Shown here piece by piece: positions 1 to 64,000 of a stretch of 64,000 nt of DNA (its first letter is position 1; each line of letters starts with the position of its first letter). Under the pieces are notes generated by a model, which worked only from the letters and a program-made list of their open reading frames with translations, did not search any database and had not been told where the DNA came from. The stretch covers positions 47,774,400 to 47,838,399 of the forward strand of contig NC_092378.1 in the NCBI RefSeq assembly GCF_030028105.1, given 5' to 3'. A program made the position numbers and the translations under genes. The stretch is from Mobula birostris. Its lineage: Eukaryota.

Positions 1-172
1 TTGAAACTGTAAAAGATGGAAATTAAAAAAAAGTTTTCTTGCTTAAAATATTAAAGAAGTGTGTCATCTTTTAACTTTATGCCTTTTGGAAATCAGTTAA
101 TCTTTTACTTGCTTAGCTATTCACAGTCACAGAAACTTTGACAAGGGGTGCCCAAACTTTTGCATACCACTA
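1..172. mobile_element. Terminal part of a Tc1/mariner DNA transposon
   Basis: Ends ggggtgcccaaacttttgcataccacta-ta, the reverse complement of a Tc1-type TIR (CAGTGG..GCAAAAGTTTGGGCACCCC), followed by TA. The rest of the element is outside the window. Confidence 0.6.
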
Positions 173-519
173 TATATAGACCATGATTATTGTATCACGA
201 CACACACCTAGCTGGCCAGAGAACAGCTAGAGTGGTTGACTTGTTTTGAATGCACTGAAGTCCAGATGCAGGGAATGACAAAGTCAGAGGCAACTAATGA
301 AAGGGGAGTTGGTGGCACAAGTATTTCATCCTATTAAATAAATTGTACATTTCTCTTGCAGTTAACAATGATGATATGTAAAAGTTTTGCAAAGACAAGC
401 TAGTTGGCTCTTGAGAATCCTGATTCTCCTCTTAACTGTTGGGACTTATTGCAGGTACTGTCAAATGCAGTCTACTTCATGGAGACCAGATGACAATGAA
501 ATATAGGATGAGAATTAGT

Positions 520-588
520 CACGGTAGTGTAACAATATTACAGCTCCAACAAACCAGGTTCAGTTCCACCGTTGCCTGCAAGGATTGA

Positions 589-639
<51 letters not shown>

Positions 640-735
640 CGTGTTCTATCCATGACCATATGGGTTTCCTCTGGGTTCTCTGGTTTCCTCCCACATTCCA
701 AGGGCATACAGGCTAGTAGGTCAATTGGTCACATC
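520..735 (+). mobile_element. HE1-like SINE relic containing a (GT)n microsatellite (~590-637)
   Basis: Core gggtttcctctgggttctctggtttcctcccacattcc...ggtcaattggtcac also recurs at ~37950-38200 and ~43945-44210. Confidence 0.6.
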
Positions 736-954
736 CACTCTGCCCAGGCCTTTCACTCAAGTGGCTTGTGCTTACTTAAAAAGGTGTTGAAGCATGCACC
801 ACTCTGACCATGGGTGCTCTCTGTGTGGAGTTTGCACGCGTCATGATGAATTTATAGAAAAGGGTTTGGATTAGTGTAGATGGAAGCTTGATGGTTAGAA
901 TGGATGTGGTGGTCTTAAGTGTCTGTTTCTGTCCTGTACAACAGAATAACTTAC

Positions 955-1025
955 AACATAGGGAAGGAATTTGACCCAAATGAGGTTCTGAGTCGGTGGA
1001 GTAACCTTCAGACTCAGAGCTGAGA
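955..1025 (-). CDS. Exon of the EGF/CUB gene (VSALSLKVTPPTQNLIWVKFLPYV); start of an unidentified downstream domain
   Basis: Acceptor ctgcttggcctacag|, donor GTT|gtaagt. 71 nt, phase 1 to 0, in frame with the 1154-1273 exon. Confidence 0.7.
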
Positions 1026-1153
1026 CTGTAGGCCAAGCAGACCATTGGTAACAATGGTAACATTTCCAGCTTCCTGCCACTGCTCACCCAAATCCAGAAA
1101 CAGTACTCATTGGAAAATGGTATCTGTGATCTGTGTGTAGGGTGCAGACTTAC

Positions 1154-1273
1154 CATAACATCCAGTCTCTGATTCACTCCAGCCTGGCACGCAGATACAC
1201 ACCGGATATCCTGACCTATCTGAGCTACAGGTCGCAGGTACGTTACAATCCAGTCTCCGGCAGGGAGACCACT
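1154..1273 (-). CDS. EGF-like (non-calcium) exon EWSPCRRLDCNVPATCSSDRSGYPVCICVPGWSESETGCY
   Basis: Acceptor ctcttgacctttgcag|, donor ATG|gtaagt. 120 nt, phase 1-1, six Cys in EGF spacing. The ORF track shows a different frame here. Confidence 0.9.
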
Positions 1274-2417
1274 CTGCAAAGGTCAAGAGTGATACAGTGA
1301 TATCAATAAAGGAATAGATGGGATTTTATTTTCTGTTGAGTAAGAGTGAGGCCTCCTACCTTTTTACTGACATACTGATCAATATGTGGGTCTGTGCCAT
1401 CTAATATACTTGGCCTCAAAGGACAACATTGTTTCAATCCTTCATTCTTCCCTTTATTTCAGTGAAAGTGGAAGTGGAGAGGAGTGTGTGATAAGCAGCT
1501 AAATAGAGATTGGACAATCATGCAAAATGAGCAAAGTCAAAAGACTGCACAGATCTCACAAGGAGGACCACTTGACTGCAGTTCCACCATTTCCAACTGG
1601 TTTACAAATGGCTCGAAGCTCATGGAGTGACCTCTATATGCATCTTTCCCCTCCACCAACAGGATGATTGTTAGCTCAGTATCAGTGCTGGGCTCTGCCG
1701 TGTGCCCTATTGGGTGGAAAGAACTGCCTCTGATTTTATCAATTAAGGAGTCTGTAAGCCAATGAGAGATTTGAGAATTTACATTTCATTAGATATGCAA
1801 TGCGGTTGCTTCCAATTGGAGATAGAGAAAGCTGCCATCTCATCAGCCTAGAGGCAGGTTGCTTATTCTAGAGTCTAGACCGAGGACAGGACTCGAGCGA
1901 GCGACTGCTGTCGCTGCATTTCTTTAATATAAAAGCATGAAAGCTTGCACTGATACCACTGAACCGTTGGTCTGAGAGGGCCAATTCTGTAAAATAAACC
2001 CCATTTATCCTATCCCAGACAACAAACAATATATTCAATGCACACACGTACACATAAAATATTTTGGAATGATCATTTATATTGTGTATGTGATTATTAA
2101 TAATAATTGTACTTTAAAGATCATGCTGCTTATTTTTCTCTTGTGAATGATTGAAGAAAGTGTTGATAATAAGCACAAACTACTTTATTATCAGTTCTGG
2201 ATAATTAACATTTTAAAGGCCCATCTGCCAGATACACTATCATAGTAATATATAAAATTCTGGGAAAATGGTTCTTCTCCCTGTCTGATGTCTGAGAAGT
2301 AAGCTCCCTTTCTCACTCAACATTTGAGAATCTGGTTCTCTTCCTCACTCAACATTTTGCCTTTTAAGTGATTTAACAAAACCCACCAATTTGCTCATTT
2401 AACACCATATGCTTAAA

Positions 2418-2594
2418 GTAATGCACACCAAATGCTGGAGAAACTCAGCAGGACTGCCTTGATGAAGGGTCTCAGCCGGAAGCGTCGACTATTTACTCTT
2501 TTCCATAGATTCTGCCTGGTCTGCTGAGTTCCTCAAGCTTTTTGTGTGCATTACTTTGATTTCCAGCATCTGCAGATTTTCTCTTGTTTGTGTG
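2418..2594. mobile_element. Penelope-derived hairpin element with 14-bp TSD
   Basis: Inverted arms (cacaccaaatgctggagaaactcagca / tgctgagttcctcaagctttttgtgtg). Flanks accatatgcttaaa (2404-2417) and accatacgcttaaa (2595-2608). Confidence 0.7.
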
Positions 2595-4130
2595 ACCATA
2601 CGCTTAAATTTGCCATTTTGTTATTTGAAGCCAGTCTCCTGTTTAGCATTTGATTCAAAGTGAATTTATTATCAAAGTACATGTATATCATCACATACTG
2701 CCATGAAATTCATTTTCTTGCAGGCACATACAGGAAAATAAAGAAATACAATATAATTTATGAATTACTATACATAAATATAGATCACAAACAACCTATA
2801 TACAAAATAAGATAAATTGCAGTGAAAATAAATAAGGTAACTTAAATAAATAAAACTGAGAGCATGAATTGCAGAGATCTTGAAAGTGAGTCTATGGGCT
2901 GTGGAATCAGTTCACAGTTGTGGTGAATGAAATTATCCTCGCCAGCTTAAGAGCCTGATGGTTGTAGGATAATAACTGTTCCTGAACCTGGTGGCGTGGG
3001 ACATAAGGGATATCAAAGCACTTTGTATATGCTTACACTGAGCTCACTTTCTACCAAGGGGGATCTTTTTCTTTGATGGTTGCCTGTGTTGCCTCTGTTT
3101 ATAGATCCAGATATGCCATGACTGAATCATGTGGCAATTTTGACTTTAGAATCGGAATCAGGTTTATGACGCAAAATGTATTGCTTTATGACAGCGGTAG
3201 AATGCAAAGACATAAAATAGCTGTAAATGACAAAATAAATAAATAAATAAATAGTGTAAAAAGGACAGGAATAATGAGATAGTGTTCATCTTGCTTCTGT
3301 TCTCTTACAGCCATATTTGCTCAGAAAGCAAAAGTCTTCTTCCTTCCTCAGGAAGTTTTTAGTATACTCTGAGCATTAATTTTGCATTCATGAATGCCTA
3401 ACAAAGAACATGATTTTATGTTTTTCCTATTCCTGTAGGAAAACTGCACTAAATGCAGGTACCCACCCTCACCAACTTCTCGTTTGCCGCAGCATTCTTA
3501 AAAACATTACATTTTTCCAATGCACACCTCATTTAATTTGTACACAATGTAAAAGGAGATTCCTTTGTGGATTCAAGTTTATCATGTTACTAACATCTGA
3601 GTGGGCTCTCTATGTGAAGGATTGCTCTTTAAAGTCTCTCTCTATGTACTTTAAAGCTTTGCATGAATATTTCCCACACAAAAGTGCTGTCGCTCATTCT
3701 CATTGAAAGTAAAGTTTGATTCATCTATCTTGGTTTCTCAGTAGAGAACAACACTCTAACCTCTAAGATTAGTTTTAGAGTATTGTTCCCGATCATATCT
3801 ATTGCAACTGGTTACTGGGAGCACTATTTAAATGAACTAATCCTCCAGTTCGTTCACAGACTCTTATAGATCTCTTGTAAATTGCCTCTTTCTTACAAAG
3901 GAAAGAGCTTTTGCTAATTTTAATTTGTCTTTCTGTCAGTGTGCTGCAGCTGATTTAATGTTGTTAGGGTTGTGTATTTATATTTTCACCCCATTTCTGA
4001 CCTTGTCAGAGGCCTTACTAAAGTCTTGTAGACAATACCCACTGCCTTTCCTATCAACTTTCCTGGTAACTTCCTTGATATTGGTTAGACATGACCTACC
4101 ATGCACAGAGCCATGTTGACCATTGGTATG

Positions 4131-4381
4131 ATTATGATTATGAGGACATGCAGTCCCCTTTTATTGTCATTTAGTAATGCATGCATTAAGAAATGATAAA
4201 ATTTTTTCCAGAATGATATCATGAAAACACATGACAAACCGACTTAAAACCTAACAAAAACCACATGATTATAACATATAGTTACAACAGTGCAAAGCAA
4301 TACCGTAATTTGATAAGAACAGACCATGGCACAGTAAAAGTCTCAAAGTCTCTCGAAAGTCCCATCAACTCACGCAGACGA
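4131..4381 (-). mobile_element. 3' end of a non-autonomous retroposon family, also at 27503-28170 and 51225-51842
   Basis: Near-identical 3' sequence in all three copies (aatgcatgcatta...gacaataaa...ataatc tail). Confidence 0.65.
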
Positions 4382-4450
4382 CTTACAATTGTGAGGGCTT
4401 TGATGATAATGAGATAGCAAAGAGTGAGAAAAAACTGAGGCAGAACTCAC

Positions 4451-4669
4451 CCATTTCATAGTAAATGTTGAACTTTGTGTTTGGAATTTGTGGACCAGAA
4501 TGGAAGTGGACCCACATGTTAGTGCAGTTGGAGACATGAAAGGTGCCGGTATCTAAGTTTTCCTCAGTCAAATTGAATCGCACGTCTTGACCAGGATTCA
4601 TTCCACAGCCAAAGGAGATGTGATCTTCCTGGGATGTCACAGTCAACAAGTCCACCCTGAATCGGATTC
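4451..4669 (-). CDS. Second exon of the divergent CUB-like domain (GIRFRVDLLTVTSQEDHISFGCGMNPGQD...NMWVHFHSGPQIPNTKFNIYYEM)
   Basis: Acceptor gttttacccccag|, donor ATGG|gtgagt. 219 nt, phase 1-1. MWVHFHS...F.I.Y matches the CUB C-terminal strands. Confidence 0.85.
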
Positions 4670-5079
4670 CTGGGGGTAAAACATGTGCCCTAGTTATTTG
4701 CAGCACAGTTTTTCAACAGTTCACACATGGCTTCAGACATGCTCAGTACCACCATATCCCTTTAATTGATAGGGGTTCACCTGTTTCATATTGTGCATTC
4801 TAGCCTTTGAGTCAAAATGCTGTTGATTCAGGCTATCCTTTAAAGAACTGAGAACATTTCCAGGCATGGAACTTCCTGCAGTACTGACAGGGTTCTGCAT
4901 AGTCAATAAATTGGTTGGGTACTGAAGAACGACAGGTTATCTTCCCTGAAAATACTGAACTAAGTCTTTTCTCTCAGACATGTTCTAACTAAGATCTTAA
5001 TAACTGGTGAGCTCTCACATTAACCTCGGCCAGTAACTATCTCCCAGAAATCAGCTTGTTTGGCTACTATCACAACTGT

Positions 5080-6140
5080 TCTCAGTTCCTTTGTGTTCAC
5101 CACTTCTTTTCCCAGGATGAGGCTTTCCATTCCAGGGCATCAAATACGTCTTCCTTTTTCAAAGAACTCGCCCATTGATGCTGCTCTCACCCACATTTCC
5201 TCCACTTCCGGAACTCCATCTTCCTGCTGCCTTCACAGGGATCCAGTTCCTCTCGTGCTCACCTACCACACCATGGACCTCTGCATTCAACACATTATTC
5301 TCCACAACTTCCACCAGACCCTACCACCAAACACACCTTAACTCATCCCCCGAATTCTCCACAAAAACCACCCCCTCTGCGATTCCCTTTTGCATTTGTC
5401 CCTCCGCATTCATCTCCCTCCTGGCACTTATCCTAGCAAGGGCAAAAGTACTACACCTACCCATTCACCTTCTCCCTCACTTCCATTCAGGGCCCAAACT
5501 GTCCTTCCAGGTGACACTTCACCTGCAAATATTTTGAGGTAGACTACCATATACGGTGCTCATGGTGTGGCCTCCTTTACATTGGTAACACCCAACGTAA
5601 CTTGGGAGACCACTTTGTCAAGCACCTCTGCACCATCCACAAACTGCAGAATTTCATTTCCTATCCTCATTCCCATTTCAGCAAGTTGGTCAATGGCCTG
5701 CTCTTCTGCCATGAGGTCACTCTCAGGTTGGAGGAAGAACATCTCTTATTCCATATAGCTAGTCTCCAACCTAATGGTATGAACATTAATTTTCCCCTCC
5801 CCTTCCCTCTTCATTTCCCCACTCAGGCCTCTTACATCTTCTCACCTGCTTATCACCTCCCCTTGGTGCCCATCCTCCTTCTCTTTCCCCCATGATCCAT
5901 TCTCCTCTCCTCTCAGGTTCCTTCTTCTCCTACCCTTTGCCTTTTCCACATCACCTCACGGCTAGTCCCTCTCCTTCTTATTCTGGCTTCCTCCTTCTTC
6001 CTTCTCGGTCCTGATGAAAGGTCTCGTCCAAAATGTCGACTGTTTATTCATTTCCATAGATGCTGTCTGACCTGCTGAGTTCTGCCAGCATTTTGTGTGT
6101 GTGTTGCTTTGGATTTCCAGCATCTGCAGGATCTCTTGTG
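5080..6140 (+). mobile_element. Penelope-like element 3' fragment (degenerate GIY-YIG region plus terminal repeat)
   Basis: ORF 5602-5895 contains TLRLEEEHLLFHIASLQPNGMNINF. It is followed by a pyrimidine-rich tract and the shared terminal-repeat sequence. Confidence 0.7.
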
Positions 6141-7277
6141 TGTACTGTCACAACACCATTCGTGGTTTCTGCCTGTGTGCAATTGGAATGCTTTGGTCCC
6201 TTTATTAGAAATGGAAGAACATCTCCAATGATACTGCATTATGTGCAAGTTAATGTAAATGCTACAGTACAATTTGAGATGCTCTTAAATGATACTTTTA
6301 ACATTGTTTGTCGAGTTATAACTAATGCATGGTTTGTCTGATTGATCACGGTTGAGAGATCAAGTGTGGCGAAGAAAATTAATACGTACCGTATGATTTG
6401 ATAAAACCCTGTTGTGGTTGTGTGGATAATTTGATTATTCATTTTCAATTGAATAATTTAGTATTTTGGTCCTTTTTTTCATCTCATGGGAGGTCAAAGA
6501 TGTGGGTGAAATATCTTGGACTCATTGTAGGTTGAATTTTGGAACAGGTGAATGTATCATTGTTAGGTAGCTCAACCTATTAGGGAAGTTATGGGTTGAT
6601 GGGTTTGGGTTGATTTTGAGTTGAGTTATACTGGAGTTAAAGCAACTATAGTTTGAGATAATATTAAGCTTTAATTGTTATCAGGCAGGCTTCTATTTTA
6701 AGAATAACTTGTCTTTTTGTCAGTATTATGTTTGAGGTGATAATTAAATAAACTTAAAAGCCTTCTGTCATGGAAGCAGCTACATCAACCTACAGCAATG
6801 TTACACGACGGAAACACCACCGATCACCTCCAATCATTTGTCACAATTTCCACCCATCTATCCTCCACCAGACTCCATTTGCCAATCCACCCTCCTCATC
6901 TGGATCTGCCCATCACTTGCCAGCTCTCGACCCACACCGAAACCTCGCCTATTCATGCCGGCTATCTCTCCGCTATTGTTTCCATCCGGGAGAAGGATCT
7001 TGACCTGAAATATCAAATGTCCATTTTCCTCAGATGCTAGCTGAATTGCTGTGTTTCTCAAGCAGCTTATCATTCAGCAAACATCAATACAACTTATGAG
7101 AGCATTATTGCTTTGTTCGAGGAAACAAACAGAGGAAAAAGAGGATTTAATGTTTCAAAGTCAGATGTTGTCAGTCACAGAGATCTGTGTGATTTCAAGT
7201 TCTCACTAGCTGGGTCCCACTGTTGGAGGACACTGGGAGGAACTGCACCATTTACTGGATATGGAACAATCTGACGT

Positions 7278-10200
7278 ACCATAAGGCCATAGGACCATAA
7301 GACATCAGAGCAGAATTAGGTCATTTGGCCCATTGGGTTGGCTCCGCCATTTCATCATGGCTGATCCCATTTTTATCTCGGCTCCAATCTCCTGCCTTCT
7401 CCCCGTATCTCTTCATGCCCTGATCAATCAAGAATCTATCAACCTCTGCCTTAAATATACATAGAGACTTGGCCTTCACAGCTGCCTATGGCAAAGAATT
7501 CCACCAATTCACCACTCACTGGCTGAAGAAATTCCTCCTCATCTCCATTCTAAAAGGACACCCCTCTATTCTGAGGCTGTGCCCTCTGGTCTTAGACTAT
7601 CCCACCATAGGAAACATCCTCTCCACATCCACTCTATCAAGGTCTTTCATCATTCATTGATTTCAATGAGGTCACCTCCCAGTCTTCTGAATTCTAATGA
7701 ATATAGGCCCTGAGCCATCAAATGCTCTTCAAATGATAAGGCATTCAATCTTGAAATCATTTTCATGAACCTCCTTTGAATCCTCACCAGTTTCAGCACA
7801 TCCTTTTTAAAGACAAGGGGCCCAAAACTGCTCACAATACGCCCAGTGAGGCCTTACCAGTGCTCTCAACATTGCAGCCTTGTTTTTATATTCTAGTCCT
7901 CTTGAAATGAATGCCAACATTGCATTTGCCTTCTCCACCACAGACTTAACCTGCAAATTAACCTTTAGGGAATCCTGCACAAGAGCTTCCAAGTCCCTTT
8001 GCACCTCAGTTTTTTGTATTTTCTCTCCATTTAGAAAGTAGTCAACCCTTGCATTTCTTCTACCAATGTGCATGACCATACACTTCCCAACACCATACTC
8101 AATCTGCCACTTCTTTGCTCATTATCCTAATTTGTCCTGGTCCTTCTGTAACCTTTCTACTTCCTCAAAACTACCTGCCCCTCTAACTCTCCAACTGTCT
8201 TCGTATTGTCTGACAACTTTGCAACAAAGCTATCAATTCCATCATCCAAGTCATTAACATACAATGTAAAAAGAATTGGTCTCAACACAGACCTCTGTGG
8301 AATGCCATTAGTCACTGGCAGCCAACCAGAAAAGGTTCCCTTTATTCCCACTCTTTGCCTCCTGCTATGCAGACACTGATTTATCAATGCTAGAATCTTC
8401 CCTGTAATACCATGGGATCATAGCGTGTTAAGCAGCCTCAGGTGTGGCAACTTGTCAAAGGCCTTTTGTAAATCCAAGTAGACAATATCAACCAATTCTC
8501 CTATGTCTATTTGGCTCATTATTTTCTCAAAGAATTCCAACAGATCTGTCAGCAAGATTTTCCCATGAGGAAACCATGCTGACTATGGCCTCTTGCATCA
8601 CGTGCCTCCAAGTATCCTGAAACCACATCCTTAGCAATTGACTCCAACATCTTCCCAACCACTGAAGTCAGGCTAACTGACCTGTAATTTCCTGTCTTTT
8701 ATCTCTCTCCCTTGTTGAAGAGTGGAGTGACATTTGAAATTTTCCAGTCTTCCAGAACCATTGCAGAATCTAGTGATTCTTGAAAGATCATAACTAATGC
8801 CTCCACAAACTCTTCATCCACCTGTTTTGAAACCCCAGGGTGTACACCATCTGGTCTAGATGACTTATCAACCTTCAGGCCTTTCAGTTTCCCAAAAACG
8901 TTCTTCCTAGTAATGGTAACTTCACACACTTCATGTCCCCTGACATCTGGAACTTCCACCTTACTGCTAGAGTCTTCCACAGTGAAGACTGACATAAAAT
9001 ACTTACTCAATTTGTTTGCTATTTCCTTGTCCCCAATTACTACCTCTCCAGCATCATTTTCCAGTAGTCCAATATCCACTCTCACTTCTCTTTTACGTAT
9101 CTGAAGAAACCTTTGGCATCCTCTTTAATATTATTAGGTGGTTTACATTTGTATTCCATCTTTATCTTCTCAATGACTTTTTAGTTAACTTTGTCGGTAT
9201 TTGAAAGCTTTTCTAAACCTCTAATTTTTGCTCTAATATATGCCTTCTCTTAGGCTTTTATGTTGGCTTTGTCTTCTCTTGTTAGCCACAATTGTTCCAT
9301 CTTGCCTTTAGACTACTTCTTCCTCTTTGCAATTTATATATCATGTGCATTCTGAATCACTTCCAGAAATTCCAGCCATTGCTGCTCCGCAATCATCCCT
9401 GCCAGTAGTCTTTGCCAATCACTTCTGGCTAATTCCTCTCTCATGCCTCTATAATCCCTTTTAGTCTACTGTAATGCTGATACATCTGACTTCATCTTCT
9501 CCTCTCAAAATTTAGGGTGACTTTGATCATGTTACAATCACTTACACCTAAGTGTTCTTTTACTTTAAGCTCTCTAATTAACTCTAGATCATTGTGCAAC
9601 ACCCAGTCCAGAATAGCTGATCCCCTAGTGGGCTTAACCATAAGCTGCTCTAAAAAGCCATCTTGTAGGCATTCTTGAGATTCCCCTTCTTGGAATCCAG
9701 CGCCAACCTGATTTTCCCAATCTACCTGCATGTTGAAATCCTCCATGGCTATTGTAACATTGCCCTTTTGGGCAATCTCCCATTGTAATTTGTAGACCAC
9801 ATCTTTATTACTGTCTGGGGGTCTGTATATAACTCCCAACAGGGTATTTTTACTCTTGCAGTTCCTTTGCTCTATCCACAATGATTCAATACCTTCCAAC
9901 CCTCTGTCACCTCTTTCTAATGATGTGATTTCATTTTTTACCAACAGAGCAACACTGCTCCCTCAGCCTTCAGTACAATGTGTATCCTTGGATATTAAGC
10001 TCCCAACCATGGTTAAGCTTTCAGCCATGATTCAGTGACGCCTTCAACATTATACAGGCCAATCTGCAACTGTGCTACAAGTTCATTTACCTTATTCTAT
10101 ATACCGTGTGCCTTCTGTCCTGCATTCGGGCTTTTCAATTCTCTCCACCCTTTACATTGCAACTTGTCCTGTTGCCTGCAATTTTGTCCTGTCATCAGCC

Positions 10201-11255
10201 TCTCCTTGCTAGGAGTCTCACTACACCTTGCATCTGTTTGTAAACCAACAACCTCATCTTCAGCACAATCACTCCAGTTCCTGTCCCCATGTCAAATTAG
10301 CTTAAACCCAACTGAACAACTCTAGCCATCAAGGCCGCAAGGATATTGGACCCCTCAAGTTCAGGTGTAACCCATCCCTTTTGTACAGACCATATTTCGC
10401 CCAGAAGAGATTCCAGTGATCCATAAATCTAAACCCCTGCCCCCTGCTCCAGTTCCTCAGCCATGCATTCACCTACCTAATCATTACCCTCACTGGCACA
10501 TTGCACAGGCAACAATCCAGAGATAACTACCCTGGAGCTCCTGTTTCTCAGCTCCCTAAAATCTCTCTCCAGGACCTCCTCACCTTGTCTACCTGCATCA
10601 TTGGTGCCAATATGCACTGAGACTTCTGGCTGCTCACTCTCGCCCTTGAAAATGCCATGGATCCGAGCTGAAACATCCCTGATCTTGGCACCAAGGAGGC
10701 AACATACCACCCAGATGTCCCTATTGCACCCACAGAACCTCAGCTCTGCTCCTCTAACTACGGAATCTCCTATCAACACGGCAGTCCTCTTCACCTCTCT
10801 GCTCTTCTGAGCCACAGTATCAGACTCAGTACCAGAGACCCGGTCACTGTATCTCCCCCTGGTAGATTGTCTCCCTCAATAATATCTAAAGTTATATACT
10901 TACTATTGAGGGTAATGGCCACAGGTGTACTCTGCACTAACTATGCATTTCCCTTCCTTCTCCTGGCTGTTACCAGTTAGCTGTCTCCTGAAACCTAGGG
11001 GTGACTACTTCTCTATAGTTCCTTCTATCACTTTCTCATTCTCCTGTTTGAGTCAAAGGTCACTGAGCTACACCTCCAGTTCCATAATACGTTCTCTCAG
11101 GAGCTGCAGTTTGGTGCACCTGGTGCACATGTGGTTATCTGGGAAACCTCCAGTCTCCCAGACTTCCCACATTCCACACAGAGTACAAGACACTGCTCCT
11201 ACAGCCATTCTCACTACTCTGCTATGCCCTAACAGATCACCTCCATGAATCACCA
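7278..11255 (-). mobile_element. Near-full-length degenerate CR1 LINE (ORF1 zinc finger plus SGNH esterase; ORF2 endonuclease plus RT)
   Basis: CTLCGMWE..CTRC (11068-11253); LIGDSVVRG..HIGTND esterase (10477-10815); GVIYRPP/DFN endonuclease (9492-9944); RT fragments (LFTLYVNDLDDG, QRDL, CEQFWAP); short tandem-repeat tail at ~7278-7302. Many frameshifts. Confidence 0.9.
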
Positions 11256-11684
11256 GTACTTAACTAATTCCACCTTTGTGAACCAGCTAGATCAGTGCAA
11301 GCTATTATAAAGGTGCCGTACACTTCTCAATCCTGTTATTGCTAAATTTGGGATGTACATACATCCTGAATGATCATTCCTGAACAAGTCAAAGGTAAAT
11401 CCAATAGGCATTCTAGTGAGCATGTTCAGATGATCAATGAAGGTTTGATTTTCTCCTCCCAGTGACCCTTAAGTTTGGCTGCTCGCATAAGTGAGCTTGG
11501 GGAATGGAAGAATAATTTCCATAGCACAGACAAGTATGTGTACGGCAGCAAGTATTTAATGACTGATTGCAGTGACTGACATCACATGACCAAAGTCACG
11601 AAGAAGATGGGTGAGTTTTGAACATGTGATTAAAACTCTTGGAATATGGTCAATCCTAGTCTGGATTGTTGAACTAGCTCCTCC

Positions 11685-14600
11685 CTCATAACAAGGAGGT
11701 TACTAAAGAATAAAAGGTCTTCCTAGTGGCCTAGTGGCCTAGTCATACTTTATTAATCCCGGGGGAAATTGGTTTTCGTTACAGTTACTCCATAAATAAA
11801 AACTAGTAATAGAACCATAAATAGTTAAATAGTAATATGTAAATTATGCCAGTAAATTATGAAGTAAGTCCAAGACCAGCCTATTGGCTCAGGATGTCTG
11901 ACCCTCCAAGGGAGGAGTTGTAAAGTTTGATGGCCACAGGCATGAATGACTTCCTATCACGCTCAGTGCTGCATCTTGGTGGGATGAATCTCTGGCTGAA
12001 TGTACTCCTGTGCCCACCCAGTACATTATGTAGTGGATGGGAGACATTGACCAAGATGGCATGCAACTTAGACAGCATCCTCTTTTCAGACACCACCGTG
12101 AGAGAGACCAGTTCCATCCCCACAACATCACTAGCCTTACGAATGAGTTTGTTGATTCTGTTGGTGTCTGCTACCCTCAGCCTGCCGCCCCAGCACACAA
12201 CAGCAAACATGATAGCACTGGCCACCACAGACTCGTAGAACATCCTCAGCATCGTCCGGCAGATGTTAAGGGACCTCAGTCTCCTCAGGAAATAGAGACG
12301 GCTCTGGCCCTTCTTGTAGACAGCCTCAGTGTTCTTTGACCAGTCCAGTTTATTGTCAATTCGTATCCCCAGGTATTTGTAATCCTCCACCATGTCCACA
12401 CTGACCCCCTGGATGGAAATAGGGGTCACCGGTACCTTAGATCTCCTCAGGTCTACCACCAGCTCCTTAGTCTTTTTCACATTAAGCTGCAGATAATTCT
12501 GCTCACACCATGTGACAAAGTTTCCTACCGTAGCCCTGTACTCAGCCTCATCTCCCTTGCTGATGCATCCAACTATGGCAGAGTCATCCGAAAACTTCTG
12601 AAGATGACAAGACTCTGTGCAGTAGTTGAAGTCCGAGATGTAAATGGTGAAGAGAAAGGGAGACAGGACAGTCCCCTTTGGAGCCCCAGTGCTGCTGATC
12701 ACTCTGTCGGACACACAGTGTTGCAAGCACACGTACTGTGGTCTGCCAGTCAGGTAATCAAGAATCCATGATACCAGGGAAGCATCCACCTGCATCGCTG
12801 TCAGCTTCTCCCCCAGCAGAGCAGGGCGGATGGTATTGAATGCACTGGAGAAGTCAAAAAACATGACCCTCACAGTGCTCGCTGGCTTGTCCAGGTGGGC
12901 GTAGACACAGTTCAGCAGGAAGACGATGGCATCCTCAACTTCTAGTCAGGGCTGGTAGGCGAACTGGACAGGATCTAAGTGTGGCCTGACCATAGGCCGG
13001 AGCAGCTCCAGAACAAGTCTCTCCAGGGTCTTCGTGATGTGGGAGGTCAATGCCACCGGTCTGTAGTCATTGAGGCCGCTGGGGCGCGGCGTCTTTGGCA
13101 CAGGGATGAGGCAGGATGTCTTCCACAATACAGGAACCCTCTGGAGCCTCAGGCTCAGGTTGAATACATGGCGAAGTACCCCACATAGCTGAGGGGCACA
13201 GGCTTTGAGCACCCTGGTACTGACACCATCCGGTCCTGCAGCCTTGCTTGGGTTGAGATGCTTCAGCTGTCTTCTCACCTGTAGGGCTGTGAAGCCTACT
13301 GTGGTGGTTTCGTGTGGGGAAGTGGAATAGTCATGAGAGCAGGGTGGGGGACTGTGAGGAGGGGTAGGAGAGGAGAGTGGAATATGTGTTGGTTGGGGGC
13401 TGACAACAGATGGCTCATATGTGGGATGGGCAAGGGCCATACTGTCAAATCTGTTAAAGAACAGGTTAAGTTCGTTGGCCCTGTCCACACTGCCTTCCGC
13501 TCCTCTGTTGCTAGTTTGCTGGAACCCAGTGATGGTCCTCATCCCCCTGCAGACCTCTCTCATGTTGTTCTGCTGGAGTTTCCACTCAAGCTTCCTCCTA
13601 TACCTATCTTTAGCCTCTCTGATCCTGGCTTTCAGGTCCCTCTGTATTGCCCTCAGCTCCTCCCTATTTCCATCTCTAAATGCCCTCTTTTTAGCTTTCA
13701 GGATGTCCTTAATGTCCTTTGTCACCCATGGCTTGTTACCTGAATAACAAAGGACAGTTCTTGTCGGAACATTGCAGTCCACACAGAAGTTGATGTAATC
13801 AGTGATGTACTCTGTGAGCCCTTCAATGTTCTTTATTATATCCAGCAAAGCTCCCTCGGATGGAGGGAGGAAATTTTTTACTAACTCCCGGGAGGCGATA
13901 AAGTTTATTTAAAAAGTATCATACATCGTGATTCAGAATATTCTTCTGGAACAAGAGGCCTAGAAAAATGCATTTTGGACAAAATATATGAAGAAAATTA
14001 TTTGATTTTCATTAATATAGATTAATTTTAACAACATTATACTCTTGAACTTCGAATCTATATGATTATGGATGGTCTTTTTGAATTATAATACCAGGGA
14101 ACTATATAGTTAATCTAATTTTGTTATAACTAGTATGAATAGCTTTGATTATATAGATGTCATCTTTTGATATATTTAATTTTTGGTATGCTGGATATGT
14201 ATTAAGTTACAATATTTAGGGTTATATCTAGTAAGTTTCTTTGAATTCTGTTCTTTATTCGGATATATTGCTATATTAATGATATTTACTTTCAATATTA
14301 TAGATTATGTTAGATATTTAGTAATAATGGCTGTGGAATATAATTTATTTTTACAGATGTTTAATTAAGGAGTTATTGGGGGAGTGGATAATTTTTTCGT
14401 CTCTTTTTTTTTAAAAAAATGATTAATTGTGTTATATGTTAAAGAATGTCCATCTTTAGCGCGATGTTTATCGGACCCCACAGTGAGAGGGGTTAAGGTG
14501 CTGTGGACTCGGAGCGCCAGTTGGGAGGGATTTTCTCCCTTTATTTTACTTTTTTTTAAATTTTTTTTTTCTTTTATTTTCTTTCCTGTTTGGTTTCCTT

Positions 14601-17600
14601 TCTATTTTCTATACTCTATTGAGAATGGCACCAAATATCTCAGAGTCACTCAAAGAAGTGGGATTAATTTATACTTTTTTTGTGGGCAAGATCAACCAAT
14701 AAAATCTGATAACTATGAATAGAGCAATTAAATTTTTAAGTCTTAATGTTAATGGAATAAATGGACCGATAAAAAGGAAAATGGTCTGGCATATCTTTTA
14801 AAAAATCATATTGATAATACCTTCCTTCAAGAAACTCATCTTACAGTGACAGAACATAACAAATTAAAGAGAGGATGGGTTTGTCAAGTAATAGCGTCCT
14901 CCTTTAATTTTAAAGCCAGAGGAGTGGCAGTATTGATAGGGAAGAATTTGCCAGTGGAGGCGAAGGGTACTATCATAGATCCGGCCGAGAGATTTGTTAT
15001 GGTCGATTGTCAAATATACTCAGAATCCTGGACACTTTTGAATTTATATGCCCCCAATTATGACAACGAGAAATTTATCCAAGATATTTTTTTGAAAGTT
15101 GTTCAAGGATATGAAAATATCTTAATTGGAGGGGTTTTCAGTTTTTGTCTGGATCCAATTTTAGATAAGATCAGATAAAAAAGTCGTGAAGGTCAGAGCA
15201 GCAAAAACCACCCTGGCCTTCATGAAGGACTTGAATATAATAGACACTTGGAGATAGCAGCATCCAAGGAAAAGAGACTTCTCTTTCTATTCAAAACAAT
15301 ATGATTCCTACTCTAGAATTGACTTATTTTTAATATCAGCTAAATTAGAAAGTAGGATCATTCAAACAGAATATGCCGCTAGACCTCTATTGGATCATTC
15401 ACCTTTAACTTTATCAATTGAAATGCCTGATAAATAAAAACCATTATATAGATGGCGTTTTAATCCTTCGCTGTTGAAAAGACCAGAGTTTTGCAGTTTT
15501 ATTAGAGCTCAAGTAGAATTGTTCTGTGAGACGAACTCACCCTCTACTGCCAGTAATTTCTTATTATGGGACACATTAAAAGCATACTTGAGAAGACAGA
15601 TAATTGGATATGTTAAGGGTATAAAAAATAAATATGCAACAGAATTAAATGAATTGGAGAAAGAAATAACACAATTATAAAAAGATTGTCAGAATTTAAC
15701 AACAGAGGAAAATTATAATAAATAAATAAATAAATAAATTAGAGTATAACACAAAACAAACCTATAGAATAGAAAAAATGGTACTAAAATCAAAACAACA
15801 GTATTATGAATTAGGAGAGAGAACCCTTAAAGTACTATCTTGGCAACTGAGGGTGGAAGAAACCTCCAGAACAATAAATGCGATCCAAACAGGGGAAGAT
15901 AAGATTTCATATAAGCCAAAAGAAATAAATGATACTTTTAAGCAGTTCTATTCAGAACTATACAAATCAGAATCAGTGGGTGACTCACTGAAAATTGATG
16001 ATTTCTTGTCTAATTATACAACTTTCCAAATTGAGTCAACAAGATCAGGAAGAACTGAATGCCCCTTTTTCTAGGGATGAAATTGAACGAGCCCTAGGCT
16101 TATTACAGGCTAATAAATCACCGGGAGTTGATGGTTTTCCCCCTGAATTTTACAGAGAATTTAAGGATCAATTAATGCCCCTTTTTATGAGGGTTGTGAC
16201 TCAGGCTGAGGAGACCCATACTCTACTGGAATCCTTTTCGACAGCAATTATTACTTTAATTCTTAAGAAGGATAAGGATCCGCTAAAACCAGCATCTTAT
16301 AGGCCCATCTCACTTTTAAATGTGGACTATAAAATTATAGCAAAGGCATTGGCTAAAAGATTAGCTCGATATCTGCCAAAATTGATTAAATCCAATCCAA
16401 CAAGATTTATTAAAAATAGACAATTATCTGATAATATTGGCAGATTATTGACTATATTACATTTAACTAGGACGAAGGTGGACCTGACCGTAGCAGTGGC
16501 TTTAGATGCTGAAAAGGACTTTGATAGACTTGAATGGGATTTTTAATTTAAAACACTGGAAAAATTTGGTCTAGGCCAAATATTCATAAATAGGATAAGA
16601 GCACTTTAACATCAGTCTAAGGCCAAAATAATTACGAACGCGCAGATTTCACCAGTTTTCTCTCGACAGAGATCTAGTAGACAAGGTTGCCCGCTATCTC
16701 CAGCTCTATTTGCTCTGGCAATAGAGCCATTGGCTGAGGCTGTTAGACAGGATCCAGACATAAAGGGGTTTAAAGTGGCCCAGGAAGAATATAAAATTAA
16801 TTTATTTGCTGATGACATTTTAGTATATTTGGCTGACCCGGCCCGCTCTTTGGTAAGACTTAGGGACTTGCTGGACAATTATGGTATAGTCTCAGTATAT
16901 AAAATAAATTGGAATAAAAGTGAAATTTTACCTTTAGGTAGAGGAGATTATGCCCAATATCAATATGGCACTCAGTTTAGATGGGTTAAATATAACATGA
17001 AATATCTGGGGATTAAGTTTAATCGTAATTTGGATGACCTTTATAAACTTCATTAGCTCCCCTTGCTGTGGAATGTCGAGGAGGACCTACGTAGGTGGAT
17101 AAAGCTTCCCATCACACTGATGGCCAGGGTAAACTGTATAAAAATGAAGATAATGCCAAGACTTCAGTATTTTTTTCAGTCTTTACCTATCCCATTATCC
17201 AATAATTTTTTAAAGATTCTCAATGGACATATTCGTCTATTTTTACGGTCGGGTAAAATATCTAGAATCTCCATGAAAAAATTGACCTGGGACTATAAAT
17301 TGGGAGGGTTAAAATTACCAGATTTTAAAAAAATATTATTTAGCTGCACAAGCACGTTTTATTGCTTCTTTTTTTGATGAGACAACTGTTCCTTCTTGGG
17401 TTACAATTGGCTTACATATGGTAGGAGAAGAGATGGCAGAAGAATTTATATATAAATGGGACTCCAAAATAATTAAAAAGAAAACAAACAATCCTCTACT
17501 GAGACATGTAATTTATATCTGGGAAAAAAAATTAAACAATTTATGGGTCTAAAAAAAGGAATATTCTCAAAAACACCTCTATCTCAGAACAGATTAATAC

Positions 17601-18819
17601 CCATGACTCTTGGTAATAAATTTCTAGTCACCTGGTACCAACACGATATCAGGCACATTGAAGATTGTTATAATCGGCAGAAGCAATTTATGTTTTTTGA
17701 GGGACTTAAAAATAAATATAATTTATCTAATGACACATTCTTCTGCAATCCCCAATTACGATCTTTTTTGAGGGACTGTTTGGGTCCATCACTGGCCCTA
17801 CCAAGGTGCTCAGACATGGAGATTCTAATTTGAAAGGGGAATACAACTAAATTTATTTCTAATACATACTCTTTATTCCAAGACCAATGTCCAAAGCTTG
17901 GTATATACAGATCGAGGGAGAGATAGGAGTCGGATTTGGGCATTGTAATTGATCATCAATGTTGGTCACATCTATGTTTGGATACTGTTACCACTCTTAT
18001 CAACTCTAGATACAGAATGATACATTTTAATTTTTTACATCAGTTGTATCTCACACCTGAAAAAATACATAAAAATAAACCAGAAATTTCTGACAAGTGT
18101 TTCAGGTGTGGCATAGATGTTTGTACCTTTTTGCATTCCACCTGGCTATGCACCAAACTGAGATCTTTTTGGATAGACCTGGGGGAGGTACTGGGAAAGA
18201 TTCTGGGGATGGATTTCCCTCTAGACCCAAAATTGTTTCTTCTGGGGAACTTGGCAGTTTTGAAAGTTAACCTCCCCAGGAATAAATCCAAATTTATTAA
18301 AATTGCATTGTCAGTGGCCAGGAAATGCATAGCGGTAACACGGAAATCCGATTCCCTTGTATATATTGTTCGTTGGAATAAAGAAATGCAAAATTGTATA
18401 CTCCTTGCGAAGATTACTTAGCCCCTTAGGAATGGATACACTACGTTCATTGAGATTTGGCAACCATATTTGGATTACTTAAATGCCCAGCTTTTTTAAT
18501 CTATTTATTTTATTTTCTTTAAGTTAATATATCCCTTATAATAAGCTAGTTTCTTTAATTTGTATTTTAAGCTAACTCTGAGAGCTGGATACCTACTCTT
18601 CTTTTTCTTTTTTTTCTCTCCTTTCTTTTCTCTGTCTTTTATGATTTTTTTCTCCCTCCTTTTTTCTAAATGCAGGGAGATGGTGTTGGGATAGGTGTTC
18701 TTTTTTTTCTCTCAGACTTATTAATGTATTTGAATTAATTTTTTTTCAATATGTATTAATTGTTGTATTAATTGAGTCCTTATATTTCTTCCTTAAAAAA
18801 TTAAATAAAATATATAAAA
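11685..18819 (+). mobile_element. 5'-truncated L1-clade LINE (ORF1 C-terminus plus disrupted ORF2), interrupted by a Rex1 insertion
   Basis: ORF1 remnant LLYPAKL..GRKFFTNSREA at ~13832. ORF2 runs from ATG 14715 (MNRAIKFLSLNVNG) with YAPN, KSPGVDG, YRPISLLN, QGCPLSP, FADD and the C-terminal CFRC..H..W.C knuckle. AATAAA/A-rich tail; 13-bp TSD aactagctcctcc at 11672-11684 and 18820-18832. Confidence 0.9.
11722..13830 (-). mobile_element. 5'-truncated Rex1/Babar-type non-LTR retrotransposon; RT frame with a single in-frame stop
   Basis: ORFs 12946-13848 and 11881-12873 share one frame, split by TGA at 12946-12948. Motifs KAAGPDG, YRPVALTS, FFDFSSAFNTI, KFSDD, LNVKKTKELVVD. Tail of (ctagtggc) repeats at 11722-11744. 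Confidence 0.9.
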
Positions 18820-18915
18820 AACTAGCTCCTCCTTTCCTACCCAGCTTCTGCTCTATGGTCATTAGATGATGCACCTACTATAATTGTTGCTGTATCTTTG
18901 GAAACAGAGAGTTAC

Positions 18916-19101
18916 CTGTGTACAGGTGAGTGGAGTTAGACACCTGGACCAAGTTGAAGAACCAGTACATGTCCTCACTATTCTGGTAGTCGCTAGAGAA
19001 GTTGTTGGACACAATGAAACCAGATACACAGGGACAGGCATTCTTCGAAACAGCCTGCAGATCCACAGTTCTTGGTATAATTTCTGGTGGACAAAAGCAA
19101 C
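18916..19101 (-). CDS. First exon of the divergent CUB-like domain (GCFCPPEIIP...SGFIVSNNFSSDYQNSEDMYWFFNLVQVSNSTHLYT)
   Basis: Acceptor ttctttggtttcag|, donor ACAG|gtaact. 186 nt, phase 1-1. SGxIxSxNFxxxYxN....W matches the CUB N-terminal motif. Confidence 0.85.
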
Positions 19102-19289
19102 CTGAAACCAAAGAAAAATAACGTGAATCACTGAACAACTATCAAAGTCCTTTTTGTTCTTTCCTATAATCTCCTGTATTACACTTCATTCACACAATGA
19201 TCATAAGTACTTAAGTAGACTTCATCTCATGTATCTAAGCATTCATGAGAAAAGCTGCCTTAATGTATGTTCATGAATTATATTAAAAT

Positions 19290-20150
19290 TCAAAATAAAC
19301 TTTATTATCAAAGTACATACATGTCACCATACATAACCCTGAGATTCATTTTCTTGCAGGCATACTCAATAAATCCACAACCATAACAGAATTAATGAAA
19401 GACCGCACCAGTAGGCCGGACAACCAGTGTGCAGCAGGCAACAAACTGTGCAAATAACAGAAACAAAGAAAATTAATTAATTAACACACACACACAAATA
19501 AATGGTCAATAAATAAATACTTAAACAAACAAACAAATAAATAAATAAATGTGTGAATGAATGAATAAATAAACAATAAATATTGAGAACATGAGTTGAA
19601 GAGTCCTTGAAAGTGTGTCTATAGGTTGTGGGAACATTTCAATGATGGGGCAAGTGAAGTTGAGTGAAGTTATCCTTTTTGGTTCAAGAGCCTTGAGGAG
19701 CCTTTGAGGAGTAATAACTGTTCCTGAAGCAGGTGGTGTGAGTCCAGAGGTTCCTGTACCTTCTTCCTGATGGCAGCATTGTGAAGAGAGGACTGGGCTA
19801 TATCCACTATATTTTGTAGGATTTTCCGTTCAAGGGCATTGATGATTTCATATCAGAGCATAATGTGACCAGGCAATATACTCTCCACCACACATGCATA
19901 GAAGATTGTCAAAGTTTTAGATGTCATGCCGAATCTTCAGAAACTTCTAAGGAATTAGAGGCACTGCTGTACTTTTCTTGTAATTGCCCTCGCATGCCAG
20001 GCACAGGATGAAACCTCTGATATGATAACAATGAGGAATTTGAAGTTGCTGACTCTCTCCATCTCTGATCCTGCAATGAGGAATGGTTCATGGATCTCTG
20101 GTTTCCTCCTCCTGAAGTCAATAATCAGCTTCTTGATCTTGCTGATATTG
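19290..20150 (-). mobile_element. Degenerate non-LTR retroposon 3' fragments (Rex1/L2-like)
   Basis: Similar to the 28590-29290 and 40730-41468 fragments; typical 3' end with aataaa. Confidence 0.5.
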
Positions 20151-20220
20151 ATACCAAGTATATACTGTATATATGATATATCACGGGCAAGGAGGCTGAG
20201 GTTGCTATTTTGTCACTCAC

Positions 20221-20346
20221 CTTCACAGTGTGTCCCATTCCCTCTGTAATAGGATTTGCACTCACAGTGGTAGGACCCCATCGAGTTCAGACACTGAGCA
20301 TTGCTGTCACACTGATTCAGCACAGGATCCGCACATTCGTTGACAT
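20221..20346 (-). CDS. cbEGF exon type C: DVNECADPVLNQCDSNAQCLNSMGSYHCECKSYYRGNGTHCE
   Basis: Acceptor tctactcttttcag|, consensus donor AAG|gtgagt. 126 nt, phase 1-1, DxNEC and CxNxxGSYxC motifs. Absent from the ORF track. Confidence 0.93.
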
Positions 20347-20620
20347 CTGAAAAGAGTAGATAAGTAAACAACCGGAGGTGGAGGGAATGTGGAAGAATGA
20401 GGAGATGAAATTTCTATTCACAAAGGTAACGTGGAGTATGGGGAGACAGCAGGCTTATGGCAGCGAGGTAAAGGATCATATTTACTGATGGACCGGATCC
20501 GAAGGGCTGACTAACCTACTCTAGGTCCCATTTTCCTGCATCTTGACAAGTTCAATCATGGGTTCAAGATTTACAATCACAGGTGGATCCTGCTTTTAAA
20601 AAAAGTTAATTATACAGTAT

Positions 20621-21555
20621 CACACACAAAATGCTGGAGGAACTCAGCAGACTAGGCAGCATCTATGGAAAAAAGTATAGTCAACGTTTCGTGTCAAAAC
20701 CCTTCAGCAGGACTGGAGAGAAAAGGCTGAGTAGATTTAAAAGGGGTCAGGGTGGGGAGAGAGAAGCACCAGGTGATTGGTGGAACTTGAACGGGAGGGA
20801 TGAAGTAAAGAGCTGGGAGGTTAATTGGTGAAAGAGACAGAAGGCCATGGAAGAAAGTAAAAGGGGGAAGGAACACCAGAGGGAGGTGATGGGTGGGCAA
20901 GGAGATGAGGTGGGATACGGAAAAGGGGATAGGAAATGGAAGGAGTTGTTGGGGGGACATCTATGCTCCATCCGCCAGAACAAGTGGGATCTCCCAGTGG
21001 CCACACATTTTAATTCCACTTCCCATTCCCATTCCGATATGTCCATCCATGGCCTCCTCCACTGTTGTGGTGAGGCCACACTTAGGTTGGAGGAACAACA
21101 CCTTATATTTCATGTGGGTAGCCTCCAACCTGATAGCATGACATTGATTTCTCCAACTTCCAGTTATACCCCCCAACACCACCCCCATCCCTTCTCCATT
21201 TCCCATCCCCCTTTCCCTCTCTCACCTCATCTCCTTGCCCGTCCATTGCCTCCCTCTAGCCCTCCTGCCCTTTTTTCTTTCTTCCATGCCCTTCTGTCTC
21301 TTTCACCAATCAACTTCCCAGCTCTATACCTAATCACTGCCCCTCCCTGTTTTGCCTATCACCTTGTATTTCTCTCTCCCCTCCCCCCACCTTTTAACTC
21401 TACTCCTCATCTTTTTTTCCTCCAGTCCTGCTGAAGGGTTTCAGCCCGAAACGTCAAATGTGCTTTTTTCCATAGATGCTGCCTGGCCTGCTGAGTTCCT
21501 CCAGCATTTTCTGTGTTGCTCAGATTTCCAGCATCTGCAGATTTTCTCTTCTTTG
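20621..21555. mobile_element. Penelope-derived element with inverted terminal repeats and a perfect 14-bp TSD
   Basis: ATLRLEEQHLIFHVGSLQPD segment; inverted terminal arms; taattatacagtat at 20607-20620 and 21556-21569. Confidence 0.85.
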
Positions 21556-21605
21556 TAATTATACAGTATGATGTGAGTTCATGGATAAAATGTAAAAGGT
21601 CCAAC

Positions 21606-21731
21606 CTGTGCATGATGTTCTGTTTCCGGGTCTCAGGGTGTACCCTGGGTGACAGTCACAGTGGTAACTGCCCATCGTGTTCACACAGAGCTGGGAGCAG
21701 CCGCCATTGTCCGACAGACATTCATCCACAT
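21606..21731 (-). CDS. cbEGF exon type B2: [42 protein letters not shown]
   Basis: Acceptor cccctgcttttcag|, weak donor CAG|gttgga. 126 nt, phase 1-1. Confidence 0.85.
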
Positions 21732-22135
21732 CTGAAAAGCAGGGGCATGTTACATTCAATTTTATTTTCAGTAAAGGCCTTTGCTCTCCACTAAAGCAAT
21801 ACCACTTCTTTCAAATCTTAATAACATTTTAATAAAAGTTATAGGATCAGTTTTCATGTTTTTAAAATTCTAATCGTTCGGGTTATTTTAAGCCTGGAAG
21901 GAAGGTAGTGAGATTAATTCAAAAACCATTTCAATTCAACAGCTGGCTGGTTTACCACTGGGCAAGGCATTGAAAGTGAACTCTCTTCAGTGTCCACTGG
22001 CCTCGAACTCCGGAGTACAAAATCTAGCTTCTTATTCCAATTTAGTAGGTTCACATCAGGTCAAAAAGGGAGAAAACATTCTCGAGTGAGATTGAATGAG
22101 ATAACAAGACAGAACTAGATGAAAGGCAGTGAAAC

Positions 22136-22136
<1 letters not shown>

Positions 22137-22180
<44 letters not shown>

Positions 22181-22320
22181 CAGATGAAGATAAAGACAGA
22201 TTTGTGTGAAACGGAGAGAGAGAGATAAAGAGCTGTGTGTGAGAGAGGGTACGTGAGAGAGAAAGTTGTGTGAAGGAGAGACAGAAATGTGTGAGAGTGA
22301 GAGAGAGAGAGAAAGAGAAC
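22137..22320 (+). repeat. (GA)n microsatellite and GA-rich low-complexity tract
   Basis: Visible directly. Confidence 0.9.
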
Positions 22321-23107
22321 CATTCAGCCTCTTGTGTCTGTGCTTGTTGAAAAGACCTTCCTAGCCTAATCCCACCTCCCAGCACCAGGATAAATGTTCT
22401 CCAAACCACTCCTCTAAATATACAACACGTACTTTTTAAATGCAGTGAGCATTTTTGCCTTTCAGGTGCAGAATTTCAGACCCCACCAACTGGATGGAAA
22501 AAAACTGCTTCTCTTTCTTTCTAATCCTTCTACCAATTACTTTGACTCATTAACCATTGTACTGAATCTACTCTTAACAGAAATGGGGCCTTTCTTTTCA
22601 CTCTATGCAGGTCTTTCATAATTTTATGAATCTCATTTGTCTGACTTCAGCTTCCTCTGTTCCAAAAAAAGCAACCCAAACTTCAAGTTTTCCTCACAGT
22701 TACATTTTTCCAGCCCTGGAAACATCCTGGTTCATCTCCTGTCCTGGCTCCAGTGTAATGGCACCTGTCATAGATTGTGGTGACCAGAACTCTCTAAAGC
22801 ACACAAGCTGTGGTCTAACCAGTGTTAGATTCTGTTCTAGCATTACTTTCAGAGTTTTATGCTCTAGGTGTCCTGCCTGGCTGTTTAATCATCTTTTAAA
22901 CCTGTCCTGCGAACTTCGAGGATGTGTGGACATGCCATATAAAGTTCCTGTTTCGCCACATCAGTCAGTCACATCCCATTTATGAGACATTTTTTTCGCT
23001 CTTACACCTAATGATGCAACATTGGCTACCTTTTACCCTTGGTTCAAAGATTCCTGCCCATATAGAAACCTACCAAGAAGATAACTTAAATGGAGAGATT
23101 TAGGCTT

Positions 23108-23141
23108 CAGTTCAATGCCTTCTGTCCCCAGTGTATACGTA

Positions 23142-23182
<41 letters not shown>

Positions 23183-23231
23183 GAGCCAGACTGGTGGAAC
23201 AGAAGGTTGAGCTGTGGGAGTGTGGCAGTTG
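23108..23231 (-). pseudogene. Dead type-A cbEGF exon, 3' part, with its TGTGTGTGT (Cys-Val-Cys) expanded to (TG)19
   Basis: Minus strand CACAGCTCAACCTTCTGTTCCACCAGTCTGGCTC-(TG)n-..TACACTGGGGACAGAAGG aligns to the live exon CACAGCTCGGCCTCCTGTTCCAACAGCCCCGGCTC..TGTGTGTGT..TACACTGGGGATGGAAGG. Confidence 0.75.
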
Positions 23232-23697
23232 CAGCATGGCAAGGGTTAACGTAATGTCCAGACAAAGATAGATTGCAGACAGCCCATGCAAGAAAGGTCT
23301 TTGAAGAGCATAAACTTCCCTTTGCTTAGCAGATTCCCAGAGGGATTTTGGCTGACTGCAGACGAGATAAGAATTTAATGGGAGAATGCAAAACATACAC
23401 ACCAATGGGGCAATTGCTTTATTAACTTCAGAATATCATCAGTTGTTGACTTGTACTTAATATTGACTTTTAACATTGGTATTGTAAATGGCGATTGATC
23501 TTGAAAGTAACAACTCAAACATACAGAGCTTAACAAATGGTCAATATCTGTAACTGCAAGTCAATTCTGTATAAATTTGGCATTCCTCTGTCCAAAATTA
23601 AGAACAGTTTGGTGACAGGGGCCAGGCTGTTCTCCTCGTACACAAGTAAAATAAAGTATGACCAAGGAATGAGTGCAAGTTTTCAGAGTTCAGTTAA

Positions 23698-23741
23698 TCA
23701 GTGAAGACAGTTGTGGCTTCCACTTCGACATTCACCCACAT
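23698..23741 (-). pseudogene. Dead type-A cbEGF exon, 5' part (DVGECRSGSHNCLH*)
   Basis: Intact type-A acceptor acaaactccag|ATGTGGGTGAATGT. Homology stops after AACTGTC; in-frame TGA at 23698-23700. Confidence 0.75.
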
Positions 23742-23941
23742 CTGGAGTTTGTAAAAAAACAGTAGACAATTCATTGGAAGCTGCACAGCTCTGAGAAAGT
23801 TCGAATTCTGCTGCTACATGGTTTCTACACCTCAACAAATTCAGCCATGAGTCTAGGACGTTGCACAACCACAAATCTTGCTTTTAAAAAAGTTAAATAT
23901 TTGGTTTGGGTTCTTCAAGGATAAAATGTAAAAGGTTAAAC

Positions 23942-24067
23942 CTGTGCATGATGTTCTGTTTCCAGGTCTCAGGGTGTATCCTGGGTGACAGTCACAGTGG
24001 TAACTGCCCACCGTGTTCACACAGAGCTGGGAGCAGCCGCCATTGTCCTGCAGGCATTCATCCACAT
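23942..24067 (-). CDS. cbEGF exon type B1: [42 protein letters not shown]
   Basis: Acceptor atccctgtttttcag|, weak donor CAG|gtttaa. 126 nt, phase 1-1. Confidence 0.85.
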
Positions 24068-25003
24068 CTGAAAAACAGGGATGTGTTACACTGAAGTTTA
24101 GTTTCAGCAAAGGCCTTTGATGTTGCACTAAAACATTGCCACACATTTCAAATCTCAAGAACTTTTGAACAAAGATTATGGGCTCAATATTGATGTTTTT
24201 AATATTCCAAATGTTGAGTTTATTTTAACCCTCAAAGGAAGTTGATGAGATCAAATCAAACAATATTTCAATTCAACAATGGTTTGGTTCATCTCTGGGC
24301 AACTCAGACAAAAAAAAAAGTTCTACAAGTAGCTTCTTGTTTCAGGTGCTTTCCTTGGGGTCTTGAGTACAAAATCTACCACATAATTGTGATTTATTCC
24401 TATTGCTATACATCTACTTGGAAATGAGACAGAGCATTCTAGGGGAAGACAGATGGAGTGAGAGGGTGAGAGAGGGTGAAATAGTGAGCAGTGAGAGATA
24501 AATGACAGAAAGTGGAATAGTGATAGATGGAGATAAGAAACAAAGAAATCTGGTGGAGAAGTGAGACAGACAGACTTTGAGTCCATTTTGTTGATGGTTA
24601 GAAAAGCCTAATCCCACCTTCCAACACCAGTTGAACAGTCCTATAAATTAGAACTCCAAGTACACAACATAGTACTTCTTAAATATGGCAAGGGTTTCTA
24701 TCTTTACCTCCTTTTCAGATAAACAGCATCCAACTACTCCCATCGTGTCAAAGAAAAAAATAATTTTCAATTCCCCTCTAATCCTTCTGCAAATTACTTT
24801 AGTTCAATGACCCACAGTTTTGAATCCTCCTCTAAATGAAATAGGCCCAGTCAGTTTCCTCCACCTAGACACATCAAAATTTTATTCATCCCAATTAGGT
24901 GTATTCTCAGCTTCATCTGTTCCAAAGAAAATAAAGTTCAAAGATACATGTCTCAAATAAGAATCCTCCAAGAAAGGCAATGAGGTAGAGAGGTATTCCT
25001 CAA

Positions 25004-25164
25004 GCAACACACACAAAATGCTGGTGGAACGCAGCAGGCCAGGCAGCATCTATAAGAAGAGGAACAGTCAACGTTTCGGGCCGAGACCCTTTGTCAGGAC
25101 TAACTGAGAGAAGAGATAGTAAGAGGTTTGAAAGTGGGAGGTGGAGGGGGAGATCCGAAATGAT
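25004..25164 (-). mobile_element. Short Penelope-derived terminal-repeat fragment with ~13-bp TSD, just 3' of an exon donor
   Basis: aggtattcctcaa (24991-25003) and aggcattcctcaa (25165-25177); hammerhead-like core at 25065-25102. Confidence 0.75.
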
Positions 25165-25187
25165 AGGCATTCCTCAATGCAAGTTAC

Positions 25188-25310
25188 CTGCACAAGTCCT
25201 TCCATTCCCAGTGTAGCCAGTCCCACAAACACACTGGAAAGAGCCGGGGCTGTTGGAACAGGAGGCTGAGCTGTGACAGTCATGGATTCCGCTCTGACAC
25301 TCATCCACAT
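25188..25310 (-). CDS. cbEGF exon type A8: [41 protein letters not shown]
   Basis: Acceptor ttccaaacttcag|, donor CAG|gtaact. 123 nt, phase 1-1. Confidence 0.92.
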
Positions 25311-25642
25311 CTGAAGTTTGGAAGAAATGCAGAGTTTTTACTAAAAGATTTGAATTTTAAACTTTCCCCTGCTACACATCTATATTTTGAATTCACTTCC
25401 TAAGTAAAGCAGACTTCCAAATAGTCCCTCACAAGCTCATCCTCTAGATTTGAGGGATGTTTCAAGAGTGAGGAAATGTCCCAACAGAAAGGTTATTTCC
25501 TACTATCCAAAGTTCATAAATGAGTTTCTAAGACCATGGTCCAGGAGTGTGTGGTACCTTCCCATTCAGCTGAGCATTATTGTTATCAGGTCTGATTTGT
25601 TTTATTTCTTTACTCATTAAGGGATCCTCTTTATCAAAAACC

Positions 25643-27212
25643 CAGGTTTCCCCCGCCATCCGAAGGTAGAGCGTTCCTATGAAAGGGTTCGTAAGCCGAA
25701 ATATTGTAAAGCGAAGAAGCAATTACCATTTATTTATACGGGAAAATTTTGTGAGCGTTCGCAGACCCAAAAATGACCTACCAAATCGTGCCAAATAACA
25801 CATAAAACCTAAAATAACAGTAACATATAGTAAAAGCATGAATGATATGATAAATACACAGCCTATATAAAGTAGAAAAATCATTACTGAACTGTTCGCC
25901 GAAGCGAAAATCTCACACAAGTGCCGACGGCAGAAAACCTCACGCAAGCGCTGTTGGCAAGAACACTCTCTCTAGTAACCTTTAAGCTATGAAGCTGCCA
26001 AATCATACCAAATAACACGTAAAAATACACAGCCAATATAAAGTAGAAATAATGTATGTACAGTGTAGTATCACTTACGGGAATCGGGAAGACAGCGCCG
26101 AGCACACGATCGTGTGTTAGACTTGTCGGAGTTTGGGTGGTGCAGTGGCCCCCACCCTCCGGGCCGCTGAGCGATACATTGCCGCGAAGAACGCAGGGGT
26201 CCAGCAGTAGCCGGGAGGTACACAGCACATCTTTAAGAAAAAAGCCGAAACAAACATGCTAATTAATTAGGTGCTGCCCGTAATTGTCGGCCCAGATCAG
26301 TGCCGATTTCCGATTGCGTTGTCTCTGATCTGGGCAGACAATTACGTGTTGGCGGCACCTAACTAATTAGCATGTTTATTTCGGCTTTTTTCTTAAAGAT
26401 GTGCTGTGTGCCTCCCAGCTACCTTTGCATTCTCCGCGAATCGGTATCTGTTCGTAGCCTGGGGGTTGGGGTGGTGGGACACTGGGGTGTCATCTCGTCA
26501 CCTATTTCCATTAGAGCAGGCAGCTCATCTTCTTCTATCTCTGCCCGCCTCGATGTCGACGGTCGAGGTTCGTCGTCTGCTGTGGCTGATGTGGAAGGCT
26601 TGCTTGACTGCTGAGCCTCGTGCATTTTTCTATCACCCAGTTCTTTAATACGGACTCAAACCATCCTGCAAATATCCCCTAAACCGACATACCCTTTCAA
26701 AATTAAAGTCGTACTTTATCATTACTCATTCGGTTTCCATTGTTATCCTTTTTACTTCCAATTGCATCAGCTCTTCACCTGTCAGTTCTTGGTGATGGGA
26801 TGCCAAAACCTCTTCAACATCATCTTCGTCAGCTTCCACAAGCCAAACTCACGTTGTCCTTACTTCGTTCACCATGATCAAAACGCTTAATTATGTCTAG
26901 TTTTACCATAAGTGTAACACCCTTATGAGCTCTTTCAGGCTTTTCTGATACCATAGAACTCATCTTGCAAACAGCTGCTCACAGGCACGTGTTAAAGCAA
27001 AGCAGTTCCGAATCCGGGGGAGAGCGGCTGCTCAGGGCGCGCTGCCTTTTATCGCGCACTGATTTTTTCGCGTGCTGATTTTTTAATGAGCGCTGAATTT
27101 TTTTTTCGTAACAGTGAATACACCTTCTGAAAGTGAAAATAGGGTACTAATGTAGGTATTTCGTAACAGTGAGGTTTCGTAAAGCGAATGTTCGAAAAGC
27201 GGGGTACACCTG
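25643..27212 (-). mobile_element. Tigger/pogo-like DNA transposon deletion derivative
   Basis: Imperfect TIRs caggtttcccccgc / gcggggtacacctg-ta. Transposase C-terminal remnant EADEDDVEEVLASHHQELTGEELMQL on the minus strand (~26760-26840). Internal palindrome. Confidence 0.75.
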
Positions 27213-27502
27213 TATAGCACTATACAAAGCTGTAATGCACTTCTGATGAAAGGTCCCTGAAACATTAACCTTGGTTCCCTCTCAGCAGATGTTGCCTGAC
27301 CAGCTGAATATTTCCAGCATTTAAGTTTTTAGTAACTTGCAGGAATTCGAAAATGCCCAGATGTAGTCAGCAAAGTATCAGGTGTAATATCAAAGACAAG
27401 TATCATGAAATTTTTTGTTTTGTCACAGCAGTTCAGTTCAAGCCATAGAAGTTACTGTTAGTTATAAAAGCAAGCAAAGCAAAAATGGAATCACAAGGTA
27501 GA

Positions 27503-28170
27503 TTAGATTAGATTATGAGGACACTCAGTCCGCATTTATTGTCATTTAGAAATGCATGCATTAAAAAATGATACAACGTTCCTCCAGAATGATATCACAA
27601 GAAAACACAGGACAAACCAAGACTAAAACTGACAAAACCACATAATTATAACATATAGTTACAACAGTGCAAAGCAATACCATAATTTGATAAAGAGCAG
27701 ACCATGGGCACGGTAAAAAAAAAAGTCTCAAAGTCTCGATAGACTCATCATCTCACGCAGGCAGCAGAAGGGAGGAACTCTCCCCGCCATGAACCCCCAA
27801 GTGCCGCCAACCTGCCGATGCAGCACCATTGGAAGCACCTGACCGCAGCGGACTCTGAGTCCGTCCGAAAACTTCGAGCCTCCAACCAGCCCCTCCGACA
27901 CAGCCTCTCTGAGCACCGTCCTCTGCCGAGCGTTTCGACTCCGCCCTGGCCGCCGAGCAACAAGCAAAGCCGAGGACTCGGGGCCTACTCCGGAGATTCT
28001 GGACCACACAGTGGCAGCAGCAGCGAAGCCGGCATTTCAAAAGTTTCACCAGATGTTCCTCCGTGCTCTCACGTCCGTCTCCATCAAATCAGAATTGTGC
28101 ATGGCATCCTACTTGACAAATAACAGACACCACCACCGGAGTGGCCGCTGTGAGCTACATCGCACCGCCA
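27503..28170 (-). mobile_element. Non-autonomous retroposon with CpG-rich body and (taatc)n tail
   Basis: 3' end shared with 4131-4381 and 51225-51842. Confidence 0.65.
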
Positions 28171-28589
28171 CCCAAGAGTTCATAGACCATTCAGAAATCT
28201 GATGGTGGAGTGGATAAAGCTATTCCTAAAACACTTTGAGTGTGTGTTATCAGGCTCCTGTAGCTCCTCCCCAGTGGTAATAAGGAGAAGAGGACTGTAT
28301 GGTGAGGTTCCTTTATGATAGATGTCACCTTCTTGAGGCATGTCTTTGGAAGATGTCTTCAGTGGCGGGGGAGGGTTATGCCTGTGACTGAGCTGGCTGA
28401 GTCTACCCCCTACACCTCTTAATTCTGCACCTCAGAGCTTTCATACTAGATGATGATGCAATCAGTCAGAATGTTCTCCATCATATATCTGTAGAAGTTT
28501 GCTCGTCTTAGGTGACATACCAAATCTCCTCAAATTCCAGAGAAGCAGAGCCTTCTTTGGAGATTGAAAATCTGGATAAGTGGTGCCAC

Positions 28590-29290
28590 AACAATAACCT
28601 CTCACTCAGTGTCAGCAATTGACTTCAGGAGAAGGAAACCAGAGGTCCATGACCCAGTCTTCATCAGGGATCAAAGGTGGAGCAGGTCAGCAACTTTAAA
28701 CTCCTCAGTGTTATCATTTTGGAAGGCCGGTCCAGCCCAGAACATAGTGCCATCACGAAGTAAGCACAGCAGCACCTTTACTTCCTTGGAAGTTTGTGTA
28801 GATTGGGCATGACATCTATAACTTTGACAAACTTCTACAGAAGCGTCAGCATATTGACAGGTTGCATCATGGCCAGATATGGAAACACCAATGCCTTTGA
28901 ATGAAAAATCCTGCAAAAGGTAGTGGAGACAGCCTAGTCCATCACGGGTGAAGTCCTCCCCACCACTGAGCACATCCACCCAGAGCTCAGCATCTATCAG
29001 AAAAGCAGCATCCATCATCAAGGATCCCCACCACCCAGGCCACTTTGTCTTCTCACTGCTGCCATCAGAAAGGCGGCACAGGGGCCTCAGGAACCACCCA
29101 CCTAGGTTCGGGCTCAGTTACTACCCCTCAGCCATCAAGCTCTTTACCAGTGGGATTCATTCAACTTCACTTGCCCCATCACTGAAGTGTTCCCACAGTC
29201 GATGGACTTAATTTCAAGGGCTCTTCGTCTCATGATTTCAATATTTATTGCTTATTTGTTTATTATTACTTCTTTCTTTTGTATTTGCAT
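28590..29290 (+). mobile_element. Degenerate Rex1/L2-like 3' fragment
   Basis: KAASIIKDPHHPGH..FSLLPS remnant; the same motif occurs at 36650-37030. Confidence 0.6.
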
Positions 29291-31129
29291 AGCTTGTCAT
29301 CTTTCTGACCCCCCTCAATAAGGATGTAGATGTGCAGGAACTCAGCAGCTGATAAAACAATCAGTGGACACACAGTATAAGGCTTTGTCAGTAAGTGGTA
29401 TATATTGACATTTCCCACATGAGAATCTAATGGCCAATGGTAATGCTTTCCATAAATCCGTCTGTAGGTCAACATTGTGGAATTCATCATTCAGCATGGT
29501 TCACAACCAGACCAGCCACATAAGCACTATAGTTGCTAGAGATGATATCACCAGTGAGTGGCTTATCCTTGAAAATCCCAAAAGCCTCTCAACTACTAAC
29601 TAGTCACATTGTGGCTCAATATTTCTGAGAAAATACTCTCTTTGCTGGAAAAGTGCAGTTGCAAAAACACTTAAAACCTCAACACATTTCAAGATAAAGC
29701 AGCTGGTTTAATGGACATCCCAAATATCAAGTTAAATCCCTCTGCCAAGCGTTACCTATAAGATGCACCTTACCAATATCTACCATTGTCAGAGCCCACA
29801 TCATTGGGGAGAACCTTGACCTCCAAGCCATGCATCCAGTTGATGAGGACATGCAGATCCACTCACTGAGCATTCTGGTAGTTTCCTATTGTGGGAGCAG
29901 CTTCATCACTGGATGGCATTGCTTCAAGTTGGTAGCTAACCAAAACCTTCTCATAAGCAGCGTGAAGATAGGAACTAAATGCTATCGTTCATTTTTAAAG
30001 AACAAATGATTACATTATAAGGATTTCTACCAGTGAGTAGTTAAGTCACAAAGAGGGCAGAAGGGAGGTTTGAGTGATAATATTGGCTGAAGTAGACTTA
30101 CAATATTATACCAGAGAGGAAATGAACACATAATCATAGTGTCTCTCTGTGGAGAAGAATAGGCTGTCTGACATTTCCCAGCCAGATCACATCTCTACCA
30201 TGCAGATGCACAGTTATCTCGAGAGTACTAATAAAATCTCACCATGTCAGGTAATGGTGAGTGCTGCAACCATGAACTCTGCTGCGGAGTCTATATGATG
30301 CGCAACAGGTTTGGCAATTGTGCTTGTGAATATGCACATTCCAGCTAATTACTGTTTCATTATGACAGCATTTAACTCTCTTCTTTTCATTGTAGGCTTG
30401 ATGAGACCTGACCAAAAGCACAGCATTGTTACGATCCCTGTTTACCCTCGTACTTGTCCGGGAAAGAGGACTACCATTTCAACTGAAGCTGAAAAGGAGC
30501 GGTATACATTTAGTATTTATTTATTGCTTCCAGCCACGGTGTTGGTATTTAACTTTCAACTTGAGAGTTTTAGTTAACAGCCCTGTTGGCCTAGCGTTTA
30601 TTGTTCTTCTTTTCCTTTAAATTCTGCAACATTTCTCATTAAGGTCAGTGAACTGTTGACCCACTTCAGTGTCTCTCTCTCCGCACCTGGGCCATATCCA
30701 AATGATCTGACAGGTAAGGTTTGATTAGTAACCTTTAGGTACTAATAGGACCTTGATCTAACAACTCTTCGTATGAGAATGCTTTGTCTTATTTCCCTCG
30801 ATATCTTTGACAGATTTTTTTAGTAGTGTGGAAGAACAGACAGTCCTTAGGCTCCACGTTCATAGATCCGTCAAAGTGGGCACTCAGGTTGATAGAGTGG
30901 TTAAGAGGGCATATGGTGTGTTAGCCTTCATTCATCCCTGGATTTCAAGAGCTGTGAGGAAATGTTGCAGCTCTATACAACCCTGATTAGACAACATTTG
31001 CTGTATTGTGGTCAATTCTTGTTGCCTCCTTATAGGAAGAGCACGGAAACTTTAGAGAGGGTGAAGAGGATATTTATCAAGATGTTGCCTGGATTAGAGT
31101 ACATGTCTTATGAGGATATTACTTCTTAC

Positions 31130-33740
31130 CATATGTACTGAGCACAATTGTATCATCAAGAACCCTTTCTTCCACCAGAAAAAAACAAGTTCAAGGCACC
31201 TTGGCAGCAGCTTCATTCTAAACAGTGCCATCTCATTGACTCTGTCCATTGTTAAGCTAGAGGCCACCATGATGTGGATATCACAAGGGGCATGATTGGC
31301 ACAGATATTTGCTGGACAGATCATCACCTGATCTGCTCCACCACGTCCATCTGAATCAAAAACAGAGAGCTTATAAGAAGTAGACCAGGCCAAGACTTAA
31401 ACCTGAGAACCTGCTTGACACTGCCACTCAACTGCACCTTCAGGCCTCATTTGAGGAAAATCTCCAGTGGAATGTACAGAGGATATCGAAGAACACGCCG
31501 CAGCTTTGTTGCCTGAAAAGCAACAAAGCCACTGGTCCTGATGGGTTCCCAGCAGAGATCCTCAAAGAAGGTGGACCAGTGCTCCTGTACCACATACACA
31601 CCCTGCTCCTGAATGTCTAAGAAAAGGAACAACTGCTCTCAGAGCTTAGGGATGCTCTAATAGTGACCATATTCAAGAAGGGAGACATTGCAGACTGTGT
31701 CAAATACAGAGGCACCTCTCTCCTGGCAAAATGCTTGCAAGTATCCTTGCCAGCCCACTCTTTCCACGATCTGAAGAAGTACTCCTGAATCATAGTGTGG
31801 GTTCTGCCCATCTAGATGAACTACAGACATGATCTTCACAGCATGCCATTTACTGGAAAAGTGCTACGAACAAAGGCAATCCTTGTACCCCAATGTATCT
31901 TGAATGCATTTCCCAAGGTAAATAGGGTCCTGTCTCTTGTCTTGAATATAAAAAAGACACAGATCCTATATCAGCCACCGCCAAACAAGACAGTTACCCA
32001 GCCCTCCATAAAAGTTGACGATATCACCCTTGAAAACGTAGACCATTTTCCCTTCTTTGGCAACATTTCCTCCTCAAAAGCAGATATCGACTCAGAGATC
32101 AACCGCCACCTGAATGGTGCTAGTGGAGCGTATGAAAGATTAAGTAAAATAGTCTTTAAAGATCACAACCTACAGATCAAAAAAGATTTATAGGACAGTT
32201 ATCCTTCTTACATTGCTACATGGAGCTGAATCATGGACCACTACAGTCGACACTTGAAAGCCCTGGAACAATACACCAAAGATCCTTACAAAAGAGCCTG
32301 AGGATCAGCTAGAAGGACAGAGGCACTAACACCAGTATAATGAAGGAGTCCACATGAACAGCATCCCCACCACGGCAAAGCAATACCAATTCTGAAAGGT
32401 AGGTCGTGTCATCTGGATGCATAACTCTCATCCGTGGGAGAAGGAGCTAAAGTCGGCACCAGAACAACTTCTTCCAGTTAATCTACGAGAACAGTTTAAA
32501 TTCTTCTTTCTAATGTCTTTTCTTTCCTTTTCAAGGTGGCTGGGGTCCTGTCAGAGTCAGTGATTTACAGCTGCAATCAAACTACGGTTCTTCACAGTAG
32601 AGGGTTCTCGCTCTTGGAGCTCACCGAGCAGCCTTGCATTTTCGATATCTTCAAGAGCTGCCTGGAAGTGATATTCCCTCAGGGTGCGACCCTGTGGCTC
32701 TGTGGATGATCCGATTACTGCCACTGTTGATGACTGAAGCAGCGCGGGAGATCAGAATATTGAGACAGCAGCGTACATCAAAACAGCGAGCTGTTGGTCT
32801 CCTCTCTCATTCTGGCAAGAGCAATATTTCTCTTTTGTGAGAGTGTGAGAGTGAGAGAATGAGAGAGTGAGAGAGTGAGANNNNNNNNNNNNNNNNNNNN
32901 NNNNNNNNNNNNNNNNNNNNNNNNNNNNNNNNNNNNNNNNNNNNNNNNNNNNNNNNNNNNNNNNNNNNNNNNNNNNNNNNNNNNNNNNNNNNNNNNNNNN
33001 NNNNNNNNNNNNNNNNNNNNNNNNNNNNNNNNNNNNNNNNNNNNNNNNNGTGCTGGGATGAACAGTGTTTTTTTGATGGACTCTAGATCATGGTCTCTTT
33101 GGGGGCTTTGCTATTGCTTGCATGGTGGGTTGTGGGGGCTGATGCATTTGCTGAGGCAGGTGGGGGGAAGGGGAGGGGGATGTTTGACGCTTTGCTGCTG
33201 TTTGTGCATGGGAGGGGGTGCTTTGGGGTTCTAACATTTTCTCATCATTCATTCTTTGGGATTTTTCTTCTGTTTTGTGGGTGTCTGCAGAGAGTAAGGA
33301 TTTCAGGCTGTACACTGTACACATTCTCTGATAGTAAAGGGAACCATTGAACCACACCTCCCCCAGTTGAAGGAAAGTCAGAGAATCCCTGGTGGGCAAA
33401 GGAAAACGCTTCAAAGATAACATCAAAATCAGCCTGAAGAAATTCAGCACTACATCTAAAAAATGGGAAGACTTTGCACTCAATGGGTACACCTGGAGGA
33501 AATTTGTTCAAGAGAGGATTGTGCTTCATGAGAACAAAATCCATTGTGCTGCAAAGAACAAGTGCCAGTTATGGAAGGAGAGACTAAACAACCAAAAAAC
33601 CTGAACACTAACAGCCACCATTTACTGTTGCCTACACTGCCCAAGAATATAGGGATCCCAGATCGGCCTCTACAGCCAGATGAGGACCCACCAATGGACA
33701 ACCCCTTAGGAGTTCATCATACTCAACTCAAGTGATTACA
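31130..33740 (+). mobile_element. Degenerate RTE-clade LINE, interrupted by a SINE-like insert and a gap, lying between CR1 fragments
   Basis: Remnants KATGPDGFPAEILKEGG, LNIKKTQIL, LENVDHFPFFG, GAESWT, GKRFKDNIKISLKK. Confidence 0.7.
32881..33049. other. Assembly gap
   Basis: Run of N after a GA-rich tract. Confidence 1.
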
Positions 33741-35317
33741 CGACTGTGAGGATAGGATGAGCGAGTGAGCTGAGGTTTCTCTCTTTGGAGCTAAGAGAGA
33801 TGAGATGCGACTTGACAGAGTTGTGTAAGATGAAAAGAGGCATAGGTAGAGTGGAGAGCCAGCAACTTTTCCCCAGGGCAGAAATGGCTAGTAAAAAGGG
33901 CATTACTTTAAGGTAATTGGAGGAAAGGGGGGGCAGATATTAGATGTAGGTTTTCTTTTACACAGAGAGCAGTGGGTGCATTGAACGTGCTGTCAGGGTT
34001 GGTGGTAGATGCAGATACATTAGAGACATTTAAAAGACTCTTAGATAGGTGGATGGATGAAAGAAAATTGCAAGAGGAAAGTCACAGCACCACATCCTTC
34101 ATTGTAGGGAAATTGTATCCAACACAATATTCCAGATATAATCTCACTAAGACTTTTTAAAAGTCTTCACACTTACACTCAAATCCTCTTACAGTATAAA
34201 GTCATTTGCTTTTTTTTTCTTTATTTGCTTTTCTAATTTCTTGATTTACCTGATAATTTAGTTACTCATTAATTCAAGTATATGTCTCTCTGAGCACCAA
34301 CACCTTTCAAATACTCTCCATCTCAGAAGTATTTAGTAATACCTCTTTTTTCTATCAATATCTCACATTTTTCCACTTTATTATTTTGTCTTATATTACA
34401 TATTTGGCAAATCCTGTCAATTCGTGTAGCCTGTCTATACATCCTGAAGCAGCCTCGGACCCTCATTACAACTCACGTTGCTTCTCCACTTTGTATTCCC
34501 AGCGAACTTGGATATATTACTCTGCATCTCTTCATTTAGATAACTGATATAGGTTGTGAACATCTGGGGTCCCAGTGCTGATTCCTGTAGCATCCCATTA
34601 GTCCCAGCCTGTCATTTGAAAATGACCCTTTTCTTTCTATTTGGTGAACAATTATTGACTGATTCTCTCAAATTCATATGCTTTAATTTGGGCAGCAACT
34701 GAGTGACTTCATCAGACGTAAAAGGATTCCAGTCCCATTGTTAGACATTTGGGGCTCATCACAAGTGGGTGAAAATAAACTGAAGATTATGATGTGTATT
34801 TAATATTTCTATAATATTTGAGTTATCTTGTAAATATATTGTTTGATTAAGCATTCTTGCTCATTTAAATAGTTCGGATGTTCGAAGGTTCAAAGGTTCA
34901 CTTATTATCAAAGTATACAACTCTGAAATTCTTCAATTTTCTGGATAGCCATGAAACCAAGGGAAATAAAGGAAAAGAAAAGAAAGGCAGCATGATCGCC
35001 AACCCCCAATTCCCACCTCCCCGCAAAATAAAACAAACAAAAACAGAAGAGGCACATCAACCCCCAAATCTCCCTTCCTGCATAAAAAAAACGAGCAGAA
35101 CATTTGTAGGTTATATGTGAAAAAGTGAATTGCATGCATCATGATGCTACCCCATGATACACATGTGCCTCCCTTGAAGTAAAACACGAAGTTAGACTCA
35201 CATTTCAAACTCCCTTCTCTTCCTTTGAATTAGTTTAATGTTTTGAAGTTACAAAACATAACAGATTACACTTAAAAATCTTGAGATTTTCTTAATGAAA
35301 GGTTCAGTACCAGTTAC

Positions 35318-35440
35318 CTGTACAAGTTCTCCCGTCCCCAGTGTACCCAGCCCCACACACACACTGGAAAGAGCCAGGGCTGTTGGAACAGGAGGCCAAG
35401 CTGTGACAGTTGTGGCTCCCACTCTGACACTCATCCACAT
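35318..35440 (-). CDS. cbEGF exon type A7: [41 protein letters not shown]
   Basis: Acceptor ttccaatctccag|, donor CAG|gtaact. 123 nt, phase 1-1. Confidence 0.92.
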
Positions 35441-35681
35441 CTGGAGATTGGAAGAAAGGGAGAGTTCATTTGTGAGTTGGTTGGCTTGTAAATGTTTAAC
35501 TTTCTCCTGATACTGGCCCAGATTTAGGTTCAGCCCCTATAACCCTTGGAAATCCATTGGTTAAATGTGGAGAGGCCAGGTAAAGCCACACAGTCCAGGA
35601 CATTGCCAGCTCTCATTCCTGCTCTTTATGGGGTCAGACCACAGCAAGGTGTCAGATCTCCTGTTTGTCTGTTTGATAGCA

Positions 35682-35685
<4 letters not shown>

Positions 35686-35717
<32 letters not shown>

Positions 35718-35730
35718 TGTGTGTGTGTGT
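35686..35730 (+). repeat. (TG)n microsatellite
   Basis: Visible directly. Confidence 0.9.
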
Positions 35731-35989
35731 ATGCGTGCACGCATGCGCTTGGGTTTATATGTATGTAAAAATGAAAAAAAAAGTATGATCTCAGGTTTGG
35801 AAGATAAAGCCTGACTAAGTTTAGGAGTGAAAGCACACGCATGGTCCTTCAAAGTATCCAGGAGAAAGCCATTTGACTGTGAGAAGTGTCAATTAGTGGT
35901 GCTCTCAGCAAAACAAACCTCAATCCTGCACTGGTTGGGTTAGGGAATGATCAAAATGTCCTGTTCCCTCACTTATTTGCCTCACTATT

Positions 35990-36645
35990 ATAGAGTCATA
36001 GAGTCATGCAGCATGAAAATAGGTCACTCAGTCCATCCTGTCCACGCTGACCAATGGGCACCTACCCATCGTTATCCCACCTTCCAACACTTGACCCGTT
36101 AGCTTCCACTGTGTGTCTGGGTAATTCAGGTGCTTATCTGTATACTTCATTAATGCTGACAGCACCTCAGCTTCTACCACTCTGTCTGGCTGTGCGTTCC
36201 AGGTACTCACCACTCTCTGAGTGACGAAGGTCCCCCTCAGATACCCTCTAAAACTCTTGCCACTTTCACTAAATCTATGTCCTTTAATTTTATTCTTCTC
36301 TGTTAAGAGGAAAAGTTTCTTACAATTTACCTCATCCATAAGCTTCATAGATTTATATACCTCGTGTCTCTTATTTACCTCTCCACTTGAATAAAACAAA
36401 CCATTCTTCTCCAATCTCTGCTCATACAAAACTGTTCCATCCCTTCAACATCCTAGTCAATCTCCTCTGCTTCCACTTCATTACTATCACAATTTTCCTA
36501 CAGTGTGATAATTTCATCTGCAAGCAGTACCTCAGTTGAGGATCTGACCAATGTTTTATAAAGTTAGAACATTAGCTCCCTGCTCTTGTTTTCAGTGCCC
36601 TGACTAAAGAAGGTCAATATCTCATCTGACTTCTTAATCACACTA
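35990..36645 (-). mobile_element. CR1 3' fragment
   Basis: YEQRLEK..GLF...FVTQRVVSTWNAQP in ORF 36028-36429. Confidence 0.7.
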
Positions 36646-38977
36646 ATCATATTGAGCACGTCTACATGGAGTGTTGTCCCAGGAGAACAGCATCCATCAT
36701 CAGGGACCCACCACCCAGGTCATGCTCTCTTCTCACTGCTGCCATCAGAAAGAAGATGTAGGAGCCCCAGGACTCACACCATCAGATTCAGGAACATTTA
36801 TTACTCTTCAACCATCAGACTCAAGAACAAAAGGGGATAACTTCTCTTGCCCCGTCACTGAAATGTTCTCACAACCTATGGACTCACTTTCAAGGACTTT
36901 TCATCACATGTTCTGGATACCTATCCATCTATTTTTGTACTTGCATGATTTGTTGTCTTTTGCACACTGGTTAAACACCCAGTTGGTGCAGTCTTTCATT
37001 AATTCTATTATGTTATTATTCTAAATTATGGATTTATTGTGATGAGAGTCCTTGATGAGGATGTCTTGGACTCAGATGCTGGAGTATCCGAGGCTGGGCT
37101 CGAGACATGGTCTCAAATGGGATTGAGAAACTGAGCACAGATCAAATGATAGACCAAATCACTGGTAGCACTGAACCTATGTTCAGGTGTTCCTTAAATA
37201 CTCATTTCTTGGCACCCAAAACATGATTATCAATTAACGGGAATGCCCCAAGCCCTTAAAGAGCCCATGCCAGCTATCTGCAGTCTCCAGAGTTAGAGTG
37301 TTTAAATCTTGAAAGCAGGCATGGTTGGGAGTGTCTCATAACATTTATTAAATAAGCCCACAAGAAAATTAATCTCAGGGTTGTATATGGTAATATTTAC
37401 CACATGTACTGTACTTTCATAATAAATTTACTTTGTTGAACTTTTGAACTTTGAACGCTACTTATCTGCACAGCCATGTTCAAAGATTTTTGGACTTGCA
37501 CACTAAGGTCCCTCTGTTCTGTAATAGTCAGTGTATATGCCCTAGCATCAACTGAACTCCTTAATTGCATCACTTCACATGTATCAGGATTAAACTCCTT
37601 CATTTCTCAGCCCATTTTACTGTTACAGTGATGTCACCTTATCATCAAAGACTACCCTATTAACCTGCAGGGAAGGAAATAATTTGGAAATGACTCACCT
37701 CTGGGTGCTTCTCTTTCTACGATATCACAAGAATGTATGGGTTGGTGGTTTAATTGGCGGTTTTAATTTGCTGTTATTGAGTTTGGTTGGAAGAATCTCG
37801 GAGGAGTTGATGAGAACGTACGAAGAATAAAATTGGATTACTATAAATGACTCAGCAGTGATCAGCAGGCAGTTTAATGCCAATTGCACAAATGCAAAGT
37901 CAGCTTTTCCAAGACTGCGACCAGCATGATCACAACTTTGGGGCAGGACGGTAGCACAGCGCTTTGCAGCACAGGCAACCTGGGTTCACTTCCTGCCACT
38001 GCCTGTAAGGAGTTTGTACGTTTTCCCCAAGCCCCAGTTTCCTCCCACAGTCCAAAGACTTACTGGTTGGTAGGTTAATTGGTCATTGTAAATTGTCCTG
38101 TGATTAGGCTGGGATTAAATTGTGGATTTGCTGGGCAGTGCAGCGGTAGGGCTGGAAGAGCCCACCCTGTGCTACACCTCAATTCAAAAAAATAAAAAAA
38201 GCTTTCTAGGTACTAGGTTTAACTCTGTTTTATTTCTTTCTCCAGTCATTGTGCTTCTAGCATGAGGTTGTAAGTGAAGATATTTCTGGGTTATGACCAA
38301 CACTTTCAATGTGTTTTAACAGAAACTTCCCAGCTAGTTACCCTATTAAATCAATGGCAACTGGGCATACATACAAACAGGAACACTTCACAGCTGCTTC
38401 TCCCTGTGACCAGATGGGTTTCCCCTGACTGCTTTTGTTTCTACCATATCACAAAAATGTGTGGGTTTGTGGTTTAGTTAATCATTCTAATTTGCCTTTT
38501 GTGTGGTTTGGCTGCAGAATCGCAGAAGAGTTGATGGGAGTGTGTGAAGAACAAAATGGGATTATTGTAAATGGACTCTCGATTGTCAGCACAAACTCAT
38601 TGAAGCAAAGGACCCACTTCAATGGTGTATGACTCTGAGTTCCTTATCCAGATCATTTAGTTAATTAAATTCAAAACATCCAGTCTGTTCATCCAGATCT
38701 CTGGCTTACTGAACCACTAGCCTAATCAGCACAGCACCAGAAAGTACCATAAACACTCACCAAATCAGACAGCTTCTATGGAGAGAAACAATTTCTGTTC
38801 TGATCAAACCTTAACTTTTTATATGTTTCCGCAAATCCTGCCTGACCTACTGAATACTTCTACCATTTTCTGCTTTTGTTTCAGATTTCCATTGTCTGCA
38901 ACTTTGTTATCTTCAAAAACACATTGAAACACTAAAACATAGAAAGTTTTTGTGTGGAAGGATTCAGTGCCAGTTAC

Positions 38978-39100
38978 CTGTACAAGACCTTCCATCCCCA
39001 GTGTAGCCAGGCCCACACACACACTGGAAAGAGCCGGGGCTGTTGGAACAGGAGGCCGAGCTGTGACAGTCGTGGCTCCCACTCTGACACTCATCCACAT
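38978..39100 (-). CDS. cbEGF exon type A6: [41 protein letters not shown]
   Basis: Acceptor ttccaaactccag|, donor CAG|gtaact. 123 nt, phase 1-1. Confidence 0.93.
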
Positions 39101-39149
39101 CTGGAGTTTGGAAGAAAAGAGAGAATTTTCTAGCGGGTCTATGGTATGA

Positions 39150-39464
39150 ATGTGTTGGCATGTGGCGGCATGTGGCCAGGTGGTTAAGGCATTCCTCTAG
39201 TGATCTGAAGGTCGCTAGTTCGAGCCTTGGCTGAGGCAACGTGTTGAGTCCTTGAGCAAGGCACTTAACCACATAGTGCTCTGTGACGACACCAGTGCCA
39301 AGCTGTATCAGCCCTAATGCCCTTCCCTTGGACAACGTCGGTGGCGTGGAGAGGGGAGACTTGTAGCATGGGCAACTGCTGGTCTTCCATAAAACCTTGC
39401 CCAGGCCTGCACCCTGGAAACCTCCCAAGGCACAAATCCATGGTCTCACGAGACTAATGGATGC
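39150..39464 (+). mobile_element. tRNA-derived SINE with 11-bp TSD
   Basis: A-box-like tggccaggtgg and B-box agttcgagcc; TSD ctatggtatga at 39139-39149 and 39465-39475. Confidence 0.75.
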
Positions 39465-39636
39465 CTATGGTATGAGAATCATAAGGTATTCAATCTTTTT
39501 TCCCCATCCGATGATTAAAGTATCTAATTCTATCATTGTCCTTGACTGAGGTGAAAATCTATCACTTCAGTGTGTGATTCCATTAAAGAAACTAATGAAA
39601 AGAGATTTCCACAATGGAAGATTCAATGCCTGTTGC

Positions 39637-39760
39637 CTGTACAAGCCCTCCCGCACCCAGTGCACCAGCCCAACACACACACACTGGAAAGAGCCAAGTT
39701 TGTTGGAACAGGAAGCCGAGCTGTGGCAGTCACGGCTTCTACTCCGATACTCATCCACAA
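39637..39760 (-). pseudogene. Dead type-A cbEGF exon (full length)
   Basis: Acceptor ag changed to gg, donor gt to gc, first Cys to Tyr (DEYRSRSRDC). 124 nt, a net +1 frameshift beside the TG run. Confidence 0.88.
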
Positions 39761-40729
39761 CCGGAGGAAAGAGAATTCACTGGAAGGCCCGGAACTGTAT
39801 GAAGGTTCAACTTTCACTGCAACATGAACAGATTTAGTCCCAAAAGTTTAACCAAACTGATTCAACTTGATTCTTCACCCAACAAACCTCATCTGGGATA
39901 TTGCAAATGATGAGGTAGAAAACGTCAATAAAATATAAACTAACACCCATAACAGTTTCCTCATCACTAGAACTGCAGATGCATGTGATCTTCCAAATCT
40001 CCTCTGCAAACATGTTATCAAATTAGATTTGCATTTTTTTTTAAATTCTAAAAACAGTACTTTTGTCAATAAATGGTGCAAAACAAAAATATTAACACAA
40101 GTGGTTCTGCAGATGCAGGAAATGCAGAGCAAAGCTCAAAATGCTGGAAAAACTCAGCAAGTCAGGCAGCATCTACAGAGAGGAATAAACATCCAACATT
40201 TTGAGCTGAGACTCTTCATCAAGTCTGAAAAGAAAGGGAGTGGAAATCATAATAAGAAGCTAGGGATGGAGAAGGAGCACAAGCTGGCAAGGGATAGTTG
40301 AAGCCAGGTGAGGGGGAAGATAGGTGAGAGCAGGTGTGATGAAGTAGGAAGCTGGAAAGTGATAGATGGACCTGTTAAAGGGCTGAAGAGAAGGAATCTA
40401 ATAGGAGGAGAACCTGGACCATGGAAGAACCAGCCAGAGGTGATGAGCAACTGCAGAGAAGAGAAGGGGTGAGAGGGTAACCAGAATGGGGAATTGTAAA
40501 AGAGGAGTGAAGGGGAGAAATTACTGGAAATTGGAGAAATCAATACCATCAGGTTAGAGGCTGCCCAGAGTGTTGCTGCAGAGATCTATAGCGGTTGCTT
40601 CTCCAACCTGAGTTTGGCCTCATCATGGCATTAGGAGAGACCATGGACTGGCACGTCAGAATAGGGATTGGTCAGGACATGCCTTCTTCTCATTGCTACC
40701 ATCAAGAAGTACAGGAGCCTGAAGATACA

Positions 40730-41468
40730 CACAACCTCTCCCTCAATGTCGCAAAAACAAAGGAGCTGATTGTGGATTACAGGAGGAATGGAGACGGGTT
40801 TACCCCTTTTGACATCAATGGATCTGGGGTTTAGAGGGTAAACAGCTTCAAGTTCCTCGGCATCCACATCATTGAGGACCCCACGTTGTCTGTACACACC
40901 AGCTGTGTGGTGAAAAAGGCACAACAGCGCCGCTTGCAGCTCAGGCGGTTGAGGAAGTTTGGTATGGGCCCCCAAATCCTAAGAACTTTTTACAGGGGCA
41001 CAACTGAGAGCATCCTGACTGGCTGCATCACTGCCTGGTATGGGAACTGTACTTCCCTTAATCACAGGACTCTGCAGAAAGTGGTGTGGACAGCCCAGTG
41101 CATCTGTAGTTGTGAACTTCCCATGATTCAGGACATTTACAAAGACAGGTGTGTAACAAGGGCCTGTAGGATCATTGTGGACCTGAGTCATCCCAACCAC
41201 AATCTATTCCAGCTGTTACCATCCAGGAAATGGTATCACAGCATAAAAGCCAGGACCAACAGGCTCCAGGACAACTTTTTCCACCAGGCCATCAGACTGA
41301 TGAACTCATGCTGATTTGAGTGTACTCTATATTACATTGACTGTTCTATTTATTATAACTTGTTATAAATTACTATGATTACACATTACACATTTAGACA
41401 GAGATGTAATGTAAAGAGTTTTACTCATGTATGTGAAGGATGTAAGAAATAAAGTCAATTCAATTCAA
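40730..41468 (+). mobile_element. Rex1/L2-like non-LTR 3' fragment inserted in a Penelope-derived element
   Basis: NLSLNVAKTKELIVDYRR and KKAQQR..LRRLRKFG..FYRGTTESILTGCITAWYG; (caatt)n tail. Confidence 0.75.
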
Positions 41469-41861
41469 CAGCATTTTGGAAACAGGTTCTTCTCCTCTGC
41501 CATCGTATTTCTGAATGGTTCATGAACCAAATACACTATGTCACTTTTTTTTCCTCTTTTTTGCTCTCTTTTTGCACTACTTATTTATTTTTTTCTAAAT
41601 AGATTATTATTGAAATTTATGTTTTTATTATCATGTATTGCAATATACTGATGCAACAGGTTTCATTATATATGCCAGTGATATTAAACCTGATTCAAGT
41701 CTGATTCTGAATGGGAAGTCAAAAATGAAATGGGTGGCCACTAGGAGATCCTACATTTTGCAGTGGACAGAGCAAAGGTGCGTGATAAAGTGGTTCCCCC
41801 AATCTGTGTTGGGTGTCACCAATGTAGAGGAAGCCACACTAGGGACACAGGATACCATGGA

Positions 41862-42046
41862 NNNNNNNNNNNNNNNNNNNNNNNNNNNNNNNNNNNNNNN
41901 NNNNNNNNNNNNNNNNNNNNNNNNNNNNNNNNNNNNNNNNNNNNNNNNNNNNNNNNNNNNNNNNNNNNNNNNNNNNNNNNNNNNNNNNNNNNNNNNNNNN
42001 NNNNNNNNNNNNNNNNNNNNNNNNNNNNNNNNNNNNNNNNNNNNNN
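41862..42046. other. Assembly gap
   Basis: Run of N. Confidence 1.
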
Positions 42047-45000
42047 AGCAGCAAGGATGTCTCTCCATGCTCTTTTCCAAGCATTGCAGCAGCAGCAAAC
42101 CAGGGCTCAGGTGGACAGGACCTCCACCATTGGCTCCTCCATTGGAATAACAGGGAGTTGTTAGCCATGAAGTACTTCAAAGGGTGACATAGCCGTGTCA
42201 GAAGAGCCGTGTAAATTGTGGGACGGCTTGGCCCAGAGCAGATACTTTTTCCATGTGAAGGCAGTGAGGCACTGCAGAAACTTCTCCACTTGTTGATTGA
42301 CTCTCTCTGACTGACCATTGGTTTGCGGATGATAGCTAGAAGACAAATTTACTGAGCTGTGGAGGAGGGAACGGTTGGCTCGCCAGAAGCAGGAGACGAA
42401 TTGTTGGCCCTGATCAGATACAATGTCCTGAGGGAAGCCATGGAGGCGAACTACATGGCAGAAGTTTGGGGAGAGAAATAAAGTGCCACGCCTTGGAGAA
42501 CTGGTCCTCCATTGTTGTGATCATTGCGACCCCATTAGAAGTGGCAACCCTCTAATGAAATCCACAGTGATGTGGGATCACGGGCCTCAAAGGACCAGCA
42601 GGAGCCAGTGGGCACTGATTGGAGGAATTGGAATGGGCACATTAGGGGCAGGCCATGAATGATGTGCATCAGCAATCATAGTGGACCACCAGAAGCAGCA
42701 CTGCAGAAGATCCAGACTCTGTTGTTAGTCTGGAAGGCCAGAGAGAGAGAGAGGCATATGGAGTGAGCCCACTGGAGTGCCTCAGAGCACACCGCTGCCA
42801 GCACAAACATGAGCTTGTCAGCTGGAGCAGGCTTGTGCTGTAACGCCTGGCGGATCTGGTCTCAAGGTCCCAGATGATTGGCATGAAGATCTGGGATGAT
42901 GGAATGATGAGCTGAGAGTCGAGCTCTGTTTCAGCTGGTTCACTCAGGGTGAATGCCTTAGTGTTCTTGGAACTGGGTAGTTGGAGATGGTGAAGTTGAA
43001 TTGCTCAAAGAAGAGGGCCCATCTAACCAACATGGGTTGAGTTGGTGGGACTGTTGAATGGATATAAGGTTCTGTTGGTCAGTCCCGATAAGGGCATGGT
43101 GTTTCCTGTCAGTCAATGTCTCCATCCCTCCATGTGACGGCAGGTAGTCAGTCTCCTACTCCATACCATGCTGTGTAGAGTTGAACTTAAGTGAGAACGC
43201 ACAGAAGTGCGTTATCGCATTCGGTCCTCGCTGGAAGAGGATGGCCTCTGAGCTCACGTCAAATGCGACCAGCTCTACCACAAAAGGATCAGAGTGGTTT
43301 GGATGGCGGGGAATGGGAGCGGTGGCAAAGCATCTCTTGAGCTTCTCGAAAGTGTGGTCTGCAACAGCTGACCGTTTCATCTGTGAGGTAGGTGATTCGG
43401 TGAGGGAGGTGGGAAGAGCAGCGATTTGGCTGTAGATCCTGATGAAGTGACGGTAGAAGTCAGAGAAACCCAGGAAGTGCTGTGGCTGTTTGAGGGACCA
43501 CAATCAATGCCATTCAACGATGCTGCACACTTTCCATGGTTATAGCTTGGGATGAAAGGGCATAACCCAGGAAGGAAATGACTGAGGCATGGAACTGGCA
43601 TTTCTCTAACTTGTGTTTTTGAGGAGATACTGAGGGATTGAATGGACGTGACAGACGAGGTCTTGGGAGTCCTTGGAGAAGTCAGGGAAATACCTGTGCA
43701 CCATGTCTCAGAGGATATCATTGATGCCCTTCGGACTTTCCAACAGCCTAGCATTTTCCAAACCTGCATCATAGTAGCCAGTGGGTGTTATGAATGCTGT
43801 CTTGCACGTGTCTTCCTGGCAGATGTGGATCAGGTTTTACTTGCCTTATAGATCCAGTTTCGTGAAGATATGGACCTGGTGGGGTGTTTCAGATGCACAA
43901 TCCAGTAAGGGAAAAGAGTAGTGGTTCTTAATCTCTCTGGATGCCACAGTAGCGTAGGTGTTGGCACGATGCTATTACAGATTAGGATGTTAGGGTTCAG
44001 AGTTCAATCTGGCGTCTTCTGTAAGGAGTTTGTACGTCCTCCAAGTGGAATGCATGGGTTTTCTCTAGATGCTCCAGTTCCTTCCACAGAGTCTGTTAGT
44101 AGGTTAATTGGTCATTGTAAATTGATTAGGCTAGGGTTAAATCGGGGTTGCTAGGCAACACAGTTTAAAGGGCCAATAGGGCCTATTCCATGCAATATCT
44201 CTAAATTAATGGTGATTTTGTTGTCCACAGTAGTGCAAGGATGGAGACCCCATATTTCTTTTTGACAAAGAAGAATCCTGCACTGGCTGGGCAGAGGGAT
44301 AGTTGAATGAAACAGCACTCTAGCACTTCGGCAACATATCATTTCATGGCTTAGGTCTTAGGAGGAGAGAAGAACAGATGACCTTAGGAGAGATGGTGCC
44401 TGGGAGGAGGTTGATCGTGCAGTCGTGTGGTTTGTGAAGCAGCAGGACGCTGACTTCCCTCTTACTGAAGGCAGTCGCAAGTTCATGATATTCCTGTGGG
44501 TGTTTGGTGAGGTTGAGGGTTTCCCCTGTCTCCACTGATCTACGGAGTGAAGTTAACTGAAGTTGCAGGCAGGTGGTCTAGCAAGTGAGTCCCCAGCATA
44601 GCAGTGAACTGGATGACCAGGCAAAGTGAGGGAGAGCTATGGGTAACTCAAGACGAGGGGAGTGTTACATGAGTTGATCGGGGGAATTGGATGGACACAA
44701 AGTGGCCTCTGATGTTTATGTTCTCAGGCCAAGTGCTGAGTTCTCGCTCTGACCACCCAAGACCCCAGAGGACGTCCGTCACTGGCTGTGATGCAAAAGG
44801 CATGATAGAAAGTCTAAGCTGTACACACGGAATCTGGTCCAAAAAGTTGCTTGCTGTGCCAGAGTCCACCAGAGCCTCCTGTGCACGTGGAGCCATTGAG
44901 TTGTGGAGCAGGACAGAGAGAGCGATTCGGGCTATGGTGCTGGAACGAGAGGCCAAGGGGAACTTGCCAGGTAGAAGCCTCTCGTCTCTACCTGGTGGTG

Positions 45001-46152
45001 CTGTTTCCCGGATGCAGCGTGCGATTGTGGTCAGCTGCTCTGTGGTAGGTGCACAAGTTGTTTCTTCACCAATGATCACAATCGTGGGGTGCTAAGGGAG
45101 CTCTCCCTAATTGCCTGGGTCCTGGAGGCACCTGTTGCCTGAAATGATTCTGGAATGAAACTGGGGGTCCGGCCAATGACCTGGAGGGTTATTTTATAAG
45201 ATGCTTGTCGATATGGTGGGCCAGAGTGATGAGGCTTTTGAGGTTGGTGGGCTCCTCCCGGGTCGACAGCATGTCTATTAAGTGCTTTGAGAGTCTGCGA
45301 TGGTAATGGCGCTTCTGCCTTCCAGCCACACTCCACTGAAAGTGTCCTGAATTCCACAGTGTAATCCAGCACTGAGTGTCAGCCTTGATGCTCAGTATCC
45401 GATTTCCTGCCCCCCTTCCGCTTCCCAGATGGTCGAAAACCAAGGGCATCTCAGCAATGAATTCCTTATGTTTATTGCATATGGTGGCTTCATTGTTCCA
45501 GTTAGCGGCAGCCAAGAGAGAGACGATGAAGACAATCTTGGCTCAGTCTGTAGAATACAGAAATGACTGGAGCTTTAAGTGTAAGTCACACTGGGCCAAC
45601 AAGTTGCAGCATTGGGTTGAAGCACTCAGGCAGCGGAACCTGGGGCTCTGAAGGAGGAAGTTGACTGTCACAGGGTTCCTGTATTGAGACAGTCAGTTGG
45701 AAGAGACTGGTGAACAGATGGTCAATGGTTTCCTGCTGTTTCTGGATCCCATGCTCACGTTGACAGACGACTTACTTTAAGTGAGTTTACTCTGCTGGGC
45801 TGGTCAATGGTTCACTCATCCTGTCAGGAAATGTACAGGAGGCTTGACCCAACAGCAGAGCCGTGGAGATAATTCAGCAGCAAACAATAACTTTAGTAAT
45901 GGACCACAATTATAAAGATAACTAGCCATGAGAGGCCACAAAATAAGAGAGAACAGATAGTAAATACCACAGGCAACAAAGTAACTGAAGGCTGGGAGAA
46001 TCTGATTGAGACTGGCTGGTTCTGTGGGTGAACAGGTACTATAGATGAGAACTGGGTTTAAATAGGCTGCAGCTGATGAGTAGAAATGAGTGGCAGCTGA
46101 TTTCCGTTAGCTGGGAAGAGACTGGGAGGTGTCTGCATGTGTCAGCCCGACA
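42047..46152 (-). mobile_element. Degenerate Ty3/Gypsy (chromovirus/Sushi-like) LTR retrotransposon with 5' LTR at 45822-46152
   Basis: TG..CA LTR; gag (EFIAEMPLVFDH, DYTVEFRTL); protease ALVDSGTASNFL; RT/RNaseH (FLGFSDFYRHFI, DPFVVELVAFDV); integrase SSSYHPQTNGQSERVNQ. A SINE is inserted at ~43945-44210. The 3' end runs into the gap. Confidence 0.85.
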
Positions 46153-46339
46153 CTCGAGGGGTTCTCCATCCACAGGATGGACTGAGTGGCAGCATCAGGA
46201 AGGATAAAGGCGGCAGCATCTGCTTCATGAAAAACTCATGGTGTAGCAGTTTTCTCTCTCTCTTGTTCTTCCATCCTGGAACATCTAATAATTATGTGCT
46301 CACCACTTGACTTATTACCCTAGAGGATTATAAAACTGC

Positions 46340-49300
46340 CAAAAAAAGAACTCAAGAAAGGAATTAGGAAAGCCAAGAGGGCCATAAAAGGTCATTGGCA
46401 AGTACAATTAACAAGAATCCCAAAGCATACATCAGAAGTAGAAGAATAATAGAGACAGGGTGGGACCACTCGAGAATAAAGGGGGAAACATTTGCTTGGA
46501 TGCGAAGGATGTGAGTGAGGTCCTTAATGAGTACTTTACATCAGTATTTTTTCAAGGAAAAAGACACGGAGTATGGGGAGATCAGTGCTGAGAGTATTAA
46601 TATGCTAGGGCATTTTAAGGTAAAGGAGGTGGTAGTGTTGGGTCTCTTAAAGAGTATTAATGTGGATATCCCCAGAGCCTGATGTGATATATCCCAGGTT
46701 ATTGACAGAGGCAATGAAGAGATTGCTGAGGCCTTGACCAATATCTTTGTACCCTCTCCATTATCAGACGAGGTCCTGAAGAACCGATAAGTAGCTAATG
46801 TTATTCTGTTGTTCAAGGAGGGGACTAGCAATAATCCAGGAAACCATAGACTGGTGAGTCTCACATCAGGGGTAGGGAAGTCCTGGAGAAGATTCTTAGG
46901 GATAGGATTTATGAGCATTAGAACAACCATGGCCTAATTAGGGAGAGCCAGCATTGTACGGGGCAAGTGTTGACTTACTTAACTTGATTGTGTCTTTTTT
47001 GCTAAGGTAACAAGGGTAATTGATGAAGATGGACTGTGGATGTTATCTACATGGATTTTTGTAAGGTGCTTGACCAGTTCCCTCATGGGAGGCTCATCCA
47101 GAAGATTAAGATGCATGGGATCAATGGTGAATTGGCCATTTGGACTCAGAAATGGTTTGCTCATGGAAGACAGAAGGCAGTGGTCAAAGGGACTTTCTCT
47201 AGTTTGTGATTAGTGGTGTAACAGATGGATTTATACTGGTACGTCTGCTGTTGTAATGTATATAAATGACCTGAATGAAAATATAAACATGAGGAAATCT
47301 GCAGATGCTGGAATTTCAAGCAACACACACAAAAAAATGCTGGTGAATGCAGCAGGCCAGGCAGCATCTATAGGAAGAGGCACAATCGATGTTTCAGGCC
47401 GAGACCCTTCATCAGGACTAACTGAAAGAAGAGATAGTAAGAGATTTGAAAATGGGAGGGGGAGGGGGAGATCCAAAATGATAGGAGAAGACAGGAGGGG
47501 GAGGGATGGAGCCAAGAGTTGGAAAGTTGATTGGCAAAAGGGATATGAGGCTGGAGAAGGGAGGCCTAGGGAGAAAGAAAGGGGGAGGGGGGAAGCCCAA
47601 AGGATGGGCAAGGAGTTATAGTGAGAGGGACAGAGGGAGAAAAAGGAGAGAGAGAGAGAGAAAAAAAATTAATAATAATTGTATGATCTTTATTGTCATT
47701 ATATATAAATACAATGTTTGACTTCCTCTCAGGTAATTAAATAAAGCGGTAGATAAAAACAAGACAGTAGTAGGAAAACAGTATTAAATAGATAAGTAGC
47801 AGAAAATAATTAATAAATAAATAAATAAATAACGGATGGGGTACGAGGGGGAGATGGGGCATTAACGGAAGTTAGAGAAGTCAATGTTCATGCCATCAGG
47901 TTGGAGGCTACCCAGACGGAATATAAGGTGCTGTTCCTCCAACCTGAGTGTGGCTTCATCTTGACAGTAAATATAGATGGATGGGTTAGTATGTTTGCAG
48001 ATGAATTGAAGATTGGTGGTGTTGTGAATAATGTAGATGATTGGCAAAGAACACAGTGAAACTTAGAACAGTTGCAGATATGGGTGGGGAAATGGCAGGT
48101 GGAGTTTAACCTGGACAAATTCGAAGTATTGCATCTTGGTTGGTCAAAAGCTAAGAGGTAGCACACTGTTAAGAGCAAAGCCCTTAATTGTGTCACTGAG
48201 CAGAGGGATCTTGGGGTCCAAGTGCATAGTTCCTGAAAGTGGCTACACAGGTCGATAGGGTGGTTAAGAAGGCATATGGCATGCTTGCTTAATTAGTCAA
48301 GGCATTGAGTTCAAAAGTCAGGAACTTATTTTGCAACTTTATAAAATTCTGGGAGGCGGAATGAAGCTAAGATGGCGCTAAATGGCAACTCCTTTGGTTG
48401 CCTCTTCAGAAACAGCTCTATTTCCATCTTTAATATCTTTATTTTTCCCTTTCAGGGTTCTTTTGAAGACCCTGACCTGGAGTTATGCTCTGACTTCAGT
48501 TCTTTGTGGGAATGGGACCTGTTCTCGGGGGTTTCAGGACTGGCTATTGTTCAGCATGCCAAGGGTTCGACCTGAGAGTTCGGCTCAGATTTGGAAGCCT
48601 AAGATCTCAGGGTTCTGGTGGCGGGTGGATCGAGGGTCGGTGTCACAGCAGGAGACCCGCGTGTCGTGGGGGGAGTCGGAAAATCTACTGCTGTGTGCCC
48701 GAAGACCCAGGATCTTTGAGATCTTTGAGAACAGAGCTCGGAAAAAGTGACAAAACGGACTTATAACATCATAAACCAGTGAGTTGTTTGTTATGTTCCC
48801 CCGCTCACTGGGAAAAACAGAGACACCTCCTTCTCCTTTATTAGGGAGTGAGAGACCCTGTGGTATGTCGAATGCCGGTTGAAAGGTGAAGTCTTTGGGG
48901 GTAACTGCAAGTCTGTATCTTTGCTATTGCTTTGCTCATGCTTGAGTGCTTGGTGGTGGGTGCTGATGCTTTTTTTTGCTGATGGGGGAGGGGGGATTGT
49001 TGCTGCTGCTTACGCACGGGAGGGAGGGGAGCTGGGGGGGGCACTTTGGGGTCCTTACGTTTAACTGTCGTTCATTCTTTGGGGCACTCCTCTGTTTTCG
49101 TGGATGTTTGTGAAGAAAAAGTATTTCAGGATGTATATTGTATACATTTCTCTGACATTAAATTGGACCTTTGAATCATTGAACCTTTGAACTTTAATTA
49201 GGCTGCATCTGGAGTATTGCATACACTGCTGGTCACTCTTTTATAGGAAGGATGTTGAGGCTTTGGAAAGTACGGAAGAGGTTTACCAGTGTTTTGCCTG

Positions 49301-49640
49301 GATTAGGGGGCATATGCTTTCACAAGAGGTTGAACAAACTTGGGTTGTTTTGTCTGAAGCGGCAGAGGCTGAGTGGAGATTTGAAAGAAATTTATAAGAT
49401 TATGAGAGGCATAGATAGAGTAAACAAACAATATCTTTTCCCCTTGGTTGAAAAGTCTAATTCCAGTGGGCATACATTTAGGATGAGAGAGGGTAATTTC
49501 AAAGGATTTGCAAGGGGCAATTAGTTTTTACACAGAGTGGTGGGTGCCTGGAACTGTCTGGGGTGGTGGTAGAGACAGATATATTAGGGACTTTTAAGAG
49601 ATGTTTAGATAGGCACAAGAATGTGAGGAAGATGGAGGGA
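46340..49640 (+). mobile_element. CR1 ORF2 fragment with nested Penelope-derived (~47285-47965) and SINE-like (~48352-49190) insertions
   Basis: CR1 RT remnants (NPGNHRLVSLTS, QRDLGVQVH, KRLNKLGLFCL). The PLE insert carries ATLRLEEQHLIFRLGSLQPDGMNIDFSNFR. Confidence 0.8.
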
Positions 49641-50029
49641 TATGAACATTGTAGGTAGGAGAGATTAGCTTAGTTGGCCATTTAATTACTAATTTATTTC
49701 ATTCAGCACCAATTTGTTGTTCAAAGGGCCTGTACCTGTGCAGTTCTGTTCTGTATTCTATGTTCTATATTCTACTAACTGAGAGAGTCCTCTGATATGA
49801 TCCTGACCACAGTTTACATTCCACCAAAGGCAGGTGTTAAGCAAGCACTCAATGTATCGAGTATTTTACAATTAACAATAAAAAATGACCTATCCTGACA
49901 TCTTTGACATTGTTGCCGGGGACTTCAGTAGGGCTAGCTTGAAGAAATCTTGAAACAGCCCAACAACCATCACCTGCAACATCAGAGGACCCAACACACT
50001 CAGAGCTGAATAAATGATTCAGTTTGCTA

Positions 50030-50220
50030 AGAAACACACACAAAATTCTGGAGGAGCTCAGCAGGCCAGATAGCATCTATGAAAAAAAGTGTAGTTGACG
50101 TTTTGGGCCAAAACATCGACTGCACTCTTTTCCATAGATGCTCCTGGCCTGCTGAGTTCCTCCAGTATTTTGTGTGTGTTGCTTGGATTTCCAGCATCTG
50201 CAGATTTTCTCCTGTTTGCA
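50030..50220. mobile_element. Penelope-derived hairpin element
   Basis: Inverted arms aacacacacaaaattctggaggagctcagcaggcca / tggcctgctgagttcctccagtattttgtgtgtgtt. Confidence 0.7.
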
Positions 50221-50387
50221 ACTTGTTGAAAAGTTGAGCAACAGATGAATTAATCTTCTGAGTCTATCTTGTCTTTGAATGGGACAAAATTCTTGGATTT
50301 TGACAAATTATCACTTCACTGAGAGATTCTGTCAAACAAACAACTGAACTGAGAGATTTCCACAGTGAAAAATTCAGTACCAGTTAC

Positions 50388-50510
50388 CTGTACAAGTCCT
50401 TCCATTCCCAGTGTACCCAGCCCCACACACACACTGGAAAGAGCCGGGGCTGTTGGAACAGGAGGCTGAGCTGTGACAGACATGGCTTCCACTCTGACAC
50501 TCATCCACAT
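50388..50510 (-). CDS. cbEGF exon type A5: [41 protein letters not shown]
   Basis: Acceptor ttcaaaactccag|, donor CAG|gtaact. 123 nt, phase 1-1. Confidence 0.92.
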
Positions 50511-51224
50511 CTGGAGTTTTGAATAAAGAGAGGTCACTAGAAGGTCACCTACTTCTGGAACAATCACAGTGCACAATTATCGCACACTAAAGAAACAGAG
50601 TTAGCATAGTTTCTCAAACAAGAGCCTTTGTATCACCACAGGAGTCTCTGGCTGCCTATTTTCTCACACCATTCACAGAATAAGCCACACCAATAGATGG
50701 GTCAATTACTTTGGTGGCTGGGCAGGAAAAGAAGTGGACAATTTTTGAAAAATATTATATTAGTTAAGTCCCTAGGGTTGGATTGGAGATATCACAGGTT
50801 CCTGTTAAAGGTGAGGGAAAAGATTGTTGTGCCACTTTCAATGATTCTCACTGGCTGCCAAAATAGTACCAAATTATTGGAGGGTGGCAAATGTTATTCC
50901 TTTGTTCCAGAAAAGGTATAGGATTAACCCTGAGTGTTATGTCAGGGATGGGCAAATGACTAGATTCTTTGAGACAGGTTTTATGAGCTTTTGGAGAAGT
51001 GTACTCTGATTAGAGACAGTCAGCATGGCTCTGTGAGAGGCAGGCCATGCCTCACAAGCCTGGTTGAGGAAGTGGTAAAACAAATCAATGAAGATAGAGC
51101 AGTGGATGTGGTGTATATAGGTTTCAGTAAGCCATTTGATAATGTTCCCCACGGTGCACTCGTTCAGAAAGACAGGCAGCATGGGATCTAGGGAATAAAG
51201 TGCAGACATCAATGAGTAGTAGAC

Positions 51225-51842
51225 AACATTCAGGCATGAACTGATATGTGCACAGCCCTCCGATGAAAAATGATATCGTATCTATTAAATAGGGGCCGTG
51301 GACAATTCTGTTTTGATGAAGATGGACGTGAAAGCACAGAGGAACATTTGAAAAAATTTCCGAAACGCTTGTTCGCTGCTGTCGTTACTGCGTGGTCGGG
51401 AATCTTTCGGAGGGTAGGCCTCAAAATCCCCGGCTTTGCCTGCCGTTGGCGACCGAAAAGGAGGTCAAATTGTTTGGATAGTGATGGCGCTCAGTACTCG
51501 GTGTCGGAGAGATGATCAGAGCTCAAAGTTTTTGGATGACTCAAGAGTCGGACCGTGGTCGGGTATGGCAGGGAGAGTTTATCTTCCTTCTCTCCGTCTG
51601 CGTGAGATGTGGGACATTTGAGTGACTTTGAACTTTTACTGTGCTCATGGACTTCATCAAGTTATGGTATTGTTGCACTGTTGTAACTATATGTTATAAT
51701 TATGTGGTTTTGTTAGTTTTTTTCAGTCTTGGTCTGTCCTGTGTTTTGTGATATCACACCGGAGGAAATATTGTATCATTTCTTAATGCATGCATTACTA
51801 AACGACAATAAAAGAGGACTGCGTGTCTTCTTCATAATCTAA
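51225..51842 (+). mobile_element. Non-autonomous retroposon, same 3' family as 27503-28170
   Basis: Shared 3' ~250 bp and ataatctaat tail. Confidence 0.65.
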
Positions 51843-51894
51843 TTATGTTTGTATCATTAAACTACCATGTTATTATCAGCTCCCATGAAAGGAA

Positions 51895-52288
51895 GTAAGA
51901 GAGACAGACAGGCAGACAGAGGGAGGAGGAGGAGAGCAAGAGAGAACAAGAGAAAGGGAGAGAGAGAGTGCACGAGAGAAAAGGAGGCAGAGGGAAAAAG
52001 AGAATTGAGACTGGAGAGGAAGAAAGAGAATTGTAATAGAAAAGGAAGAAAGAGAGATAGAGCAAAAGAGTAGGAGGGAGAGGGAAACTGAGGTGAAGGA
52101 GGAGGGGAAGAGTGAGGGAGAACAAGAGAAAAAGTGAGAGAGGCGCAGAGGCAGAAGGAGTATTGAGAGGAGAGAGAGAGAGAGGCAGAGGCAGAAGGAG
52201 TATTGAGAGGAGAGAGAGAGAGAGAGAGGCAGAGGCAGAAGGAGTATTGAGAGGAGAGAGAGAGGCAGAGGGAGTATTGAGAGGAGGC
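51895..52288 (+). repeat. GA-rich tract ending in a minisatellite (gaggcagaaggagtattgagaggagaga.. unit, about 4 copies)
   Basis: Visible directly; runs into the gap. Confidence 0.85.
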
Positions 52289-52487
52289 NNNNNNNNNNNN
52301 NNNNNNNNNNNNNNNNNNNNNNNNNNNNNNNNNNNNNNNNNNNNNNNNNNNNNNNNNNNNNNNNNNNNNNNNNNNNNNNNNNNNNNNNNNNNNNNNNNNN
52401 NNNNNNNNNNNNNNNNNNNNNNNNNNNNNNNNNNNNNNNNNNNNNNNNNNNNNNNNNNNNNNNNNNNNNNNNNNNNNNNNNNNNNNN
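52289..52487. other. Assembly gap
   Basis: Run of N. Confidence 1.
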
Positions 52488-53068
52488 CTCCCTAAGACAT
52501 TCATCACCACTGTTGACACTTTCCCCAAATGACACCACTTGAGTGGTAGATATTCTGGCCATTTGATCAGAAAGGAAACTCAATGCAACAGACATTCCAT
52601 ACATGACATAGCACAGATACTGGTTAAAAACTTCCTCTAGCACCACTGACTAAGCATTAGGCCACCGCACAACAAAAAAAAATGCCCATGACAGCAGTTG
52701 TACAAGAACACCTCCAGCTCTGAGTCATACACCATACTGATTTACAAATAGAATACAATTCTTCCTCATCAATAGGTAAGAAATCTGGGAGTCCGCTTAT
52801 CAACTTGTGAGAGCACTGACATCACTTGGATTGCCCTGGTTCCTGATGGTGGCTTTGCTCACATGCTGAGAGTGAACTGTGATGGGGTTTATTTCCCGGG
52901 ATTCAAAATAGTTCATGACTGTGTTCGTGATAAGGAAAGCTCCAAAATCCCTCATTGTTCCTGATTGAAATACAACTCCAAATTTTGGGAATTCATATCA
53001 GAGAGGGATTTCATGAGACAAGCAAGTAATTAAGAGATTTCCACAGTGAAAGATTCAGTATCATTTAC

Positions 53069-53191
53069 CTGTACAAGTCCTTCCATCCCCAGTATACCCA
53101 GGCCCACACACACACTGGAAAGAGCCAGGACTGTTGGAACAGGAGGCCGAGCTGTGACAGTCATGGCTCCCATTCTGACATTCATCCACAT
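53069..53191 (-). CDS. cbEGF exon type A4: [41 protein letters not shown]
   Basis: Acceptor ttcgaaactccag|, donor CAG|gtaaat. 123 nt, phase 1-1. Confidence 0.92.
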
Positions 53192-54275
53192 CTGGAGTTT
53201 CGAAGAAAGGAAAGAATTCACTGGAGGGTCCATAGCTTTATGAAATTTCAATGTCCTGCTGCCACATGACCAGATTTATTCCAGCACTTTATCAGAAACT
53301 GAATCAAGATAATCCCCACAGTACACCTCAAGTCAATACTCATTGGAATACTACAAAGGATGGGAAGCAAAATACCAAAAAAAAACACTTATTTAGCTTG
53401 TTATATGTTAGGTATTCATAAAAGGTTCCCCACTAGTAGAGTTCCAAGTGTGTAGCTGTCACAAATTAACCAAGAAATAGACAACACTCAGGCTTGAAGT
53501 GAAATGGCTAAGGACGCTTGTACACAAGTACCACGCAATGACCAACTGTCCGCCTCCCCCTGAGGTATTTATACTATCATCAACTCTTCTACCATCCACA
53601 GCAAAGTGAGCAACTGGGGTTCCTTGATCAAAAGCCAAGGCATCCTGGTGTTTAAGCTAAAAAAATACATTGTGTTGGGTATTTACAAAGATGGTTCAGT
53701 ACTGGACAAACAATTGTTTGTGAAAACCTGATGTAAACTGAAGCCAATAATGTACAGCCTTCTGTTTTAAATACACATCATAGGACTTGGGAATTAGAAC
53801 CATCCAAATGAACTTCCCTACAATTATACAAAATAAGTTTAAGAAAAGTGAGCCAACATTTGTCAGAATCAGAATCAGGTTTATTATCACTGGCATGTGT
53901 TGTGAAATTTGTTAACTTATTAATCCTCTCTGAATCAAGCCTTTCTAGATTTGCAATATTGACTTTTTTGAAACCTTCAAACACAGCCCTGCTTATAATT
54001 GATCAGCCACATTGGTCAATTGTAATTCTATAAGTCTGGTTGTAACTAGTAGAGAAGGTCAGCTACTGGATGATTTTTTTGGTGAGGGGCTTAAATGTTG
54101 ATTCCACAAAGTCAGAAGTTGAGTAAGTGATAAATAAAGTATGCATCTAAGTCTATCTTGTTCTTGACTAAGATAAAACACTTGGTATTTGATAAGTTAC
54201 CACTTCACTGAGGGATTCTATCAAACATCAAGTGAAGTGAGAGCTTTCTAAAGTGAAAGTTTCAGTATTGGTTAC

Positions 54276-54398
54276 CTGTACAACTCCTCCCATCCCCAGT
54301 GAATCCAGGCCCACACACACACTGGAAAGAGCCGGGGCTGTTGGAACAGAAGGCCAAGCTATGACAGTTGTGGCTCCCACTCTGACACTCATCCACAT
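54276..54398 (-). CDS. cbEGF exon type A3: [41 protein letters not shown]
   Basis: Acceptor ttcccaactatag|, donor CAG|gtaacc. 123 nt, phase 1-1. Confidence 0.9.
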
Positions 54399-54669
54399 CT
54401 ATAGTTGGGAAGAAAGAGAGAGGTCACTGGAAGGTCACCTGTTTCTGGAACAATCAACTTCTCACTATGATGTACAAATATTGCACATGAAAGAGACTGC
54501 ATCAGCTTGGTTTCCCACACGAGAACCTCTGTAGTCATTCCAGAAATCTCTGACTTCCCTTCTTCAAACACCATTCACAGAACAAGGCATTAATAACCTG
54601 ACACTAATAGATGGATCAATTACTTTGGTGGTTACTCAGGAAAGGAAGTGGAAGACCTGAAAGACATTA

Positions 54670-56240
54670 GGACAGCTAAATCCCCAGGGTCGGGCTGGAT
54701 ATACCCCAGGTTACTATGTGAAGTGAAGGAGGAGACTGCTACACCACTGTTAATGATCTTTGCATCCTCACAGGCCACAGGAGTAGAAGAAAAAAATGGA
54801 GGGTGGGAAATCTAATTCTTTTGTTTGAAAAAGGAAACAGGGATGATCCTAGGATTATAGACCTGTGAGAATCTTCTGTCAGTGGTGGGCAAATCATTGA
54901 AGGTCATTCTTAAAGAAAAGTTTTTTAATAAGTAATTGGAAAAGTATCATCTGATTAGGAATAGTCAGCATGGCTTTGTGACGGGCAGGTCGTGCCTCAC
55001 AAGTCTGACTGAATTCTTTGAAGAAATGACAAAGTAAGTTAATGAAGGTAGAGCAGTGGTTGTGAGGCATATGGATATTAGCAGGTCTCTGACAAGGTTT
55101 TCTATGACAGGGTCATTCAGAATGTCAGGAGGCAAGGAATCCGGGAAACCTGGCTGTATGGATACAGAATAGGCTTGCAGAGAACGCAGAGAGTGGCTGC
55201 AGATGAAGAGTGGTTGTCAGGAGGTCGATGACCAGTGGTGTTCAGTGGGGATATGTTCTAGACCCCTGTTCTTTGTGATTTTTATAATTGACTTAGATGA
55301 GGAAGTGGAAAGGCGGGTTAGTAATTTTGTAGATGGCATGAAGGTTGTTGGTGGTGTGGAGAGTGCACAATGTTGCTGTAGATTAGAATGAGATGTTGCG
55401 GGGATACAGAGCTAGGCTGAGAAATGGCAGATAGAATTCACACCAAAAAAGATTAAAGAGATATAATTTGGAAGGGCATAATTGAAGGCAGACTACAAGT
55501 TTAATGGCAGGATTCGTAGCAGTGTGGTGCATCAGAGGGATCTTTGAGTCCAAGTCCGTAGATTTCTCAAGGTTGCCACACAGGCTGATTAAGGAGGCAT
55601 ATGGAGTGTTGGTCTTGATTATTCAGGGGACTGAGTTCAAGAGTCATGAGGCAATGTTGCAGCTCTATAAAACTCTGCTTAGACCACTCTTGGAATATTG
55701 TGTCCATTTCTGGTCGCCTCATTACAGGTAGGATGCGGAAGTTTTAGAGAGGTTGCAGCGGAGATTTAGCAGGATGCTGCCTGGATTAAAGAGCATGTCT
55801 TATCAGAAACGGTTGAGTGAGCCAGGTTTTTCTTTTCTTTGGAGTGAAGGAGGTCAAGAAGTGACTTGATAGAGGTGTGCCAGATGATAAGAGGCATAGA
55901 TTGAGCAGACTGTTAGATGCACTTTTTCAGGGCAGACAGAAATGGCTGCTATGAGAGGATATATATACGGGGGAGGTGGCATAATTTTATTGTGATTGGG
56001 GGAAAGTATAGTGGATGTCAGAAGCAGGATTTTTAACAGAGATTCTAATAGTTCATGGAACCTGCTGCTAGGCATGATGAAGAGGCAGATGCCTTAGGGA
56101 TATTTAAGAAATTCTTAGACAGGCACATGGATGAAAGAAAAATGGAGAACTATATGGGAGAAAATGGTTACATTGATCTTAGGGAAGGTTAAAGTGCCAG
56201 CAGAACCTTGTGGGCTGAAGGGCCTTCACTATGCTTTACA
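54670..56240 (+). mobile_element. CR1 ORF2 3' fragment
   Basis: Remnants SQHGFVTGRSCLTSL, LYKTLLRPLLEYCVHFWSPHYR. Confidence 0.8.
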
Positions 56241-56349
56241 TTTCTACTTTCTAAGTTGTAAGACAATGATCTTTAAGAAGAAAAGGCAATGATGGGCAGC
56301 AGTGAGAAAATATTTCTACATGGGGTAAATCCAAATGGTTAAAATGAAT

Positions 56350-56565
56350 AGCAACACACATCAAAGTTGCTGGTGAATGCAGCAGGCCAGGCAGCATCTC
56401 TAGGAAGAGGTACAGTCGATGTTTCAGGCCGAGACCCTTCGTCCAAACGTCTGAAACGTCGACTGTACCTCTTCCTAGAGATGCTGCCTGGCCTGCTGCG
56501 TTCACCAGCAACTTTGATGTGTGTTGCTTGAATTTCCAGCATCTGCAGAATTCCTGTTGTTTGCG
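56350..56565. mobile_element. Young Penelope-derived hairpin element with a perfect 14-bp TSD
   Basis: Near-perfect inverted arms of ~77 bp; tggttaaaatgaat at 56336-56349 and 56566-56579. Confidence 0.85.
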
Positions 56566-57914
56566 TGGTTAAAATGAATGTAGAGCACTCTGTAATGTGT
56601 CTTAAAATGAATTAGAGAAATAGATTATTTCCCAGAGTTGTGAAAATGTGGAACATTTTAAGCACAGGAAGTACAGGAGATGAAATACCAGGCTGCCATT
56701 AACAGTGCAGTTGAGTGTGCGTGAAGAACCAGAGGGTTTGCAAGCAATAGGGGATGAAGTGGGGTTTATGTGCAGTAGCAGCACCAAGGTAAGTCTCTCA
56801 GGCTGAAGGTTCTTATTCAGTCGTAAATTCAAGCAGCATGAATTAACTGGAATATCTGGTAGTTCATGACAGTGAAAGAAAGGGAACTCTATGTCAGTTC
56901 CTGGGGTTCTGTATCTGAGATGTGTCTATAAGATCATTTCTCTGCAAGTTATAAAGATGATTTTTTATTTAGTAACACACATCACATCTCTTTACATGCA
57001 CTTGCTGTAATTATTTCACTTCACTGATTATTCATCTTATCACCATACAAAATTCAACTGATAAAATATATAGTATAGTGCACCAGTCATTACTATCTTG
57101 AAAATTCTTTAAAATGCTTGGGAGAATTTGCACAAAATCGGACCTATCCACATCATTCATCTGCAAACTAAGGATCACCAGTGCAGGGAAGAAAATTCCA
57201 ACGGAAAGGTAAACCATTGGTTTTCAACTTTGCAATGGGGGGGGAGGGACTCTACTGAAGAAATTACAGTAATCCTGAAACACATGCAGAAGTATTAAGA
57301 GAGGTGACAAAAGCTTGGTCATGCAAGAAAGTTTTAAAGAACATCTCAAAGGAATAGAGAGTTGGGGGGGGGGGATTTGTAATGAAATTTCATAGCTGGG
57401 TTCCTGGCAATAGCATGAATGCCTGCCAAAGATGAGGGAAAATAAATCAGGAATGAAAGAGACAAGAGAGGAATGTCACTGGACAGAGAGCAGAGGGATG
57501 AGGCAGAATGAGTTACGTTCATTACAGTCTGAATTTTGAGAGGAAACTTTTGTCAAAAAAGTTGAAAAGATCAATTGAAGAGATGGCAATGTTGTGGTGA
57601 TACGACTGATCTCCTGTGCAAAGTTGTACAAGTTGCCTCAGGCACATAGAGAGACAATTGTTAATCAGAACATCTGAATCAAATGTGCAGATTCCTGAAA
57701 CTTGGATACGGTCATGACTCAGGAAAAAATGTAATTTTAGTCAGTTTGTGAGTGGTTGATTGATTAAACCAGGAAGCTTCCTGCTGCTATCAACCTTCTG
57801 GATTTGCGAGAACTCTGATATTTGGGATTTATCAGATTAGACTCAAACCAATCTACTTGCAATGAATAAAAACAATTGGAAGGATGTATCCTGGAAAGAT
57901 TCAGTTCCAGTTAC

Positions 57915-58037
57915 CTGCACAAGACCTTCCATCCCCAGTGTAGCCAGTCCCACACACACACTGGAAAGAGCCAGGGCTGTTGGTACAGGAGGCCGAGCTG
58001 TGACAGTTGTGGCTCCCACTCTGACACTCATCCACAT
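57915..58037 (-). CDS. cbEGF exon type A2: [41 protein letters not shown]
   Basis: Acceptor ttccaaactccag|, donor CAG|gtaact. 123 nt, phase 1-1. Confidence 0.93.
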
Positions 58038-59342
58038 CTGGAGTTTGGAAGAAAGGTAGTTTTCACTGGAAGGTCAACAGCTTTCTGAACAATTAAGTTC
58101 TCACTCTGATGTACAAAGAAAGTGATTCAACTTCGTTCCTTATATAAAAAGCTCTGGGACCATGGCGGGAGTCTCTGGCTGCACAGAGTAAATCACCACC
58201 ATATCTGACTTTGGTGATAGACAGGATAAGGAGTGGAAGACAATAATCTTTAAGAAGAAAGCACAATTATGGAATCTGATAGGACAGTAAAAGAGAAAGC
58301 TTTACTATATGGGGTGAGTGTGACAGGTTAAAATAACTACTGGGCCCTCACTGTGGACAGTACCCTCTCAGCAAACTGCCTTTTCCAAAAGGTCCCTTCT
58401 GGAAAGTGCTACGGGGCTACTTAAAAAAACATCACACTGTCTTAAGAGTTTCTTTGCCTAGGCAGTTAATCTGATCAAGCATTCTAGTTAGCCACCCCGA
58501 CCCTCCCTTATCTATTACCACAGTAACTGCACTTCACTGTACACACTGCTTTATATAATGCTACTTACATCGTAAATACATGAAAATATTTATGTATTTA
58601 TGCAGATTTTATTCCATCTCATTACTTTAACCTCTAGGTTTATTTTTAATATTTCTTAAGGTTAGCTGGGGTGGTAATGGGGACAAGCTCCCACTACCCA
58701 ATAAATGCTCCCAATGGTGTGTACCTCAAATAACCTCTGACAACCAAGTCCAGATCCTAGCCTTCACGCGTAGCTTCACTACTAAGCCTGGTGGAACTAT
58801 TTGTACTGACAGGAGAAGGGGCAAAGGGGGGTTACTAGTTCGTTAAAGCCAGTTGCTTCAGGCAGATGGGGCTCGCCGGCCATGGTTGGTAACTCATTTG
58901 GGAGAAGGAAAATTCTAATCTCAAACCTCTGCTGCCTTGTGGCTACGCCCACTCATGGGGAAGGCTTCAGGAGCAAACCCCGAGGGAAAAATCTGGAGCT
59001 GGAGCCCCTAAGGTAGTCCCACATTGAGTTCAATGCTGACTGGCAACTCCTGTGATGTTGCTGGTACCAAACTGTATCGGTCTTTGCCGTTCCTTTGGGT
59101 TCATCAGTTGTGTTGGGGGGGAGGGGGCTTGCTACATATAGCTTGTTTTTCATATTGTACTGCCCAGGCTTGCGTATCTAGACAGGCAGGACACAATATC
59201 CAGGGTCAACTCTGACCAACAGAGACCCTCACAATACTTTATTCTTATAATTGCTGAATATTGCTGTTTCTGTGCAACACATCACAGCAAATTACTAATA
59301 CATGTGAATGTATATAGCAAATAAAGTTGATCCTTGACTAAG

Positions 59343-59490
59343 TAAAGCACACAAAATGCTGGAGAAGCTCAGCTGGTCGGGCAATATAACATTATTCCTC
59401 TCCATAGATGCTGCCTGACCTGCTGAGTTCCTCCAGCATTTTGTGTGTATTATTCTGGATTTCCAGTATTTACAGAATCTCTCGTGATTA
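59343..59490. mobile_element. Penelope-derived hairpin element with ~15-bp TSD
   Basis: tgatccttgactaag (59328-59342) and tgatccttgaccaag (59491-59505); inverted arms. Confidence 0.7.
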
Positions 59491-60610
59491 TGATCCTTGA
59501 CCAAGCTATCTTACAATGAGTTGTGGAGAAACCTCTTCATCCAGAATGGTGAGAATATGGGAGATAGGACTCCAATCACAAGGAGTGTTTGAGGTTTCCA
59601 TTCACAGGAGAGGTAAATATGTCATAAAGGATCAGAAATGTATCTATCAATGGGAGATGAGGGAGGATTTGTATGCAGTGAGAACAGTAACATCCTGTCA
59701 ATCTCTCAGCCTAGAGATCACTCAGACATAGATCTCACAGTGGTAAAACATAGGCCAACTCACTGTGGTTAATAAAGGATTATTGAATGTTACCAAGAAT
59801 ACGGGTTAAAATTGCAATCAAAACAAACCCTGTCATTTGCGAATATGATTCAGTCATTTAAGTTTTTCAGTCATAACATTTAACTGCAATGAATTTATTA
59901 AAATGTAAAATAATGCAGCACATTTAATCGTAGCATTCAGAAAAATCTGACCTGACATGTACAGTAGCAGTACTGCAAATTGGTTTGTAAATTTACAATG
60001 GGAAAAGTCAAAACTCACTTGAAGAAATTGCAATATTCCCAGCTAGGTATAGACATATTAAAGAGAGCTGGCAAAAGCTTAATGATGGAGACATGTTTTA
60101 GGAAACATCTTAAATGTGGAGAGATACTTAAAGGTGTTTGTGAATGACATTTAACTGTTTGGAACCTCAGCAATAGTATGCATGTCTTGCAAAGTTGAGG
60201 GAAAATGACTAAGATGAGGTAACACCATCTGGGTCAATGGCAGCAGTGTCTAGCTGCCCATCCTTCTCATACTATTCACAGAGCAAGCCACTATCATGTC
60301 TGGATCCCTAATTTTAGTGATGGACAGGAGGAGTGGAAGACAAGAAAGGGCATTAATAGAATCTGATAGGTCTGCAGAAGGAGAAAATATTTCTACAAGG
60401 CATTCTGGACCTTGGCAGTCCAAAGACCTTGGAACATGGCTGCCAAAGATTAGGGAAAAACATTCAGGAATGAATAAGAAATAAGAATGAGGGGAATGTT
60501 GGTGGACTGACAGGCTCCATTCGTTGCGGAGCTCTGTAACGTTACAAATGAGACAGATTGGTTACCTTTACTGACTGAACTCTAGAAGTATCATTCTCAG
60601 TATCAATTAC

Positions 60611-60733
60611 CTGCACAGGTCCTTCCATCCCCAGTGTAGCCAGTCCCACACGTACACTGGAAGGAGCCAGGGCTGTTGGAACAGGAAGCCGAGCTGTGAC
60701 AGTTGTGACTCTCGCTCTGACACTCATCCACAT
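60611..60733 (-). CDS. cbEGF exon type A1: [41 protein letters not shown]
   Basis: Acceptor ttctcaactccag|, donor CAG|gtaatt. 123 nt, phase 1-1. Confidence 0.92.
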
Positions 60734-63416
60734 CTGGAGTTGAGAAGAAAGAGAGAGTTCACTCAAATTTGATGGAGGGCATCAGAAACTTAAACCAAGT
60801 GATCAAAGTCAGGCACAAAACTAATGTTCATCATCTTGAAACCTCAGTTGCTGAGACTGTGATGTGAGGACTAGATCTTTGAGTGGTGGATATGTCTACA
60901 AATGCAGCCCAGCAGTCACTTCATTCTCTAATGACTGCTGAGCTAGCAAGCATACAATTTCATATTTCTTATGTGTTGCCAAGTGGCTCCTTTTGTTATT
61001 AATGCTGCTGTAGGTAACAGGTGTACATTTTGTTGAAGGAAGAGTTCATTAAAGGGATCCAGGTTTTGTGAATTTTCAGTTTTACTTTTTGAATACCAAT
61101 AAACCAGTTAGTGAACTTATCCCAAGCTCCCTATCCACTATTGCCTTGCTCTATTAGGTCAAAATTGCTGGTGGACACCAATAGAGCTCGACTTTGAAGT
61201 TATTTGACTCCAGGTATGTGGTGTTATGTGGTGCCCTTGTGGGCAAGCAATGCTTCCAATGTCTGCAAAGTCTTGTTGTATGGCATCTATTATTACAGCC
61301 CTCTCCTTGTGAGCCCAGGATATTGAACTAACAACTGACCTAGAATACAAATCAAAAAAAACTGCAGCTGCTGGAAATCCGAAATAAAAGCAGAAAATTC
61401 TGGGAATACTCAGCAGGTCAGACAGCATTGGTGAAAAGGGAAGCAGTAAATGTTTTAGGTCAAAGACCTTCTTCAGAACTAGCAGTAAGGAAAAAAAATT
61501 GGTTTTAAGTCGTAGCGAGGGTAGGGAGAGATGGGTGGGACAAAGGGAATATATGTGACAAGGTGAACCAAGGGCTCCTATGGCCATAACCTAGAGTAAG
61601 TTGGTCAATTGATTGATAGGTTAATAAGGGAAGCTGGAGAATGAAATCTATGAACAAAGCAATAGTGCTCTAGGGAATGCTAGATATGTCAGGCTATAAT
61701 AGTGGAAGGAGAAAAACTGAGACAATTTTGCAGAAGGATAACCTACAGTAGACCTGGCCAGGTTTGATACAAAGAAAGGAAGTGAATTATCTGAACTTGT
61801 CGAATTCAATATTGAGTTCAGAAGACTGCTACATATCTAGAGCACTAATGAGGAACTGTTTCTTAAGTAGACTTGGCTTTATTATGAAAGTGCAGCTCAG
61901 ATTGGTCAAATTGAGAATGGTGACAGGTGACGAGATGCTCCATGTTGCCCCTGTGGACTGAATGCAGGAGACCACCCAAAGAGATCACCCAACTTGTGTC
62001 TGTATTCTCCAGTCTAGAGGAGACCACATTGTGAATAGCAAGCGCAATACGTTGGACAGGAGGAAATGGAAATGAAAATGAATTTCTGCTTCACCTGCAA
62101 GCACTGTTTGAGTTCCTAGGTGATGAGAAAGGAGAAGGTGAAGATGTTGCAACTCCTGCAGTTAAAGAGGCAAAGGTAGATGTTTGATGGAAATGTAAGC
62201 ATTTAACAAGAACTTGTTTGCTTGAGGTCCGAGGTATCAAATAAGTATGTGAAGCATACAAAGCAAAGGAGAATATTATCCTAAAAAGTAAGTTATAATG
62301 ACAAAAACAGAAAACCGATGGAAATATTCATCATATCAGGCTGCATCTGTGTTAAGAGAAATGTTGTCAATGTTTCAAGGTGGAGACTCGGTCAGAGCTG
62401 GGAAGGAGACAAAAGAATTTGTAAAGCTGAAGGGACAATGGATGAGGGTGATGTCTCTGAAAGGCTCAAACTGGGATGACCATGGGGATAGGATGGACAA
62501 AGTGTGAATGGAAACAGTTAGAAAGTGAGAACATGGGCACAAAAATTTGGGAATTGTGAAATGCAGAGCAGATGGAGATGCTTGCCAGGTCAGGCTGGGA
62601 ACTCACTCCCAGAGAGAAGAAACAGAGAGGGAAAAAATGCTGAGTTAATATTACGAATGAATGACTGATACAGACAAAAAAAAATTCAAGTTACCTGAAG
62701 CTGTGGAATCCACTATTGAGCACAGAAGGCTGTTGTGTGCCCAGACAGAAAATAATGTTTCTGTATTAGATTTCCAGCATCAGTGGTTTCTTCTACTTTT
62801 CAGCAGCCATGATGGAGTTTGTTCCACATTACAGAAAAATAATGTGCAACCTCTATTGCAAGCTAAAACTTAGAATTAGTTTGCAGAATTATCTTACTTC
62901 CATTCGTTGGAAATTGGTGTCATATTCACTTCAAAGATTACAGAGAGATGCTTGTTTTCTCTTGGAAGTTTTTTTTGATTTGAAAATTGGATTCTCTAAA
63001 GTTACACTACTTCTCACATGGAACTCTTAAACAAGTATGCATTTAGACAGAAAATGGGGTCAGTTTTACTAAGTTATCTGATTGCTGGCCAGCTCACTAC
63101 AGTACCATATACAGATAATCCAGGCCATAAATCCCATGAATGAAAGCGGTTTTAAAATCCTGATGTACCGGGACAAAATTCAAAATCTTTCTCCTGAGAC
63201 AATAAAGCGAGATGGTTGGTTGTAATATTAGATACGTTTTTGATTACAAATTAATTAAAAGCTTGAATGGGCAGAATTTGTCAAATGTGTTTGGGAAAGT
63301 TTTCTCAAATAGGAAAAAAAGATGCAGCAAATGAGGTTGGCAGATAGCAAGGTGTCACAGCACATTGTTCCGGAAGGTCACCGGATTCATCAAGATATCC
63401 AGGTGAGAGCCTGTAA

Positions 63417-63800
63417 ATGCCCGTCATGGATAAACTAAGTCCTCCTACAACTATGCAGTTTACCAGCAATCTAAGTGATAACTGGAAATGCTTCAAACAG
63501 CGACTCAATATATATTTAGCGGTGAGCAGAGCGAGAGGGGCTGAGGAAAAATTGAAAGAGTATATTTTTCTACATGTAATTGGTGAAGATGCTTTGGAAT
63601 CTATAACAGTTTTAAAATTGATGAGAAAACTTTTACATTGGACACTCTAATGACAAAATTTGATGAGTATTTTGTCCCAAGTAAAAACATCACATTTGAA
63701 AGATAGGACCAGAAACAAGGTGTTAGCTTTGACCAATATTTAGCCAAGCTACACACACTGAGTAAGTCCTGTGAATTTGGTGATATGAGAGACTCCCTAG
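63417..63800 (+). mobile_element. Degenerate Ty3/Gypsy gag fragment
   Basis: NLSDNWKCFKQRLNIYL...FLHVIGEDALE, then frameshifted DQKQGVSFDQYLAKLHTLSKSCEFGD. Confidence 0.7.
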
Positions 63801-64000
63801 TTTTGCTTTAAAGACCTAGACCCTCAGACATAGGAGCAGAATTAGGCCATGCAGCCCATCGAGTCTGTTCTACATTCCACCATGACTGATTTATTATCCC
63901 TCTCAATCTCGTTCCACTGATTTTTTCCCATAAACTTTTGGTGCCCTGACTAACCAAGTACGTATCAAACTCTGCTTTAAATATACCCGGTGACCTAGCC

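Follow-up and report, generated by a model that had tools for sequence, protein, structure and literature searches.

The 64,000-nt stretch of the Mobula birostris genome analysed here (the window) probably holds one cassette of a giant uroplakin, a protein in which CUB heads on calcium-stiffened stalks would stand above a tetraspanin-side anchor at an epithelial or egg surface. We base this reading on the exons of the window, on gene models of other elasmobranchs that contain the same exons, and on the membrane-proximal end of those models.

Exons of the window cassette

Fourteen exons were confirmed on the minus strand, all with AG/GT ends, lengths divisible by three and symmetric 1-1 phases; they comprise 11 cbEGF exons, a CUB-fold domain divided between two exons, and one EGF exon. 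Joined in silico, they yield 1887 nt, or 628 codons, without a stop. A preliminary description of this DNA had proposed 15 minus-strand exons in one frame, 14 of them symmetric, encoding 11 cbEGF units, an atypical CUB and an EGF. The frame, the phases and the composition are confirmed for 14 exons, and the three N gaps that were mentioned are also present (169, 185 and 199 nt). The fifteenth exon (955..1025, minus strand, phase 1-0) was not confirmed: its peptide had no meaningful match among the orthologues and nothing useful in Pfam. This exon is probably spurious and not part of the gene; a PKD-domain reading of it was rejected.

Eight cbEGF exons of 123 nt (type A) lie at 60611..60733, 57915..58037, 54276..54398, 53069..53191, 50388..50510, 38978..39100, 35318..35440 and 25188..25310, followed by two exons of a second type (B; 126 nt each) at 23942..24067 and 21606..21731, and one of a third type (C; 126 nt) at 20221..20346, all on the minus strand. 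Six cysteines and both parts of the calcium-binding consensus (D-x-D/N-E-C and C-x-N-x-x-G-S-F/Y-x-C) are retained in 11 of 11, and the Pfam EGF_CA cut-off was passed by all four of the 11 that were scanned. The second type B exon is a duplicate of the first, with ~390 nt shared. An inverted SINE pair brackets both.

The type A exons had been described as nearly identical, and their mean nucleotide identity is indeed 90% (87% at the protein level), with a pooled pN/pS of 0.26. Because random 60-mers compared with the same aligner reach 49% identity, this likeness, taken together with the pN/pS value, is not due to chance, and the substitution pattern places the EGF copies under purifying selection. 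The further claim that each copy occupies its own intron unit stands only weakly: the flanks are 57-59% identical where they adjoin the exon and fall to background level beyond ~120 nt. Two pairs share longer flanks (~960 nt at 72% and ~390 nt at 83%). A ninth type A copy, overlooked in the first reading, was found at ~39637..39760 on the minus strand; it is a dead pseudo-exon that has lost the acceptor AG, the donor GT and the first cysteine and carries small indels.

The first exon of the CUB-fold domain (186 nt, 18916..19101, minus strand) is separated by a 14.2-kb intron from the second (219 nt, 4451..4669, minus strand). This intron is crowded with LINE remains. On the evidence of predicted structures, the two-exon domain has the CUB jelly-roll fold: all ten Atlas structure rows for the bamboo-shark orthologue were CUB domains (TM 0.66-0.72), and the top 17 rows of a VIA search with the model of that orthologue, a poor one with a mean pLDDT of 45, were CUB-bearing chains (Z 6.5-8.1). 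Canonical CUB domains have cysteine pairs and an acidic calcium site, whereas here the sequence does not match these features. The CUB family was not found in Pfam scans of the window CUB exons and skate proteins, the top Foldseek row was not a CUB and no row reached E <= 0.001, and a profile of the CUB alignment retrieved 0 PDB sequences at E <= 1. An hhalign comparison with a CUB protein gave a probability of 28% and E 6e-4, and in that alignment the second canonical cysteine and the last acidic residue appear replaced.

The last confirmed exon encodes a non-calcium EGF (120 nt, 1154..1273, minus strand), which in the orthologues is followed by an FN3 exon. Because every orthologous cassette that runs on after the EGF enters an FN3 domain, and none lies inside the window, the FN3 exon must lie beyond it. 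No extra EGF of the shark type was found in the window.

Orthologous cassettes and related transcripts

The cassette block is common to gene models of ten shark, skate and ray species, and exon-by-exon comparison identifies the window cassette as orthologous to theirs. The same exons occur in XP_072124103 (manta), XP_055506885 (little skate), XP_078424633 (basking shark) and XP_059508606 (zebra shark), at 44-100% identity to the window. A search with CUB exon 2 matched a skate protein at 69%, and one with CUB exon 1 matched a manta protein at 86% (six matches). When the skate region from the CUB to the end was the query, 10 of 117 matches were elasmobranch orthologues (E <= 2e-117); the other 107 had E >= 4e-20 and identity <= 36% and were nearly all FN3 proteins by name or annotation. 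No orthologue from outside the elasmobranchs was among the matches of the skate-region and CUB-exon searches, and in these searches, which were of limited reach, proteins of bony vertebrates resembled the CUB exon and the complete region no better than at the generic FN3 level. The earlier proposal of a lineage-restricted, unnamed extracellular protein with a CUB-type domain, whose cbEGF stalk was enlarged by exon duplication, is borne out; it did not extend to the much larger membrane protein of which the block is one cassette. Titles and opening lines of abstracts in the literature searched, which did not cover subscription papers, revealed no description of the gene.

Species differ in how many EGF units and cassettes they have and in how these are ordered. 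Motif-based counts gave six cassettes in the manta model and two each in those of skate, basking shark and zebra shark, and broken or rearranged cassettes are present in the skate and catshark models. Of the 16 orthologous cassettes in which the upstream part is present, 15 have the type C exon ahead of the CUB domain. The last skate cassette carries eight type A copies, as does the window, whose order is A8-B2-C and whose CUB exon 1 is deviant.

Could the gene correspond, in diverged form, to a named vertebrate orthologue such as fibrillin, SCUBE, UMODL1, SUSD1 or an R3 phosphatase? The skate model has been automatically named 'fibrillin-1-like' and the catshark pieces 'fibronectin-like' and 'Notch-like', and the tandem cbEGF units, each encoded by its own phase 1-1 exon, do resemble those of fibrillin, ADGRE2/CD97, uromodulin and SCUBE; against the PDB, the EGF runs matched NELL2, ADGRE5 and uromodulin best. 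However, Pfam scans of the skate proteins revealed no TB, ZP, SEA, sushi or PTP family, no GAIN/7TM was found, the domain order is different, repetition occurs at the level of the cassette, and the bony-vertebrate matches were, as noted, no better than generic FN3. We consider such an identity very improbable. Fibrillin, SCUBE, cubilin and uromodulin, already set aside in the preliminary description for their architecture, were rejected here as well, because their domain order does not fit.

Six sequencing runs were taken to be RNA by guess, and four of them were aligned; the splicing evidence from contigs covers A-B-C-CUB1. Among the pieces listed for two presumed RNA runs of related origin, one contig joins A, B, C and CUB1 in contiguous record coordinates and another joins C to CUB1, and their splice points coincide with the predicted exon junctions. 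The type A piece aligns at 25188..25310 and the first type B exon is matched with four differences; an exon-sized contig piece falls on the second type B exon, and spliced contigs from two of the four runs include type C. B-C-CUB is thus spliced in related transcripts. Run X6 has no cover of the CUB exon among the pieces listed and is not informative.

The contig with one B exon spliced to C, the absence of one B-type EGF unit from one of the four manta models, the inverted SINE pair around both B exons, and the symmetric phases of all 14 exons, which permit skipping, might suggest that the array serves to vary a recognition receptor through a combinatorial choice of exons. We regard this as improbable. 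The type A copies, which are under purifying selection, are so alike in protein that skipping would mainly alter length, not specificity, and EGF exons are normally symmetric in phase. Moreover, 18 sites distinguish the type A piece of the contig from the window; this contig could derive from a one-B cassette or another species, and the manta models are predictions.

Is the window copy itself a working one? Three observations set its CUB exon 1 apart. First, it departs from the orthologues at 4 of 30 invariant columns, including the proline of the CUB N-F-P motif, compared with 0 of 91 over five other exons, an excess with a Fisher p of 0.003 in a post-hoc test; among orthologous copies of this exon, 19 of 20 have zero to one change. 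Second, it is 86% identical to the manta sequences, which are 96% identical among their own cassettes, and no such gap exists for C, CUB2 and E. Third, the contigs differ from the window at 14-15 sites in CUB exon 1 and at 2 in the neighbouring exon. At the five changed codons listed, contigs of two runs have the consensus residue, so that the expressed copy may be another one. Because its CUB exon 1 alters these otherwise invariant residues, the window copy may be decaying.

Taken further, these data, with the dead EGF copy in the array and the rearranged or broken cassettes of the skate and catshark models, would fit a decaying or detached duplicate, either a skipped internal cassette or a truncated paralogue, with working copies elsewhere in the locus. 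We think this rather unlikely, in that frame, splice sites and cysteines are kept in all 14 exons, the type A copies show the low pN/pS given above, and B, C, CUB2 and E are unchanged at invariant columns. The contigs may also derive from a different species or cassette, and relaxed or positive selection acting at a binding face could account for the changes in CUB exon 1.

The membrane-proximal end of the orthologues

The end of the gene lies outside the window and is known from the orthologue models. In five of these, four FN3 domains are followed by a uroplakin-3-type domain, then a membrane helix, and finally a tail of 325-447 aa without a phosphatase; the PTP active-site motif was not found in any of the five complete models, nor a PTP family in the skate Pfam scan. 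The ectodomain measures >1,300 aa in basking shark, ~1,600 in skate and ~3,100 in manta.

Sequence comparison shows the membrane end of these orthologues to be uroplakin-like. Catshark P0011 had uroplakin 3A as its top PDB match (E 6.2e-11, residues 402-531), and the manta model matched the same protein at E 6.2e-6. The Pfam Uroplakin_II match was weak (E 0.039), and the Atlas leads to UPK3B (0.85-0.86) lay under the Atlas bar of 0.9; in a 902-aa model the mean pLDDT was 36, and that of the uroplakin region <50. Cysteines C2, C3 and C4 of the orthologues align with those of uroplakin 3A, and C1 was placed by inspection against the published alignment. In the C3-X(n)-C4-NGPL signature, both cysteines and the leucine are kept and the NGP part is altered; the published UPK3c and UPK2b rows also vary at CNGPL (PMC5242461). 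At the helix entry, all five complete models have RSAGMIVIT (RSAGMIIIT in one), which fits a motif, R-S/T-G/A-G-M-I/V-V-I-T, that is our own reading of the published UPK2/3 alignment and that does not occur in the rows of PTPRQ, Ciona and neighbouring R3 proteins examined.

The read-through ends of truncated protein models suggest phase-1 introns at the positions of UPK2/3 introns 1 and 4. They also suggest a further phase-1 intron near what would be the UPK2/3 intron 2 position. UPK2/3 introns have phases 1,1,2,1,2 at conserved places (PMC5242461). A tyrosine in a tail motif is kept in five of five complete models; a possible likeness of this motif to mammalian UPK3B was not confirmed in the supplements searched. 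When short relatives of the uroplakin-type region were sought by a word-based, and hence insensitive, method, not one of the 119 candidates scored.

The closest known relative of this end is the UPK2/3 family of small, bladder-lining proteins (UPK3a, 3b, 3c, 3d, 2a and 2b; PMC5242461, PMC3922775; PDB 8jj5 chain C). The orthologues share with it a long FN3-like juxtamembrane domain with four cysteines at matching places, the helix-entry motif, a single helix, a phosphatase-free tail and, as the truncated models suggest, phase-1 introns 1, 2 and 4. They differ in an ectodomain of 1,300 to >3,000 aa rather than <200 aa, a tail of 325-447 aa rather than ~50 aa, the EGF, CUB and FN3 cassettes in front, and the diverged CNGPL signature. 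The elasmobranch protein does not occur in the published alignment examined (PMC5242461), whose skate and shark rows, UPK3a, UPK3b, UPK2a and UPK2b, represent other proteins.

The R3 phosphatases PTPRQ and PTPRB likewise have FN3 repeats followed by a long juxtamembrane domain and one helix, and Ciona forms without a catalytic domain lack the phosphatase, as do the elasmobranch orthologues; however, R3 ectodomains consist of FN3 only, whereas here EGF and CUB units and the uroplakin-type motif are present and PTP is missing. Descent of uroplakins from FN3-bearing phosphatase receptors has been proposed (PMC5242461), and the arrangement of FN3 repeats, long juxtamembrane domain, helix and phosphatase-free tail is the one put forward there as the intermediate and found in Ciona. 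Might the gene be a surviving intermediate that lost its phosphatase, kept the ancestral FN3 domains and later added EGF/CUB cassettes in front? This we regard as unlikely: the helix-entry motif is uroplakin-like and is lacking in the Ciona and PTPRQ rows examined, the FN3 domains score best against LAR-type and not R3 phosphatases (though at 25-29%), the search matches included no orthologue outside elasmobranchs, and small uroplakins are already present in lamprey.

Assembly and possible function of a proposed giant uroplakin

We return to the reading of the window as a cassette of a giant uroplakin. Judging from automatic models of other species, which appear to begin mid-domain, it is quite likely that the window cassette is spliced onto a uroplakin end in this genome. 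A UPK3 duplicate would have received phase 1-1 EGF, CUB and FN3 exons in its first intron, which is of phase 1, and growth would have followed through duplication of single exons and whole cassettes; such a course seems likely, in preference to the retention of an ancestral form. By analogy with UPK2/3, there is a somewhat better than even chance that the juxtamembrane domain and helix pair with UPK1a/1b. The cbEGF runs would act as rigid spacers, their copy number setting reach and not specificity; by the dimensions of fibrillin, eleven cbEGF units would presumably be roughly 30 nm long. Putative signalling would pass via the tyrosine motif of the tail. As to its role, we tentatively place first a predicted apical adhesion or barrier coat on epithelium; recognition at the gamete surface comes second and is doubtful.

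As an unlikely speculation, the gene of sharks and rays might be a surviving stage in the origin of uroplakins. It would then encode a receptor that has FN3 domains, lacks a phosphatase and binds a tetraspanin, and that diverged earlier than the small uroplakins. This receptor would have grown into an antenna of repeated cassettes, thousands of residues in size, with exon number and skipping adjusting its reach, and would act as an apical coat of urea-retaining epithelia or as a sperm receptor at the egg surface.

Members of UPK2/3 have been described as small single-domain tetraspanin partners, in a family that a 2014 survey claims to have identified almost exhaustively (PMC3922775). What the window alone adds is modest, since it does not include the informative end of the gene. 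A uroplakin anchor under a very large EGF/CUB/FN3 arm, in a gene conserved among elasmobranchs, nevertheless breaks the picture of small uroplakins, and the gene offers a clear case of growth at two levels, by exon and by cassette duplication, that differs between species. It would also provide a vertebrate test case for the descent of uroplakins, in which a single-domain tree could distinguish a relic from later exon capture.

Anatomy and age of the exon array

A six-frame scan of the window detected 12 cbEGF-like segments, every one on the minus strand, and scanning for splice sites identified the exons, 14 of which have AG/GT ends and a length divisible by three. These comprise eight cbEGF exons of type A (123 nt), two of type B (B1 and B2; 126 nt), one of type C (126 nt), the two halves of a CUB-fold domain (CUB1 and CUB2) and one non-calcium EGF exon (E). 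Spliced in silico, they yield 628 codons with no stop, and all 11 cbEGF exons match the calcium-binding consensus. The twelfth segment (~39637-39760, minus strand), 660 nt upstream of a live type A copy, is a dead ninth type A copy that has lost both splice sites and its first Cys. The preliminary description is real and mostly as described, and its eight near-identical cbEGF exons correspond to the live type A copies. It had also joined 15 exons in one frame, which stands for 14 of them. Its last exon (955..1025, minus strand) was probably assigned to the gene in error, judging from sequence: the peptide matched none of the stored orthologues, which carry a fibronectin type III (FN3) exon next after the EGF exon, and no FN3 exon was found within the 64-kb window.

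The eight live type A copies share 85-96% DNA identity with a pooled pN/pS of 0.26, and identity in their flanks drops to the 49% background within approximately 120 nt of the exon. Because flank identity has been lost while the exons have stayed alike, we concluded that the copies arose long ago and that the exons have been conserved. Type A identity is 87% among the window copies versus 86% between the window and manta; the arrays are more homogeneous in skate (93%) and catshark (96%).

The introns have meanwhile filled with LINE and SINE remains. Several broken LINE-type elements occupy 8699-18421 in the 14.2-kb intron within the CUB domain, where Pfam identified reverse transcriptase remains at 11881-12945 (minus strand) and 15992-17056 (plus strand); the other LINE-type pieces were recognised by appearance only. 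LTR-retrotransposon-like fragments with protease-like and integrase-like stretches were noted by eye at 42300-45100 (minus strand), and the single fragment tested gave no Pfam match. Near-perfect hairpins lie at 56350-56528 (78-nt arms, 97%, 23-nt loop) and 26207-26422 (72-nt arms, 93%, 72-nt loop). Between B2 and C, three nested pairs of inverted arms (80-86%) form a 900-nt foldback at 20616-21516, which consists of two repeat copies placed head to head.

Orthologues, CUB fold and splicing

The CUB2 query returned a single protein, a little skate model automatically named fibrillin-1-like. CUB1 returned eight, five of them elasmobranch, the best being a 3481-aa manta model (86%); three further matches were weak, and the one retrieved was a kringle and CUB protein. 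With the skate sequence from CUB to the end as query, 10 of 117 matches were elasmobranch proteins and the remainder were weak, at FN3 level. In total, ten shark, skate and ray species yielded orthologues, and these protein searches, which have limited reach, turned up none in chimaera or bony vertebrates. Per-exon identity between the window and manta reaches 100%, which suggests that the window comes from a closely related ray. The orthologues repeat a cassette of an EGF run, C, CUB, EGF and FN3, which motif-based parsing counted six times in manta and twice each in the skate, basking shark and zebra shark models. Among the four manta models, a B unit is missing from one; two have differing tails, in which one repeat unit is alternatively present. 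A fourth EGF type was seen in two shark models (P0004 and P0010); neither the window nor the manta or skate models showed it.

The CUB label holds on predicted fold, not on sequence. Neither Pfam nor a PDB profile search returned anything for the CUB exons, and hhalign of the region was weak. The Atlas model of the bamboo-shark orthologue gave CUB in 10/10 structure rows, and CUB-bearing chains fill the top 17 VIA rows for a low-confidence structure model; Foldseek gave no significant row, its first being non-CUB.

Four of six sequencing runs, presumed by guess to be RNA, were compared with window positions 18800-25400. A contig from the first joins a type A piece, B1, C and CUB1, with contiguous record coordinates; one from the second joins C to CUB1; the third has an exon-sized B2 piece, and the fourth has no CUB cover. 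In related transcripts, the predicted splicing of the family is thus seen. The contig from the first run lacks B2; as it differs from the window at 18 sites in its A piece and 15 in its CUB piece, its source may be another cassette or species, and it is no proof of skipping. A SINE-like repeat flanks both type B exons as an inverted pair (21424-21516 and 25009-25101; 82% complementary) that could loop them out; its placing may be chance, since the repeat is very common.

Could the window cassette be decaying, or under relaxed selection? Across 20 orthologous copies, 30 CUB1 columns are invariant; the window exon deviates at 4 of them, and only one of the copies departs equally. The corresponding count for B1, B2, C, CUB2 and E together is 0 of 91. 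The contigs keep the consensus residue at five of the changed codons, among ten CUB1 differences listed. These observations count against this copy, and we consider decay or relaxed selection possible but rather unlikely.

A uroplakin-like membrane end and its possible origin

Five complete models (P0002, P0003, P0005, P0011 from catshark, and P0119) end in four FN3 domains followed by one more domain, a helix and a tail of 325-447 aa with abundant Ser, Thr, Gln and Gly. All five share a short invariant motif next to the membrane, containing Trp, Met, Gly, Tyr, Asp, Thr, His and Phe, which precedes Ser/Thr/Gln/Gly-rich repeats in the tail. Against PDB, the top match of the catshark protein was uroplakin 3A (E 6.2e-11), in an alignment covering three Cys, strand motifs and the helix entry, which indicates, at the level of sequence similarity, that the membrane end is uroplakin-like. 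PMC5242461 characterises UPK2/3 by this membrane-proximal domain together with four cysteines (C1-C4), a CNGPL signature and introns of phases 1,1,2,1,2, and shows that the domain also occurs in PTPRQ and Ciona proteins. In its alignment, the UPK2/3 rows share the helix-entry motif of the elasmobranch orthologues, whereas the PTPRQ and Ciona rows inspected do not. PTP domains are absent from the orthologue proteins. The ends of incomplete protein models that read through into introns suggest phase-1 introns at the positions of the first and fourth introns of UPK2/3 and close to the second. The uroplakins that the alignment gives for skate and shark differ in sequence from the orthologues described here. 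The main text of PMC3922775, as far as covered, does not mention fibronectin or EGF, and term matches in the covered part of PMC5336234 are confined to its reference list. As far as the databases and literature were searched, the cassette gene would be a new form within the known uroplakin family.

Most likely, a UPK3 duplicate took up EGF, CUB and FN3 exons of phase 1-1, which would have been captured into its phase-1 first intron, and later grew by duplication of single exons and of whole cassettes. Alternatively, the gene may be a surviving FN3-bearing ancestor of the uroplakins. Only anatomy, orthology, fold and splicing have been established; the mechanism is a proposal. Our functional suggestions draw on reports, in the part of PMC6340209 covered, that uroplakins heterodimerise with tetraspanins and are expressed at the egg surface, and that the UPK3a tail is phosphorylated by the Src family. 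Through its membrane anchor, the protein would associate with a uroplakin tetraspanin, and the EGF runs would be stiffened by calcium. The number of exons would determine how far out the CUB heads bind a partner, and the Tyr in the tail might permit signalling.
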